64,000 nucleotides of DNA from an uncultured Chloroflexia bacterium (GTDB lineage Bacteria; Chloroflexota; Limnocylindria; Limnocylindrales; CSP1-4). The notes under the pieces are model-generated. The model saw nothing but the letters and a program-made list of their open reading frames with translations, did not search any database and was not told where the DNA came from. Positions 1 through 64,000 of the stretch are shown here, piece by piece (positions within the stretch are counted from its first letter, which is position 1; each line of letters opens with the position of its first letter). Position numbers and translations under genes: made by a program. The stretch is taken from NCBI GenBank assembly GCA_963763075.1, contig CAVXNF010000001.1:216862-280861 (forward strand). Direction: 5' to 3'.

Positions 1-47
1 GGATGCTGCGGCACATGGCAGGCAGGGTACGGAGTGCGTGTCCTCGC

Positions 48-917
48 TCAGTCGCCGACCGCCCCGGCGAGCGCGCCCCGCAGCAAGGCACGCTGGAGGA
101 CGATGAACAGGACGACGACGGGCACGGTCATCAGGAGCGCGTGGGCGGCGGTCAGGCCCCAGTTGGCGGAGTAGAAGCCCGTCTGGGCCTCGGCCAGCAC
201 CATCGCGAGGGTGACGTTGTCGTCGGAGGTGATGAACAGCCAGGCGAGCGCGAACTCGGTGTAGGCGAGCAGGAAGGCGACCAGGGCCGCGACCAGCAGC
301 GACGGCATCGCGATCGGCAGCGTGATCCTGCGGAAGGCGGTGAACCGGGACGCGCCGTCGACGAAGGCCGCCTCCTCGAGATCCACGGGGGTCGCCCGGA
401 ACGCGGCCCGCATCAGCCAGAGGCGAGCGGCAACGAGAACGATGCATACATGATCGAGAGCGCGAGCGTCGAGTCCCGGAACCCCAACTCCTTGAGCGCC
501 GGGACGTTGAGCTCGAACGCGATGAACAGGATGAACAGCGGCAGGCGAGCGCGACCGGCGGCAGGAACACGCCGAGCAGGACGGCGAGGAGCCCGACCTC
601 GCGGCCCGGGAAGCGGAGCCGGGCGAACGCGTAGGCCATGGACGCGCCGAACACGAGCGCGACGGCGGCCGACGACCCGGAGACGAGCAGGCTGTTGCGC
701 AGCAGGCCCAAGTAGTCGAGCACCGGTCGGGCCGAGAACGCGTCGCCGAACCGGTCGAGGGTCGGCTTGACGGGGATCGGGTGAAAGCCCGAGGGTAGCC
801 GGCAACGAGCTGTCGGTCGCCATCAGGTCAGGACCCAGATCGGCACCAGGACGAAGCGCCGACGGCACGAGGAACGCCTGGCGGAGGAGCTGGCCGGGGA
901 GCGGCGAGCCGGCTCAT
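48..917 (-). CDS. Carbohydrate ABC transporter permease (MalG/CUT1 type), frameshifted
   Basis: EAA loop 'DLEEAAFVDGASRFTAFRRITLP' and 'AYTEFALA..TLAMVL' in ORF 48..413. N-terminal parts lie in other frames; ATG at 917 overlaps the end of the upstream gene. Confidence 0.8.
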
Positions 918-3087
918 CGCGAACGCCACCCGCTCCGCGCGCTGCCGCCAGCGCAGGAACCAGGCGACCACGATGGCCAGCGCGACGAGGGTGACGACGT
1001 TGATCGCCGCGCTGACGGAGAAGAGGCCGGGCCCTGACCCTCGAGTGAACAGCGAGTAGCTGAACGTCGACAGCGTCGTCGTGTGGTCGTTCGGCCCCAG
1101 CACCCAGAACAGGTAGAACTGGTTGAACGTGGCGACCCCCCGGACGACGAACGCGGCCGGCAGCAGCGGCAGCAGCAGCGGCAGCGTCACCTGCGCGAAC
1201 GGCGCGCCAGCGCGACGCCCCCTCGAGCGCGGCGGCCTCGCCGACCGAGCGAGGGATCGTCCGCAGCCCGGCGGTCGCGACCAGCATCCACAGCGGGCAG
1301 CCCATCCACGTCGCGGCGAGCAGCAGGACCAGGAGCGACAGCTCCGGGCTGACGCGCCACGGCACCGCGATCCCGATGAGCTGGGCGAGCAGGCCCTGCT
1401 GCGGGTGGGCGATGTCCATCCACGCGATCGCGCCCACGGCCTCCGGGATCGCCCACGGCAGGATGAACAGGATCCGCCACGCGTTCGCGAACCGGACGCC
1501 CGGCCGCTCGAGCACGAGCGCGACCGAGATGCCCACCACCGCCTGGAGGCGACCGAGAGCACCATCCAGATGATCGAGAAGGTGATCACCGCGGCCGAGT
1601 GTTCTCGCCGAGCCAGAACCCCTGCCGGAAGCCGGTGAGCAGGTCCGCGCCGACGTAGACGACTCCCGCGCCGCCCCGTCGAAGTCGAACGGGACAGCCG
1701 GGATCCGGCCGGCGAGCCCGCCGAGGGCCTCCCGGATGACGCCGCCCTGGAGCCCATCGCGGAGGTTGCGAGCCGGAGGTCCGTGAGCGACAGGAGGAAC
1801 TCGTACGCGATCGGGATCGCCGCCAGGACCGCAAGGCCGACGACGCCCGGGAGGAGCCACGGCGAGCGCGTGGCGGAGGTCGCGGAGGCTGCCGCGGACC
1901 CCGCGCGGACGGGGCCGCCGCGGGTCGCGACGGGGTCGAAGACCCGCGAGCCGGGCGCGCGCGGCAGGAGCAGCGATCCGGCCCGAGGCCCGCCGCGAGG
2001 CGACAGCGGCGCCGACACGACGAGCACGTACTGCGGCCACTTCGTCGGCCACACGAGCAGGAACGCGAGCCCGATGACGAGCCACAGCGCGAACGCCGCT
2101 GCTCCCGCCACAGCCGCCGAGCCCGACGAGCGCGAGCGCCGGTGATGACGAGGTCAGCGGTGACGATGAAGGTGCCCGCGTCGTGGAACGGCACCGAGCC
2201 CATCAGCCAGACGAGCGGCTGCCAGGACGGCCAGCCAGTCTCCTGGACGGCGGCGCTCGTCGCGTAGCCGCCGTGGTAGCCGATCGATTACGCGAGCCGG
2301 CCGACCGGGTCGGGCCACAGGTACGGATCCGCGGCGAGGAACGCGACCGCGCCGATCGCGAGCCAGCCGGCGACCGGGGCGAGCCACCGGGCGACGCCGC
2401 GGGCCGTCCGCGGGCGCCGTCGGCCTGGTGTCGCGCGCGTCCGCCACAGCCAGTCGACGACGATCGCGAGGCCCGCGACGCCGTAGAGGTACTTGCTCGC
2501 GCAGGCGATCCCGAACGCGACGGCGGCCGCGACGAGCCACGCGCGCTCCGGCGCCGCGCAGCGTCCGTGCCGCCACGCCCGCGACGCGCACACGACGCCA
2601 GCAGCGCGAGGAACGCCGGGACCGACTCGAGCATGACCTGGCTCGTGTACTTGATGGTCCAGGTGTGGACGGCCAGGGACAGCCCGCCGAGCGGTGACAC
2701 GAGCGCGAGCAGCACGGCCGAGCGACGCCGAACACCGCGTTGGCGAGCCGCGCGACGGTCAGCTGCGGCTCGGGCAGGCCGTCCGCCGGCGGCGCGGTCG
2801 TCGGGCGGTCGGGGATCTCGGGCGCGGCGGGAGCGGCGCGATCGCGAGGCCAGTGGCGACCTTCGTGAGCGGCGGGTGCTCGGGCCGGTAGTTGTCGCGG
2901 ATGACGACGCCCGGGTCGCCCTCCTGGAGGCCGGTCGCGATCTGCTGGCCGGCCCGCAGGTAGTCGTCCTCGTCGAAGTCGATCGGCAGGCGCTCGACCG
3001 CGATCAGGCGGGCCGAGAGGGCGACGAGCGCGACGAGGACGATCGCGGCCCCGGTCACGAGGCGGCGGGTGACGGTCGCCGGTCCAT
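914..3087 (-). CDS. Probable fusion of a GT-C (ArnT/PMT-like) glycosyltransferase domain and a MalF-type ABC permease; many frameshifts, ends approximate
   Basis: N-terminal part: TM then 'PIDFDEDDY..NYRPEHPPLTK', 'MLESVP', 'ASKYLYG', 'PYLWPDP', 'WPTKWPQY'. C-terminal part: 'LFILPWAIP', 'GLRTIPRSVGEAAALEGASRW', 'FNQFYL'. Confidence 0.6.
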
Positions 3088-3463
3088 CCCCCGGAGAGTA
3101 GCCCCCGGCCGACCTGCACCGCGAGAGCGTGATCGCGCCGGCGATCACGGCGGTCGCGGCCAGCGCGCCGACGTGGAGCCGGGCCCGGCGCGGACCCGTG
3201 GCCGCGGCACGACGACGGAGGACGTCATGGACGAGGACTGATCGGAACCGAGGACGCGGGCACCGGCTTCGGCCTCGAACCGACTCGAGCCCGCCACGAG
3301 GATCGCCAAGCGGCCCAAGGGACGCGTCCTGACGGCGATTGGACCCTCATCCATTCGAGCTGGGACGACCGCCGCGCGCGGACCGCCAGGCGTTCCGGAT
3401 GGCGGCGGCACGCTCTCGTTTTAATCGCTGGATTGGGCACCGGGGGCGGGCGCAGAACGGACT

Positions 3464-4006
3464 TCAGCCCAGCTCGATCCCCCGTGCGCCGAGCCCGTCG
3501 AGGATCGCGTCGGCAACCGCCTCGGGCGCGCGGTCGTCGGTCGCGACGATGACCGGGTCGAGCGACCGAAAGGCCGGGTCCCGCTCCCGCGCCTGGCGCG
3601 CCAGGAACGCGCGGGGATCGTCGCCGTACCACGGCCGATGGGTGCCGGAGGTGAACCGCTTCGCCTCGGTCGCGGGGGAGACCGTGAGCCACGCCACGGC
3701 GACGCCGTCGCCCCGGAGCGCCGAGCGGCAATCCTCGCGGTCGACGACCGATGCCGCCGCGCCCACGACGTCCGGCCCGGCGTCGGCCAGCGCCCGCAGC
3801 AGCGCCTGCGCCTCGAGGTCGTGCATCGGGTCCGTCCCGAGCTCGTCGCGGAGCTCGCGCACGGATCGGCCGGTCAGGGCCTCGATCTCCTCGTCCGAGT
3901 CGCGCAGGGGCCAGCCGAGCCTCGCCGCGAGGATGCGCCCCGTCGTCGTCTTGCCCGTCCCCATCAGCCCGACGAGCACGAGGTGGCGCGCGGTGAGATC
4001 GGCCAT
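3464..4006 (-). CDS. aroK: Shikimate kinase family protein
   Basis: P-loop 'GLMGTGKTTTGR', 'DSDEEIE..G', 'HRP'. The canonical GGG motif is replaced by AAS, so the substrate is not certain. Confidence 0.7.
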   Translation of the reverse strand: MADLTARHLVLVGLMGTGKTTTGRILAARLGWPLRDSDEEIEALTGRSVRELRDELGTDPMHDLEAQALLRALADAGPDVVGAAASVVDREDCRSALRGDGVAVAWLTVSPATEAKRFTSGTHRPWYGDDPRAFLARQARERDPAFRSLDPVIVATDDRAPEAVADAILDGLGARGIELG

Positions 4007-4096
4007 GTGCGCAGTGTGGCGCGGCCGGCCGCCGGCCGCGCCGTATGCTCGCCGTGGCGCGGCCCCGAGCGCTCGCCGCCCGTTGTCAGCGGCGGG

Positions 4097-4693
4097 TCAG
4101 CCGCCGAGCTTCCACTCGATCGTGCCGGTGAAGCAGTGGTCGAGCAGCGTGCACAGGCCCTTGCTCAGGTCCCACGTCCGGCCGGCGACGAACGGCCCGC
4201 GGTCGATCACGGGGGCGCTCACGATCTTGCCGTTGTAGCGGAAGGTGACCATGGTCCCGCACGGCAGCGTCTTGTGCGCGACGCCCACCAGCTCCGGGGT
4301 CATCTTCTGCCCGCACGCGGTGCCGTTGCCGTAGAGGCCGGGCCCGTACCAGCTGATGTCGGGGTCGAAGCGCCAGTAGTTCTTCTCGATCGAGCCCCGC
4401 GGGGCGGCGGGCTGGCGGACGTCCGGGCGGCCGGTCGAGGACGCGTCGCGGCCGGGCTCGACGAACGCCGAATCGGGCGCCACCGTCGAGGTGGAGCCCG
4501 CCGCCGTGTCGGCTTCGTGGGTCGACGACGCCGACAGGGACCCTGCGGCCAGGCCGATCGAGACGGCGCTGAGCTGCGCCGGATCGACTGGCCGGTCGGG
4601 GCTCGGTGCTCGGGAGCCCGCGGGTGCCGGTACGGCGACCAGGGCGGACGCGGCCATGAGAGCCGCGAACGCGACGACGAGTCTGGTTCGCAC
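4097..4693 (-). CDS. Secreted RlpA-like (DPBB) lytic transglycosylase
   Basis: Signal peptide, then 'SWYGPG..G..TACG', 'AHKTLPCGT', 'VIDRGPF..GRTWDLS'. Confidence 0.85.
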   Translation of the reverse strand: MRTRLVVAFAALMAASALVAVPAPAGSRAPSPDRPVDPAQLSAVSIGLAAGSLSASSTHEADTAAGSTSTVAPDSAFVEPGRDASSTGRPDVRQPAAPRGSIEKNYWRFDPDISWYGPGLYGNGTACGQKMTPELVGVAHKTLPCGTMVTFRYNGKIVSAPVIDRGPFVAGRTWDLSKGLCTLLDHCFTGTIEWKLGG

Positions 4694-4761
4694 GAGCCGC
4701 CAGCCTACCGGAGCGTGTCAACGCGGGCGATGCACGGACGCACCGCGCTACGCTCAGCCGC

Positions 4762-5737
4762 GTGACGAACGAGGGTGCGGTACGGACGGCCGGCGTGGCC
4801 GACGCCGAGACATTCGTGGCGATCCCCGCCCCGTACGACCTCGCCCGGACGCTCTCGACGCACCGCCGCGGGTCGGGCGATCCGGCGCACCGGGTCGAGG
4901 CGTCGGGCGCGGTGTGGCGCGCGACGAGGACGGCCGACGGCCCGGTGACCCTGTTCCTCCAGCCGGCGGTCGGCGGCGTCCGGGTGCGGGCGTGGGGGCC
5001 GGGCGCGGCTCTCGCGGTGGAGGCCGCGCCGGCGCTGCTCGGCGCGGAGGACGACCCGACGGCGCTCGTCCCGCAGCACCCGGCCGTCGCCGAGGGCGCC
5101 CGACGCGGACGCGGGATCCGGATCGGGCGATCCGGCGCGGTCTGGGAGGCGCTCGTCCCGGCGATCCTCGAGCAGAAGATCACCGGCGAGGAGGCGCGGC
5201 GCACGTACCGGGCCCTCGTGCGCGCGTACGGCGAGGACGCGCCCGGGCCGCCGGGCCTGCGCCTGCCGCCGACGCCCGAGACGCTGGCGCCGCTCCCCTA
5301 CCACGCGTTCCATCCGCTGGGGCTGGAACGCCGTCGCGCGGAGCTCATCCGGGTCGTTGCGCGCGAGGCGCCGCGGCTGGAGCGGCACGCGATCGCGGTC
5401 GCGACGGCGTCGCACGGGGAGGCGCGCGCGGCAGCCCTGGCCTCGGCCTACGACGCGCTCCGGGCGTTCCCGGGGATCGGCCCGTGGACCGCGGCCGAGG
5501 TCGGGTTCCGGGCGTTCGGCGATGCGGACGCGGTGAGCGTGGGCGACTTCCACATCCCGAACATGGTGTGCTGGGCGCTCGCGCGCGAGCCACGCGGCAC
5601 GGACGAGCGGATGCTCGAGCTCCTCGAGCCGTACCGGGGCCAGCGGGCGCGGGTGACGCGCTACCTGGAGCTCGCCGGGATCGCGGCGCCCGCGCTACGG
5701 TCCGCGGCTGGCGTCGCGCCGCATCGCGGACATCTAG
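4762..5737 (+). CDS. DNA-3-methyladenine glycosylase (AlkA/HhH-GPD family)
   Basis: 'ILEQK', HhH 'FPGIGPWTA', 'DAVSVGDFHI'. The true stop is probably TAG 5735-5737 after an indel near 5690. Confidence 0.8.
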
Positions 5738-6963
5738 CCGGCCGCGGCGGGCGTCTCCTCGCGCATCCCCCATGGCGACCCGTACTCGACGAGCAGGTCG
5801 AGGAACGGCACCGGCGCGAACGCCTCGGGCCCCAGCACCCCGGCGCCGCTCCACGTCCCGCGCGCGAGCAGCTCCAGCGCCACGATCGGGTTGATCGCCG
5901 TCTGCCACACGACCGCCTGCGAGCCGTACTCGGCCATCGTCGTCGCGTTGTCGACCACGTGGTAGAGGTAGACCTGCCGCGGCTGTCCGTCCTTGCCCAG
6001 CCCGGTGACCCACGTCCCGGCGCACGTCTTGCCGTGCATCCGGTCGCCGAGGCCGGCCGGGTCCGGCAGGCACGCCGCCACGACGTCCCGCGGCGAGACC
6101 TCGACCCCCTTGACCCGCACCGGCGTCGTCGAGTCGAGGCCCAGCTTGTGGAGCGTCCGCAGGACCTCGATGAACTCGTTGCCCAGGCCGTACTTGAACG
6201 TGACCCGCTTGGCGTCCACCCAGCGCGGGATGAGGAGGACTTCCTCGTGCTCGACGTTCACGCACTCGACCGGCCCGATGCCCTCCGGGAAGTCGAACAC
6301 CTCGGGCTCGCTGAACGGCGGCGTCGTGAACCACCGCCCGTCCTCCCAGATGACCGGCGGGTTGAGGCACTCCTCGATCGTCGTCCAGATCGAGAACGAG
6401 GGCGCGAACTCGTAGCCGTCGACGGTGAGGTTCGCCCCGTCGCGCACGCCGGCCTCGTGGATCTCGCTGAACAGCTCGTCCTGCGCATAGCGCGCGAAGA
6501 CGTCGGACAGCCCGGGCTCCACGCCGATGCCGACCAAGGCCAACTGGCCGCGTGCCTCCCATTCGCCCGCCACGGCGAACTGCGCGTCGCCCAGCTTCTC
6601 GCCGGGCAGCTCGTGCGGCCGCTCGGGGTGCGGGCGGGACAGCGACATCGCCATGTCGAGGTAGGTGACGCCCGCCTCGAAGCAGGCATCGAAGATCGGC
6701 ATCACGAACCGCGGGTCGACCGCGTTGAGGACATGGCTGATCCGGTGCTCGCGGATGAGCGCGACGATCGCCGCGCGATCCGATGCGTCCACGCGCGCAC
6801 CCGAGAACCGGGCGTCGCCCTCGACCTGGGCGAGCGCCGCCGTCACCCGGGCGGGGTCGTAGTCCGCGACCACGAGGTGCTCGAAGAACGCTCGCCGGTC
6901 CGCGATCCCCACCGCGGCGCTGCCGACGCCACCCGCGCCGATGACCAGGATCCGCATGCCCAA
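5734..6963 (-). CDS. Saccharopine dehydrogenase / carboxynorspermidine dehydrogenase family oxidoreductase
   Basis: Rossmann 'GAGGVG', 'YLDMA', 'GIGVEPG', 'EHEEV'; intact 409 aa ORF. Confidence 0.85.
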   Translation of the reverse strand: MGMRILVIGAGGVGSAAVGIADRRAFFEHLVVADYDPARVTAALAQVEGDARFSGARVDASDRAAIVALIREHRISHVLNAVDPRFVMPIFDACFEAGVTYLDMAMSLSRPHPERPHELPGEKLGDAQFAVAGEWEARGQLALVGIGVEPGLSDVFARYAQDELFSEIHEAGVRDGANLTVDGYEFAPSFSIWTTIEECLNPPVIWEDGRWFTTPPFSEPEVFDFPEGIGPVECVNVEHEEVLLIPRWVDAKRVTFKYGLGNEFIEVLRTLHKLGLDSTTPVRVKGVEVSPRDVVAACLPDPAGLGDRMHGKTCAGTWVTGLGKDGQPRQVYLYHVVDNATTMAEYGSQAVVWQTAINPIVALELLARGTWSGAGVLGPEAFAPVPFLDLLVEYGSPWGMREETPAAAG

Positions 6964-7028
6964 GGCCAGTCCTCACCCGCGATGGCCGACGAGCGTCGGC
7001 GCCCGGGCGAGATGATCGCAGACACAGG

Positions 7029-7063
7029 ACGACCCCGACCCGGTCTGGACGGGTCAGGGTCGT
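7029..7063 (-). terminator. Hairpin (14-bp stem, one G-U on the minus strand), likely terminator
   Basis: acgaccccgacccg/cgggtcagggtcgt, downstream of the 7150-7986 minus-strand genes. Confidence 0.5.
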
Positions 7064-7149
7064 GTGCGAGGTTCCGCGGGAGGAAGCGCGGGCCCCCGGT
7101 ACCAGTCAGTTCGCTGCGTGCGATGGATCGGATCACCGGATCCGGCGCG

Positions 7150-7251
7150 TCACCCGTTGCGCCGGGACCGGACGAGGAGGTTGTCGATCGAGAAGCCGGC
7201 CATCACGACGACGCTGGCGACCAGGAGGAGGATCGTCGAGGCGTCAGTCAT
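7150..7251 (-). CDS. 33-aa single-TM small protein (not in ORF track)
   Basis: MTDASTILLLVASVVVMAGFSIDNLLVRSRRNG*; its start overlaps the stop of 7244..7477 (ATGACTGA). Confidence 0.55.
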   Translation of the reverse strand: MTDASTILLLVASVVVMAGFSIDNLLVRSRRNG

Positions 7252-7477
7252 CGTGCGGGGCTCCATCGGGTGCGGGCTCGTCGAGGGTGGACTCGTCGTC
7301 GCGACCCGGGAGGTCCCGGAGCAGCGCGATCAGCTCGTCGCCGTCCCTGAACGCCGCGGCTCGACCTGTTCCCACGTGCCGTGCGACGCCTCGAGGGCTG
7401 TCGCCGGTGTCAGCGGCATGGTCGGCCGGGCTCCAGAGCCGGATCACGAAGGTGTCCACGGGATACAGCATCGCCAT
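7244..7477 (-). CDS. Small hypothetical protein
   Basis: 'TFVIRLW..RGVARHVGTG..AFRD..ELIALLR'; GC3-rich codons and an upstream AAGGA RBS. Confidence 0.65.
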   Translation of the reverse strand: MAMLYPVDTFVIRLWSPADHAADTGDSPRGVARHVGTGRAAAFRDGDELIALLRDLPGRDDESTLDEPAPDGAPHDD

Positions 7478-7515
7478 CGTCCTTCAGGTGCTCTTAAAGC
7501 GATCGGGACGGGCTG

Positions 7516-7986
7516 TCAGGAGAGCGCCACGCCGGCTTCGCCGTCGTAGCAGAAGGCCAGGAACGCGCCGGCGCAGGCGATCGACGGCAGCTCGAGGCGG
7601 CCCATCAGCCCGCCGCCACCGATGACCCGGGCGCCGCAGCCGTCATGGAGGACGACGAGGGCCACGAGCCGGTCGGAGCTCCACTCCACGACGTGCGGGT
7701 CGCGGGCCGAGACGGTGCGGATCGTGAGCTCGATCTCGCCGTCGCTGACCGATGCCTGGACGAGCCCGTCCAGCTCGACCTTCACGCGCCGGCGGACGAC
7801 GTGCCGCAGGCGCCGCAGGAGGCGTGCGTCGCCGGTCGGCGCGAGGGCCGCGAGCGGCCGGGCGGTCGGGAACGCGGCGGGCTCCCCGATGTCGGTCAGG
7901 TGCATCGCCGGCGAGGCGAGGCGGGCGGCGCGTGCCCGGCGGAAGAAGGGGCGGAAGCCGGTTCGGAGGTCGTCGTAGGCGAGCAT
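7516..7986 (-). CDS. Hypothetical protein
   Basis: 156 aa ORF with AAGGA RBS and protein-like composition. Confidence 0.55.
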
Positions 7987-8119
7987 CGGGTGGTGTCCTT
8001 CAGGCGGGCGGTCCGGGGATCCGGGCCGCTGGGTGGCGGTGCTGTTGACGGCATCCTCGTCCCACGCCCTTCAAGCGGCCTTAGGCCCGGCTGAAACCGG
8101 GGTTACACTCGGCGCTCCG

Positions 8120-11854
<3,735 letters not shown>

Positions 11855-11969
11855 CGAGCCGTCGTATCCTCCGCCACACGATGGAATCCGTCGCGCGCGC
11901 CCGTCGCCGCCTCGCGCCGCTCGTCGCGCTGATGCTCGCGGCCGTCGCCGCTCGGCACCGGCAGGCCCG

Positions 11970-12250
11970 CGCGCAAGCCGATGTTCGGGCTACCCGCGCG
12001 CTGTTCATCGGCGGCAACTACGCGACCGGCCTGTACGAGGAGTCGTGGGTCGTCAGCGCCTCGGGACGAGCGCAGGACCTCAAGGCGCCCTGCTCGCGGC
12101 CGGCGGCAGGCCGTTCCAGCCCGATGCCCGGCCGCTCGATGAAGGGCTGGGGCGCGCTGCCGCCGGCGGTCGTCGCCGACGACGCGGCGCTCGACGGCTG
12201 GCTCGCGCGCGCATTCGCCTTCGCGGGATCGCTCCGCCCGAAGGGCTGCC
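11970..12250 (+). CDS. TfoX/Sxy N-terminal-like protein fragment (damaged; ends approximate)
   Basis: 'KPMFG', 'ALFIGGN', 'PMPGRSMKGW..LPP..DDAALDGWLARAFAFA', spread over several frames. Confidence 0.55.
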
Positions 12251-12441
12251 GCACGGCCATCGCGAATCAAGGCCGGCCGGGCTGTCGTGCGCTCCGCACC
12301 CGGCGGTTCTACGGTCGCACGCTGCGACGTTCCGATCGCTTGGCGATCGGGCGTGGCGCCGCGTACGTCCGCGATGCGATCCGTCACGCGCCCGGCGACC
12401 ACATCGTGGCGTCGTGCGACCGGACGCCCGCTGGGCGACCC

Positions 12442-13000
12442 TCAGGCGTTGCGGCGGACCAGGAACCAGCCGAGCAGCACCAGCGCGATGCCGAGCATCG
12501 CGATCCCGGCCAGCGAGACAGCGTCGATGAGGGCCGCGCCGAGTCGCGCTCGCAGCTCCAGCCGGTCGACGCCCGTGATCGTGAGGATGGCGCCGACGGC
12601 GAGCAGCCACGAGGCGACGCGGGGCGCGCGGCCGAAGCGCGAACGGCCACGATCCCGAGCCACGCCGCGCGCCAGCCACATCGCGATCGCGATCCAGAAG
12701 CCCACGCAGCCCGAAGTCGCCCGCGAACGGCCGCTCGACGCCCTGCGCCGCGAGCAGCCAGACGCGCGAACGCGCCGGTTGCGGCGATGACGGGAACGCT
12801 GCCCGCGATCGCCAGCCGCGGATCCCGGGGCGCGTGGACCGTCCACAGGCCGGCGCCGGTCGCGGCGAGCCCCGCAGCGAACAGCGAGCAGGCGGATCGT
12901 GTTGGCGTCCTGCCTCGATGCGGGACGACGAACGCGGCGAGCAGCACGACGCCGCCGACGAATCCCAGGACGCCCGCGGCGCGGACGGCACGGCGACGGG
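12442..13000 (-). CDS. Multi-pass membrane protein, frameshifted; start unclear
   Basis: Successive hydrophobic helices across frames, ending 'GIAMLGIALVLLGWFLVRRNA*'. Confidence 0.5.
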
Positions 13001-13024
13001 AGCGCCCGGCCCGGGGCGACGATG

Positions 13025-13064
13025 GGCCGGCGGGCGGGCGGAGGCGACACCCCGCCCGCCGGCC
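13025..13064. terminator. Perfect 14-bp inverted repeat, likely terminator
   Basis: ggccggcgggcggg / cccgcccgccggcc immediately after the stop at 13070. Confidence 0.55.
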
Positions 13065-13069
13065 GCGGG

Positions 13070-13398
13070 TCAGTCGTTGACGATGCCATCGGGGCACAGG
13101 GCGGTCGCGGCCGGCGTGCCGGCGACGGCGATCGCGTTGTGCTCGCCCGGCACGCCCTGGTGGACAAGCACGTGGAGCGGGTGCAGCCGGTCGGCGCCGG
13201 GCGCGATGTCGACGTTCGGGTTGGCGTCGAACACGACGAGCGGGAGCTCGACCTCGTCCTCGCCGCCGTGCGCGGCGAGGAGCACGCACTCGCCGTTGCC
13301 GAGCGCCATGACGTGGCCGTGGTTGGCGGCGACCGGCGCGGCGACGAGCAGCCGCGAGGACGAGGCCGGTGGCCAGCGGCGAGGGACAGGCGGGGCAT
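13070..13398 (-). CDS. Small secreted His/Cys-containing protein
   Basis: Signal-like 'LLVAAPVAA' then 'NHGHVM..C..HPLHVLVH..C'; indel in the signal peptide. Confidence 0.55.
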
Positions 13399-14191
13399 CA
13401 CGACACTCCTTGGGGTGCGATGCGGCCGGGGTTGTCGAGGCGGATGGCGCTGACGCCGAGCGCGACCCAGCCGAGGCTGAACAGGAGGGCCCACACGCCC
13501 CGATCGCGATCGGCGCGAACGCCTCCGGGATGAACGGCAGGACGTTCATCCCGATCCCCAGCGGAACGAGGCCCAGCGACGCCACGACGAGCACGATCGC
13601 CGCTGGCCGGGACAGGGTGTGGGTGAGGTACGTCGCGACCGCGAACAGGCCCGACCCGATGATCAGCGCGGCGAGCCCCAGGAACCAGACGGCCCACGCG
13701 GACCACTGGCCGATGAACAGCCCATCGCCGACGAACACCATGCCCAGGGCACCGATGACCGCGATCACGGCCCCCATGGCAGGCAGGACGAACGCGGCCC
13801 ACACGAGCTTCGGGTAGCGGCGGGCCTGGAATGCGCTGAGCCCGGCGAGCGCGACCAGCAGCGCGGCCCCGCCGGCTGCGAACGCGAGGAGGAAGACCCC
13901 ACCCGCGTCCCCGAGTGCGGACGCGGCAGCGAGGCCGATGAAGAACAGGAAGCCGCCGAGGATCGCGGCGTACCCCCCGAGGCGGAGCGTCATGGCAAAC
14001 CCCTTGCTGTGTTCAGAGGCGGCCCCGAGGCCGCGGAGATGCAGGTGGGCGTCGAGCGCGCCGAGCAGGACGTCGGCGACGTCGAACGGGCCGAGTGGCC
14101 GTTCCTCGAGCACGCTGAGGAACTCGTCCCCGTAGCGAGCCCGCCAGCGGGCCGGATAGGCGCGGACGAGGAGCGAGGCGGCGGGGCGCAT
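13398..14191 (-). CDS. PadR-associated membrane protein
   Basis: N-terminal 'LLVRAYPARWRARYGDEF', typical of proteins downstream of PadR genes, then about 6 TM helices; late indel. Confidence 0.75.
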
Positions 14192-14198
14192 CGCGGCG

Positions 14199-14525
14199 TC
14201 AGCCCGACGACCCTTCCAGCCGCCGCAGCCCGAGCGCCGCAAAGGCGGCGAGGTCACGAAGCTGATCGGCGAGAACCGTGGCACCGAGACCACTCAGGCG
14301 ATACGGCCGGCGGCGGTCCACCGGCGGCAGCGCCTCGACGAGGCCGCGCTCCTCGAGACGGGCGAGCGCGGCGTACAGCGTCCCCGGGCCCATCGGCCGG
14401 CCGGTGCCGGCCTCCACGTCACCCATGATCGCGTAGCCGTGCTTCGGCCCGTCGCTCAGGCTGACGAGGATGAGGAGCGCAGGCTCGGCGAACCGGCCGA
14501 GCTCGGGGATCTGTGGCTGGTTCAT
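14199..14525 (-). CDS. PadR family transcriptional regulator
   Basis: 'LILVSL..PKHGYAI', 'GPGTLYAALARLEERGLV', 'RRPYRLS..G'. Confidence 0.92.
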   Translation of the reverse strand: MNQPQIPELGRFAEPALLILVSLSDGPKHGYAIMGDVEAGTGRPMGPGTLYAALARLEERGLVEALPPVDRRRPYRLSGLGATVLADQLRDLAAFAALGLRRLEGSSG

Positions 14526-14535
14526 GGGACTCCAC

Positions 14536-14569
14536 TATTACGTTCGACGATATATCGTGGGACGTAATA
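14536..14569. promoter_or_regulatory. 34-bp AT-rich inverted repeat, probable PadR autoregulatory operator
   Basis: tattacgt-tcg-acgatatatcgt-ggg-acgtaata, 10 nt upstream of the padR ATG. Confidence 0.7.
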
Positions 14570-14700
14570 TAGACCCGCTGCGGCCGGTGTCAAGGGGACG
14601 ATCGCAACCAATCGGCAATGATTCTCGGCGCGAAGGGCCAATTTGGCGTATCATCCGCGGACGCCCGAACGGATGGGCGCATTCTGGAACGGCCGACTCG

Positions 14701-14767
14701 ATCCACTCCCTCACGGTTCCCGCTCGAGGAAGATCGCGGAAACCGTCGCAACCACGAGGAAGTGGAT
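14701..14767 (+). promoter_or_regulatory. 5'-UTR stem-loop occluding the RBS of the zinc-ribbon gene
   Basis: atccactccctc (14701-12) pairs with gaggaagtggat (14756-67) at 11/12; inner acggttcccgc/gcggaaaccgt pairs at 10/11. Confidence 0.5.
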
Positions 14768-14773
14768 ACCGAC

Positions 14774-15172
14774 ATGAACGTCGACAAGACGCTCACCTGC
14801 GCCGACTGCGGCCAGGAGTTCACCTTTACCGCCAGCGAGCAGGACTTCTACGCCGAGCGTGGCTTCACCGAGCCCCGCCGCTGTGGCAGCTGCCGCGCCG
14901 CCCGCAAGGCCCAGCGCAACGCCGATGGCGGTGGTTATTCCGAGAGCCAGGGTGCCGGCAGCTACGGCGCCGGCGGCAGCTACAGCGCCGGTGGATATTC
15001 CAGCGGCGGCGGGTACAACCGCAGTGGCGGCGGCGGCGGCGGCTCGCGCGGCCCGCGCGAGATGTTCCCGGCCACCTGCTCGTCCTGCGGGCAGGAGACC
15101 GAGGTCCCGTTCCGGCCGACCTCCGGCAAGCCCGTCTACTGCAGCGCCTGCTTCGCGCAGCGCCGCGCCTGA
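14774..15172 (+). CDS. Zinc-ribbon / CxxC-x17-CxxC domain protein with Gly-rich linker
   Basis: 'DKTLTCADCGQEFTFTASEQDFYAERGF.EPRRCGSCR' and 'REMFPATCSSCG..VPFRP..KPVYCSACF'. Confidence 0.9.
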   Translation: MNVDKTLTCADCGQEFTFTASEQDFYAERGFTEPRRCGSCRAARKAQRNADGGGYSESQGAGSYGAGGSYSAGGYSSGGGYNRSGGGGGGSRGPREMFPATCSSCGQETEVPFRPTSGKPVYCSACFAQRRA

Positions 15173-15198
15173 CCCAGCGACAGGGGGAACACAGCGGC

Positions 15199-15402
15199 AT
15201 GACCGAGCCCCGGCGCCCCGGCAACGGGCTCCCTCCCCGCCGACCCGCCCCCGCCGTTGACGAGCGCAAGCACGTCATCGCGGAGTACCGCCACAAGTCG
15301 CAGGAAGTGACCTGCGTGTGTGGCTGGGTCGGCAGCTCGGAGTCGCCCGACGGGCGAACCTCCGATTGGAGCCGTCACGTGGCGGCAAGCCGAGGCAAGT
15401 AG
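15199..15402 (+). CDS. Small hypothetical protein with CxCGW...H motif
   Basis: ATG 15199 after GGGGG RBS; 'HVIAEY..VTCVCGWVG..DWSRHV'. Confidence 0.6.
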   Translation: MTEPRRPGNGLPPRRPAPAVDERKHVIAEYRHKSQEVTCVCGWVGSSESPDGRTSDWSRHVAASRGK

Positions 15403-15425
15403 CACCGCTTCTCCCGACAAACGCA

Positions 15426-15454
15426 GACGACCGCCGGCACCGCCGGCGGTCGTT
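15426..15454. terminator. Hairpin between convergent genes
   Basis: gacgaccgccggc-acc-gccggcggtcgtt followed by T residues. Confidence 0.6.
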
Positions 15455-15472
15455 TCGATTCGGGGACCGGGA

Positions 15473-16965
15473 TCAGCGCCCGGCCTTGAGCTCCTCGAGC
15501 GCCTTGAGCACCTGGGTGTCGGTCGCCTTGGCGAGCTCGGCGGCGGTCATGCCCCGGAGGTCGTCCGGGCGGATGGGCGTCGCATCGTCGGCGAGGACGA
15601 CCTTCACGTCGGGCTCGAGGCCCTCGTGCCAGATCGGCCGGCCGCCGCGGGTGAGCCAGCGCTCGACACCGATGCGCATCGATGACCCGTCGGCGAGGTC
15701 GAAGCGGCCCAGCACCGTCCCGGTGCCGAACGTCTTCTCCCCGACCACCGTGCCGCGCGCCGCGTCCTGGATGGCGCCAGTGACGATCTCCGCGGAGCTG
15801 GCGGAGCTGCCGTCGGCGAGCACGACGAGCGGCCCCGACGTCCAGGCCCCGCCCGGCGTGACCGGCGCGTCCTTGCTGACGCCCGACGCGTCGATGCTCT
15901 GGTACACGATCCCGTCGCCGACGAACTGGCTGGCGACCCCGATCGCCTCGTTCACGTACCCGCCGGGGTTGCCCCGGAGGTCGAGGATGATCTCCGTCGC
16001 GCCGGCCGTCTTGGCGTCGTTGATGGCGCCCTCGACCGCCTTCGTCGCGCCGGTGGCGAACTGCTCCAGCCGGATCATGGCGACGTTGTCGCGACCCGGG
16101 ACCATCGACCACGTGACGAGCGGCAGGTCGAACTGGCGGCGGGTGATCGTGACGTCGAAGTCGTCGCGGCCGTCGCGGCCGATCGTGAGCGTGACGGGCT
16201 CGCCCTCCGGGCCGCGCACGCGGGACACGACCTCCTCGACGGTGTGACCCTCGGTCGCCCAGCCGTCGACCGAGATGATCCGGTCGCCGCGCTTGAGGTC
16301 GGACTCCTCGGCCGGCGTGTTGGGGATGATCGAGCTGACGATCGGCGGTCCGCCGTCCTCCTGCTCGGTGTTGATCTGGACGCCGATGCCGACGAACGTG
16401 CCGGACAGCGACTGGTCGGCCGCGCGCGCCTCGTCGGCGGTGAGGAAGCTCGTGTGGCCCTCGTCGCCGACGGCCTCGGTCATGCCCCGGATCGCGCCGT
16501 AGGCGAGGTCCTGGTCGTCGAGGTTCTTGGCGTCGACGTAGTTCTCGTGGATCGTGTCCCACGCCTCCTGGATCAGCGCCATGTCCGCGGTCGCGGTGGC
16601 CGGGGTCGGCGACTCGGCGACGATCGCCGACGGGCCGAGGATGCCGCTCTGGCCCATCGCCACGCCACCGGAGAAGGTGATGAGCGCGATGACCGGGATG
16701 ACGACGACCCACAGCCAGCGGCCCCAGCCGCCGGACGACGGGGACGGCGGTCGTGCCCGAGCCGAGGCTCGAGACCGGCGTCGCCGGGACGGCGAACCCG
16801 GGGCCGTCCATGGGTGGCGGCGGCGGGACGAGCCTCGCCGAACGCGGACGGCTGGAGGGTGGCATCGGCGCCGGGCGCAGGTGGCGCGGGCGGGATGAAG
16901 GGCAGGGGCGCGTCGCCGGGGGCGGCCGGATGGGACGCCGGGGCGCGGTCGGAGGAGTCGGTCAT
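15473..16965 (-). CDS. Carboxyl-terminal processing protease (S41A, PDZ domain)
   Basis: TM anchor, 'GIGVQI' PDZ, 'LDLRGNPGG', 'SASSAEI', 'GEKTFGTG' (the usual catalytic Lys of FGKG reads Thr). Indels in the N-terminal tail. Confidence 0.85.
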
Positions 16966-17130
16966 GGGATCTTTCGGGCTGTCGGGCACACGGTGAGCCA
17001 GTGTCGGCTGGCGTCCAGCATGACGGCTCCGGCTTCAGGGCGGGTGGTGGACCGATGACGTTTCCTTGACCAACCCTTCGCCCGCGGGCCGGCGCGGATG
17101 CACGGATGGTCCGTGTCGGAGCACGCAGAT

Positions 17131-17160
17131 GCACCTCCGGCGGCGAGCCGTCGGAGGTGC
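17131..17160. terminator. 13-bp hairpin downstream of the FAD oxidoreductase
   Basis: gcacctccggcgg / ccgtcggaggtgc. Confidence 0.5.
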
Positions 17161-17204
17161 GGGGAGCGGCGATGCGAGCGGGTGGAGCCCGCCTCGGGAT
17201 CCGG

Positions 17205-18632
17205 TCAGTCGGGCCGGATGTTGTGGTTGCCGCGGAACAGGTTCTCCGGGTCGACCCGGCGCTTGACCTGGACGAGCCGCTCGTAGGTCGCGCCCGGGTA
17301 GGCCTGGTGCAGCCGGGCCGCGCCCTCGTCCGCGAGGAAGTTCGAGTACACGCCCGTCGCGCCGTCCGACAGGTCGGCCTGGTAGGCGTCCGCCCACGCG
17401 ACGGCCTCGTCGTAGCGGGCCTCGCTGCTGCCGGCGATGACCGTGGCCATGACGACCGCGTCGCGGTGCGCGAACGCCGTGGCATTGCCCGGCACGCGGC
17501 CCATCGCGCCGCCCAGGACCCGCAGCTGGGTGAAGCCCATGACCGGCTGCGGCGTGGAGTGGCGCTCGACGATCGCGTCGATCGCCCGCTCGCTGAGGTC
17601 GGGCGCGAACGACGACCGGAGGACGCCCGGGCCGGGATGCTCGCCCTCGGCGGTCAGCTGGTACATCGCCGGGTAGGGCATCGGGCCGACCATGTCGATC
17701 AGCGGCGTCGCCAGCGCACGGAACGGGGCCATCGCCGCGGCGCCCTCGTCGAGCGGGCCGGCATGGACCGGCATGACGACCACCGCCGGCGTGCCGACGA
17801 GCTCCGGCGGCACGAACGGCGCCGGCGGGATGGGCATGACGATCGAGATCTGGGTCAGCTCGTCCGGCGCCTCGACCGAGGCCTCGACGAGGCCGCGCAG
17901 GACCTCGCGGGTGAGCGGCAGGAACAGCGCCCCGCCGGTGACCATCTCGACCGGGTGCAGGTTGTAGCGGAAGCGGGTGACGATGCCGAAGTTGCCGCCG
18001 CCACCGCGGATCGCCCAGAACAGGTCGGGATCCGCCTCGGCCGAGACCGTGACGAGCGAGCCGTCGGCCATCACGAGGTCCGCCTCGATCAGGTTGTCGA
18101 TGGCCATCCCGTGCTTGCGGGCGAGCCAGCCGATGCCGCCGCCGAGCGTCAGGCCGCCGAGGCCGACCGACAGCGTGTCGCCGAACGGCGTGGCCATCCC
18201 GTACGTGTGCGCGGCCATCGTGTACTCGCCGGCCGTCGCGCCGCCCTGGGCGGAGCCGATCCAGCGGATCGGGTCGATGTCGACCGCGTTGAGCGAGCGC
18301 ATGTCGAGCAGCAGGCCGCCGTCCGTCGCCGAGAACCCGGCCACGCTGTGGCCGCCGCTCTTGACCGCCAGCTCGAGGCCGAGCTCGCGTGCCGTGAGGA
18401 CCACCCGCGACACGTCGATCGCGTCGGCAGGGCGGACGATGACGCCCGGCTTCTTGTCGAAGTGCGTGTTGTGGATGCCGCGGGTCGCGTCGTACGTCGC
18501 GTCGCCGTCGACGATGACCTCGCCGCGGATCGCGTCGCGCAGGGCGCGCAGGTCGACGGGGGCGAGCGGGCTCGGGGCGGAGGCGGGAGCGGAGCGGAGG
18601 ACGGCGGGGGCGCCGGCGACGGGTGCGGTCAT
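17205..18632 (-). CDS. FAD-linked oxidoreductase (VAO/berberine-bridge-enzyme family)
   Basis: 'KSGGHS', 'GGLTLGGGIG', 'LFWAIRGGGGNFGIVT', 'YSNF', 'VKRRVDPENLF'. Confidence 0.92.
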   Translation of the reverse strand: MTAPVAGAPAVLRSAPASAPSPLAPVDLRALRDAIRGEVIVDGDATYDATRGIHNTHFDKKPGVIVRPADAIDVSRVVLTARELGLELAVKSGGHSVAGFSATDGGLLLDMRSLNAVDIDPIRWIGSAQGGATAGEYTMAAHTYGMATPFGDTLSVGLGGLTLGGGIGWLARKHGMAIDNLIEADLVMADGSLVTVSAEADPDLFWAIRGGGGNFGIVTRFRYNLHPVEMVTGGALFLPLTREVLRGLVEASVEAPDELTQISIVMPIPPAPFVPPELVGTPAVVVMPVHAGPLDEGAAAMAPFRALATPLIDMVGPMPYPAMYQLTAEGEHPGPGVLRSSFAPDLSERAIDAIVERHSTPQPVMGFTQLRVLGGAMGRVPGNATAFAHRDAVVMATVIAGSSEARYDEAVAWADAYQADLSDGATGVYSNFLADEGAARLHQAYPGATYERLVQVKRRVDPENLFRGNHNIRPD

Positions 18633-18822
18633 CGGGATCAGGGCTCCTTCAGGTCGCTCGAGGAAGACGAGGACGATGGGGCCATGCTCGGGTCGAGGCC
18701 GGGCGTACGCCACCGGACGCCGATGGCCAGCCCGCGTGGACGGGCGGCGCGGCGCGTGATGGACGGATGACGATGGCGCGGCCGCGTGCCGCGGGTCGCG
18801 CGGCCGGCGGGCGCTGGCGCGG

Positions 18823-19537
18823 TCAGGTGCCCTCGCGCATGAGGCGGCGGGCCGCGCGGGTGGCGCGCACGAAGTGGCGGAGGTGCGCGACCGGCCGGAC
18901 GTGGCTCGGCTCGCCGGCGTAGATCGTGGAGATCGGCACCCACGCGAGGGTCCAGCCGTTGCGCAGGCAGACGGCGATCATCTCGACCTCGAACTCGAAG
19001 CCGGTCTCGTGCGCTGTCCAGCGTCGCGGCCATGAGCCGCCGGCCGAGCAGCCGGTAGCCGGACTGGTTGTCGGGGACGTGCTGCCCGACGGCCCACGAG
19101 AAGGCCGCGGTCCCGAGCGTGTTCGACAGCCGCCGGACGGGCGGCATCCGGGCGAAGTCGCGGCGGCCGATGATCAGCTCCGGCCGCGGCCCGCCGGCGC
19201 CCGGCGCGCCGTACGCGGCGACGAAGCGGGGGATCTCGTCCGGGTCGTGCTGGCCGTCCGCGTCGAGCGTGAGGACGGCGTCGTAGCCCTCGTCGAGCGC
19301 CTGCCGGAAGCCCGCCCGGAGCGCCGCGCCCTTGCCCTGATTGGGGACCTGGCGGATCACCTCCGCTCCCGCGGCCTCGGCGTTCGCGGCAGTGTCGTCG
19401 GTCGAGCCGTCGTCCACGACGAGCACGGGCAGGTGCCGCAGCGCGCCCTCGACGACGCGCGCGATCCGCGGCCCCTCCTCGTAGCCCGGGACGAGCGCGA
19501 GGACGCGCGGCCGCGCGGCGTCCGGGCGCGGGTCCAC
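18823..19537 (-). CDS. GT2 glycosyltransferase (polyprenol-phosphate sugar synthase-like)
   Basis: 'VVDDGSTD', 'NQGKGAA', 'LDADGQH', 'DNQSGYR'; indel near 19010. Confidence 0.88.
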
Positions 19538-19726
19538 CTAGCCCCGGGCGTCAGTCGGCGCGTCGGCCGGGGCGGGCAGGCGCTCGGCGCGCGCGAGGAC
19601 CTCGTCGCGGGTGCCACCCATGTTGTGCACCGTGCGGCCGTGGTCGAGGGTCGCCGCGACGACCTCGTCCTCGGATCCGGTCGACTCCCAGCCGCACACG
19701 CAGCTGGTGCGAAGCTGCTGACCCAT
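19538..19726 (-). CDS. Small metal-binding protein (DUF1059-like)
   Basis: 'SCVCGWESTGSEDEVV..HGRTVHNM'; GGAGGAG RBS. Confidence 0.7.
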   Translation of the reverse strand: MGQQLRTSCVCGWESTGSEDEVVAATLDHGRTVHNMGGTRDEVLARAERLPAPADAPTDARG

Positions 19727-19734
19727 GGCTCCTC

Positions 19735-20230
19735 CTAGCCGAGGCTGCGGAACGGCTCCGGCACGTAGCCCGCGAGCGCCGCGCGCCATTCGTCCGAGAG
19801 CTCGTGCCGCACGACGTCGTCATCCTCCGCCAGCCAGGCGAGGTGGCGCAAGGCATGCTCGAGGACCTGGCTCGTCGCGATCGCCGCCGGCGCGGCCCGG
19901 GCGGACGAGCGGGCGAGGTCCTCGCGACCGACGCTCAACCGACGGCTGGCCGGCGACCAGCGCCGGGTCGACGACGACGAGGAACGACAGGACGACCGCG
20001 TCGCGGTCCCGCCGCCACGACGTCGAGTGGACGAGGAGCGGCTCCCCGACGACGTCACGCACGATGCGATCGACGGCCTCGACGGGGTGCTCACCGGCGC
20101 CGACCTCGAGCTCCCAGGCACGCGGTCCGTCGGGTCCGCCGAGCCGGATCGACCCGTCCGCGAGCCAGACGAGGTAGACCTCGGCCTTGACGGGTCCTTC
20201 GACGTCGAACGGGAGCGGCGGGTCGGCCAT
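19735..20230 (-). CDS. Hypothetical protein (possibly degenerate Nudix-like), frameshifted
   Basis: 'HPVEAV..VHSTSWR..VVLSF' continuing in another frame to '[20 protein letters not shown]'. Confidence 0.6.
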
Positions 20231-20239
20231 GGGCGGATG

Positions 20240-21177
20240 CTACGGCGCGGCGAGCGCGCCGCGATCGACGCGATCTGGTCGGGCGTCACGCGGCAGCACC
20301 CGCCCACGAGCCGGGCGCCGCGCGGCGATCCACGCGCGGGCGGCCTCGCCATCGACGCCGGTGCCTGGCGCTGCCGGTCCACGCGCGGCCGGCCGCGTCC
20401 CACGCCTCGCCGCTGTTGGGGTACACGACGACGGGCAGGGCGGTCACGGCGGCGATCCGCCCGATGAGCTCCGGCACGTGCTCGGGGGCCGTGCAGTTGA
20501 TGCCGACCGCGAGCACCGCGGGTGTCGTTGCGACGGCGGCGACGGCCTCCTCGATCGGGGCGCCGCTCCGGATCCGCTGCCCGTCGGCACACGAGAACGA
20601 CACCCACGCCGCGGCACCCGGCGTCTCGGCGAGCAGCGCCGCCACGGCGGCCGCCTCCTCCACCTCGGGGATCGTCTCGACCGCGAGGACGTCGGCATCC
20701 GTTCCGGCGAGGACGCGGAGCCGGTCGCGATGGAAGTCCTTGAGCTGCGTGACGGTGAGCCCGTACCGGCCGCGGTACTCGGACCCGTCGGCGAGCATCG
20801 CCCCGTACGGTCCGATCGACGCCGCGACGAAGCGCTGCGGCCCGCCGGGCGACTCCGCCACGACCCTGTCCCGCGCCTCGGCGGCCAGCTCGACCGACCG
20901 GCGAAGGAGCTGTGCAGCCTGCGACCCGCCCGATCCCCTGCCGCGCGAAGCCCTCGAACGTCGCCTGGTAGGAGGCGGTCGTCGCGACCTGCGCGCCCGC
21001 GCGGTAGTAGGCGAGATGCGCGTCGACGATCGCGGCCGGGTCCTCGACCAGCAGCCGCGCCGACCACAGCGCGTCCGACAGGTCGGCGCCCTGCGCCTCG
21101 AGCTGCGTGGCGAGCCCGCCGTCGAGCACGATTCGCTCGCCGGCGTCGAGCGCGGACCGGAAGGCGCGGGCGTCCAT
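20240..21177 (-). CDS. mmuM: Homocysteine S-methyltransferase (S-methylmethionine-dependent)
   Basis: '[18 protein letters not shown]', '[16 protein letters not shown]', 'GINCT', 'YPNSGE', 'GGCCR'; frameshifts. Confidence 0.9.
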
Positions 21178-21263
21178 CACCGGATCGTGCCACGGCTTCG
21201 GCCGGCGGCGAGCACAATCGGCCCTCGGCGCCAGCGGGTCGCCGTCCACGACGAGGAGGCCAC

Positions 21264-22400
21264 GTGCGCTACCGGCGGATGCCGATCGAGGTCGAGTCCC
21301 CCGAGCAGCTGGGCTATGGCCGGATCCGCCACAACCTCGCGGAGAGCTCGGTCACCGACGCCGCCCTGGCGGATCTCGGGGTCGATCTCGGCGGCCTGGT
21401 GCTCCAGTACGGCGACCATCTCGGCCTGCCGGAGCTGCGTGCCGAGATCGCCGCCGACGGGGCCGGGCTCGACCCGGACGACGTGCTCGTCACGCCGGGC
21501 GCGGTCACGGCGCTGTTCCTCATCCACACGACGCTGCTGGAGGCGGGCTCGCACGTCGTCGTCGCCCGGCCCAACTACGCCACCAACGTCGAGACGCCGC
21601 GGGCGATCGGCGCCGACGTGTCGTTCCTCGACCTCGCGTACGAGGACGGCTGGGCGGTGGACCCCGACCGGATCGCCGCGCTCCTCCGGCCCGAGACGCG
21701 GCTCGTCAGCCTCACGACGCCGCACAACCCGACCGGCACCACGCTCGACCGCGCGGCGCTGGACGCGGTGATCGCGCTCGTCGAGCGGCACGGCACGGCG
21801 CGCCTCCTCGTCGACGAGACGTACCGCGAGATGACGTTCGGCGAGCCGCTCCCCGTCGCCGCGACCCTGTCCGACCGGGTGATCAGCGTGACCAGCCTGT
21901 CGAAGACATACGGCCTGCCGGGCATCCGCGTCGGATGGCTCGTGACGCGCGACGCGGCGCTCGCGGAGGAGCTGCTCGCCGCGAAGGAGCAGGTCCTGAT
22001 CAGCGGCTCGCTCGTGGACGAGACGATCGCGCTCGCCGCGCTCCGGCGCCGCCCGACCTGGCTGCCGGCGATCCGCGGCCCGCATCGCCGAGGCGTTCGA
22101 CATCACCGCCGGGTGGCTCGACGGCAACCCCCGCTTCGAGTGGGTTGCGCCCCGTGGCGGCGTCGTGGGCTTCCCGCGCGTCCGGCCCGAATGGGCGGGG
22201 CGCCTCGACCTCGACCGGTTCTACGCCACGCTGTTCGACCGCCACGGCACCGTCGTCGGGCCCGGGCACTGGTTCGAGCAGCCGCGGGCGCACTTCCGGC
22301 TGGGCTACGGCTGGCCGTCCACGGACGAGCTCCGCGGCGGCCTCGCGGCCCTCGACGCCGCGTTCGACGAGACGGTCGCGGCGGGCCGGCGACCCGCTAG
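21264..22400 (+). CDS. PLP-dependent aminotransferase class I/II
   Basis: 'PHNPTG', 'VDETY', PLP-Lys '[15 protein letters not shown]', 'FRLGYG'; indel near 22080. Confidence 0.88.
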
Positions 22401-23357
22401 GCGAACAGCGAGGCGTACGCGTTGAGGGCGGGCTGCCCGCCGAGATGCGCGTACAGGACGGTCGACGAGCGGTCGATCTCGCCGCGCGTCACGAGGTCGA
22501 TCAGGCCCGCCATCGACTTCCCCTCGTAGACCGGGTCCGTGATCATCCCCTCGAGCCTTCCGGCGAGGCGCATGGCTTCCAGCGTCGCCGCGTCCGGGAT
22601 GCCGTACGTGCCCGCGTGGTAGCGCTCGTCGAGGATGATCTCGTCCTCGCGCAGTCGCGGTCGAGGCCGATGCGCCGGCCGTCCGGCGGGCGATGCGCGC
22701 CAGTTGGGCTCGCGTCTCCGCGGGCTGTCGCGCTGCCGTCGACACGATGACCCGCCGCGGCCGCCCGCCGGCGTCCCCGGCACCGCGAAGCCCGCGATCA
22801 TCCCGGCCTGCGGTCGACCTGCCGGGCACACGACGATCGTGTCGAAGAAGACGCCGACCGCCTCCTGCTCGGCGACCTCGAACGCCCAGCCCGCGAAGCC
22901 GCCGCCCGGGGATCCGGCGCCGGCGGGGATCGCGTGCGTCCTCCAGCCTCGACGTCGGCAGGGCCGCTTCCAGCTGTCCCGGAACCCGATGGAGCCGGAC
23001 GACCATCGGCCGCCGGCAGCGCCCATCAGGCGGGCTCAGGAGGATGTTGCCGGTCGGTCGATGACGTCCGGCCACTCGACCCAGTGCTCCTGCACGAGGA
23101 CGCAGCCGAGGCCCTGCGACGCGGCGACGCCCGAGACCTGGCGGGTGTGGTGACTGGACGCCGCCGCGGACACGAGCGTGTCGCAGCCCGTGGCAAGCGC
23201 GTCGGCGACGAGGTACTCGAGCCGGACCTTGTTGCCGCCGTAGGCGAGCCCGGAGTTCAGTCTCGCGCCTGCCTGCCCGCGGTCGGTCACGGTCGAGGCG
23301 GCGGCGGTCGAGCCCGAAGCGGAGGTTCGTGCGCGGGTAGTCCTCGAGCGTGGGCAT
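22397..23357 (-). CDS. acdS: 1-aminocyclopropane-1-carboxylate deaminase, heavily frameshifted
   Basis: '[12 protein letters not shown]', 'HTRQV', 'LVQEHWV', 'GNILLS', '[14 protein letters not shown]', '[13 protein letters not shown]'. Confidence 0.85.
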
Positions 23358-23462
23358 GCCATGACCGCGCTCGGCTGCCGAAACCACGCGATCGTTGCCG
23401 CGTACGCTGGAATGGGCCGCGTTCCCGCCTGGTCCCGCCAGCTCGTCGATCGGAGTCATCCC

Positions 23463-23716
23463 GTGCGTCCTGCCCGCGTCGTCATCGCCATCCTGCTCGC
23501 CCTCGTCGGCGCCGTCTGGACCCTGCAGGGGCTCGGGGTCATCGGCGGCACCGGCATGAGCGGCACGCTGTTCTGGGCGGGCGCGGGGATCGCCATCATC
23601 GTCGGGGCCGGCGTCGTGCTGGCCGCCGAGCTCCGCCGCCGCGACGGCACCGGGACGGGCTCGGGTCGGCGCGGGCCCGGATGGCGCCGGTTCCGGGTCC
23701 GGGCTCGGGCGGCTGA
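23463..23716 (+). CDS. Small two-TM membrane protein (end approximate)
   Basis: 'LVGAVWTLQGLGVIGGTGMSGTLFWAGAG'. Confidence 0.6.
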
Positions 23717-23819
23717 CGCGGGAGCGCGGCGCATTCGCGGTGCAAGGCGCCTGAGACCCGCTCGTGCCGTGCACCGGGCGTACCCTCGATGCCTGGCGAC
23801 GACGAACCGGGAGACCGCG

Positions 23820-24724
23820 ATGCAGGTCGGATTGTTGGCCCCGCAGGGCTGGAAGGGCGAGTACGACGGCTGGGATCCGGCCGGCGGCCTGGGCGCACAC
23901 CGTCGAGCTGGCGCAGCAGGCCGAGGCGCTCGGGTTCGAGTCGCTGTGGGTGTTCGACCACTTCCACACTGTCCCCGAGCCGACGGACGAGATCACGTTC
24001 GAGTCGTTCTCGATGCCTCGCGGCGCTGGCCATGGTCACCAGCCGGGTGCGGATCGGGCACATGGTCGTCTGCACCGGCGTTCCGCAATCCCGGCGCTCA
24101 CGGCGAAGCTGGCCTCGACCATCGACGTCATCTCCGGCGGCCGGTTCGAGCTGGGCATCGGCGCCGGCTGGTACGAGCACGAGTGGCTCGCGTACGGCTA
24201 CGGCTTCCCGCCGGTGGGCGAGCGGCTCGGCCAGCTGGGCGACCACCTCGAGGCATCTCGCGGATGCTCGGGCCGGGACGGGCGACCTTCGCGGGCCGCT
24301 ACGCCGAGGTCGACGGGGCGATCAACGAGCCGAAGGGCGTCCAGCGCCACATCCCGGTGATCGTCGGGGGCAACGGCCGGCGGCGCACCGCCGGCTATGC
24401 CGTCAAGTTCGCCGACGAGCTCAACTACGTGTTCCTGCCGCCCGCGCAGCTCAAGGACCGCATCGCCGAGGTCCGTGGGCGGTGCGAGGCGGACGGCCGC
24501 GACCCGTTCGACGCTCCGCTTCTCGATGTACGTCCGCGACGAAGAGATGCGGCCGGGACCGGCGCGGGTCGACGCGCTCGCCACGCTGCGCGAGACGGAG
24601 CTGGACCGGATCGTGCTGCTTCCCGGGCCGCTGGGATCCGTCGCCGGACGGCCAGGCCGCCTTCGCGGAAGACTGCCGCGCAGCTGGGTTCGTCCTCGGC
24701 GGCACGGCCGCAGCCATTCGGTGA
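23820..24724 (+). CDS. LLM-class (probably F420-dependent) oxidoreductase, frameshifted
   Basis: 'GFESLWVFDHFHTVP', 'TIDVISGGRFELGIGAGWYEHE', 'IPVIVGGNG'. Confidence 0.85.
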
Positions 24725-25389
24725 AGGTCGAGATCTGGTCCGACGTCGTCTGCCCGTGGTGCTACATCGGGAAGCGGCGGTTCGAGGCGGCGCTCGCACC
24801 GGTTCGAGGCGGCCGACACGGTCGAGATCACGTGGCGCAGCTTCCAGCTCAACCCCGACTACCCGTCGGATCGCGCGAGACACACGACGCGTACCTGGCC
24901 CACAAGCTCGGCGTGACGCCGGCCCAGGTCGAGCAGCTCAACGAGCGAGTCGTGGCGCTCGCGGCGGCCGAGGGCCTGGACTACCACTTCGAGACATACG
25001 TCACGGTGAACACGTTCGATGCCCACCGGGTCACCCACCTGGCGAAGGCGCTCGGGCTGGGGCTGCCGATCCACGAGCGGTTCCTGCGCGCGCAGCTCGT
25101 CGAGGGCGAGATCCTCGATGACCCGGACACGCTCGCCCGGCTGGCCGCCGAGGTCGGCGTCCCCGAGGCCGAGACGCGCCGCGTGCTGGCGTCGGACGCG
25201 TACGCCGCCGAGGTCAGGGCGGACATCGAGGAGGCCCGCGCGATCGGCGTCAACGGCGTCCCGTTCTTCGTCCTCGACCGGCGCTACGGGATCTCCGGCG
25301 CCCAGCCGGCGGAGCTGTTCCTCGAGGCCCTCCAGGCGGCGCAGCGTGACGCCGAGGCCGAGGTCGTACCCGCGCCGGCCGGCGACTGA
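24721..25389 (+). CDS. DsbA/FrnE family thiol oxidoreductase
   Basis: 'VEIWSDVVCPWCYIGKRRF', 'NTFDAHR', 'GVNGVPFF', 'ISGAQP'. Confidence 0.9.
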   Translation: MKVEIWSDVVCPWCYIGKRRFEAALAPVRGGRHGRDHVAQLPAQPRLPVGSRETHDAYLAHKLGVTPAQVEQLNERVVALAAAEGLDYHFETYVTVNTFDAHRVTHLAKALGLGLPIHERFLRAQLVEGEILDDPDTLARLAAEVGVPEAETRRVLASDAYAAEVRADIEEARAIGVNGVPFFVLDRRYGISGAQPAELFLEALQAAQRDAEAEVVPAPAGD

Positions 25390-25401
25390 CCCCGCAGCCG
25401 C

Positions 25402-26048
25402 TCAGGAATCGTCCGCGTCGAGCCCCTCGTCCGGATCGGCCGCCGGCGCATCCTCGTCACCCACGTCAGGGAGCGCGTCCGCGAGCACGTCGATGAACTG
25501 CGCCTCGAGGAAGCCCGTGTAGGCGTACACGACCTTCGCGGCGGCATCGGGATCCTCCGGGTCGAACGAGGCGTCGTCGCCGTCATCGATCACGCCCGAG
25601 CCGCGTCCCGAGCACGAGCCGCAGGTCGTTGAGCACGTGGAGCCACGCCTCGGCGTCCGAGTCGTCGATCGTCCGGGCGTCGAGCGATGCCTCGACCGCC
25701 GCGATGTGCTCCCGCCGCGCGTCGTCGAGATCGCCGCGCACGAGGTCGCGGAACCCGGCGCTCCAGGCCGGGTCGTCGGGCCGGACGTCCGGGTACAGCC
25801 GGGCGATCACGGGGTCCGCTCGGCCCACGCGCTCTCGCCGCCCTCACCAGCCTCGGCGGCGTCGCGTCCGGCCCCGGTGCCGGTGGCGGGTCGTCGGCCT
25901 CCCACAGGCCGGGCGTGGGCGTCTCGTCGCCCACGATCGAGCGCAGGTCGTCCACGAGCGCGCGCAGGATCGCCCGCTCGTTGGGCGTCATCCGCAGGAG
26001 GATCGCGCCGTCGGGGAGCCGCACGACGCTGAGGCGCACCGTCGCCAC
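25402..26048 (-). CDS. DUF2017-like protein downstream of clpS, frameshifted
   Basis: 'DPVIARLYPD', 'AEAWLHVLNDLRLVLGTRLG', 'VYAYTGFLE'. Confidence 0.7.
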
Positions 26049-26050
26049 CG

Positions 26051-26353
26051 CTACTCCTCCTGCATCGTCGCCCACAGGCCGTGGGCGTGGAGGCGGGTGA
26101 CGTCGTGCTCGCACCGTTCCTGGGTCCCGCCGGAGACGACGGCCCGGCCCTCGTAGTGCACCTTGAGCATCAGCTCCTGCGCGTGGGCCTGGCTGTAGCC
26201 GAACAGCTTGCGGAACACGAACGTGACGTACGTCATGAGGTTGATCGGGTCGTTCCAGACGATCACGATCCAGCGCGGCGCGAGGACGGCGCGTTCGAGC
26301 TCGACGTCCTCGAGGACGGTGGTCGGATCCGCGGCGACGAACCGGGCGGTCAT
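26051..26353 (-). CDS. clpS: Clp protease adaptor ClpS
   Basis: '[26 protein letters not shown]', '[12 protein letters not shown]', 'LHAHGLWAT'. Confidence 0.93.
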
Positions 26354-26467
26354 GCCGCGGATCGTGCCACAGCGCGGCCCGTCGCACCGGCGAAAGCCCC
26401 CGGCGGCGGTTCGCAAGGGATCGGTGGCGCGGCGCGGGCTAGGGTCGGGGTCCAAGGAGGCCTGACC

Positions 26468-26910
26468 ATGACGCTCGAGGCCAACACGGCGCTCGTCCGC
26501 CGGTTCATCGACGAGGTGTTCGTCGCGCGCCGCGAGGACGCGATCGAGACCCTGCTCCACGAGGACTTCGTCGGCCACACGTGGGGTCCCGAGCCGGTCG
26601 ACCGCTCGTTTCTCCACGACGCGATCGAGCGGATCAACGCCGGCCTGTCCGACGTCGCGATGGAGGTCGAGGACACCGTCGCCGAGGGCGACCGGGTCGC
26701 GGTCCGGCTCGACGAGCCGCGCGCGGCAGACCGGCGAGCTGATGGGCATGCCCGCGACCGGCCGCTCGTACGAGATCGAGGAGATGCACTGGTTCCGGAT
26801 CGCCGACGGGCGGATCCGCGAGCACTGGCACGTGGCCGACCTGGCCGGGATGTTCCGCCAGCTCGGGCGTGTCGCCGCCGGCGCCGGCCGAGGCGGGCGC
26901 CCGGGCCTGA
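26468..26910 (+). CDS. SnoaL-like ester cyclase
   Basis: '[12 protein letters not shown]', '[10 protein letters not shown]', 'GMPATGR', '[12 protein letters not shown]'; indels. Confidence 0.82.
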
Positions 26911-26961
26911 CGCGCAGCTACGCCATCGCGTGCGCGCAGACATCCGGCCCCGCGACATGAA

Positions 26962-26998
26962 GACGCCGGGCCGCGACCCCTCGTCGCGACCCGGCGTC
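26962..26998 (-). terminator. 16-bp hairpin between convergent genes
   Basis: gacgccgggccgcgac-ccctc-gtcgcgacccggcgtc (the mismatch is G-U on the minus strand). Confidence 0.6.
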
Positions 26999-27000
26999 GT

Positions 27001-27657
27001 TCAGCCCTGGGTCAGGACGAACCGTACCGATAGTACTCCCGGTCCAGCTCGTAGCTGTCGGGGCCCGAAGGTCCCCGTCGCCATCTGGGCGATGAACCCG
27101 ACGACGGCGATCCCCAGCCAGACGACCAGCCAGATGAAGCTGTCGGCGATCTCGTTGCCGATGGCGAACCAGGTGATGTTGTCGGTCGGGATCGCGCCGG
27201 TCAGGATGAACCAGCCGCCGACGACCAACGCCGCCCCGCCGATCGCGGTGAGCGCGATGACGAGGTACTTGGGCACGTTGAGCATCAGCGTCGCGATCGC
27301 GAACACCGCGCCGAGCGCGATGCCCAGGATGAACGCGATGAGCCCGTCGTCGCTGCCGATCAGGCCCCACAGGCTGGAGCCGATGATGAACCCGACCGTG
27401 CCCGCGAGGACGGCGATCGCCGCGTAGTAGTAGAGATAGGCGAAGATGGCGAACACGAGCGCGAGGACGATGCCGATCGCCCAGCTCGTGAGTGTCGCGA
27501 ACGTCCCATCCCCGATGAGCGCCCGCACCCCCTCGGTGCCGAGGTTGAAGCCCACGAAAAAGCCCCAGAACGGCAGCAGGATCAGGAAGAACCTCCACCC
27601 TCCGAAGGCGAACAACGCCCCGAGAACCACTGCCAGGATCGCGATGACCAGTTGCAT
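27001..27657 (-). CDS. DUF4203-like multi-pass membrane protein
   Basis: 'GALFAFGGWRFFLILLPFWGFFVGF', 'TAIGGA', 'WLGIAVVGFIAQ'. Confidence 0.75.
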   Translation of the reverse strand: MQLVIAILAVVLGALFAFGGWRFFLILLPFWGFFVGFNLGTEGVRALIGDGTFATLTSWAIGIVLALVFAIFAYLYYYAAIAVLAGTVGFIIGSSLWGLIGSDDGLIAFILGIALGAVFAIATLMLNVPKYLVIALTAIGGAALVVGGWFILTGAIPTDNITWFAIGNEIADSFIWLVVWLGIAVVGFIAQMATGTFGPRQLRAGPGVLSVRFVLTQG

Positions 27658-27733
27658 CCAGACTCCCTCCGTCGACCGGATGTTCTGTTCCGGTCTCTGC
27701 GCGGATGATACGAACGAGCGCAAGCGCCGGTCA

Positions 27734-27750
27734 TCCCCCGCCTTGGATGA
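27734..27750. promoter_or_regulatory. TCACCY-N5-GGRTGA-type site (tccccc-gcctt-ggatga)
   Basis: One mismatch to consensus; lies in the divergent promoter 27657/27784. Confidence 0.55.
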
Positions 27751-27783
27751 TCGCGCGGGACGTCCTGCCCGCACAATGCGGGC

Positions 27784-28953
27784 ATGCAGATGACCGACGG
27801 ACCGTCCGGCACCCCGCCGCCCACCGCCCGGCTGGGCGCGGGACCGCTGACGCCGCTCCTCGCGATCGTGCTGGTGATGGTCGCGGCGCTCGCGCTGCGC
27901 GAGATCGCCTCGCTCGTCGTGCCCGGTCCTGTTCGGCCTGTTCCTCGCCCTCGTCGCGTGGCCGCTGGTCGGGCGGCTCGAGGCCCGCGGGAGCCGCCAC
28001 GCCGTCGCGCTGACCGCGACGCTCCTCGTCGTGCTCGCGATCGTCCTCGTCGTGGCGCTCGTCGTCGCGTTCTCGATCGCGGAGCTCGTGCTCCAGGTGC
28101 CCCGCTACGAGGACCGGTTCCGGGCCCTCGTCACCGCCGCCCAGGAGCTGCTCGCGGGCTTCGGCGTCACGGTCGACCCCGAGGCGATCGCGTCGGTCGT
28201 GTCGGTGAGCCAGGTGCTGTCCTGGCTGCGGCCCGTCGCGTCGGCCGCGTCCGCGACCGGGCTGGGGTTGCTCGTGCTCACGCTCACGATGGTCTACGCG
28301 CTCGCCGGGGGCAGCTCGCTTCAGGCACGCGCCGAGGCGACGTTCGGGGCCGAGGGCAAGCTCCTGTCGGGGATCGAGCAGTTCGGCGCCGACCTGCGGA
28401 AGTACCTGCTCGTCCGGGCGCAGCTGGGCGTGTTCGCGGCTGTGCTGTCGGCGATCCTCCTGTGGGTCCTCAACGTGCCGTTCCCGCTGCTGTGGGCGTT
28501 CCTCGTGTTCGCGGCGTCGTTCATCCCCAACATCGGCACGTTCATCGCGGTCGTCCCGCCGGCGATCCTCGCGCTGCTCGGGGGCGGGGTCGCTGCCGGC
28601 GGTCGCCGTCGTCGTCGGCTACACGCTGATCAACTTCGCCCAGGACCACTTCCTGCAGCCGGTCGTCATGGGCTCCGAGCTCAACCTCACCCCCCTCGTC
28701 GTGTTCCTGTCGGTGCTCGCGTGGGCGTGGATCCTCGGCCCGGCCGGGGCGCTGCTCGCGGTGCCGCTCACGGTGGGCCTCGTCGCGATCCTCGAGGCGT
28801 ACCCGTCGGGGGCGCGGATCGCGGCCCTGCTGCGCAACCGGCTCGACGAGCGGCCGGGGCTGCCGGACCTGGTGCCGGAGACGGGCGGGATCGTGGTCGC
28901 GACGTCGACGACGGACGTCGCGCGGCCGGCCGACGACGGCGACGGACGCCTGA
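27784..28953 (+). CDS. AI-2E (PerM/TqsA) family transporter, frameshifted
   Basis: 'SFIPNIG..IAVVPP', 'LQPVVMG..LNLTPLVVFLSVLAWAWILGPAGALLAVPLT'. Confidence 0.85.
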
Positions 28954-28958
28954 GCGCG

Positions 28959-29294
28959 TTACTCCAGCGCCGCCTCGACGTCGTACCCGGCCGCGAGCGC
29001 GATCCGGGGAGCCGCGGCGATGACCCTCGCCGAGCCGACCGTGCCGGCGACGGCGTACACGGCGGCCAGCAGGTCCTCGAGCCGGGCGCCCGTCCGCTGG
29101 GCCGCGCCGACCGCGGAACGGAACGAGGACGGCGGGGCATCGAGGGCGATCAGGGCGGCCACCTGGAGGAGCGCCTCGGTGCGCGCGTCGAGGTGCGGCG
29201 CGGTCCGGTCCGGGTCGCGTCGGTCGACGATCTCCGCGAGCAGCAGGGGATCGCCGATCGTCAGTCGTCGGAAGGCTTCATCCGCGCGCGGCAT
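28959..29294 (-). CDS. Carboxymuconolactone decarboxylase (AhpD-like) family protein
   Basis: 'LDARTEALLQVAALIALDAP..SF', 'VGSARVIAAAP.IALAAGYD'. Confidence 0.7.
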   Translation of the reverse strand: MPRADEAFRRLTIGDPLLLAEIVDRRDPDRTAPHLDARTEALLQVAALIALDAPPSSFRSAVGAAQRTGARLEDLLAAVYAVAGTVGSARVIAAAPRIALAAGYDVEAALE

Positions 29295-29376
29295 GCCTCA
29301 CCAGAACCCCTCGTCGTCTCCGGCGGTTGTACGTCCGTCGTAGGCCGCAGTGAATGGCCCACGGCGGTGGCGCGCA

Positions 29377-29411
29377 TCACCCGCCGCGGGTGAATCACCT
29401 TGACCGGGTGA
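29377..29411. promoter_or_regulatory. Tandem pair of TCACCY-N5-GGGTGA palindromes
   Basis: tcaccc-gccgc-gggtga (29377-93) and tcacct-tgacc-gggtga (29395-411), between divergent genes. Confidence 0.75.
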
Positions 29412-29471
29412 TGCTGGGGGGTACCGTTGAGCAGTTGCATGAACGTCTGGACATCTAGAGGAGGAACGACC

Positions 29472-29924
29472 GTGACTTTGGGGCCGCTGGAATACACCGT
29501 CATCGGCTTCGCTGGCAACAACTTCGATGGCAGCATCGCGGACGAGATCGGGCGGGTCGTCGAGAACGGCACCATCCGCATCGTGGACGCGGTCGCGATC
29601 ATCAAGGACGCCGAGGGCGAAGTTGCCATCGTCGAGATCGATGCCAAGAGCGATGAGCGGTTCGCGTCGATCGCGCCGCTGCTCGAGGGCCGCATGGGGC
29701 TGTTCACGCCCGAGGACCTCGCGACGCTCGCCGAGGGCATCCCCGCCGAGACCTCGGCGCTCGTGCTGCTGTTCGAGCATCGCTGGGCCGTGCGCGTCAA
29801 GGAGGCGATCCAGAACGCGGGCGGCGTGCTGATCGCCCGGTCGGTGATCCCGCCGGAGATCCTCGAGGAGGCCTCCGCCGAGCTCGAGGCCTATGCTGCG
29901 CAGCTGGAGGCCGGTGTCGCCTGA
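29472..29924 (+). CDS. DUF6325/DUF1269-like acidic protein
   Basis: GAGGA RBS; 'GPLEYTVIGF.GN.FDG.IA', 'GTIRIVD', 'LLFEHRWA'. Confidence 0.75.
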   Translation: MTLGPLEYTVIGFAGNNFDGSIADEIGRVVENGTIRIVDAVAIIKDAEGEVAIVEIDAKSDERFASIAPLLEGRMGLFTPEDLATLAEGIPAETSALVLLFEHRWAVRVKEAIQNAGGVLIARSVIPPEILEEASAELEAYAAQLEAGVA

Positions 29925-29979
29925 CGCGCTTCGCTGAACGTCGCCACCAGTCACCATTGCGATCGAGGAGGACCTATCG

Positions 29980-30300
29980 ATGATGATGCGTCGTCGCGGC
30001 CGGCCGCTCATGCGTGCCGCCGCCACCACAGCGGTCGTCGCCGGCACCGCCGGAGCCGTCCGTCACCACCAGGAAACCAAGTACGCCAACCAGGCTGCCC
30101 AGCAGCAGGCGGAGTACGAGCAGGCGTACCAGCAGGGCGCCGCCGAGGCTCAGCCTGCACCCGCTCCCGCCGCCGCGCCGGCAGCCGCGCCGCCGGCGGG
30201 CATCGACATGGCGCAGCTCAAGCAGCTGGGGGATCTCCACGCCGCGGGCGTCCTCACCGACGAGGAGTTCGCCGCGGCGAAGGCGAAGCTGCTGGGCTGA
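29980..30300 (+). CDS. SHOCT domain protein
   Basis: 'AATTAVVAGTAGAV', Ala/Pro linker, 'LKQLGDLHAAGVLTDEEFAAAKAKLL'. Confidence 0.88.
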   Translation: MMMRRRGRPLMRAAATTAVVAGTAGAVRHHQETKYANQAAQQQAEYEQAYQQGAAEAQPAPAPAAAPAAAPPAGIDMAQLKQLGDLHAAGVLTDEEFAAAKAKLLG

Positions 30301-30370
30301 CCCGGGTCGCGCCCACCGTCGCGCACGCGACGAGCGACCGACAGATCCGCACTGAGGGAGATCGACCTAC

Positions 30371-30776
30371 ATGAAGAACCCGCCCATTCTCATCTCCGTT
30401 CTCGGCTTCTTCGGGGCCATGGCCGGCTTCGCCTGGCTGTTCTTCGGCCTCCGGCTGCTCGGCTTCGACTGGTTCGGCGCGCTGGGTGACGTCCCGGCGT
30501 TCGAGTCGGCGGGCCTCTGGGGCTGGCTGGCGATCGCCGGTGGCATCGCCTGGCTGCTCGCCTCGTTCGGCCTGTGGTCCCTCCAGCCCTGGGCATGGAC
30601 GTTCGCCATGATCGTCGCGGGCTTCGCGATCTTCGAGGCCGTCCTGTACATGATCCAGTACGCGGGCAGCGGCATCGGCCTCGGCATGATGATCCTCCCC
30701 GGATCATCATCATCTACCTGATGACCCGCGAGGTGAAGTCGCGTTCGGCATCGGGGAGCCGTCCTCGGTGGCCTGA
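30371..30776 (+). CDS. Four-TM membrane protein (end approximate)
   Basis: 'GLWSLQPWAW', 'IIIYLMTREVK' after an indel. Confidence 0.7.
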
Positions 30777-31074
30777 CCCACGGCCGGCTCGGCCGGCCAC
30801 CTGCACGACATCGAGGCGCATCCGCGAGGGTGCGCCTCGATCGATTCCGGGGGCCTGCGGCGACCCGGACGCGTCGCCTGGCCGGGTCGCCCGGCGTCCA
30901 CTGAGCGCTCCGGCGCCACCTGGATCGCCGGGCGTTCCAGCCGTCGCAGGTGCATCCGGGCCGCGCGGCGTCCCGCGTGGAGCGGATCCCGGCAGCTGGA
31001 ACGCCGGCGGATCCACGGCCCGGAGCCAGCGGTCGAGAGCACTGGGCGCGAGAACCCGGCCCCGGGCACGATCG

Positions 31075-33239
31075 TCAGTCGTCGCCGCCGAACACGAGGC
31101 GGAACAGGACGAAGAAGCTCACCAGCAGCGTGACCCCGAACACGATGATCGCGATGTAGGCGAGCCCGGTGAACGCGGCGAGCTGCGGCTGGAGCAGGAT
31201 CGTCATCGCGATCGCCGTGCCGATGAGCTGGCCCACGACGATGATCCCGCCGGTCGCCTGGCGGCCCATCCCCTCGATCCGCCCGATCGACTCGTTGAGG
31301 TCCGACGTGTCGAGCTCGACGGTCAGCCCGCCCTTGTTCACCACGTCCAGCCACTTGAACGCCGCCGCTTCCAGCGTCGGCGCGCGGCGGGCGAGCTCCT
31401 TGGACAGGCGGACGCCCGTCGACTGCAGCTGGCGGGTCAGCTTCTCCGGCTCGAGCTGCTCGAGGAACGCCGCCTTGGCCTCGGTGATCGCCGCCGACGC
31501 GACGTCGACGTCGGGCGACAGGTTGCGGGCGGTCTCCTCCGCCTGGACGGTCGCCTTGATCGCGAGCGTCAGGCTGCTGTCGAGCCGCAGCCCGTTGTCG
31601 AACACGGCGCTCATGAAGCCGGTCAGGGCGCCGCCCATCGACTGCACCCCGCCGTAGACGAGGTAGCGCCGCGCGAGGCGGTCGATGTCGGCGCGGAACT
31701 GCGCCTCGTCGAAGCCCTTCATCGGCGTGCCCAGCGCCAGGAGCCCGTCGGCGATGGCCGGGATGTCGATCTCCTTGACGGCGTAGATCAGGCCCAGGAG
31801 GTCGACCCGCTGCGTGCTGTTCAGCTGGCCCGACGAGCCCCATGTCGAGGAACACGAGCCGCTTCGTCGCCGGGTCGGCCATCAGGTTGCCCGGGTGCGG
31901 GTCGCCGTGGAAGAACCCGTCGATGAGCACCTGCTTGATGACCGCCTGGATGAACGTGCCCGCCAGCGCCGTCGTGTCGAAGCCCGCCGCCCGCAGCTCG
32001 TCCGCGTGCGAGATCTTGATGCCCGCGATGAAGTCCATGGTCAGGACCCGCACGCCCGACAGCTGGTCGTGGATCCGGGGCACGGTGATCTCGGGGAAGC
32101 GGGCCATGTTGTCCGCGAGCCGCTTCGCGTGGTACGCCTCGTTCGTGTAGTCGAGCTCGCGCAGCACGCCCGCCGGCGAACTCGTTGACGAGCGCGCGGG
32201 CGCTGATCTTCCGGGCGATCGCGAGCCGCCGCTCGGCGATCGAGGCGAGCTCCGTGATGACGCCGAGGTCCGCCTTGGTCTTGGCGACGATCTGCGGCCG
32301 CTGGACCTTGACCGCGACGACCGTCCCGTCGTGGAGCGTCGCCTTGTGGACCTGGGCCGTCGACGCGGCCGCGAACGGCACCGGGTCGATCGTCGCGAAC
32401 AGCTCCTCCGGGTCACGGCCGAGCTCGCCGCGGATGACGGCGCGCGCCTCCTCCCACGGGAACGGCGCCGCGTCGCTCTGGAGCTTCGACAGCTCCGTGA
32501 TGAGGTCGGCCGGCAGGACGTCGCCGCGGCTGGCGATCATCTGGCCGATCTTCACGTATGTCGGGCCGAGCTGCTGGAGCAGCAGCCGGAAGCGGACGGC
32601 GCCCGACGTCCCGACGAGCTGGTCCTCCTCGTGGAGGATCCGCTGCCCGAACCAGATCCGGAAGCGGCCGACCGGCGTCTTCTGGAGCACCGAGTCGAGG
32701 ACGGCCGCGTAGATCGCGTCGTAGACCTGCTGCAGCCGCAGGTTCTCGATGATCAGGTTGCGGCGCGGGGTGGGCAGCGACTCGAGGAACCGCCAGATCG
32801 CGGCCGTCGGGCCGTCCGGGGTGATCCGCGGCCGGTTCAGCCCGAGCACCGCGTCGAGGACCGAGGTCAGGATCGTGTACAGGGCGGCCGTCACGACGAA
32901 CCACAGCAGGGCGGGCTGGGCGATGACGGCGATGTCGGGCGCGAGCAGCGAGGCGATCCACAGCACGAGCGTGTTGGCCGCGATGAGGAACAGGCCCATC
33001 GTCGACAGGATCAGCCGGCCGGTGAACGCCACGATGACCGGTCGCACGAAGCGCTCGGTCAGCACGAGGAACATCGCCGCGACGAGGAACGGGACGATCC
33101 CGGCGCCACGGAGCTGGAGGATCGGCGCGCTGTCGGGCCCGAACGGGAACGGCTGCGAGACCGTCGGGATGCTCAGCAGCAGGATGATGACCAGGAGGAC
33201 GAGCGCATCCGCCAGGGCCTCGACGATGAACCGGCGCAT
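31075..33239 (-). CDS. ABC1/AarF/UbiB atypical kinase with N-terminal 4-TM holin-like (DUF360-type) domain
   Basis: 'LGPTYVKIGQ', 'PFAAASTAQVH', 'VAVKVQRP', 'ELDY', 'GFFHGDPHPGN', 'LDMG'; N-terminal 'FVRPVI..ILSTMGLFLIAANTLVL'. Two indels. Confidence 0.85.
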
Positions 33240-33300
33240 CCCGTCCTCCTTTCCTGGTGGTGTCGCCCGCAGGCGACGTGATCAGGCTAGCCGGGATTCG

Positions 33301-34140
33301 TCAGCTGCCGGACGGCGTGCTGCCGCCGGCGTAGAACTCGAGCGCGGTCTTCGTCTTGGTCTGCTGCTCGCCGTCGAGGTTGATCCCGCGCTCCACGAGG
33401 TAGGCGCGCGTCTCGCCTGCGATCTTGAGCGCGTCCTCGGGCAGGCACTTCGTCGACAGCTCGAGGATCCGCGAGCCGTCCGGGTAGAACCACACCTCCG
33501 CGACAAGCGACTGGATCGAGCGCTTCGTCACGCCGAGCTGGACGTCGAAGCGGGACTTGAGCAGGAACGTCGGCCCGAGCGGCTCGAGATCGTCGAGCGC
33601 GATGCCCTCGGGCGCGTGCGCCCGGTAGAACTCGCGCTGCGACTTCGAGAACAGGCGGCGCAGCGGGGCGTGCGCCGGTCGCCGCCTCGCGGACCTCGTC
33701 GCCGGTCGTGCGGCCCTTGAGCGACGCCGAGCACACGAAGCCGCCGGGCAGGACGTCGACCTCGACGTTGAAGTCGGCCTGGCGCCGGAGGGAGGCGGGC
33801 AGGTCCGCGGGCTCGACGGGCCGGAGCTTGATCACCGTGTCGCCACGCCCGCCCTGCGTGCGTCGAGCGCGCACGACGAGCCCGGCCTTGTTGAGGGTCA
33901 GGTCCGGGGTGTCGAAGAAGTAGACCTGCCGGGGCTGCGCCTCGACGGGGTCGAGCGGGAGGCCCTGGATCGTCGCCCGATGCTGGTCGACCGGGCACGG
34001 TCGCCTTGAGCTCGACGCTGTCCGCACCGCGGATGAGCTTGAGCACCTCGCCGACCTGCGCGTCGGACAGGCGGCTGGTGCCGCCGGTGGTGGCCGGGCG
34101 CCGCGGTTGCCGCCGCGGTCTTCGCCTTCGTGGGACTCAT
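33301..34140 (-). CDS. CYTH/triphosphate-tunnel-like protein, frameshifted
   Basis: 'SVELKATV', 'VYFFDTPDL.L..GLVVRAR', 'VIKLRP', 'ILELSTK', 'QQTKT..ALEF'. Confidence 0.7.
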
Positions 34141-35652
34141 CTCGATACCTCCGATGCGGTCTGGGTGACGCCGAACCGCGTTGCCAGGACGCCGTGCCGG
34201 AGGCCACGGTCGCTGACCGTCAGCCGGTCGGCGCCGAGCGCGTCCATCACCGATGCCACGACGCACGCCCCGGCGAGGATCACGTCCGCGCGCTTGGGCT
34301 GGAGCCCCGGGATCGCGCGCCGCTCGGCGGCGGGGAGGGTCCGGTACAGCTCGAGCTGGCGTCCGAGCTCCGAGCGCTCGAGGACGCTGCCCTGGATGAC
34401 GTCCGGGTCGTACGTCGTCATGCCGTGGGACACGGCGGCGATGTTCGTGACCGCGCCGCCCATCCCGACCAGCCGGTCCACCGGGTCGCGGCCGTCGAGC
34501 CGCGACAGGTCGGCGCGGATGGCGGCCAGCGCCTCCGCCAGCACCTCGGTCGAGACGGGGCCGTCGAGGCCGAACCGCTCCGTGAACCGCACGGCGCCGA
34601 CGTCGACGCTGAACCGCTCCGAGACCTCGGTCCCCGTGCCGAACGTGAGCTGGGTGCTGCCGCCGCCCGTGTCGAACACCGCCAGCGACGCGTCCGGCAG
34701 CCCGAGCCCGGCGAGGACCGCGAGGTACGCGAGGCGTGCCTCGTCCTCCCCCGAGATGACCTCGATCCGCACGCCGGTCGCCTCGGCGACGGCCTGGACG
34801 ACGTCGTCGCCGTTGGTCGCGATCCGCAGCCCGGCCGTGCCGACCGCCACGATCGCGACGGCGTGCAGCTCGTCCGCCTCGCGGACCATGCCGGCGATCG
34901 CGTCACGCGTGCGAGCGAGCGCGTCCGGCGTCACCACCCCGCCCGCCTCCAGTCCCTCGCCCAGGCGGGTGAGCTCGGCGCGGTCGACCAGCGTCCGGAA
35001 CCCGCCGTCGTCCCGTTCCGCCACGTGGAACTTGATCGAGTTCGTGCCGGCGTCGATGACCGCGTAGCGAGGCGGCACGCCGTCGAGCAGCGCGGCGAGG
35101 CCCGGCGGGTACGCGGTGTTGCGGTAGTCGGCGAGGCCCAGCGTCCGGACGGCCGCGGTCACCAGCGCCGGATCCTCCGTCTCGACCGCGATCGTCCGCG
35201 TCGTCCGGCCGTCGGCGACGACGTCGGTGAGCTCCGAGGTGCAGCCGTCGATCACGTAGCGCACGCGATGCTTGTGGACCGCCACGGCGCGCACGCCGGT
35301 GCCCGGCCCGGTCAGCTCGGCCTCAAGCTGCTCCGCCGTGTAGGTCTCGCGCGCGAGGGCGGGCGCCGGGAGCCGCAGCGCCTCCCACACGGCGCGAATC
35401 GCCTCTCCGTCGATCGGGAAGGCAACCTTGAGGACGGGCCGCCATTGCTGGAGCCCGTTCGCGTCCACGGCGAGCAGCGCCTTCACGTCCATCAGCCCGT
35501 CGCGGATCTTGACGGTGGTGCCGCCGGCCGACAGGAGGTAGCGCTCGTCGCTGTCGGCCGTGCCGCGTCGGCGTGCGTCCTTCGAACGCCGGGGCCCCGG
35601 CCTCCGCGCCCGCCCCGAACGTGCGCCATTCCCAGCGTGCGCCGCTTGCCAT
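34137..35652 (-). CDS. Ppx/GppA phosphatase with N-terminal CYTH-like domain
   Basis: 'AVIDAGTNSIK', 'TRLGEG', 'ISGEDEARL', 'DTGGGSTQ', 'RADVILAG', 'GLRHG'; N-terminal 'RWEWRTF..SDERYL..VKIRDG..VHKHR'. Confidence 0.85.
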
Positions 35653-35704
35653 CCACTCCTCCGCGATCCTGCTCGCATGGTCACCGGGCCGGGCACGCTG
35701 TGCG

Positions 35705-35721
35705 TCGCCCGCTTCGGGTGA
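35705..35721. promoter_or_regulatory. TCACCY-N5-GGRTGA-type site (tcgccc-gcttc-gggtga)
   Basis: One mismatch; in the divergent region between ppx and the LuxR regulator. Confidence 0.65.
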
Positions 35722-35936
35722 GACACGCACGGGCGCGGACTGCAACGACCTTGCAATCACGGGCTTCAGGGTGGCAGGTGGCATGTATTGTGGAGCTTCG
35801 ACCACGCACAACGCGCACCTCTGGAGCTCACCCTGCGTCCCGATCCACGGGCAGATCCGAACGCGGCACACCCGTCGGCGGGCGCTGGCACGCCGACCGG
35901 GGCATGCGCACGCCACGCAACCGGGGGTCCATCGGC

Positions 35937-38255
35937 ATGACGATCGCACGGGGGAGCCGCCTCGAGGCGTTGCCGATCATCGAGGCCAAGGTCCACCCGG
36001 TCACGGCCGCGCGCGGCTCGGTCGACCGGAGCCGGATCGTCGACCGGCTGCTCGATCCGGACGCACCGATGCTCGTGACGCTGGCGGCGCCTGCCGGCTA
36101 TGGCAAGACGACCGTGCTCGCGCAGTGGGTCGAGCGCGAGGCCCGGCCCGTCGCGTGGCTGACCGTCGACGCCTCCGACAACGACCCCACGGTGTTCGTG
36201 GCGTACCTCGCCTCCGCGCTCTCGCGCATCGGCGACATCGACGGGTCGCTCCTCGGCGGCACGACGATGGCCCGCAGCCGGATCCTCTCGTTCGCGGTTC
36301 CCCGCCTGCTCGCGGACATCCACCGCTGGCCGCAGCCGGCGGTGCTGGTCATCGATGACGCGCACCGGCTGACCGACGCCACGTCCCTGGACGCGCTGGC
36401 GACGTTCGCGAGCCACCTGCCGCCGGGCTTCCACCTCGCCGTCGCGGGCCGGGTCGCGCCGCGCCTGCCGGTCGCCCGTCTCCGGGCCGAGCGCAAGGTG
36501 CTCGAGATCGACGCCGCGACCCTCGCGCTCGACGCGCGGGAGACCGCGGCCCTCACCGCCGCGGCGGGCTGGCCGCTGTCGACCGACGACGCGTCGGCGC
36601 TCGTGGCCCGCACCGAGGGCTGGGCGGCCGGCATCTACCTCGCGACGCTCGCCCACGAACGGGGCGAGCCGGATGCGGACTGGACGACGGCCGTGTCCGG
36701 CGTCGACGAGCCGATCGCCGACTACCTGCGGTCCGAGGTCGGGCACCGGATCGACGACGACGACATGACCATCCTGACCCGGTCCGCCATCCTCGAGCTG
36801 CTCGAGCCGCGCGCGGTCGAGGCCGTCACGGGACGTGCCGACGCCGCCGACCGCCTCGAGGCGCTGGCGGCGCAGAACCTGTTCATCCAGGCGGTGGGGC
36901 GCGATGGGCGCTCGTTCCGCTATCACAAGCTGCTCCGGGACTTCCTCCTCGCCGAGCTCGAGCGACGCGAGCCGGGCATGACCGTCACGCTCCACCGCTC
37001 GGCGGCGACGTGGGCCGCGGGCGCGGGCGCGATCGAGCTGGCGATCCACCACGACCTCGCCGCGGGCGACCGGGCGGACGCGGCGCAGCTCGTCGCGACG
37101 CACGGGGTCGCGGCGTTCCAGGCCGGCGACCTCGTGACGCTGGAGCGCTGGCTCGGCGCGTTCGACACCGAGGACTTCGAGGCCCAGCCGCAGCTCGCGC
37201 TCCTCGGGACGTGGGTGTTCGGGATCACCGGCCGCGGGGATGACGCGATCCGGCTGGCCGAGGTCGCCGACCGCGTCTCGGTCGACGACATGGATCCCGC
37301 CACGGCGTGGTCGTTCGAGTCGCGACGCGCGATGGCCCGCGCCGTGCTGTGCCGGCGGGGGCCGCGCGCGATGCTCGCCGACGCGGAGCTGGCGGTGGCC
37401 CGGGAGCCCGCGAGCGGCCGCTGGCTGACCCACGCCCTGTGGCTGCTGGGCTCCGCCCACTACCTGCTGGGCGACCTCGACGCCGCCGAGGCGGCGCTCC
37501 ACGCGTCGACGCGCGAGGCCATGGCGATCGACAGCCCGAACCTCGCGCCGCTCTCCCTGCTCGCGAGCATCCGGATCCGCCGCCAGGACTGGGCCGGCGC
37601 CGAGCAGCTCGTGCGCGAGGCGTCCGGCCGGCTGGAGCAGTTCGGCTACAGCTACCTCGTCATGAGCCTCGGCGTGTACGCGCTGGAGGCCCGCATCGCC
37701 GCCCACCGGGGCGAGGTGCACGCCGCCCGCGAGGCGCTCGTCAAGGCGCAGCTCGTCCGGCCGCTCGCCACCCGCGCCTCGCCGACGTACTCCGTCGGGA
37801 GCCTGGTCGAGCTCGCCCGCGCCTACCTCGCGATGTCCGACCCCGCCGGCGCGCAGATCGTCGTGCGCGAGGCCGAGGAGATCGTCCGCCGCACACCGGC
37901 GCTGGGCATCCTCACCGACGAGCTGATCGAGGTCCGCCGCTACCTCAGCGGCGCGGCGACGGCGCTCGTCGGGTCGTCCGCGCTCACCTCGGCGGAGCTG
38001 CGGATCCTGCCGTTCCTGCCGACGTACCTCTCGTTCCCCGAGATCGCGGACCGGCTGAGCATCTCGCGCAACACCGTGAAGACGCACGCGATGTCGATCT
38101 ACGGGAAGCTGTGGGCCTCGTCCCGCGGCGAGGCCGTCGAGCGGGCCGTGGAGCTCGGCCTCCTCGAGCCGTATCCCGGGCCTCGAGTCCCTGCGCAGCA
38201 CGACCCCGCGCAGCCCCGCGTCCTGACGACCCGATCCACGCAGGAGCCTCGATGA
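35937..38255 (+). CDS. MalT-type (STAND NTPase-TPR-LuxR HTH) transcriptional regulator
   Basis: Walker A 'APAGYGKTT', Walker B 'LVIDDAH', 'TEGWAAG', C-terminal 'LTSAELRIL..EIADRLSISRNTVKTH..IYGKL'. Confidence 0.93.
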   Translation: MTIARGSRLEALPIIEAKVHPVTAARGSVDRSRIVDRLLDPDAPMLVTLAAPAGYGKTTVLAQWVEREARPVAWLTVDASDNDPTVFVAYLASALSRIGDIDGSLLGGTTMARSRILSFAVPRLLADIHRWPQPAVLVIDDAHRLTDATSLDALATFASHLPPGFHLAVAGRVAPRLPVARLRAERKVLEIDAATLALDARETAALTAAAGWPLSTDDASALVARTEGWAAGIYLATLAHERGEPDADWTTAVSGVDEPIADYLRSEVGHRIDDDDMTILTRSAILELLEPRAVEAVTGRADAADRLEALAAQNLFIQAVGRDGRSFRYHKLLRDFLLAELERREPGMTVTLHRSAATWAAGAGAIELAIHHDLAAGDRADAAQLVATHGVAAFQAGDLVTLERWLGAFDTEDFEAQPQLALLGTWVFGITGRGDDAIRLAEVADRVSVDDMDPATAWSFESRRAMARAVLCRRGPRAMLADAELAVAREPASGRWLTHALWLLGSAHYLLGDLDAAEAALHASTREAMAIDSPNLAPLSLLASIRIRRQDWAGAEQLVREASGRLEQFGYSYLVMSLGVYALEARIAAHRGEVHAAREALVKAQLVRPLATRASPTYSVGSLVELARAYLAMSDPAGAQIVVREAEEIVRRTPALGILTDELIEVRRYLSGAATALVGSSALTSAELRILPFLPTYLSFPEIADRLSISRNTVKTHAMSIYGKLWASSRGEAVERAVELGLLEPYPGPRVPAQHDPAQPRVLTTRSTQEPR

Positions 38256-39104
38256 CCGCCGCAGCCGCCGCGCCGACTGTCCGCAGCCACGGCAACGCCT
38301 ACGAGATCTTCATCCTCGTCCTGACGGTGATGTCGCTGATCGTGATGGCGCTGGTGATCCTGCCGCTCAGCCCGGCGACGCACGAGACGCTGCTGTGGTT
38401 CGACAACGCGATCTGCTTCGTGTTCCTCGGCCGACTTCCTGTACAACATCACCGGCTCGTCGCCCCGCAGCGAGTACTTCATCCGCCGCCGGGGCTGGCT
38501 GGACCTGCTGGGCTCGATCCCGACCCTCGGCATTCTTCCGGTTCACGGCGCTGTTCCGCCTCGCCCGGCTGTCGCGGCTGGCCCGGATCATGCGATTGCT
38601 CAGCGGGCAGCACAAGCGCGAGCTGATCGACGACATCGTCAAGAACCGCGGCCAGTACGCGCTGTTCGTGTCGCTGCTGCTCGACGTTCATCGTCCTGTC
38701 CACGGGGACGGTCCTCGTGCTCCAGTTCGAGTCCCGCTCGCCCGGACGCGAACATCGTCACCGGCGGCGACGCGCTGTGGTGGGCGTTCGTCACGCTGAC
38801 CACCGTCGGCTACGGCGACTACTACCCGGTGACCACGCTGGGCCGCATCACCGGCGTCGCCGTGATGGCGGCCGGCATCGGGCTCATCGGCGCCCTCGCC
38901 AGCATCCTGGCCAGCGTCCTCGTGCCCTCGCCCGACGAGCAGGCCGCGGCCGCGACGGCCGCCGGCAGCGACGACAAGGCGGAGCTCGACCAGCGCCTCA
39001 CGGCGATCCAGGGCGAGCTCGAGGCGATCCGCGACGAGCTGCGCGCGTTCCGCGGCGCGGCAGGCGGCCCGGCCGACGCCGAGCCGCCGCCCGACAGCCG
39101 CTAG
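38252..39104 (+). CDS. Voltage-gated-type K+ channel, frameshifted
   Basis: S4-like 'FRLARLSRLARIMR', 'ALWWAFVTLTTVGYGD'. Confidence 0.88.
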
Positions 39105-41878
39105 GCGGCGGCCGGGGCCGCCGGGGCGGCGTCGGCGGGAACGGCCGCGAGGGGCGGGATCTCCGCGGTCTGGATCTTGAGCAGCTTCTTCACCTCGGCG
39201 ACGACGATCACCACGAGCGACACGCCGAACGCGATCAGCCACTGGTCGGTGGTCAGGTTCACCGTGTCGAGGATCCGGTTGAGCAGCCCCAGCTCGGACA
39301 TGACGAGCGTCGCGACGAGCGCGAGGCCGGCCGTCTTGAGCAGCACCGCGTTGCCGAGGACCTTGGCCGAGAACATCGACGCGTCCTCGTCCACGGTCTC
39401 GAGCGCGAACCAGATGTTCGTGAACGCGAACGTCGTGAGGCCCATCGTCCGGGCGACGGTCTCGCCGAACACCGGCGTCGCCCAGGCGATGACCGCCAGC
39501 GTCAGCGCCGAGATGACGACGCCGATGAACACGAGGTAGACGAGCAGCTTGGTGCCGAGGATCGGGACGGTCGGCGATCGCGGCGCGTCCTTCATCAGCC
39601 CCTCGCGCGCCTTGCCGTAGCCGAGGCCGATGGCGAGGAACACCTGGACGGTGAAGTTCACCCACAGCGTCTGGAGCGGCAGGAACGGCATGCCCTGCGC
39701 GATGAACAGGATCGCCGCGCCGAGGAACGTGCCGATGAACCCGAACAGGCCCGCCATCTGGAACCGGATGTAGCGCACGAGGTTGTCGTACAGCGCCCGG
39801 CCGAGCTCGACCGCCTTGACGATGGTCGCGAAGTTGTCGTCGGTGAGGATCATCACCGCGGCCTCCTTCGAGACCTCGGTGCCCGTGATGCCCATCGCGA
39901 CGCCGATGTCGGCCTTCTTGAGCGCCGGGGCGTCGTTCACGCCGTCGCCGGTCATGGCGACGATGTGGCCCTTCGACTTGAGGATGTCGACGAGGTGGAC
40001 CTTGTCCTCCGGCGCGACGCGCGCGATGACGCCGATGCCGTCGATCTCGCGCCGCAGCGTGTCGTCGTCCATGGCGGCGAACTCGGCGCCCGTGATCGCC
40101 CGCCCGGTGATGCCCAGCTGGCGGGCGATCGCCTCGGCGGTCACGGCATGGTCGCCGGTGATCATCCGGACCTGGATGCCGGCCGCGTGGGCGATCGCGA
40201 TCGCGTCGCGCGCCTCGGGGCGCGGCGGGTCGACGATGCCGACGAGCGCCAGCAGCGTGAGGTCCTGGACGAGCGGCAGCTGGTCGGCCGCGGTGCGGTC
40301 GAACGTCGCCGGGTCGAAGTCGCGGTAGCCCGTCGCCATCACCCGCAGGCCCTGCGACCCGAGCCGGTCGTTCTCGGCCAGGTACGGCTCGCGGACATCG
40401 GCGATCGGCGCGGTGCCGCCGTCGGGGCGGATCGCGTTGGCGGCCCGGGCGAGGAGCTGGTCCGGGGCGCCCTTGACGTACGCCCGGATGACCGGCTTGC
40501 CGGCCTCGTCCTGCATCTCGTGGAACGTGGCCATGAACTTGTACGCGGCGTCGAACGGGACCTCGGCGATCCGCGGGAACTTCTCGCGGGTGAGCACCGG
40601 GTCGACGCCGCCCTTGGCGGCGAGCACGACGAGCGCGCCCTCGGTCGGGTCGCCGACCAGCTGCCCGTCCTTGGCGACGGCGTCGGCGCACAGCGCCATC
40701 GGCAGCAGGTAGCGCTCCAGCGGCACCTCGCCGCGGCCCGCCTCGCCCTGGATGTTGCCGACCGTCGAGTACCCCTCGCCGCTGATCGAGAACCGCTGGC
40801 CGGCGATCGCCATCTGCACGGCGGTCATCTGGTTGAGCGTGAGGGTGCCCGTCTTGTCGGAGTTGATCGCCGAGGTCGAGCCGAGCGTCTCGACCGAGCG
40901 CAGCCGCTTCACGATCGCGCCCGCCTTGGCCAGCGTCGAGGTGCCGTTGGCGAGGATCGTCGTCACCACGGCCGGCAGGCCGGTGGGGATCGCCGAGACC
41001 GAGAACGCGACGGCGGTGAGGAACAGCAGCTGGAACGGCTGGTCGCGGTACAGCCCGAGGCCGATCGAGATGACCAGCGCGACCCCGGCGATGACGAGGA
41101 TCTGGTTGGTCAGCGTGTTCAGCTGCTTGGTGAGCGGCGTGACCTCGGCCGTCGTCTGCTGGAGCATGTTGGAGATGTGGCCGACCTCGGTCCCCATGCC
41201 GGTCGAGGTGACGACGAACGTCGCCGCGCCGCGGGTGACCTGGTTGTTCATGAACGCCATGTCCACCCGGTCGCCGAGGGCCGCGTCGGCCTTGACCGCG
41301 TCGATGCTCTTGGGGACGGGCGCGCTCTCGCCGGTCAGCGCCGATTCGTCGATCTCGAGGGTCGCGGCGCGGATGATCCGGCCGTCGGCCGGGACGAGGT
41401 CACCGGCCTCGATGTTGACGATGTCGCCCGGGACCAGCTCCTCCATCGGGATCTGGCGGACCTCGCCGCCGCGCCGGACCTTGGCCTGGACGATCATCAT
41501 CTTCTGGAGCGCGGCGACGCTCGCCTCGGCCTTGCCCTCCTGGTTGAGGCCCAGGAACGCGTTGAGCAGGGTGAGGAACACGAGGACCACGCCGGTCGCG
41601 AACTGGCCGGGCAGGAACATGCTCACGATGCCCGCCACCAGGAGCACGATCTGCATCGGGTCCCTGTACTGGCGGAGGAACGCGCGCAGGCGCGGCTCCT
41701 TCTCCGCCTCGGCGAACTTGTTGGAGCCGAACTTCGCGCGGCGGGCCTCGACCTCGGCGTCGGACAGGCCGTTCGCCGCGTCCACGCCCTGGGCGGCGAG
41801 CGCCTCCTCCACCGTCATCCCGTGCCATGCGCGCGCGGCGTCCGTCGAGCCCGCTGCGGATGCCGCCTGTTCGGTCAT
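39101..41878 (-). CDS. P-type ATPase (P2-like scaffold, non-canonical membrane site)
   Basis: 'TGES', 'DKTGTLT', 'KGAP', 'MITGDH', 'GDGVNDAPALK'; TM4 reads IPTGL rather than IPEGL. Confidence 0.95.
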   Translation of the reverse strand: MTEQAASAAGSTDAARAWHGMTVEEALAAQGVDAANGLSDAEVEARRAKFGSNKFAEAEKEPRLRAFLRQYRDPMQIVLLVAGIVSMFLPGQFATGVVLVFLTLLNAFLGLNQEGKAEASVAALQKMMIVQAKVRRGGEVRQIPMEELVPGDIVNIEAGDLVPADGRIIRAATLEIDESALTGESAPVPKSIDAVKADAALGDRVDMAFMNNQVTRGAATFVVTSTGMGTEVGHISNMLQQTTAEVTPLTKQLNTLTNQILVIAGVALVISIGLGLYRDQPFQLLFLTAVAFSVSAIPTGLPAVVTTILANGTSTLAKAGAIVKRLRSVETLGSTSAINSDKTGTLTLNQMTAVQMAIAGQRFSISGEGYSTVGNIQGEAGRGEVPLERYLLPMALCADAVAKDGQLVGDPTEGALVVLAAKGGVDPVLTREKFPRIAEVPFDAAYKFMATFHEMQDEAGKPVIRAYVKGAPDQLLARAANAIRPDGGTAPIADVREPYLAENDRLGSQGLRVMATGYRDFDPATFDRTAADQLPLVQDLTLLALVGIVDPPRPEARDAIAIAHAAGIQVRMITGDHAVTAEAIARQLGITGRAITGAEFAAMDDDTLRREIDGIGVIARVAPEDKVHLVDILKSKGHIVAMTGDGVNDAPALKKADIGVAMGITGTEVSKEAAVMILTDDNFATIVKAVELGRALYDNLVRYIRFQMAGLFGFIGTFLGAAILFIAQGMPFLPLQTLWVNFTVQVFLAIGLGYGKAREGLMKDAPRSPTVPILGTKLLVYLVFIGVVISALTLAVIAWATPVFGETVARTMGLTTFAFTNIWFALETVDEDASMFSAKVLGNAVLLKTAGLALVATLVMSELGLLNRILDTVNLTTDQWLIAFGVSLVVIVVAEVKKLLKIQTAEIPPLAAVPADAAPAAPAAA

Positions 41879-41924
41879 GCCTCACCTCCATCGCCCATCA
41901 AACGCAATGGATCGGGGACGGGCA

Positions 41925-41941
41925 TCACCCGACGGGGATGA
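41925..41941. promoter_or_regulatory. TCACCC-N5-GGATGA site
   Basis: tcaccc-gacgg-ggatga upstream of the P-type ATPase; shares 'ggatgatcgcgc' with the 27734 site. Confidence 0.7.
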
Positions 41942-42122
41942 TCGCGCATGCGGGCCGGTCCACGCGGAACGGTTGCGCTTGGATGAAGGTTCGTCCACCA
42001 ACGGCCGGCTCTAAGCAATCTCTCATCGACCCTCCGAAGGATCGGGTGACAGCACCCGCACGGCCGTCGTGCGGCACACCCCGACGACCCGATCCGCCCG
42101 CCCAGCGGGCACGGAGGACCGC

Positions 42123-43157
42123 ATGACCCTCGCCAGCGACGCACCGCAGCCGATCCATCCCGCGTCCGCGATCGACGCCCTCGACCCGCGCACCACCGCC
42201 GAGGCGGTCCTGTACGAGATCCGGCGCGTCATCGTCGGCCAGGACGAGATGCTCGAGCGGGTGCTCGTGGCGCTCCTCGCGGGCGGCCACCTCCTCCTCG
42301 AGGGCGTCCCCGGCCTCGCCAAGACGCTCACGATCCGGACCCTCGCCGACGCGCTCGACGCGTCCTTCCGCCGGATCCAGTTCACCCCCGACCTCGTCCC
42401 TGCCGACCTCGTCGGCACCCGCATGTACCGCCCCAACACGGCCACGTTCGAGACCGAGCTCGGCCCGGTGTTCTGCAACTTCCTCCTCGCCGACGAGATC
42501 AACCGCGCGCCGGCCAAGGTCCAGTCCGCGCTGCTCGAGGTGATGCAGGAGCGCCAGGTCACGATCGGCCGCGAGACGTTCGCCGTCCCGAAGCCGTTCC
42601 TCGTGATGGCCACCCAGAACCCGATCGAGTCCGAGGGCACGTACCCGCTGCCGGAGGCCCAGGTCGACCGGTTCATGATGAAGGTCGTCGTCGGCTACCC
42701 GACCGCCGCCGAGGAGCAGGTCGTCGTCGAGCGCTCGCTCCGCCCGGCCCAGCCCGTCCGCCGCGTCCTCGACGCCGCCCAGCTGGAGCTGCTGCAGGCC
42801 GCCGTCCCCGAGATCTACGTCGACCCGGTCCTCGTCGCCTACGCGGTCTCGATCGTGGCCGCGACCCGCGAGCCCGCGCTCGCCGGCCAGCCGGACCTCG
42901 CGAAGTACATCTCGTTCGGCGCCAGCCCGCGCGGCTCGATCAACCTCATCCACGCGGCCCGGGCGCTCGCCCTCCTGCGCGGCCGCCGGTACGTCATCCC
43001 CGCCGACATCTACGAGCTGGCCCCGGACGTCCTGCGCCACCGCATCGTCCCGTCCTTCACGGCCCTCGCCGAGGAGGTCACGGCCGACTCGATCCTCGCC
43101 CGCATCCTGCCGGCCGTGCCGGCGCCGCGCCAGATCACGGAGGAGCGGACGGCATGA
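42123..43157 (+). CDS. MoxR family AAA+ ATPase
   Basis: 'LEGVPGLAKT', 'RIQFTPDL', 'LADEINR', 'ATQNPIE.EGTYPLPEAQ.DRF', 'GASPR'. Confidence 0.95.
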   Translation: MTLASDAPQPIHPASAIDALDPRTTAEAVLYEIRRVIVGQDEMLERVLVALLAGGHLLLEGVPGLAKTLTIRTLADALDASFRRIQFTPDLVPADLVGTRMYRPNTATFETELGPVFCNFLLADEINRAPAKVQSALLEVMQERQVTIGRETFAVPKPFLVMATQNPIESEGTYPLPEAQVDRFMMKVVVGYPTAAEEQVVVERSLRPAQPVRRVLDAAQLELLQAAVPEIYVDPVLVAYAVSIVAATREPALAGQPDLAKYISFGASPRGSINLIHAARALALLRGRRYVIPADIYELAPDVLRHRIVPSFTALAEEVTADSILARILPAVPAPRQITEERTA

Positions 43158-44149
43158 CGCTCGCCACGCCGGCACGGGACGGCTCGCGGGGCCGCACCCG
43201 CACGCCGGCCCGGCCCGGCCCCGGCCCGACGCCCGAGGCGCTGCTCCGCGCGCTCGAGCTGTCGATCGCGCGCCAGATCCGCGGCCTCGTCGCCGGGGAC
43301 TACCGGGCGCGCGACCTCGGCGGCGGCACGGAGCTCGCCCAGGTCCGGCCGTACGAGCCGGGCGACGACGTCCGGCGGATCGACTGGAACGTCACCGCCC
43401 GGATGCAGGTCCCGCACGTCCGGATCCACGTCCCGGAGCGGGCGCTCACGACGTGGCTCGTGCTCGACTGCTCGCCGTCGATGCAGTTCGGCACCGCCGA
43501 CCGCCGCAAGGCCGACGTGGCCGAGGGCGTGTCGATCGCGATGGCCCATCTGTCCTCGCAGCGCGGCAACCGCCTCGGCGTCGTCACGTTCGGCGGCGCG
43601 GTGGATCGCACCGTCCCGCCGCGCACCGGCCGGGCGGCGCTCCTCGCGACGCTGCTCGACGCGGAGCTCGACGGCGCGGCCGAGGCGGCCGGCGACGGCT
43701 CGCGGTCCCGATCGCGCGACGTCCAGCCGCTCCCCGACGAGGCGCGCACGCCCGAGGCGGCGCTCCGCTTCGTCGCCCGCGGCACGCCGCCCGGCGGCCA
43801 GGTCGTCCTCGTGACCGACCTCCGCGGGCCGCTCGAGTGGCTGCCCCAGCTGGGGGCCGTCGCCCAGCGCCACGCGGTCCTCGTCGTCGAGGTCCGCGAC
43901 CCGCGCGAGGACGAGCTCCCCGACGTCGGCGACCTCACCCTCGTCGACGCCGAGACCGGCCGCGAGGTCCGTGTCGACACCGGCTCCTCGACCCTCCGCA
44001 CGAAGTTCGCCGAGGCCGCCGCCCGCGATCGCGCCCACGTGGCAAGCGAGCTGCGCCGCCTCCGCGTCCGTCACGTCGTCCTGTCCACGTCCGGCGGCTG
44101 GCTGCGCTCGTTCGCCGATCAGCTCCGCATCCAGGGATTGCTGCCATGA
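43154..44149 (+). CDS. DUF58 protein
   Basis: 'RPYEPGDDVRRIDWNVTAR', 'DCSPSM.FG', 'DPREDELP'. Confidence 0.92.
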   Translation: MTLATPARDGSRGRTRTPARPGPGPTPEALLRALELSIARQIRGLVAGDYRARDLGGGTELAQVRPYEPGDDVRRIDWNVTARMQVPHVRIHVPERALTTWLVLDCSPSMQFGTADRRKADVAEGVSIAMAHLSSQRGNRLGVVTFGGAVDRTVPPRTGRAALLATLLDAELDGAAEAAGDGSRSRSRDVQPLPDEARTPEAALRFVARGTPPGGQVVLVTDLRGPLEWLPQLGAVAQRHAVLVVEVRDPREDELPDVGDLTLVDAETGREVRVDTGSSTLRTKFAEAAARDRAHVASELRRLRVRHVVLSTSGGWLRSFADQLRIQGLLP

Positions 44150-45226
44150 CCTTCGCCGAGCCCCTCCTGCTGGCGGGCCTGCTCCTCGTCCCGCTCGCGC
44201 TGGGCGCCTACATCCTCGTCCAGCGCCGGCGCTCCCGGTACGTGGTCCGGTTCACCAACGTGGACCTGCTCACGAACCTCGTGCCGCGCACGCCCGGCCT
44301 GCGCCGGCACGTGCCGACCGCCCTGTACCTCGGCGCGATGACGTTCCTCGTCGTCGCCCTCGCCCGGCCGTCGATGACGCTCCAGGTCCCGCGCGAGGAG
44401 GCGACCGTGATGCTCACGATGGACGTCTCGCGCTCGATGACCGCCACCGACGTCGACCCGACCCGGCTCGCGGCCGCCAAGGCCGCCGCCACGGGCTTCG
44501 TCGACAGCCTGCCCGCCGCGTTCCGCATCGGGCTCGTCGCGTTCTCCACCGACGCCCGCCTCATCGTGCAGCCCACGACCGACCGCGGCCAGGTCCGCGA
44601 CGCGATCGACAGCCTCAACCCGGACGGCGGCACGGCCCTGGGCGACGCCATCGCGCTGTCGGTCGACGCCACCGCCGACGCCCGCAGCGTCACCGTCCGA
44701 GACCGACACCGGCGCCGCCGACCCGTCGGCCTCGCCGTCCGCCGCGCCCGAGGCGAGCCCCGACCCGAACGCCTCCGCGAGTCCCGACGCCTCGGCCGAT
44801 CCCGGCGCGGGCGACGGGACGCCCGTCACCGCCACGATCCTCCTGTCCGATGGCGCCAACTCGACCGGCCAGGCCGAGCCGCTCGACGCGGCCCAGGAGG
44901 CCGCGGACGCGGGGATGCCGATCTACACCATCGCGCTCGGCACGCCCGACGGCGTGGTCGAGGTCCAGGACCAGTTCGGCCAGACGCAGCAGCTCCAGGT
45001 CCCGCCGGACACGGAGACGCTGCAGCAGGTCGCCGAGATGACCGGCGGCCGGTACTTCGACGCCCCCACGGCGGAGGACCTCGCGGCCGTCTACGAGAGC
45101 CTCGGCTCCAAGGTCGGCTACACCGAGCAGGTCCAGGAGGTCACCCAGTGGTTCGCCGCGGGCGCCCTGCTGCTGGTGGTCCTCGGCGGCGGGCTCGCCG
45201 CCCTGTGGTTCAACCGCTTCCCCTGA
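44146..45226 (+). CDS. VWA domain membrane protein (BatA-like), one frameshift
   Basis: N-terminal TM, 'LARP', MIDAS 'DVSRSM', 'GTALGD', 'LLSDG', 'IYTIALG', 'TGG.YF', C-terminal TM. Confidence 0.9.
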
Positions 45227-45283
45227 TCCCCGCCCGGGCGGTCGAGCCCCGCCCGGTCCCCCGTCACCACGCGGACCTCCCCG

Positions 45284-46005
45284 TCAGAACAGGCGGGTGA
45301 GGTCCGCGAATGATTCCAGGCGCACGATCCGCGCGTCGTCCGGGTCGAGGTCGGCGAGCTCGAGCCGCCAGGTCGACGCGCTCGGGATGTGGACCGCGCC
45401 CAGGCCCGCGGCCCGCGCCGGCGCGATGTCGGAGCGCGGCGAGTTGCCGATCATCCATGTGCTCGACGGCTCCAGCGACCACGTCGTCGATGAGCCGGCG
45501 GTAGGTCGCCTCGTCCTTGTCGCGCACGACCTCGATGTGCCGGAACCGGCCGCGCAGGCCCGACGCGTCGATCTTCGCCCACTGCTCGGCCGGGTCGCCG
45601 CGGGTCACGAGCCCCAGCACGTGCCGCGCGCCGAGCACCTCGAGCGTGGCCTCCACGCCGGGGAGCGGCTCCGCCTCGGCGATCGGCATCTCGCGCACGA
45701 TCGCGTCCAGCGCGTCCACGACGACCGGCAGCCGCTCGGGCTCGACGATCGCGCGGGCCGTCTCCTCGAGGTTGTGGCGGAACGCGGTCGTGCCCCCGCC
45801 GCGGACGCTCCACGCGGCCTCCTCCACCCGGTCGAGCTCGTCGCGGACCGCCTCGTCGGTCCAGGCGCCACCGCCCACGACCCGCACGAACCGCTCGATC
45901 GCGGTCTCGAAGATGTGGTTGTTCGGGCCACAGCGTGTCGTCGCCGTCGAACAGGAGCGTCAGGCCGGCGGCGGCGCCGTCGGCGGCCGGGCCGGCGCCG
46001 GTCAC
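45284..46005 (-). CDS. HAD-superfamily hydrolase, frameshifted
   Basis: 'LLFDGDDTLW', 'LVTRGD..EQ', 'WMIGNS..SDI'. Confidence 0.8.
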
Positions 46006-47254
46006 GCCGGGTCGAGGTCCACGGTCGACATCGTCCGCAGCCCGTGCTCGGCGATCGCGCGGTTCACGGCCTCGGGCACCGGCTGGTAGCCGGGTGCGAA
46101 GCTCGCCGCGTCCGTGGCGAGGATGCGCATCGAGTGCGCCTGGAGCGCGAACCCGAGGTCCATCACCTCGATCTGGTGCCCGGTCGCCGCGCTGAGGTTG
46201 AGCATCTCGCCGCGGGCGAGGAGGTTGACCCGGCGCCCGTTCGCGAGGTCGAACGCCTCGACGTGGGTGTTGACCTGCTCGTGGCCGACGGCGATCTCGC
46301 GCAGCGCCGCGGTGTCGATCTCGGTGGAGAAGTGGCCCATGTTGCCGAGCATCGCGCCGTCCTTGAGCAGCGCCAGGTGCTCGCGGCGCAGGACGCCGGG
46401 GCGGCCCGTGACGGTGATCACGGTGTCCGCGCGGGCCGCGGCCTTCTCGATCGTCGTGACGAGCATCCCCTCGTACGCCGCCTCGAGCGCCCGCACCGGG
46501 TCGATCTCCACGACGAGCACGACCGCGCCCAGGGCACGCAGCGTCCGGGCGAGGCTCCGCCCGCACCAGCCGAAGCCGACGACCGCGAACGTCTTGCCGG
46601 CGACGAACGTGTTCGTGGCGCGGAAGAACCCGTCGACGGTGGCGGGGCCGATGCCGCGCTCGCTCTCGAACGAGAGCTTGATCGGCGAGTCGTTGATCAC
46701 GATGACCGGGTACGGGACGCGGCCGGCCAGCTCCCCGGTCAGGCGGAGGCGGCCCGAGGTCGTCTCCTCGGTCGCGGCGAAGACGCGTGACCCGCCGGCC
46801 TCCACCGTCCCGGCGATGAGGTCGGCGCCGTTGTCCAGCAGCATGTCCGGGTCGCTCGCGAGGACGCGCGCGATGTGCTCGTGGTGGGCTCCGCGTGTCG
46901 TCCGCCTTGCGTGGCGTAGATCCGGAGGTTCGGGCGGGCCGTCATCGCGGCCGCCACGCCGTCGTCGGTCGTCGAGGGGCTGCCGGTCCAGGCGATCTCG
47001 GCGCCGCCCGCGAGCAGCGTCTCGACGAGGACCGCCGTCTTCGCCTCGACGTGGAGGCACATCCCGATCCGGTGCCCGGCGAGCGGGCGCTCGCGCTCCA
47101 TCTCCGCGCGCAGCCGGCCGAGGACCGGCATGTGGGCGCGGGCCCAGGCGACCCGCCACTCGCCCTGGGCGGCGAGCGCGGGGTCCGCGACGAGGCTCGG
47201 CTCGAGGTCGTCGAAGGCGCGGGGGGCGGCGTCGGGGGCGGACGGGGTGGTCAT
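46002..47254 (-). CDS. ahcY: Adenosylhomocysteinase family protein (divergent)
   Basis: 'MCLHVEAKTAVL', 'EETTSG', 'VVGFGWCGR', 'EIDPVRALEA', 'NMGHF', 'NLSAATGH'; indel near 46900. Confidence 0.85.
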
Positions 47255-47345
47255 GAACGGCAGTCCTCCAAGCGCCGAGTATGCCGTTCGCGCTTGACGG
47301 GATTTCCCCTTGTCCCGGAGATTCATCGTCCGCACACCCGGAGAC

Positions 47346-48820
47346 ATGCGAGTGCCCACCATGCCGGTCGATCCGGCGGATGCCCGACACGCCACCCTCA
47401 CGAGGGAGGGCTACCTCGAAGCGGAGCTGGTGCGTGACGGCGACCGAGCCGTCGACCTCCGGTTCCTCGAGGCCAATCCTGCCGCCGCCGCGCTGTTCGG
47501 CGTGTCCCCGCTCGCCGGCCGCCGGCTGACCGAGCTCGCCTCGCCGCTCGAGGCGTCGTGGCTCGAGCAGTGGGACCGGGCCATCCGCACGGGCGAGCCG
47601 CAGCGCGCCGACCAGCCGTCCGCCGACGGCACCCGCTGGTTCGACTGCACCATCACCCCGATCGGCGGCGAGCGGGCAGCGATCGTGTTCCACGACGTCA
47701 CGGACCACCACGCCGTCGAGGCGGCGCTGCGCGAGCGGGAGGCGCGCCTGGCGCTCGCCCTCGACGTCGCGGAGCTCGGCACCTGGTCGTGGAACCTCGT
47801 GACGGGCGAAGGGGAGATGGACGCTGCGCGGTGCGGAGATCGTGGGCCTGCCGCCGGGCGACGTGGACGTGCAGGACGCGCAGCGCACGCTCGATCCACC
47901 CCGAGGATCTCGCGGCGGTGGAGCGGGACATCGGCGCCGGCGTCGCGGCCGGCGGCACGTTCGCGCTCGCCTACCGGGTCGTCTATCCGGACGGCTCCGT
48001 GCACCACGTGCTGTCGCGTGCCCGGGTGCTGACCGACCCGTCCGGCCGGCCGGTGCGCCTCATCGGGACCAACCGCGACGTCACGCCCGAGCGCGACCAC
48101 GAGCACGACCAGGCGGCCCAGCTCGAGCGCGAGCGTCGGGCCCGCGAGGCGGCCGAGGCGTTCCTCGCCGTCATGTCCCACGAGCTCCGGACGCCGATCA
48201 CGAGCATCTACGGGACCGCGACCGTCATCGCCCGCGACCCGCACCGGGAGGACGTCGGGGAGCTGGTGGCGGACATCGTCGACGAGGCGGAACGGCTGCG
48301 CCGGATCACCGACGACCTGCTGGTGCTGTCCGGTGTCGAACGCGGCCTGATCCAGCTCGCGCCCGAGCCCGTGATGCTCCAGCGTGCGCTCCGCGAGCCG
48401 ATCGCCGACGTCAGCCGCCGGTATCCCAACGCCACCTTCGACATCCAGGTGCCCGCGTCGCTGCCCGCGGTCGTCGCGGACACGACGGCGCTCCGGCAGG
48501 TGCTCTACAACCTGCTCAGCAACGCCGCCAAGTACGCCGGTGCCGAAGGGCCGATCACGGTCGAGGCGACGCCGGTCGGCGACGTCGTCGACGTGGCGGT
48601 CCTCGACCAGGGGCCCGGTCCGGGCGACGATCCCGCCGCCCTGTTCGCGCTGTTCTACCGCGCCCCGCACACCGCGAAGCGGGCATCGGGCACGGGGATC
48701 GGGCTGTATGTCTCGAGCCAGCTGCTCCAGGCGATGGGCTCGTCGATCTCGGCCGGGACCAACGGCGACCGCGGCGCCGCGTTCCGCTTCCGCCTGCCGC
48801 TCGCCCACGACGAGGGCTGA
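47346..48820 (+). CDS. PAS-domain sensor histidine kinase (no cognate regulator adjacent)
   Basis: Two PAS/PAC segments, 'SHELRTP', 'NLLSNAAKY', 'DQGPG', 'GTGIGL'; indels at ~47820-47900. Confidence 0.88.
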
Positions 48821-48871
48821 CGCGTCCGCGCACCGCGGCTCGCGCGGCACCGCCTCGGCGATACTCATCCG

Positions 48872-49732
48872 ATGCACACGCAGCGTCTGCCCGTCGCGCC
48901 GGGCGTCGAGCTGGCCGTCGACACGTGGGAGCCCGCGACGCCCCGCCGCGACGCGGTGCCGTTCGTGCTCGTCCACGGGCTCGCGTCGAACGCCCGGATG
49001 TGGGACGGCGTCGCGTGCGAGCTCAGCGACCGTGGCCACCTCGCCGTCACCGTCGACCTCCGCGGCCACGGCCGCTCCGCCAAGCCCGACGGCCCGTACG
49101 ACATGGCGACCGTCGCGGACGACGTGGCCGCGCTGATCCGCGAGCTCGGGCTCGACCGGCCGGTGGTCGCGGGCCAGTCGTGGGGCGGCAACGTCGTCCT
49201 GGAGCTCGCCCTCCGCAGCCCGGAGCTCGTGCGCGGGATCGTGTGCGTCGATGGTGGCTGGCTCGAGCCGTGCGCCGCGTTCCCCAGCTGGGAGGCGTGC
49301 CGCGAGACGCTCGCCCCGCCGCGGCTGGCCGGACTCCACCGCGAGGAGATCGAGGGCTACATCCGCTCGGCCCACGCCGACTGGCCGGAGACCGGCGTCC
49401 AGGGCGCGCTCGCGAACTTCGAGGTCCGCGACGACGGGACGATCGCCCCGTGGCTCACGTTCGACCGCCACATCGCGGTGCTCCAGGGCCTGTGGGACCA
49501 CCGGCCGTCCGAGATCTACGCCCGGGTCACGGTGCCGGTGCTGCTCGTTCCCGCGGACACCGGCGAGCTCGCCCGCGCCACCGACAAGCGCGAGGGCGTC
49601 GCGCAGGCGATGGCCGGCCTGCCCCACGTCCGGGAGCGCTGGTTCGTCGCCGACCACGACATCCACGCCCAGCACCCCGTCGAGCTGGCGGACGTGATGC
49701 TGGACCAGGTCGCGGACGGGTTCCTCGCATGA
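48872..49732 (+). CDS. Alpha/beta hydrolase
   Basis: 'LVHGL', 'DLRGHG', nucleophile 'GQSWGG', C-terminal His 'DHDIH'. Confidence 0.9.
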   Translation: MHTQRLPVAPGVELAVDTWEPATPRRDAVPFVLVHGLASNARMWDGVACELSDRGHLAVTVDLRGHGRSAKPDGPYDMATVADDVAALIRELGLDRPVVAGQSWGGNVVLELALRSPELVRGIVCVDGGWLEPCAAFPSWEACRETLAPPRLAGLHREEIEGYIRSAHADWPETGVQGALANFEVRDDGTIAPWLTFDRHIAVLQGLWDHRPSEIYARVTVPVLLVPADTGELARATDKREGVAQAMAGLPHVRERWFVADHDIHAQHPVELADVMLDQVADGFLA

Positions 49733-51047
49733 GCAGCCCCCGCGTCCTCGCCGTGATGGGGTCCGGCGAGACGGCGCCCACGATGGCCAAGGTCCACCGG
49801 GCGCTGTTCGACCGGTTCGAGGCGCGGACGGTGCCGGCGGCGATCGTCGACACCCCGTACGGCTTCCAGGAGAACGCGGACGAGCTCTCGGCCCGCACGC
49901 TGGAGTTCTTCGCGACCAGCGTCGGCAACCCGGTCGAGGTCGCCTCGTTCCGGTCCGCCGCCGAGGACGCCGTCACGGCCGCCACCGCGGTCGCCCGGCT
50001 CCGCGAGGCCCGCTATGTCATGGCCGGGCCCGGCAGCCCCAGCTACGCCCTGCGGCAATGGGCGGGGACGGGCATCCCCGACGCGCTCGGTGAGAAGCTC
50101 GCCGGGGGCGGGATCCTGACGATGGCGAGCGCGGCGGCGCTGACGCTGGGCGTCGTGACGATCCCGGTCTACGAGATCTACAAGGTCGGCGACGACCCGA
50201 CCTGGCTCGAGGGGCTGGACCTGCTGGGCACGGCGACCGGGCTGCGGGCCGCCGTCGTGCCCCACTACGACAACGCCGAGGGCGGCACCCACGACACCCG
50301 CTTCTGCTACATGGGCGAGCGCCGGCTGCGGACCCTCGAGGCGATGCTTCCCGACGGGGCGTTCGTGCTCGGCGTGGACAGCCACACCGCGCTCGTCCTG
50401 GACCTCGAGACCGGCGAGGCGAGCATCGCCGGCCTGGGCGGCGTCACGGTCCGCGTGGCCGGCCGCAGCACGCGGTTCGGGGCCGGCTCGGCGCTCTCGA
50501 TCGAGGCGCTGGGTGAGGCGGCGCGGGCCCTCGCGGCGGGCGACGCGACCGAGGCGGTCCACGACGCGGCGCTCGCGGGCAGCCCGGCGGAGACCGCGGG
50601 CGACGGCCGCCCCGCCACTGCGGGACGCGATGGCCGACCTCGAGGGCACGTTCGTCGCGCGCGCTCGAGCACGGCGAGACGCGCGAGGCCGTCGCGGCGC
50701 TGCTGGACCTCGACTCGGCGATCGCCGCCCGCCTCCGCCAGGGCGAGGACAGCCCCGACCTCGACAGCGCGAGCGCGATGTTCCGGTCGCTCATCGTGCG
50801 GCTCGGCGACGGCGCCGCGGCGGGAGCGGAGACGCAGGTGATCGACGAGCTCGTCGGCGGGCTCGTCGAGGCGCGCGACACCGCCCGGGCGAACCGCGAC
50901 TTCGCGACCGCCGACCGGATCCGCGACCGCCTGGCCGCGGCCGGGGTGGAGGTGCGTGACGGGTCCGGCGGGTCGACCTGGGTGCTCGCCGACGGGCGGC
51001 AGGGCGGGGACGTGGTCAGCGAGGACGCCGCCGGGGCGCGAACGTGA
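49729..51047 (+). CDS. Peptidase S51/cyanophycinase-like domain followed by a CysRS C-terminal-like domain, frameshifted
   Basis: 'MGSGE', 'GPGSP', 'ASAAA', 'EGLDLL', 'VVPHYD'; distal '[33 protein letters not shown]'. Confidence 0.7.
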
Positions 51048-51993
51048 CGACGAGCGCGACGGCCAGCACGAGGCCCTTGACGAGGTCCTGCGCGTAGTAC
51101 GGCAGGTTGGCCATCGTCAGCCCGTTGAGCAGGATCCCCACGAACACGGCACCCAGCGCGGTCCCGACCGCGCTCGGCCGGTTGGTGCCGAACGCCGCCA
51201 GGCCGATGAGCGCCGCCGCCACCGCGTCGAGCAGGTAGGCGCCGCCCGCGTTCACGTCGCCCCGGCCGACCTGCGACGCGAGGACGACGCCGCCGAGCGC
51301 GGCCAGGACGCCCGAGACCAGGTACGCCGTGGCACGTGACCGGCCCACGCCGATCCCCGCGAGGTGCGAGACCTCGGCGTTGGCGCCGACCGCCTCGAGC
51401 TGGCGCCCGTAGCGCGTCGCCGTGAGGAACAGCTGGAGCGCGATCACGACGCCCGCGGTGAGGAGCACCGGCGCCGGGACGGGGCCCAGCACGCCGCGGC
51501 CGATGGCGAGGAACTCCGGCGTGAACACGCCGGTCGCCGCGGTGGCGTCCGGCAGGCGGAACCCGGTCGCGACCGAGCGGCCCCCGGTGATGACGAGCTG
51601 GAAGCCCTGGATGACGAACAGCGTCGCGAGCGTCGCCAGCAGGTCCGGGATCCCGAAGCGGACGATCAGGAGCACGTTGAGCGACCCGACGAGGAACCCG
51701 CCGATGAGGGCGATCGCGATCGCCGACGGCGCATCGAGCCGGAAGATCACGAGGCTGATCGCCGACAGCATCATCGCCAGGCCCGCGTTCGCCCCGACCG
51801 AGAGGTCGAACCCGGCGACGACGAGGCTGATCGTCACGGCGCAGGCGATGATCGTGACGATCGAGATGCCGCGCAGGATGGCGAACCCGTTCGCGACCGA
51901 GGCGAACGCCGGCTGGGTCAGCGTGAAGAACACGATCAGCCCGAGGATGAGCGCGAACAGCCAGCCGCGGCGGACCAGCTCGCCGGCCGTCAT
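51016..51993 (-). CDS. Monosaccharide (CUT2) ABC permease
   Basis: 'GFDLSVG', 'IPDLLATL', 'TRYGR..AVGAN..S.LAGI', '[12 protein letters not shown]'. Confidence 0.92.
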
Positions 51994-53604
51994 GCCGCCG
52001 TCTCCACGCCACCCGCCGCGAGGTGCACGAGGCGCTCACGGTCGGCGCCGGCCATGGGGCCGTCGTACACGACCGCGCCGTCGTGGAGCACGACGATCCG
52101 GTCGGCGAGCTCCAGCAGCTCGTCGATGTCGGCCGAGGCGACGAGCGTCGCCCGGCCCTCGCGGCTCGCCCGCAGGCGGCGGCCGATGTCGGCCCGCGCG
52201 CCGAGGTCGACGCCGCGGAACGGCTCGTCGAGGAGCAGCAGGCGCGCCGACGGCCCGAGCCACCGCGCGACCACCACCTTCTGCTGGTTGCCGCCCGACA
52301 GCGAGCGAAGCGGGGCGGCCGGTCCCGCGGCGACGATGCCGAGGTCGCCGATCGCCGCGGTGGCACGGCGTCGCTCGGCGCGTGGGTCGAGGAACCCACG
52401 CCGGCCGACCAGCCGCAGGAACGGGAGGCTCAGGTTGGCCGCGATCGACCACTCGGGCAGCACGGCCTGCGCGGCGCGGTCCTCGGGGACGAGGTGGACG
52501 CCGCGGTCGATCGCCTCGCGCGGGGAGCGGGCGGCGAGCGGGCGTCCGCCGAGCAACGCCTCGCCGCCGGCGAACGGCCGGACGCCGAACAGCGCCTCGA
52601 GGAGCGACGTCTTGCCGGCCCCGACGAGCCCGAACAGCGCGACGATCTCGCCCTCGCCCACGACGAGGTCGAGCGGCGTGCCGGCCGGTCCGGGTCCGCA
52701 CGCCGCGCAGGACGAGGACCGGCGGCCGGCCGTCGGGGGTCACGAGGTCCGGGGCGCTCGAGGCCGGGAGGCGGGTCGTCGATGGCGTGGGCTCGGGCTG
52801 CACGACGGTCGTGGCCTCGGACGCCGGCCGGAGCGCCGTGCCGAGGATCGCCGCGCCGATCTCGCGGGCGGAGGTGGTCCCGCTGAACTCGCGCACGAGG
52901 CGGCCGTCGCGCAGCACGCCGACGCGCGCCGCGAGACCCGCGACCTCCGGCAGCCGGTGCGAGACGTAGAGCACGCCCACGCCGAGCCCGATCATGCGCC
53001 GGATCGTCGCGAACAGGCGCTGGGTCTCGCGATCGGACAGCGCCGAGGTGGGCTCGTCGAGGACGAGGACCCGAGGCTCGCTCGCGAGGGCACGCGCGAG
53101 GACGATCTGCTGGCGATCGCTGGAGCCCAGCCGGTCGACGGGCGCGTCGAGCGGCAGGTCGAGGCCGGCGCGGTCCGCGATGACCCGCGCCCGCGCCGTC
53201 ACCTCCCGCGGCCGGTACAGCGGGCCGGTCGAGCGGCTGCCGAGCAGGTCGAGGGCGAGGTTCTCCGCGACGGAGTGGCCGGGCAGGATCCCGGCGTCGA
53301 TCTGCTGGTGGACGGTCGCGATCCCGGCCTGCAGGGCGACGAGCGGGCTGCCGAGCCGGAGCGGCACGCCCGCGACCCGCACCTCGCCCGCGTCGGGCAC
53401 CACGGCGCCGGCGAGGATCCGGATGAGCGTGGACTTGCCGGCGCCGTTGGCGCCGACGAGCCCGTAGACCTCCCCGGCCCGCAGCTCGAGGTCGACCCCG
53501 GCCAGCGCCTGGGTCGCGGCGTAGTGCTTGTGCAGGCCGTGGAGCGTGACCACGGCCCCGGACGCCGCGGGGTGGTCCGCGGCGTCCGGGTGGCCGGAGG
53601 TCAC
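51990..53604 (-). CDS. CUT2 ABC ATP-binding protein (two NBDs), one frameshift
   Basis: 'GANGAGKST', 'LDEPT', 'LSGGNQQK', 'DEPFRGVD'. Confidence 0.92.
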
Positions 53605-54742
53605 TGGCCGAGCGACTCGAACCAGGGCGCCGTCACGAGCTCCGGCGTGTCGAGCGCGGGCAGCTGCTGGCCGAGCTCCTCGATCGTGGTGATCGAGTTG
53701 TCGCGCAGGAACTGCTGGGTGATGAGCGCGGGGTTGACGACGATCTGGGGATCGACCGTCTCGCCTGCGGCAACAGGGCGGCGGCGCGGACCGCGACCCG
53801 GCCCACGTTGCCCGGATCGGTGCCGGCGGTCGCGACCCACGGGCTGTTCTCCGCGGTGAGCACCGCGATGTCGGCCGTGGAGATGTCGGCGCCGTACACC
53901 TTGACCGAGTCCTGGAGCCCGGCTGCCTCGACGGCGAGGACGGCGCCCTTGGCGAACTCGTCGTACGGGGCGAAGATCGCCTTGATGCCCGGGTTGGCCG
54001 TGAGGACGGCCGCGGCCTGGGTCTGGACCTCGGCGGCGGTGGAGTCGCTCACGGTGCCGAACGTCGCGACGTTCTTGAGGCCCGGGTTCGCGGCGAGCAC
54101 CTCCTCGAACACCTCGTTGCGGCGGTCGAGCGGCGCGAAGCCGGCGACGTACACGTAGGCGATGTCACCCTCGCCGCCGGTGTCGGTCAGGAGCTGGTCG
54201 AGGGCCAGCTGGGCGAGCTGGGCGTCCGACTGCTCGATCTGCGGGACCTTGGGGTTGTTCGCGTTGGCGTCGAACGCGACGACCGGGATGTTGGCGGCGA
54301 GCGCCTTCTCGATGCCCGGCGTCAGGGTCTCGGTCTGGCCGTGGTCGATGATGATCGCCTTGACGCCCTGGTTGATCGCGGTCTCGAGGTTGGTCGCCTG
54401 GGCGGCGTTGTCGCCGCGGGCGTCCGAGGTGAGGAGCTCGATGCCCAGCTTCTCGGCCTGCGCCTCGGCGCCGGCGAGCCACTGCTCGAAGTAGTCGCCC
54501 GAGCCGAGCTGGCGGACGAGCGCGACCTGGACGGGCGGGGCGTCGAACGGCGCGGGAACGGCGGCGCCGGCGGATGCCGACTCGCTGGCCGCGGCCGACT
54601 CGCTGGCGGCGGCCGAGGGGGCCTCGCTCGCGGCGGAGGCGCTCGGGCTTGCGGTGCCGCCCTGCGAGCAGGCGGCGACGAACAAGGAGAGTGCGGTGAG
54701 GCTCGCGAAGGCGAGCCTCCGAGGTGTGCGGGACGTGGTCAT
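53601..54742 (-). CDS. CUT2 substrate-binding lipoprotein (probably methylthioribose)
   Basis: Lipobox 'FVAAC', Ser/Ala linker, RbsB-like motifs 'IPVVAFD', 'FAPYDEFAKG'; co-oriented with mtnK. Confidence 0.85.
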
Positions 54743-54889
54743 GGGATGGGACTCCTGGTCGATGTGTCGGGAAGGCGCCCGGTCGGGCCGGGCATGGCGG
54801 GGACGCGAGGCCGGCCGGGTCGGTGCTCCGTCAGGAGGACCGCGGTCGCACTCGCCGGGTACACCGCATCGGGACCCGCGCACGCCGGG

Positions 54890-56110
54890 TCACCGGGACG
54901 CCGCCGTGGGCTCGCGGAGCTCGTCCTGGACGATGGTCCAGAGGTCGGTCGGGCCGTCGATCGCCGCCCGCTCCAGGACGAACCGGCGGCCGAAGCGGAG
55001 CACGGCGGCCGCGGCGACGGACCGGTCCGGCTCGTCGAGCGTCTCGATGTCGCTCACGTGGGCGAACCCGATCATCCGGCGGATCGCCTTGGTCCCGGCG
55101 AAGCCCACGGCGTCGCGCCAGACGTCCCGCACCCATGCCTCGCGGAACCCGTCGTCGAGGAACGGGTCGGCCCGCTCGGGCCACAGGCGGGCGAGCTCCA
55201 TCCGGAACGCGTCCCACGAGGCGCGGACGATCGAGGCGAGGTGCGCGCGGAACGGCTCCGGGCGGCCGAGGCGGGCGGCGCGGGCATCGGCGATCGCCGC
55301 GTTGGCCCACAGGGCGCCGAGGTCGAACGCGACCGGCCCGTAGAACGCGAACTCGGGGTCGATCACGACCGTCCGGCCGCCGCCGACCATCACCGAGCCC
55401 GTGTGGAGGTCGCCGTGGATGAGCGCCTCGGCGTGGGTCCGGAACACGTGCTTGAGGAGGCCGACCTCGCGCCGCAGCCCCGCGTCGGCGCGCAGCTCCG
55501 CGACGAGCCCGTCGAGCGGCGGGTGGTGCCAGTTGTGCTCGTGCTCGAGGTACGGCTCGGTGAGGACCAGGTCCTCGGTGATCCGGCACAGCTCCGGGTT
55601 GCTCGAGGCCACGAGGCGCGCCTTGCGCTCCTCCGGCTGGAGCCCGAAGTCCGAGGTCCAGAACGCGACCCGCGCGACGAACCGCCGATCGTGCCCGCCG
55701 CGCCCTGGTGGATCTCGCCGTCGTTGAGCGCGCCGCGCCACACGCGCAGGTCGCCGAGGTCCTCGAGCGCGATGACGTAGCGGGCCTCGTCGAAGCCGAG
55801 ATAGGCCGGCAGCGCCTCGCCCGCGACCGGCGTGTACGCCTCGTAGGCATGCGCCTCGCTGACCGCCCGCTCCACGGTGAGCGGCCACCCCTCGCCGAAC
55901 ACCCGCACCCACGGCAGCGACTGCTTGAGCACGATGCCCGGCACGTCGGGCTCGGCCGCCGAGCGCACGATGAACACGAGGTTGAGGTTCCCGTCCCCCA
56001 CCTCGCGCACCGTCAGCGGGCCGGCGGGCAGCCGCGCACGCAGGTCAGGGCGACCGTCGAGGTACGCCTCGACGGCACCCGCCTCGAGCGGCTCGTAGCC
56101 GTCCGGGACG
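54890..56110 (-). CDS. mtnK: 5-methylthioribose kinase (start approximate)
   Basis: 'EVGDGNLNLVF', 'KQSLPWVR..GEGWPL', 'NPELCRITEDLV', 'LIHGDLHTGS', 'IDPEFAFYGP', 'RRMIGFAHV'. Confidence 0.93.
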
Positions 56111-56111
56111 G

Positions 56112-56546
56112 TCAGTCGATCCACACCCGGTCCTGGTTGTCGGGATCGTCGATCGGCGACGAGATGAACAGCACCTGGGGCGGCGTGTCGAACTGGCCGC
56201 CGTGGGGCGTGTTGGCCGGGATGACCCAGACGTCGCCCTGCTTGACCGGCCGGGTCACGCCACCGACGGTGACCGAGCCGCTGCCCTCGAGCACGTAGCC
56301 GATCTCGTCGTGGGTGACGTGGACGTGGCTGCGGAACGGCCCCGCGTGGCCCTGGAACACGAACACGCTGGACTGGGTGCCGTGCCCGATGTAGGTCCGC
56401 CTGAACACGTCGGCGTCGGTCAGCTTGTCCGCCTCGACCGCCCTGGCGACGTCGACGAAGTCGACCTTCGTCAACGGGAGCGCCTGCTGGCAGGTGGGGC
56501 ACAGGTGGCGGTGCTCGGCGTCCTCGCCGTCGTGGCCGTGGGTCAT
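56112..56546 (-). CDS. Cupin-domain protein with N-terminal His/CxxC segment
   Basis: 'HVH..HDE..YVLEG.G', 'GDVWVIPANTPHG'; N-terminal 'HRHLCPTC'. Confidence 0.85.
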   Translation of the reverse strand: MTHGHDGEDAEHRHLCPTCQQALPLTKVDFVDVARAVEADKLTDADVFRRTYIGHGTQSSVFVFQGHAGPFRSHVHVTHDEIGYVLEGSGSVTVGGVTRPVKQGDVWVIPANTPHGGQFDTPPQVLFISSPIDDPDNQDRVWID

Positions 56547-56550
56547 GGGA

Positions 56551-57193
56551 TCAGTCCTCCCGCTGGTGGCCGCGACGCGCGACCGTGGCTTCGAACAGGA
56601 AGTGGTAGACCTCGGTGTGGCGCTTCGCGTCCCATACCCCGTCGCCCCAGATGTAGGCGCCGTGGTCGCGGACGAGGACGGCGCACGCCGTGGCGAACCG
56701 CGGGTCCTCGAACACCGCGGTCAGCTGCTCCACGAGCTCCGCCTCGCGCGGCGTGTTCCGGATCACCGGCACGAGGTGGACGTCCTGGTTGCCCACGCCC
56801 GGGATGCCCTTGAGCATCTCCAGGTCGCGGATCTCGAGGTGGTCGCCGCGGTTGGTCACGAGGTCCGCCGCGAGGACCGCGGTGAGGGCATGCGAGTGGA
56901 CGACGCTCCACGCGGCGCGCTTCCGATGCGTCAGGCCGAAGATCGCGTTGCACTCGCTGGGGCGGAGGCTCGGGTCGTCGGCCGGCCGGATGACGTGCCC
57001 GTCCTGCGGGTCGACGACGAAGAACTCGCTCGGGCCGGACGCGCTCCTTGAGGACGCCGGTCGGGGCGAGGAGCAGGCCGCCGTCGTCGGCCGGGCCGCA
57101 GATCCCGCCGCCCGTGCCGGAGACCCAGCCGCGGCCGTGGAACTCCCGGAGGAGCTCGACGAGGATCTCGCGGGTCTGCTGCTCGCCGGTCAT
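56551..57193 (-). CDS. mtnB: Methylthioribulose-1-phosphate dehydratase, frameshifted
   Basis: '[10 protein letters not shown]', 'APTGVLKER', 'PSEC', 'VVHSH', 'EMLKGI', 'VPVIRNTP', 'VLVRDHG.YIWG'. Confidence 0.85.
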
Positions 57194-58248
57194 CGGCCGA
57201 CCAGCCGGGCGATCGCGGGCCCGAACGGCGGCTCGAGCACGCCGCCGTCGGTGACGAACGCGGTGATGAGCCCGGCCGGGGTGACGTCGAAGGCCGGGTT
57301 CCAGACGTCGATCGCCTCGGGGGCGACCCGCCGGCCGCCGAGCGCCCTGACCTCGTCGCCGTCGCGCTCCTCGACGACGATCGCGGCGCCGTCGGGGAGG
57401 CTCGTGTCGAACGTGCTGCGCGGCCCGGCCACGAGGAACGGGATGCCGTGGTGGCGGGCGAGGACCGCCAGCCCGTAGGTGCCGATCTTGTTGGCGGTGT
57501 CCCCGTTCGCGGCAACCCGGTCGCAGCCCACGATGACGGCGTCGACCTGCCCGGTCGCCATCGCCGCGCCGGCCGCGCCATCGACGACGAGCCGGGCGGG
57601 AATGCCGGCCTGGGCCAGCTCCCAGGCCGTCAGGCGGCCGCCCTGGAGGAGCGGCCGGGCTTCCGTCGCGATGACCCCGTCGAGGCGACCGGCGGCATGG
57701 AGCGCGTACACGATGGCGAGCGCGGTCCCGTCGCCGCCGGTCGCGAGCCGGCCCGTGTTGCAGTGGGTAAGGATCCGGCGCGGGCCCTCGAGGTAGGCGA
57801 CCGCCGTGCGGCGGCGATCGCCGCGCAGGCGGCCGCGTCCTCGGCGTGGATCGCCCGTGCCTCGGCCAGGGCCGCGTCGCGGATCGCATCGACGTCGTCC
57901 GGGGCGGCGGCGACGGCACCGGCCACCCGCTCGACCGCCCAGCGGAGGTTGACCGCCGTCGGCCGGGCGTCGCCGATGCGGTCCGCCAGCCGGCGGCGTC
58001 TCGGCCCGCGCCGCCGGCGCATCCGCGAACGCCGCGCTGCGCAGCCCGAGCGCGACGCCGTACGCCCCCGCGATGCCGATCGCCGGAGCGCCGCGGACCG
58101 CGAGCGTCCGGATCGCGTCCACGACCTCGTCGACCGTGCCGAGGCGCCACTCGACGAGCGCGTCGGGCAGGCGGCGCTGGTCCACGATGACGGGGGCGTC
58201 ATCCGACCAGGCGATCGCGGCGAGGCGGGAGGCGGATTGCAGGGGCAC
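57190..58248 (-). CDS. mtnA: Methylthioribose-1-phosphate isomerase
   Basis: 'DQRRLP', 'VRGAPAIG', 'RPTAVNL', '[11 protein letters not shown]', '[14 protein letters not shown]', '[11 protein letters not shown]', 'NPAFDVTP'. Confidence 0.95.
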
Positions 58249-58252
58249 GGAT

Positions 58253-58366
58253 ACCTCGATGGATCGAGGCCGGGCCCTGGGTGCGGTACCGGCCTCAGGT
58301 GGTCTGGAGGCCGGGCGGGCGAAGCGGAGGGGTCAGTCCCTCGACGCCTCGCCGGACAGCCCGGCC
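58253..58366 (-). promoter_or_regulatory. Alternative hairpins of a putative translational attenuator
   Basis: Overlapping complementary segments linking the uORF 3' half to the mtnA RBS (see findings). Confidence 0.6.
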
Positions 58367-58422
58367 GGACACATGCACATGGGACACGTGCGACACGGGC
58401 TCAGGCGGACCGGGGTGGACAT
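58333..58422 (-). CDS. Leaderless Cys/Met-rich leader peptide (29 aa; not in ORF track)
   Basis: MSTPVRLSPCRTCPMCMCPAGLSGEASRD*; TATAGT -10 hexamer (58430-35) 7 nt before the ATG. Confidence 0.7.
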   Translation of the reverse strand: MSTPVRLSPCRTCPMCMCPAGLSGEASRD

Positions 58423-58677
58423 GGGCGGGACTATACGGGACCCCACCAGCGGTCGAGCGTTGCGATCCGGTGTCGGTTACGACGGAACAGGACCCCGCAG
58501 CGCCGGGATCTGAACGGGGACGGCGGCCCGTGGTGCGTCCCCGCACCACCCCGGGTGGGCCATCCGGGTGAGGGTGCATCGGGGCACCAGTGGGACGTTC
58601 TTCCCGTGGCTCGGATCGAAGCCGGTGCCTACGGTGTGGACCAGGAGCAACCCTCCTCGTCCTGTCGGAGAGCTGTC

Positions 58678-59629
58678 GTGCACTTCCCCCTCGCTACCGC
58701 CCTGCGTCGCGCCGCCCTCGCCCTCGCCGTGGCGGCCACGCTCGCGCCGCTGTTCGCGCCGCCGCCTGCGAAGGCCGCGGACCTGACCGGCTTCTACACG
58801 GACTTCGCGTCCGAGGAGCTGATGCGCCTGACGAACCTCGACCGGCGTGCCCTCGGCAAGTCCTCGCTCAAGGTCGACCAGTTCCTCGTGTCGCTCGCCC
58901 GTGACCGCGAGTTCAAGTGCCCGTCCAACGGCAACACGTACCGCGGCCGCGCCCGGGACATGGCCGTCCGCGACTACATGAGCCACTCGGTCAAGGGGTG
59001 CCGCAAGAAGAACGGCTCCCCGTTCACGATCCAGACGATCCTGCGCAAGCACGGCTACTCGACCTACACGGGCGAGAACATCGGCGTCAACAACTGGCCG
59101 GACACCGGCGCGACCTACAAGTTCGGCTGCTCGTCGTCCGGGTCGGGCTGCGACGGCACGACCACGAGCACCGCGCCGGTGGCGACCGTCCAGAAGATGT
59201 GGATGCGCAGCTCGGGTCACCGCTACAACATCCTGGCCGGCTACGACCGGTTCGGCTGCGCGGCGTGGAATCGCAGCGACGGGCAGAAGTACTTCGCCTG
59301 CATCTTCGCCAAGGGCGGCCCCAAGCCGATCGACGGCAGCTGCGCCGTCCGTCGGCAGCCTGTCCGGCGACGACTCGCTGCGGCGCACCGACAAGGCGAC
59401 GTTCAGCGCCAGCTTCGGCGACGGCTTCCGCCTCTCGGACGGCTCGGTGCAGATCGACGGCTCGACGAAGTCCGGCTGGTCCTACGACCTCAACGTGACC
59501 GGCGACACGCGGCGGTACACGGTCGACGCCGCGTCGCTCTCGACGGGGACGCACACGCTCACCTGGTCGGTGCGCGACGTGGCGGGCCACGTGACCAAGA
59601 AGAGCGTGACCTTCACGATCGGCTCCTGA
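58678..59629 (+). CDS. Secreted CAP/SCP-domain protein with C-terminal Ig-like domain, one frameshift
   Basis: Signal peptide; 'LTNLDR', 'DMAVRDYMSH', 'GENIG', 'WMRSSGHRYNIL'; 'LSTGTHTLT.SVRDVAGH'. Confidence 0.82.
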
Positions 59630-59675
59630 CGGCGGCGGGGACGACGGCCACCGGGGCCTCGGGACCCGCGCGTCG

Positions 59676-60346
59676 CTAGGCGGGCTGCTCCGCCCACAGC
59701 CCGCGGACGTGCCCGATGTGCGAGCGCATCACCGCCTCCGCGCCGGGCCCGTCGCGAGCCTCGATGCGGTCGAGGAGCTCCGCGTGCTCGTGCCACGAGG
59801 CGAACAGCGCGTCGCGGTGCGACTCGTCGCGCAGGCCGTAGAGCCGGGAGTGCATCCGCAGCGAGCGGACGAGCTCGACGATCCGCGGGTTGCCCGCGAG
59901 CTCGAGCAGCGCGAGATGGAACTCGAGGTCGAGCGCGACGTGGGCGACGAAGTCACGCCGCGACGCCGCCTCCTCGATCTCGTCGGTGAGCGGCCGGAGT
60001 CGCGTCGAGGTCGGCGGCCGGACACGCCGCGCTCGGCGAGCGCGCGGATCGTGGGCACCTCGACGAGCGCCCGCAGCTCGGTCACGTCGTCGAGCTCCTC
60101 GGGCGACGGGCTCGTGACCCGGAAGCCCTTGTTGCGCACGATCTCGACGAGCCCTTCCTTCTCGAGGTCGAGCATCGCCTCGCGGACGGGCGTCGCCGAG
60201 ACGCCGAACTGCTCGGCGAGGCTGGGCGCGGAGTACGTGACGCCGGGCTCGAGCTCGCCGGCCATGACGGCGGCGCGCAGCAGCTCCGTGATCTCCTCGC
60301 GCAGGCTGCGGCGCCCGCGGAGGGACGGCAGCCCGGCGGCGGTCAC
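59676..60346 (-). CDS. GntR/FCD transcriptional regulator (HypR-like)
   Basis: 'GELEPG..YS..LAEQFGVSATPVREAM', 'DLEFH', 'EHAELL'. Confidence 0.9.
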
Positions 60347-61348
60347 AGCTCGAAGCCCTCCGGGAACGGGTCGCGCGGGTCGAGCATGTACTGGGCGGTG
60401 CCCGTGACCCAGGCCCGGCCGGTGATCGTCGGCACGACCGCCGGCACCCCGCCGACCTGCGTCTCCTCGACCAGCCGGCCGATGAACGTCGTGCCGATGA
60501 ACGAGTCGTTGCGGAAGTCCTGGTGCAGCGGCAGCAGGCCGCGGGCGTGGAGCTGGGCCATCCGCGCGGACGTCCCCGTGCCGCACGGCGAGCGGTCGAA
60601 CCAGCCGGGGTGGATGGCCATCGCGTGGCGGCTGTGGCGGGCGTCGGAGCCGGGCGCGGCGAGATACACGTGGTGGACGCCGGCGATCTCGCGGGTTCTC
60701 GGGATGGACGGGCGGCGCGGACGGCGTTGATCGCGGCCATGATCTCGAGCCCGGCGTCGAGCAGGTCGTCCTTGCGCGCGCGGTCGAACGGCAGGCCGAG
60801 GTCGTCGAGCTCGACCAGCGCGTAGAAGTTGCCGCCGTACGCGAGGTCGTAGCGCACGTCGCCGAACCCCGGGACGTTCGCGATCGCGGTCCGTCGCGAC
60901 GCAGAACGACGGCACGTTGCGGAGCGTGACCGACATCGCGCGCGCCGTCCTCGACCGCGACGTCGACGACGACCAGCCCGGCCGGCGTCTCGAGGCGGAT
61001 CGTCGTCACGGGCTCCGTGACCTCGACCATGCCGGTCTCGACGAGGACGGTGGCGACGCCGATCGTGCCGTGCCCGCACATCGGCAGGCAGCCCGACACC
61101 TCGATGAACAGCACCCCGAAGTCGGCGTCGGGCCGGGTCGGCGGCTGGAGGATCGCGCCGCTCATCGACGCGTGGCCGCGCGGCTCGTACATGAGCAGCT
61201 TCCGGACGTGGTCCAGGTGCTCGAGGAAGTACCGCCGGCGCTCGAACATCGAGGCGCCCGGGATCACGCCGATCCCGCCCGTGATCACGCGGGTCGGCAT
61301 GCCCTCGGTGTGCGAGTCGACCGCGTGGAAGACGCGCTTCGTGCGCAT
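60343..61348 (-). CDS. Proline racemase family, probable 4-hydroxyproline 2-epimerase
   Basis: 'DSHTEGMPTR', 'EPRGH', Cys/Cys pair 'MCGH' and 'DRSPCGTGT'; frameshifts. Confidence 0.88.
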
Positions 61349-61352
61349 CGGG

Positions 61353-62290
61353 TCAGGCGACGCCGGCCGGGGTGCGCTCCGGGGCGAGGCCGGCCGCGAT
61401 CGCGGCCTCCGTGTCGCGCGCGGACCCGGGCGTCCTGCTCCGCGGTGAGCGGCTCGCGCGGCGGGCGGCACGGGCCGCCGTACCGGCCGACGAGGTCCAT
61501 CGACAGCTTGATCGCCTGCACGAACTCGGTCTTCGAGTCCCAGCGGAGGAGCGGATGCAGCTGGCGGTAGAGCGGCAGCGCGGTGTCGAGGTCGCGCGCG
61601 GTCGCCGCGGCCCACAGGTCCGCACACGCGCGCGGGAACGCGTTGGGATAGCCGGCGACCCAGCCCGGCGCGCCCGCGATCGCGAGCTCCAGGACGACGT
61701 CGTCCGAGCCGCACACGACGTCGAGGCCCGGGGCGAGCTCGTTGACCTGGTAGATCCGGCGCACGTCGCCGCTGAACTCCTTGACCGCGACGATCAGGCC
61801 CTCGTGCCACAGCTCCGCGAGCAGCTCCGGGACGAGGTCGACCTTCGTGTCGAACGGGTTGTTGTAGGCCATGATCGGCAGCCCGGCCTTCGCGACCTCG
61901 CGGTAGTGGGCGACGACCGCGCGCGGGTCGGCGCGGTAGCTGTTGGGCGGCAGGAGCATCACGCACTGGGCGCCGGCCTCGGCGGCCTGCTCGGCCCACC
62001 GGCGCGCCTCGTCGGCGCCGTACGCCGCGACGCCGGGCATGACGGTGAACCCGGCGGGCGACGCCTCGACGGCCGTCGTCACGACGCGGCGCGCGGTCCG
62101 CGGCGCTCAGCGTCTGGTACTCCCCGAGCGAGCCGTTGGGGACGACGCCGTGGGACCCGTTGTCGGCCAGCCAGCGGACGTGGTCCGCGTAGGCGTCGAA
62201 GTCGGGCTGGAGCTCGCCACGGGCGTCCGGGCGCATCGGCAGGGCGGTCGCGACGAGGATCCCGTGCCAGGGCGTCGTCATCGGGGTCAT
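61353..62290 (-). CDS. DHDPS/NAL-family protein, probable pyrroline-4-hydroxy-2-carboxylate deaminase
   Basis: 'NGSLGEY', 'MAYNNP', 'AVKEFSGD', 'FVQAIKL', 'CRPPR'; gene context. Confidence 0.82.
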
Positions 62291-62326
62291 GGCGTGTCTC
62301 CTCGAGCAGTCGGTCCGTCGTCGTCG

Positions 62327-62362
62327 CAGTGCAATGTTACATGGTACTGAGCGCGGATGCAA
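62327..62362 (-). promoter_or_regulatory. Sigma-70-type promoter overlapped by a probable GntR operator
   Basis: Minus strand TTGCAT-17nt-TAACAT; cagtgcaatgttac with ATGT-T-ACAT dyad over the -10 box. Confidence 0.65.
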
Positions 62363-62366
62363 GGGG

Positions 62367-63912
62367 TCAGCTCGCGTCGTCGCCCGCCGCGAGCACGCCG
62401 AGCGGGACCGGCTGGGCGATCGGTCGGGCGGCGAGGCCGGCGACGTCCGCCGCGGTGACCGCCCGTCCGGCCCGGTCCGCGACGAGGCACGCCGTCGCGT
62501 AGCCGCAGACGCGGCCCTGGCACAGGCCCATGCCGGGCCGGGCGAGCAGCTTGACCGTCCGGGCGTCCGTGGCGCCGAGGTCGGTCATCGCCTCGTCGAC
62601 CCGGCCGGCGGTGACCTCCTCGCAGCGGCAGACGATCGTCTCCGGCGTCAGCCAGCCGAGCCAGCCGCGCGGGCACCGGGAACGCCTCCTGGAGGGCCGC
62701 GGCGAACGCGCGGCCGCGGTCCCGTCGACCGCGGGCCTGTCGCGTCGCGCCTCGATCGATGGTCCGCCGCAGCGCGGTCGCCGCGGCCGCGAGCGCCCGC
62801 GATCTCGCCCTCCGCCTGCGCCAGGTCCGCCCCGCCGACGCCGGTCGCCTCGCCCGCCACGAACACGCCGGCCACGGTGCTCGCCTGGTCGTCGTCGACC
62901 GTGGCCACGAGGCTGCCATCGGCGTCGAGGACGTGCGCGCAGCCGAGCTGGAGCGCGAGCTCGGGCTGGGGCGTGAACCCGTACCCGACCGCGACCGCGT
63001 CGCACTCGAGCGCCTCCTCCGAGCCCGGGACGATGCGCCAGCCGGCGTCCAGCCGGGCGACGCGGACGCCGGTGACCACCTCGTCGCCGATGGCCTCGAT
63101 GACGGTCGAGCGGGTGCGGTACGGGACGCGGTGTGCGCGCAGCGCCCGCAGGTAGCCGGCGCCCTCGCGCAGCTTCGCCGCGTTCCGCAGCACCGTCAGC
63201 GGGTGACGCGCGAAGGCGGTCGGCCGCCCGGCCTCGAACACGCCGACGACCGTCGCGCCGGCCTCGGCCAGCCCGGTCGCGACCGGCAGCAGGAACGGCC
63301 CGGTCCCCGCCACGACGATGCGCTGCCCCACCACGACGCCGTGCCCCTTGAGCAGCGCCTGCGCCGCGCCGGCGGTGTAGACGCCGGGCAGCGTCCAGCC
63401 CGGGAACGGGAGCTGGCGGTCGTACGCGCCGGTGGCGAGGACGACCGTGCGCGCCCGGACCTCGCGGCTCCGGCCGCCGTCCAGGCGCGTGGACGACGAA
63501 CCCGTCGGCGTCCGCGCGTCACGTGCCACACCTGGACGCCGGCGAGGTGGACGAGCGTGCCCGCCGCGACCGCGGTCCCGGCGGCGTCGCGCAGGCTCGC
63601 GAAGGCCTGCCAGTCGTGGTGCCGGGTGCCGTCGTCGCCGGGGCGATGCCGCCAGTACTGCCCGCCGAGGCGCGGCGCGCCGTCGAGCAGCACGACCCGC
63701 GCGTCGCCCGCGACCGCCGCGACGGCCGCGGCGAGGCCTGCCGGGCCGGCCCCGATCACCGCGACGTCGAACGGCGCGGCCGGTGCCCCGCCGGTGTCGA
63801 ACCAGCCGCCGTCGTCCGCCTCGGCGACATCGGCAGGGGCCGTGGCGGCGCCCGTCACGCCGGTCGTGGGGCCGACGCCGGACGCGGGGATCTCAGACGG
63901 CCCGGTCGTCAT
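62367..63912 (-). CDS. FAD/NAD oxidoreductase with BFD-like [2Fe-2S] domain (D-hydroxyproline dehydrogenase/opine oxidase alpha-subunit-like), frameshifted
   Basis: 'IGAGPAGL', 'LGGQY', 'LATGAYDR..PFPGWTLPGV', 'VCRCEEV', 'GMGLCQGRVC'. Confidence 0.85.
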
Positions 63913-64000
63913 GCCCCGTCCCGTGCTGGGTCGTGACGACGTCGCCGGGCGCCGCCTCGACGAGGCACGCCCGCTGGTTCGGCCTGCCGTTGATCGTCGC
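63893..64000 (-). CDS. C-terminus of the [2Fe-2S] small subunit (partial at window edge)
   Basis: 'ATINGRPNQRACLVEAAPGDVVTTQ..*', overlapping the start of the downstream gene. Confidence 0.7.
   Translation of the reverse strand, partial: ATINGRPNQRACLVEAAPGDVVTTQHGTGHDDRAV

Follow-up and report, generated by a model that had tools for sequence, protein, structure and literature searches.

A MalT-like regulator and its candidate palindromic operators in a gene block of an uncultured Chloroflexota lineage

A short palindrome repeated in the promoter regions of one gene block of a Chloroflexota genome is probably (at roughly three chances in four) the DNA site of a MalT-like activator of the LAL or STAND-LuxR type, most likely the one encoded at 35937-38255, which would switch on the target promoters. 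The block lies within the window, i.e., the whole stretch of DNA analysed (64,000 nt), which belongs to a genome of 20 contigs and 3.79 Mb (G000). The original prediction had read the palindrome as the operator of a MalT-type STAND-LuxR protein co-regulating genes of membrane, ion and polyphosphate function, most of them uncharacterised, and conservation, promoter geometry, homology to MalT and a published precedent all argue for this core reading. The system is, however, not an undescribed one: according to the main text of a 2020 study, the same operator and regulator type occur in Actinoplanes (Droste et al., 2020; PMC7567727). This kind of regulon is already described, and what is new here is an example in Chloroflexota (Limnocylindrales-like MAGs); therefore, the value of the present case lies in annotation and comparison, not in discovery. 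The features are collected in Table 1.

Table 1. Candidate operators, −10-like elements and genes of the block (positions in the window unless otherwise indicated; scores from the weight matrix).
Feature	Position	Strand	Remarks
DUF4203 / TM7S3_TM198-like membrane protein	27001..27657	-	Likely target from promoter geometry; Pfam score under cut-off
−10-like TATCAT	27705..27710	-	24 nt after the 27734 site; faces DUF4203; TATGAT at the same offset in G024
Candidate operator	27734..27750	.	Between DUF4203 (-) and AI-2E (+); 1 mismatch; score 16.0
G024 orthologue of the 27734 site	L031:13784		Score 22.0
AI-2E family transporter gene	27784..29023	+	Possible target only; frameshifted in the assembly
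CMD-fold protein, cysteine-free, 111 aa	28959..29294	-	Likely target
−10-like TTCACT	29349..29354	-	23 nt after site 1; faces the CMD-like gene; TGCAAT at offset 23 in G024
Candidate operator, site 1 of tandem pair	29377..29393	.	Exact; score 27.2; faces the CMD-like gene
Candidate operator, site 2 of tandem pair	29395..29411	.	Exact; score 27.8; faces the DUF6325 operon; identical in G024
−10-like TTGCAT	29435..29440	+	24 nt after site 2
Operon: DUF6325, SHOCT protein, small membrane protein (weak DUF7144 match)	29478..30721	+	Likely target
Operon: CYTH-Ppx (34137-35652), CYTH-like (33287-34207), holin-ABC1 kinase (30710-33239)	30710..35652	-	Likely target
−10-like GACCAT	35677..35682	-	23 nt after the 35705 site; faces CYTH-Ppx; at offset 23, GACGAT in G024 and GAGGAT in G002
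Candidate operator	35705..35721	.	Between CYTH-Ppx (-) and LuxR (+); 1 mismatch; score 21.1
MalT-like STAND-LuxR regulator, 772 aa	35937..38255	+	Walker A and B, TPR-like region, GerE HTH
Type II cation P-type ATPase, 925 aa	39101..41878	-	Likely target
−10-like TTTGAT	41897..41902	-	23 nt after the 41925 site; faces the ATPase; TTTCAT at offset 23 in G024
Candidate operator	41925..41941	.	Upstream of the P-type ATPase gene; exact; score 22.3

The pattern TCACCY-N5-GGRTGA, searched on both strands with up to one mismatch, occurs at exactly the five places that had been listed for it, 27734, 29377, 29395, 35705 and 41925 (9 strand matches). In 100 shuffles used as control, a mean of 1.07 matches was obtained, and 9 were reached in one of them. 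The sites had been assigned to divergent intergenic regions and, indeed, all five are intergenic. The genome-wide scan proposed with the original prediction found 31 positions with at most one mismatch, five of them in the block, and three exact copies in 3.79 Mb, all confined to the block. Among the 26 matches outside, 14 fall within genes (as delimited by a crude gene caller made for this analysis) and two are followed by a −10-like hexamer with the right spacing, which is the case for four of the five block sites. In a scan with a weight matrix, the four best matches of the genome (27.8, 27.2, 22.3, and 21.1) all belong to the block, the fifth in rank reaching 18.3; both the matrix and the −10 rule were devised for this work. 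The site at 27734 is the weakest of the five, its score of 16.0 being at background level (11 sites reach at least 16 genome-wide). The consensus is ATCACCC-N5-GGGTGAT, with half-sites varying as TCRYCC, and variants of the half-site coexist within one genome. A further sequence had been claimed to be shared by the 27734 and 41925 sites. The 12-mer GGATGATCGCGC is in fact common to both, although little meaning can be attached to it: it has not been kept at the orthologous sites of the related genome G024, and therefore the sharing is probably due to chance. The sole conserved look-alike found elsewhere, TCACCTTGGCAAGGTGA, present in five genomes, is not a site and corresponds to the anticodon arm of a tRNA-Gly.

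Searching the motif in relatives with related regulators, another check suggested at the outset, has revealed that the sites recur at the same intergenic positions, the compared genomes being kin of the one studied. In G024, a site is found in all four orthologous gaps, and single gaps retain it in G002 (LuxR/Ppx) and G019 (DUF6325/CMD). The 35705 site forms a conserved island within an otherwise diverged gap in three genomes. In the tandem pair, the half-sites have been kept and the spacer has changed, site 1 (29377) being conserved in G024 with an altered spacer. A survey of the surroundings of LuxR homologues in 10 more genomes (387 kb) gave 12 matches with a score of at least 14, where about two would be expected from the background rate of G000, and 11 of these 12 are located in gaps adjoining DUF6325, CMD-like, P-type ATPase or LuxR genes. 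At nine of 28 LuxR loci no site with a score of at least 13 was found within 1.5 kb; a closer look at six of the 28 loci showed degenerate sites at the expected place in four.

The position of the motif relative to the predicted promoter is fixed in most of 42 sites from the family. In their 84 flanks, the start of a −10-like hexamer falls at offset 23 in 31 cases and at offset 24 in 10, the other offsets having a mean of 1.8 and a maximum of 6; a hexamer is present on at least one side of 38 of the 42 sites, and of 27 of the 30 that were not used for building the matrix. This spacing (41 of 84 flanks), a proxy used in place of mapped transcription starts, puts the end of the motif at about −35. 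In the block, TTCACT (29349..29354) fails the strict −10 rule, and the offset of TTGCAT becomes 23 nt if one base at 29426, absent from the short-read contigs of runs X2 and X4, is an assembly error. The proximal half-site abuts the −35 position, which mostly reads ATGCNN, a poor hexamer of the kind typical of activator-dependent promoters. Activation by the bound regulator would explain this arrangement better than repression. A regulator that covered the −35 region would also be placed against it by the proximal half-site, and some LAL regulators are described as repressors that bind their own promoters, e.g., SCO6993 (PMC9628970); nevertheless, repression is quite improbable here, given the poor −35 hexamer and the fact that E. 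coli MalT and the Actinoplanes homologue are presented as activators at the same geometry (PMC7567727). Even less credible are readings of the palindromes as hairpins in RNA (leaders or terminators), as a repeat family or as the product of chance. G-U pairing could still hold together half-site variants such as TCGCCC/GGGTGA, and the tandem pair folds with a z of −2.1, but single sites fold no better than shuffles (z −0.3 to −1.2), the palindromes have no Rfam match, and the sequence itself is conserved, not merely the pairing. In addition, with the −10-like element situated downstream of it, the motif is not expected to be transcribed from these promoters.

Regarding the regulator, the original prediction held that the STAND-LuxR gene at 35937 was the only one in the block, which agrees with a scan of 43 block ORFs where no Pfam DNA-binding domain other than its GerE was found; maltose-metabolism families were likewise not found among these ORFs. 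Residues 27-421 of the protein align with E. coli MalT (PDB 8bob, E 9.5e-45). The NCBIfam MalT model NF003420 matches it with an E of 4.5e-89 over model positions 2-528 of 903, at 299.6 bits, which is below the equivalog cut-off of 537. The Walker A/B residues G54, G56, K57, D140, and D141 do not vary among 27 orthologues, the C-terminal HTH scores 31.8 bits with PF00196 (GerE; cut-off 23.5), and the TPR-like region scores 33.7 bits with PF17874, under its cut-off of 45. A cross-phylum check of named plasmids gave a single weak match, in Chroococcidiopsis (33% identity). Whether in the window, in G024 or in G002, the LuxR side of the 35705 site lacks a −10-like element at the fixed spacing, so autoregulation is not evident in this genome.

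The assignment of the sites to this particular protein is a separate question, since another MalT-like paralogue, or several redundantly, might serve them, the block LuxR perhaps not being the main binder. A second LAL gene is indeed present in the same genome (contig C1:394905-397285), whose HTH is 55% identical and has the TVKTH..IY.KL helix in common with that of the block regulator, and two MalT-like genes are reported in the Actinoplanes region (PMC7567727). Moreover, a strong site with the same geometry (21.5) is found in G006, where the best LuxR relative is only 32% identical, which implies that the motif is not tied to this one regulator orthologue; because G006 keeps a site, genomes lacking the orthologue are not clean controls. 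Against this, a LuxR homologue of the same group adjoins the sites in the window, G024, G002, G019 and eight of the 10 further genomes, and DUF6325 was also not found in four of five same-genus genomes without the orthologue. We infer that the block regulator is the protein that binds, and consider that service by a paralogue is rather unlikely.

The list of co-regulated genes originally proposed can be retained in part. Sites point at DUF4203, the CMD-like gene, the DUF6325-SHOCT-membrane protein operon, CYTH-Ppx, and the P-type ATPase. The CMD-like gene is directly upstream of the regulator gene in 20 of 28 family loci, the DUF6325 operon in other genera is likewise syntenic and preceded by a site, and a site precedes ATPase homologues in G024, G132, and G191. 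When the assembly frameshift is allowed for, the true start of CYTH-Ppx (35652) has the 35705 site 53 nt upstream of it; frameshifts have been documented in the assembly of this operon, and no counterpart of its holin-ABC1 kinase gene was found in the G024 locus. On the other hand, the list was too wide in other respects. MoxR-DUF58-VWA, like LuxR, has no matching promoter: a −10-like element at the fixed distance is absent from the MoxR side of the 41925 site, and in G024 another gene lies between the site and MoxR, leaving the site on the ATPase side of the insertion. The K+ channel gene simply follows the LuxR gene, and AI-2E is doubtful, because its −10-like CACAAT is at a variable spacing from the 27734 site (22 nt in the window, as against 20 nt in G024). 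The list was also too narrow, since G000 has weaker, composite sites beyond the block, upstream of two to three DUF1269 genes and of one to two AI-2E genes. A relationship between DUF6325 and DUF1269 was considered and found no support (BLASTP E 20 and 0.56), and literature searches for 'DUF6325' and for 'DUF1269'/'SHOCT'/'LuxR' retrieved no paper.

According to the proposed mechanism, a ligand together with ATP would promote oligomerisation of the regulator, by analogy with MalT. The oligomer would then turn on DUF4203, the CMD-like gene, the DUF6325-SHOCT-membrane protein operon, CYTH-Ppx and the genes downstream of it, and the type II P-type ATPase; DUF1269 and AI-2E genes would be likely targets elsewhere in the genome. 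Each site would stand directly upstream of a weak −35 region and at a fixed distance (22-23 nt) from the −10 hexamer, a layout which suggests that recruitment of RNA polymerase to the target promoters requires the activator to be bound, as it does where promoters depend on MalT. The signal-input partners of E. coli MalT are MalK, MalY, and Aes. It is conceivable, albeit doubtful, that the cysteine-free CMD-fold protein is a dedicated partner of this class, within an old ion, membrane and polyphosphate stress programme common to Chloroflexota and Actinomycetota in which MalT-like activators are unrelated to maltose. With this case, an uncultured soil lineage gains a regulon open to testing, for which the operator is defined, the promoter layout is predicted and there is a short list of targets, most of them without known function (DUF6325, SHOCT, DUF1269, DUF4203, the CMD-like protein, and CYTH-Ppx), and its conserved core narrows where the trigger and role of the module should be sought.

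Several known systems can be compared with this block. In Streptomyces, SCO6993 is also a large ATP-binding LuxR-family (LAL) regulator; it binds to short palindromes, some of which belong to its own promoter, and represses antibiotic pathway regulators; the article derives no consensus site for it, whereas here one clear consensus is predicted, at a fixed promoter position (PMC9628970). In E. coli, MalT has the homologous STAND NTPase module and GerE HTH, and the GGRTGA half-site fits the MalT box core GGA(T/G)GA quoted in PMC7567727, with the proximal box likewise beside the −35 region. However, the block regulator is under the equivalog cut-off, the block has no maltose genes, and its sites are inverted repeats, while in E. 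coli the repeated unit is described as an asymmetric box. Closest is the large genomic region regulated by maltose (MRLGR) in Actinoplanes SE50/110 with its MalT-like activator, the sole relevant paper retrieved by a search for 'MRLGR' (Droste et al., 2020; PMC7567727). The main text reports TCATCC-5nt-GGATGA at 17 transcription start sites, its 3′ end 34.4 ± 1.0 nt from the start, with 42 of 51 genes lowered by malT deletion and at least 39 raised by overexpression; direct binding assays do not form part of it ('EMSA' has no occurrences in the main text). Tables S1, S3, and S4 place SHOCT, AI-2E, and three DUF1269 genes in the region and show that maltose raises the expression of a cation ATPase gene next to it. 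In contrast to Actinoplanes, the preferred half-site here is TCACCC (there TCATCC), the island is far smaller and has no amino-acid or glucosidase genes, and the core cargo comprises the CMD-like gene, DUF6325, CYTH-Ppx, and the P-type ATPase. In the Actinoplanes comparison, relatives carry ppk2, versus Ppx/CYTH in this block; in the text of the supplement, 'CYTH' and 'P-type' do not occur, and 'exopolyphosphatase' genes and one 'carboxymuconolactone decarboxylase' gene lie outside the region. Both systems have the 6-5-6 palindrome beside the −35 region, a MalT-like LuxR gene inside the island, and mostly uncharacterised membrane genes as cargo, the overlap being partial (SHOCT and AI-2E in the block, DUF1269 and AI-2E behind the out-of-block sites). 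By analogy, this common operator, geometry and part of the cargo suggest a widespread non-sugar stress module under MalT-like regulators.

The palindrome TCACCY-N5-GGRTGA, a 17-mer and the predicted operator of the MalT-like STAND-LuxR (LAL) regulator, has been matched by pattern search with at most one mismatch at all five places originally proposed for it (27734, 29377, 29395, 35705 and 41925), every one of them intergenic on a gene map made from Pfam and NCBIfam profile searches. At this stringency the window contains 9 strand matches, against a mean of 1.07 in 100 dinucleotide-preserving shuffles, one of which reached 9. The whole source genome (3.79 Mb in 20 contigs, rated 70.7% complete), in which the window corresponds to C1:216862-280861, has 31 positions with at most one mismatch; the block holds five of these, including all three exact matches. 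Outside the block, 14 of the 26 one-mismatch positions fall inside genes called with our own crude codon-usage caller, and a -10-like hexamer stands at the fixed distance from two of the 26, versus four of the five in the block. With a symmetric weight matrix built from 12 sites (the window's five plus seven found in the orthologous gaps of relatives), the best four scores in the genome (27.8, 27.2, 22.3 and 21.1) belong to block sites, the next best being 18.3. At 16.0, the site at 27734 does not rise above background, because 11 sites in the genome score at least 16. The palindrome observation is confirmed. A near-perfect match at C8:50113, on another contig, corresponds to a tRNA-Gly(GCC) anticodon arm and is seen again in four other genomes; this conserved look-alike was rejected as a site because of that location, and its recurrence makes it a trap for motif scans.

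Conservation of the sites has been followed in three relatives with regulator orthologues of 52-62% identity (G024, G002 and G019). In G024 a site is present in all four orthologous gaps, in G002 in the LuxR/Ppx gap, and in G019 in the gap between DUF6325 and the gene of carboxymuconolactone-decarboxylase fold (CMD-like). Across three genomes the 35705 site persists as a conserved island while the gap around it has diverged, and the tandem pair (29377/29395) keeps both half-site pairs and its 18-bp register, with the spacer of the first site altered. The DUF4203/AI-2E gap is weakly informative, since it is 87% identical overall. The content of the gene island varies within the genus, because in G024 the interval from the small membrane gene to the CYTH-like gene gave no match for the holin-ABC1 kinase, and an additional ORF of about 450 nt separates the ATPase from MoxR, the site remaining on the ATPase side. 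About 110 nt 5' of MoxR (window about 41976-42090) are almost identical to G024, the other gap sequence having diverged; there, the extra gene lies between this stretch and the operator site. The stretch has no Rfam match, and it may be the own promoter or leader of the MoxR operon.

On a wider scale, a regulator homologue (E <=1e-90) was found in 60 of 301 genomes drawn from the family. When 28 LuxR loci were searched together with their 1.5-kb flanks, a site scoring at least 13 turned up in 19 and none at that score in nine; 14 of the 28 have a site scoring at least 15 upstream of LuxR, in most cases at a distance of about 600 nt and 5' of the CMD-like gene. Closer inspection of six of the loci revealed degenerate sites 78-98 nt 5' of the CMD-like start in four, again accompanied by a -10-like element at the usual spacing. 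In 10 further genomes, 387 kb around regulator homologues gave 12 matches scoring at least 14 (about 2 would be expected at the background rate of the source genome), 11 of them in gaps adjoining DUF6325, CMD-like, P-type ATPase or LuxR genes. Two of these ten genomes, G294 and G126, have no match of at least 14 around their regulator homologues. In 20 of the 28 loci (observed among L040-L064), the CMD-like gene itself stands directly 5' of the regulator gene, with a gap of roughly 160-190 nt. Its product in the window has 111 residues and no cysteine, and is 98% identical to that of G024 (62% for the regulator). A model of the protein (pLDDT 89.8) hits small structures of the CMD family with a weak E-value (2af7, E 0.016) and a probability of 1.00, and the closest clusters in the Atlas belong to that family.

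Promoter geometry was examined in both flanks of 42 unique sites scoring at least 15, taken from the block and from the loci of the family, 84 flanks in total. To count as -10-like, a hexamer had to agree with TATAAT in at least 3 of 6 positions, with T as its sixth base and A at position 2 or 5. Hexamers of this kind begin at offset 23 past the 17-mer in 31 flanks and at offset 24 in another 10; the remaining offsets have a mean of 1.8 flanks and a maximum of 6. A hexamer at this spacing is present on at least one side of 38 of the 42 sites, and of 27 of the 30 outside the matrix-building set. This spacing places the motif end at about -35, where the hexamer is mostly ATGCNN, a poor -35. Repression by the regulator at the predicted sites is very unlikely, as it fits worse both with these weak -35 hexamers and with the known behaviour of the regulator family. 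Still less probable is that the palindromes are RNA hairpins or chance: the motif is followed downstream by a -10 element, the sites have no Rfam match, single-site folds are no better than shuffles (z -0.3 to -1.2, with -2.1 for the tandem pair the value that leans towards a hairpin), and the sole conserved look-alike elsewhere is the tRNA-Gly arm.

The regulator is the only one found in the block, as originally noted, GerE being the sole DNA-binding Pfam domain among 43 ORFs scanned. Its residues 27-421 align with E. coli MalT (PDB 8bob, E 9.5e-45), the NCBIfam MalT model gives 299.6 bits (under the 537-bit equivalog cut-off), and the Walker A and B residues are unchanged throughout 27 orthologues. 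The predicted operators could alternatively be served by another MalT-like paralogue, and the source genome does have a second MalT-like LAL gene outside the window (C1:394905-397285), apparently frameshifted and about 3 kb from a DUF1269 gene, with weak sites only around it (scores 11.6 and 9.1). Moreover, the family genome G006, which has no close regulator orthologue (its best LuxR relative reaches only 32% identity), retains a site that scores 21.5 and has the right geometry, at the head of an operon of DUF1269-sulfatase, DUF6325 and SHOCT genes (L108:10197-13220). Against this, DUF6325 is likewise not found in four of five same-genus genomes without the orthologue, and the paralogue explanation is considered unlikely. 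The first gene of the G006 operon is a DUF1269-sulfatase fusion.

Features of the block, related loci and composite sites (matrix score at least 14 plus a -10 element) elsewhere in the source genome
Feature	Position	Strand	-10-like element facing gene	Remark
DUF4203 / TM7S3_TM198-like	27001-27657	-	TATCAT	
AI-2E transporter	27784 to about 29023	+		
CMD-like	28959-29294	-	TTCACT	fails strict rule; TGCAAT in G024
DUF6325	29478-29924	+	TTGCAT	
SHOCT	29980-30300	+		
Small membrane protein	30371-30721	+		
Holin-ABC1 kinase	30710-33239	-		
CYTH-like	33287-34207	-		
CYTH-Ppx (CYTH-exopolyphosphatase type)	34137-35652	-	GACCAT	
STAND-LuxR regulator	35937-38255	+		
Ion-channel gene	about 38290-39104	+		by-eye reading of ORF translations; no Pfam match
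Type II P-type ATPase	39101-41878	-	TTTGAT	
MoxR-DUF58-VWA	from 42123	+		
Single-base insertions	27921-27925, 28592-28593, 31829, 33665, 33991-33993, 34096, 35560			relative to G024
G024 loci with altered content	L031:16702-16996 and L032:2683-3490			
Composite site	C11:96963			precedes double AI-2E gene
Composite sites	C6:7128 and C6:252506			precede two DUF1269 genes
Composite site	C6:315629			third DUF1269 match about 590 nt downstream

Compared with G024, the AI-2E, ABC1 kinase, CYTH-like and CYTH-Ppx genes are broken by insertions of one base, and the channel gene is split across three reading frames. Since the additional base at 27921, 28593, 31829, 33991 and 34096 is missing from short-read contigs of soil origin, the breaks are most likely errors of the present assembly and not pseudogenes; such frameshifts may account for the low completeness figure of the genome. 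A small ion-channel-like gene 3' of the regulator, on the same strand, is found in the window, in G002 (L033:1400-1681) and in the family genome G142 (L050:629-856).

The original prediction was of a single regulon under one palindrome. Its core, co-regulation through a predicted MalT-type operator, is supported; the cargo list needs both trimming and extending. At the fixed distance from the window sites no -10-like element faces MoxR or LuxR, so that MoxR-DUF58-VWA, and LuxR with the channel gene, are off the list or doubtful. The same probably holds for the AI-2E gene of the block, where CACAAT starts at offset 22 from the 27734 site in the window versus offset 20 in G024. On the other hand, DUF1269 and AI-2E genes outside the block are to be added to the predicted cargo; the genome has five DUF1269 matches in all, and a site scoring 13.5 (C9:19450) lies upstream of another AI-2E gene.

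A close precedent has been described in Actinoplanes sp. SE50/110, where a region of 51 genes is under the positive control of a MalT-like LuxR regulator (Droste et al., 2020; PMC7567727). In this bacterium, MEME found TCATCC-5nt-GGATGA 5' of 17 transcription start sites, the 3' end of the motif lying 34.4 +/- 1.0 nt from the start; the authors cite GGA(T/G)GA as the core of the MalT box in E. coli. Deletion of the regulator lowered the expression of 42 of the 51 genes and overexpression raised that of at least 39; the main text reports no direct binding assay (PMC7567727). The cargo includes one SHOCT gene, three DUF1269 genes and one AI-2E transporter, an adjoining cation ATPase gene is upregulated on maltose, and ppk2 is present in relatives of Actinoplanes (PMC7567727). 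A -10 hexamer at -12 to -7 would start about 22 nt past the Actinoplanes motif, the spacing observed in the window and its family. The predicted regulon in the window is thus another example, in a different phylum, of the kind of regulon published in 2020.

Follow-up and report, generated by a model that had tools for sequence, protein, structure and literature searches.

The window, a 64,000-nt stretch of the genome of an uncultured member of the Chloroflexota (hereafter G000), carries on its minus strand a run of genes preceded by a short leader rich in cysteine and methionine codons. Pfam and NCBIfam matches assign this operon to the salvage of methylthioribose and methionine, in agreement with the earlier note on this DNA. 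The features below are compared with those of G018, the genome of a genus-mate that represents a second species.

57190-58248, minus strand: mtnA, S-methyl-5-thioribose-1-phosphate isomerase (Pfam IF-2B; NCBIfam TIGR00512, 335.9 bits in two stretches)
56547-57189 (approximate limits), minus strand: mtnB-like class II aldolase, frame broken (Aldolase_II match in the 56543-58150 frame)
56112-56546, minus strand: cupin-domain protein with a weak ARD-like match, 91.5% nucleotide identity to the G018 gene
54890-55912, minus strand: S-methyl-5-thioribose kinase (mtnK), C-terminal two thirds in frame (Pfam APH; TIGR01767, 268.3 bits, profile positions 137-400)
53633-54883, minus strand: ribose-type periplasmic sugar-binding protein (Peripla_BP_4; RbsB-like in NCBIfam, well below the cut-off)

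The mtnA gene of the window is an accessory second copy, the core copy being located at about 370.9-371.9 kb of G000:C5. As assembled, its middle stretch of about 190 nt lies in another frame, so that tblastn recovers it in three pieces (frames 0/2/0); the gene is absent in G018 and has been deleted in a soil contig (771-bp joint). The mtnB homologue of G018 is intact (TIGR03328 at 148.8 bits), and a gene for the ribose-type binding protein follows there as well, its product being a candidate component of methylthioribose uptake.

The leader comprises the following elements.

58430-58435, minus strand: -10-like hexamer TATAGT, 7 nt (58429-58423) upstream of the ATG of a short upstream open reading frame (uORF) at 58422-58420
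58333-58422, minus strand: uORF of 29 codons plus stop, translated from the window as MSTPVRLSPCRTCPMCMCPAGLSGEASRD; stop codon TGA at 58335-58333
58369-58395, minus strand: Cys/Met codon cluster, uORF codons 10-18 (TGT CGC ACG TGT CCC ATG TGC ATG TGT)
58359-58366, minus strand: segment 1, GGCCGGGC, in uORF codons 19-22, identical in G018; predicted to pair with 58309-58316 when a ribosome masks the early Cys codons
58318-58353, minus strand: hairpin around the uORF stop, with 9-bp and 5-bp stems and the stop codon in the loop
58307-58316, minus strand: segment 2 (containing A), GCCCGGCCUC, potential partner of segment 1 or segment 3
58289-58296, minus strand: segment 3 (B), GAGGCCGG, potential partner of segment 2 or segment 4
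58264-58273, minus strand: segment 4 (containing C), the anti-Shine-Dalgarno (anti-SD) segment, CCGGCCUCGA, potential partner of segment 3 or of the SD
58253-58259, minus strand: UCGAGGU with the mtnA Shine-Dalgarno (SD) sequence GAGGU, which segment 4 is predicted to cover when no ribosome is present

A re-reading of the minus strand reproduced to the base the anatomy reported earlier, from the hexamer, the 7-nt spacing and the ATG to the Cys/Met peptide and the 84-nt gap that separates the uORF stop from the mtnA GTG (58248). Codons 10-18 read C-R-T-C-P-M-C-M-C, that is, four Cys (three TGT and one TGC) and two Met in nine codons. An open frame of 30 codons is in itself unremarkable at 72.6% G+C, where arithmetic from base composition leaves about 0.6 of such frames open. 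Nor is the Cys/Met density by itself unique to the uORF: among 7,581,980 nine-codon windows in the six frames of the whole genome, 14 reach six Cys/Met codons, and the windows that reach five, at least three of them Cys, merge into 75 places. No two-hexamer promoter was detected at the leader with an E. coli-type scan, and there is no recognisable -35 element.

A motif of the form TANNNT, 6 nt, ATG was found in all five mtnB homologues inspected, and leaderless starts are, as far as such sequence motifs indicate, usual in this lineage. Contigs from two RNA libraries cover positions 58268-58419 and 58131-58318 of the leader region, and a further one (about 90% identical) spans 58397-58590, across the proposed transcription start, although it may derive from DNA carry-over. 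Since these data consist of assembled contigs only, they are uninformative about 5' ends, strand and levels, and the parts that they leave uncovered carry no meaning.

All the pairings previously named for the leader are present in the sequence. Segment 1 (58359-66, GGCCGGGC) is complementary to 58309-16 (GCCCGGCC), and the stems around the stop codon join 58345-53 (GGCGAGGCG) to 58318-26 (CGCUUCGCC) and 58338-42 (GAGGG) to 58327-31 (CCCUC). A (58307-14, CCGGCCUC) is complementary to B (58289-96, GAGGCCGG), B to C (58266-73, CCGGCCUC), and C (58264-70) to the UCGAGGU element (58253-59). The leader thus unites an ORF bearing regulatory codons with overlapping hairpins that are alternatives to one another. 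No terminator-like site was detected between 58150 and 58750, the 2:3 hairpin being followed by UACCGCACCC, and a search of 57800-59000 with the covariance models of Rfam 15 at E values of up to 10 returned chance matches only, with no SAM or other riboswitch among them.

On balance, the evidence leans towards the leader being a ribosome-stalling Cys/Met attenuator of the accessory methylthioribose/methionine-salvage operon. Transcription would start at the uORF ATG, give or take one or two bases, and the uORF is likely to be translated as a leaderless message, since only 7 nt separate it from the -10-like hexamer and no SD precedes it. When Cys-tRNA (and perhaps Met-tRNA) is ample, the ribosome would reach the stop codon in the loop of the conserved hairpin, segment 2 would pair with segment 3 and segment 4 with the mtnA SD, and the operon would be poorly translated. 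A ribosome waiting at the first Cys codons would instead open the hairpin inside the uORF and allow segment 1 to capture segment 2; segment 3 could then capture the anti-SD segment 4 during transcription, leaving the mtnA SD more open.

Folding calculations bear out part of this relay. With transcripts ending just past the mtnA start codon (178 nt in G000 and 180 nt in G018), the free RNA of both species adopts the closed form, with 2:3 and 4:SD paired, and wherever a fold closes the SD, its partner is the local segment 4 and never the Cys codons. Positioning the ribosomal A site over the earliest Cys codons (C10 and C13 in G000, C9 in G018) yields 1:2 and 3:4 and releases the SD from segment 4, whereas a ribosome at later codons or at the stop returns the closed form in both species. 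For the SD, the ensemble probability of being unpaired climbs in G000 from 0.14 to 0.40 and in G018 from 0.00 to 0.21. This gain is, however, matched by 17 of 200 shuffled sequences for G000 and 48 of 200 for G018, and the SD is paired in the minimum free-energy fold of about 77% of shuffles. The switch is also lost when 20 more bases are included: at 198 nt, none of the nine ribosome states opens the SD hairpin, and the probability of an unpaired SD is 0.17-0.18. Forcing 3:4 to form costs 0.5-1.4 kcal/mol in G000 and about 5 kcal/mol in G018, even with a stalled ribosome; the natural 1:2 helix is seen in these forced folds. The earlier note had proposed stalling under either Cys or Met starvation, of which the Cys half agrees with the predicted folds; Met sensing is unsupported by folding, because stalls at the Met codons examined (M15 in G000, M16 and M18 in G018) give the closed, OFF form at 178/180 nt.

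The same leader recurs in G018, where it was recovered both by DNA search (E value of 3.9e-34) and as a covariance-model match of 161.8 bits. Its uORF encodes MTSRLAPMCLCSACRMCMRAAGRPGEASRA and opens with an ATG 7 nt downstream of the hexamer TATATT, the same spacing as in G000, again without an SD. The uORFs of the two species differ by an in-frame indel of 3 nt and end at the same codon, which has changed from TGA to TAG (two of three letters). The stems of the hairpin around this codon are near-invariant (a single G-C to G-U change, in the outer pair), while its loop differs. Each uORF holds four Cys codons, three in common and one private to each, and the succession ATG TGC ATG occurs in both; neither has adjacent Cys codons (C-L-C-S-A-C-R-M-C in G018). 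The expectation of a conserved Cys/Met uORF among relatives is therefore borne out in a second species, but the leader is confined to two of 70 genus genomes (G000 and G018) searched with covariance model R1. A DNA search of 61 relatives likewise returned G018 only, in addition to a 32-nt match inside the mtnA of G027, and no further leader was accepted among 151 family genomes searched with R1. One match of 28.8 bits among the latter (G157) lies, by eye, inside a long open frame and was therefore rejected as a leader. A pattern scan of metagenomes identified two contigs with the leader, both of the G018 type. Of 17 mtnB-relative loci in species genomes, 16 lack it, the sole carrier being the locus of G018 itself, and the locus with the nearest relative of the window mtnA (L004 in G093, 60-65% identity) is without such a leader. 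A survey of 29 PF01008 loci (L004-L033 minus L027, which is that of the window) yielded a single recurrent Cys-rich short ORF, near four of them (L005, L006, L007 and L011), which runs antisense in a conserved coding region and was set aside as an alternative-frame artefact.

Similar short ORFs also precede other genes of sulfur amino-acid metabolism in this genus. A second leader family combines a Met-Cys-Met (M-C-M) core with conserved hairpins and a U-tract terminator, and is located in G000 upstream of genes for an O-acetylhomoserine sulfhydrylase (TIGR01326, 521 bits), an SBP_bac_3 protein and a beta-carbonic anhydrase; the metY-type copy sits at about position 2869 of G000:C15, on the minus strand. 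The family accounts for 26 matches in 30 genus loci, with M-C-M present in 21 of the 26 peptides listed, and a leader ORF with three conserved Cys precedes DUF4395 genes at 29 of 30 loci. No Rfam match was obtained for eight related leader loci. The mtn leader and the M-C-M family have in common a short, start-proximal ORF built on an AUG-UGY-AUG core; homology between them was rejected, as an nhmmer profile built from seven M-C-M members (alignment A4), which recovers the three G000 copies, does not match the leader of the window or of G018 at E values of up to 10.

An unlikely alternative is that the leader acts as a structured RNA and needs no translation of the uORF. It could then be a riboswitch of an undescribed type, or the target of a protein or small RNA, and both the open frame and its Cys/Met codons would have arisen as by-products of a G+C-rich structure in which, for example, AUGUGCAUGUG serves as a hairpin arm. 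The 183-nt leader of G000 indeed folds more stably than all of 200 dinucleotide shuffles (z of -3.74; in G018 z is -1.79 and 11 of 200 shuffles fold as well), and within the Cys/Met codon region lies a hairpin in which two pairs show compensatory change between the species. The 3' half is the conserved part of the leader (79% identity, compared with 68.5% for the 5' half), and the conserved peptide tails of the M-C-M family coincide with conserved RNA stems; the ease with which 30-codon frames stay open at this G+C content points the same way. On the other hand, the search for Rfam models came back empty even at permissive E values, a conserved junction resembling a ligand pocket is not evident, and the stop codon has been kept in a loop that has otherwise changed in letters. 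The in-frame indel and the constant distance from the hexamer to the ATG also speak for a frame that is read, as does the M-C-M family, in which in-frame changes touch Cys/Met codons only (MCCCM, MLM and MRM), so that the variable units are whole codons of this kind. Covariation, which had been proposed as a check on the stems, amounts to four double changes in 51 predicted pairs and is thin, because only two lineages carry the leader; in segment 4 of G018, one internal position fails to pair with segment 3.

It is less probable still that the region has no regulatory function and is a stretch of recent origin that drifts at the 5' end of an accessory operon in decay, with the likeness between the species reflecting recent common descent only. 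The restriction to two species and the breakage or loss of mtnA in three lineages would fit such a history, and at 79% the leader is no more conserved than the third codon positions of the adjoining cupin gene (81%), that is, about equal to synonymous sites. The folding controls for SD accessibility are not significant, and across the genome Cys-rich peptides are not significantly enriched in short ORFs of the leaderless-like type (three of 97, with 1.3 expected; P=0.14). However, the flanking promoter and upstream DNA is only 60-63% identical between G000 and G018, and within codons 2-19 of the uORF the Cys/Met codons retain 16 of 18 nt, compared with 19 of 33 for the remaining ones (Fisher p=0.028). 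Retention of the stop through a double change, the RNA-library contigs over the leader and the state of the downstream cupin gene, which is 96-97% identical at codon positions 1 and 2 and so appears to be under clear purifying selection, also argue against mere decay. That the uORF product is a functional Cys-rich micropeptide (metal-binding, redox-active or the precursor of a modified peptide) and no sensor of tRNA charging is highly improbable, even though four Cys in 29 residues are kept in number in both species, because the differences between them fall 7/10/5 on codon positions 1/2/3 (counted on the alignment), which leaves the peptide outside the Cys/Met codons without protein-like constraint, and modifying enzymes or exporters were not found in the operon.

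To our knowledge, cysteine-reading leader-peptide attenuation, the closest precedent for a stalling attenuator of the mtn operon, has been experimentally shown only in mycobacteria. That precedent is an analogy rather than a kinship, since the host belongs to the Chloroflexota. Ms5788A and the other members of the 'Cys ribulon' are polycysteine attenuators in leaderless small ORFs, which Canestrari et al. (preprint, bioRxiv 10.1101/834739) sought with a criterion of at least two consecutive Cys codons. In common with them, the mtn leader has a short ORF (here only predicted to stand at the 5' end of the mRNA), no SD ahead of it, Cys codons as the proposed sensor, and a downstream SD hidden by predicted RNA pairing, for a proposed control of translation with no U-tract terminator. 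It also heads sulfur-metabolism genes, in this case mtnA, mtnB and those for the methylthioribose kinase, the cupin and the sugar-binding protein, but its target is a methylthioribose salvage operon, its phylum is another one and its Cys codons are non-consecutive and interleaved with Met. While the Cys codons of Ms5788A, as presented there, pair with the SD region, the mtn leader is predicted to use a local anti-SD and a three-step relay from the uORF. The same preprint discusses the ermCL and cat leaders, in which a stalled leader-ORF ribosome refolds the mRNA and frees the next SD, as is proposed here; their stalling is induced by drugs, in contrast to the scarcity of charged tRNA envisaged for the mtn leader.

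The arrangement of mutually exclusive hairpins 1:2, 2:3 and 3:4 behind a leader ORF also recalls the trp, his and leu attenuators and the uORFC-8-2 motif of cysS in Rhodobacterales (Brewer et al. 2021; PMC8632094). Unlike classical attenuators, the mtn leader has no intrinsic terminator and its final hairpin hides an SD, whereas the M-C-M family of the genus has a U-tract hairpin at its end. The Cys-codon leaders predicted by Seliverstov et al. (2005; PMC1262725) for actinobacterial cys and cbs genes likewise lack a terminator hairpin and consist of short ORFs whose Cys codons lie close to the stop, but they contain runs of Cys codons and precede cysteine synthesis genes; for methionine genes, the same study found no upstream RNA element. 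Full-text literature searches returned no gene for methionine synthesis or salvage that is controlled through a leader peptide, nor any such control in the Chloroflexota. In Bacillus, S-box (SAM-I) riboswitches reportedly lie upstream of mtn genes, a finding said to go back to work by Murphy, Grundy and Henkin in 2002. The mtn leader would share with them the control of methylthioribose recycling at the RNA level by sulfur amino-acid status, but S-box RNAs bind a metabolite and have no ORF, and no SAM riboswitch model fits the mtn leader.

If the attenuator operates as proposed, an uncultured soil phylum would have its supply of sulfur amino acids read directly by the ribosome; the sensor could consist of Cys codons interleaved with Met codons, and one organism could apply one sensing idea to two output devices. 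Tentatively, and with the balance of evidence still somewhat against so broad a claim, this soil lineage of Chloroflexota could run a ribosome-read 'Met/Cys regulon', in which several unrelated leaders would each begin with a leaderless or near-leaderless M-C-M/Cys ORF. Its members may include the mtn operon and the genes for O-acetylhomoserine sulfhydrylase, an amino-acid binding protein, OsmC, beta-carbonic anhydrase and DUF4395, and the number of Met relative to Cys codons appears to be tuned to the operon. Such a regulon would include the first methionine-sensing leader-peptide attenuators, and would mean that the 'ribulon' principle of mycobacteria arose independently in another phylum, with both translational (mtn) and terminator-based (metY-type) read-outs. 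The leader would also provide a search signature for G+C-rich genomes, namely a -10 hexamer, 6-7 nt, an ATG and an M-C-M/Cys cluster within 20 codons.

In the window, mtnA is preceded on the minus strand by a 183-nt leader, and the intergenic region spans 58249-58680, since the divergent CAP-family gene begins at about 58681. The features of the region are as follows.

58435-58430, minus: TATAGT, a -10-like hexamer 7 nt ahead of the uORF ATG
58422 (ATG) to 58335-58333 (TGA), minus: uORF of 29 codons, MSTPVRLSPCRTCPMCMCPAGLSGEASRD, from sequence reading and translation
58248, minus: GTG start of mtnA, 84 nt beyond the uORF TGA
57190-58248, minus: mtnA (TIGR00512, 335.9 bits)
downstream of mtnA, minus: mtnB-like aldolase (domain match)
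downstream of the aldolase, minus: cupin (domain match)
downstream of the cupin, minus: S-methyl-5-thioribose kinase (TIGR01767, 268.3 bits over profile 137-400)
last of these genes, minus: ribose-type binding protein (domain match)
58681-59679 (start approximate), plus: secreted CAP-family protein with a signal peptide, divergent neighbour of the leader

The arrangement described in the earlier note (TATAGT, 7 nt, ATG, a Cys/Met uORF and 84 nt to mtnA) was borne out in full by sequence reading and translation, and every base pairing that it listed is present in folds of the leader. Codons 10-18 of the uORF comprise four Cys (three TGT and one TGC) and two Met, and the leader fold is better than those of all 200 dinucleotide shuffles (z = -3.74). 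The genes from mtnA to the binding protein form a putative methylthioribose uptake and salvage operon. CAP denotes the cysteine-rich secretory protein family; in the genus-mate G018 the divergent neighbour is instead a 401-aa protein without a Pfam match. A GGTGC...GCACC-type inverted-repeat block (~58520-58600), upstream of the proposed promoter, is found again in G018 and appears by eye to be conserved against a 60% background.

A second copy of the leader was recovered from G018 with a 301-nt DNA query and reads TATATT, 7 nt, ATG, MTSRLAPMCLCSACRMCMRAAGRPGEASRA, TAG. The spacing from hexamer to ATG is equal in both copies, the sole indel between the uORFs is 3 nt long, and the stop occupies the same codon despite changes in two of the three letters. 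Of the four Cys codons in either copy, three are common to both and one is private, and ATG-TGC-ATG is shared; over codons 2-19, Cys/Met codons are identical at 16/18 nt versus 19/33 for the rest (Fisher p = 0.028). The leader is under modest, not striking, constraint relative to flanking non-coding DNA, because identity reaches 68.5% in the 5' half of the uORF and 79.3% in its 3' half plus spacer, compared with 60-63% in the promoter and upstream DNA and 81% at third codon positions of the cupin gene (91.5% identical overall).

The distribution of the leader is narrow. A covariance model built from just these two copies found it in 2/70 genus genomes and gave no credible leader in a family-wide search of 151 genomes, while a pattern scan of metagenome contigs yielded two carriers, both of the G018 type. 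The expectation of a conserved Cys/Met uORF in relatives thus holds for G018 and these contigs, but not for 16 other mtnB-relative loci, which have neither a Cys-rich short ORF nor a model match. In all five relatives read (L042, L044, L045, L048 and L057), mtnB directly follows TANNNT and exactly 6 nt, without an SD; leaderless starts therefore look normal, and mRNAs without a leader seem common, in this Chloroflexota lineage. Zheng et al. (PMC3160421) estimated few leaderless genes for the Chloroflexi of their time.

In the proposed relay, segments 2 (58307-58316) and 3 (58289-58296) would pair in the OFF state while segment 4 (58264-58273) sequesters the SD (GAGGU within 58253-58259); pairing of segment 1 (58359-58366) with 2 would allow 3:4 to form. 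In a 198-nt RNA with a 30-nt ribosome mask, 1:2 and 2:3 exchange according to ribosome position; none of the nine states opens the SD hairpin (P unpaired 0.17-0.18). For the window genome (G000), imposing 3:4 carries a penalty of 4.4 kcal/mol in the free RNA and 0.5-1.4 kcal/mol in the stalled one; the corresponding penalties for G018 are 9.7 and ~5 kcal/mol. When the transcript is cut 8 nt downstream of the SD (178 nt in G000, 180 nt in G018), the free RNA of both species adopts 2:3 + 4:SD, and a ribosome on Cys codon C10 or C13 of G000, or C9 of G018, gives 1:2 + 3:4; on later codons, Met included, or on the stop, the closed form prevails. In these folds, stalling at the first Cys codons could thus free the SD as the earlier note proposed, but stalling at the Met codons modelled (M15 in G000, M16 and M18 in G018) would not. 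The ensemble gain in SD accessibility (0.26 in G000, 0.20 in G018) is equalled by 17/200 and 48/200 shuffles of the intervening sequence, respectively, the SD being paired anyway in ~77% of shuffles. The relay is therefore possible, and its predicted direction is conserved across both species, yet it is not statistically distinguished from these controls.

The gene behind the leader is itself irregular. The window mtnA is a second copy, closest to a gene of another relative, G093 (60-65%); the core copy on contig C5 is 80.8% identical to that of G018. The window copy reads in frames 0/2/0, with ~190 nt out of frame, and a soil DNA contig (X2, record 27) fuses 57349 to 58121, a 771-bp loss (57350-58120); the same contig extends over 58121-58583 with no change listed in the uORF. 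The operon's mtnA is absent in G018, where a 21-codon remnant frame comes after the SD and ends in a stop that overlaps the ATG of mtnB. These states reflect either gene decay or assembly error. G000 is a 3.79-Mb MAG in 20 contigs, scored 70.7% complete, in which several genes change frame. Judged by its relatives, it belongs to the Chloroflexota and not, as its G+C content would suggest, to the actinobacteria. At 59676-62362 (minus), GntR/FCD and proline-racemase domains span two long overlapping frames, which suggests further frame breaks in the assembly.

Two RNA libraries contain the leader region or closely related sequence, in metatranscriptome contigs covering 58268-58419 (X16), 58397-58590 (X16, ~90% identical) and 58131-58318 (X18), which give neither ends nor strand and may include DNA carry-over. 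The second of these runs across the proposed transcription start. The X16 variant differs by a synonymous UCC to UCU change within the uORF and by a further change through which the 9-bp stem (58345-58353 with 58318-58326) loses its innermost pair.

In mycobacterial leaderless polycysteine ORFs, ribosome pausing on Cys codons relieves SD sequestration and, in the main case described, the SD region base-pairs directly with those codons (Canestrari et al., 10.1101/834739). The cysS uORF combines tandem Cys codons with a terminator (Brewer et al., PMC8632094), and Seliverstov et al. (PMC1262725) predicted Cys-run leader peptides in Actinobacteria, with nothing upstream of methionine genes. The mtn leader resembles the mycobacterial ones in its proposed stalling, but lacks consecutive Cys codons, and its Cys codons do not pair directly with the SD. 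With somewhat better than even confidence, we regard it as a ribosome-stalling attenuator akin to the mycobacterial Cys leaders minus these two defining features; the observation in the earlier note was confirmed and its interpretation supported in part. In agreement with that note, full-text searches, with subscription journals largely outside their reach, turned up no leader peptide with Met codons or a Cys/Met mixture for methionine synthesis or salvage genes, and none in Chloroflexota.

A scan of G000 gave 97 short ORFs 6-8 nt after TANNNT, three with at least three Cys in ten codons; this count alone proves nothing because 1.3 are expected by chance (P = 0.14), and it is the genomic contexts that are telling.

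G000:C5:564224, plus: short ORF M..AL.GCM..QCSCRRR.., ahead of a DUF4395 gene
G000:C11:117539, plus: short ORF MTSPVRSTAMCCCMQ..., ahead of a beta-carbonic anhydrase gene; Met-Cys-Met leader family
G000:C15 ~2869, minus: short ORF with peptide ...SWCMCMRGRPRR..., ahead of an O-acetylhomoserine sulfhydrylase gene (TIGR01326, 521 bits); family profile match
G000:C5:118525, plus: Met-Cys-Met family leader, ahead of an SBP_bac_3 gene; family profile match

The DUF4395 short ORF, leaderless-looking and with three conserved Cys and a -10-like hexamer, occurs at 29/30 genus loci (L088-L117), and a DNA query for this leader matched 46/70 genomes. A recurrent poly-Cys 'ORF' ~1 kb from a PF01008 gene (L005, L006, L007 and L011) was rejected as an antisense reading, in an alternative frame, of a conserved gene. 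The gene in question has an in-frame TGA in ...NNIDSCNRT*HA..., a context reminiscent of the selenocysteine site in formate-dehydrogenase-like molybdoenzymes.

The Met-Cys-Met family (L058-L087, L123, L124 and three G000 copies, two of them found by the family profile besides C11:117539) combines conserved stems and a U-tract hairpin with a start-proximal short ORF (e.g. M.HTT.SW.MCMRGRPRRAEDGRR), and in these features resembles a classical attenuator of transcription that reads Met/Cys codons. Its profile gives 26 matches in 30 genus loci, with M-C-M in 21 of the peptides listed, and the core differs by whole codons (MCM, MMCM, MCCCM, MLM, MRM); the downstream gene was confirmed for the G000 copies and four OsmC-linked leaders. 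Neither this family nor the DUF4395 leader has an Rfam match. An ATG-TGY-ATG core is present in the mtn leader too, but a search with the family profile detected no homology between it and the family. The mtn leader is of interest chiefly as one of a set of Met/Cys leader ORFs across the sulfur amino-acid genes of an uncultured soil lineage.
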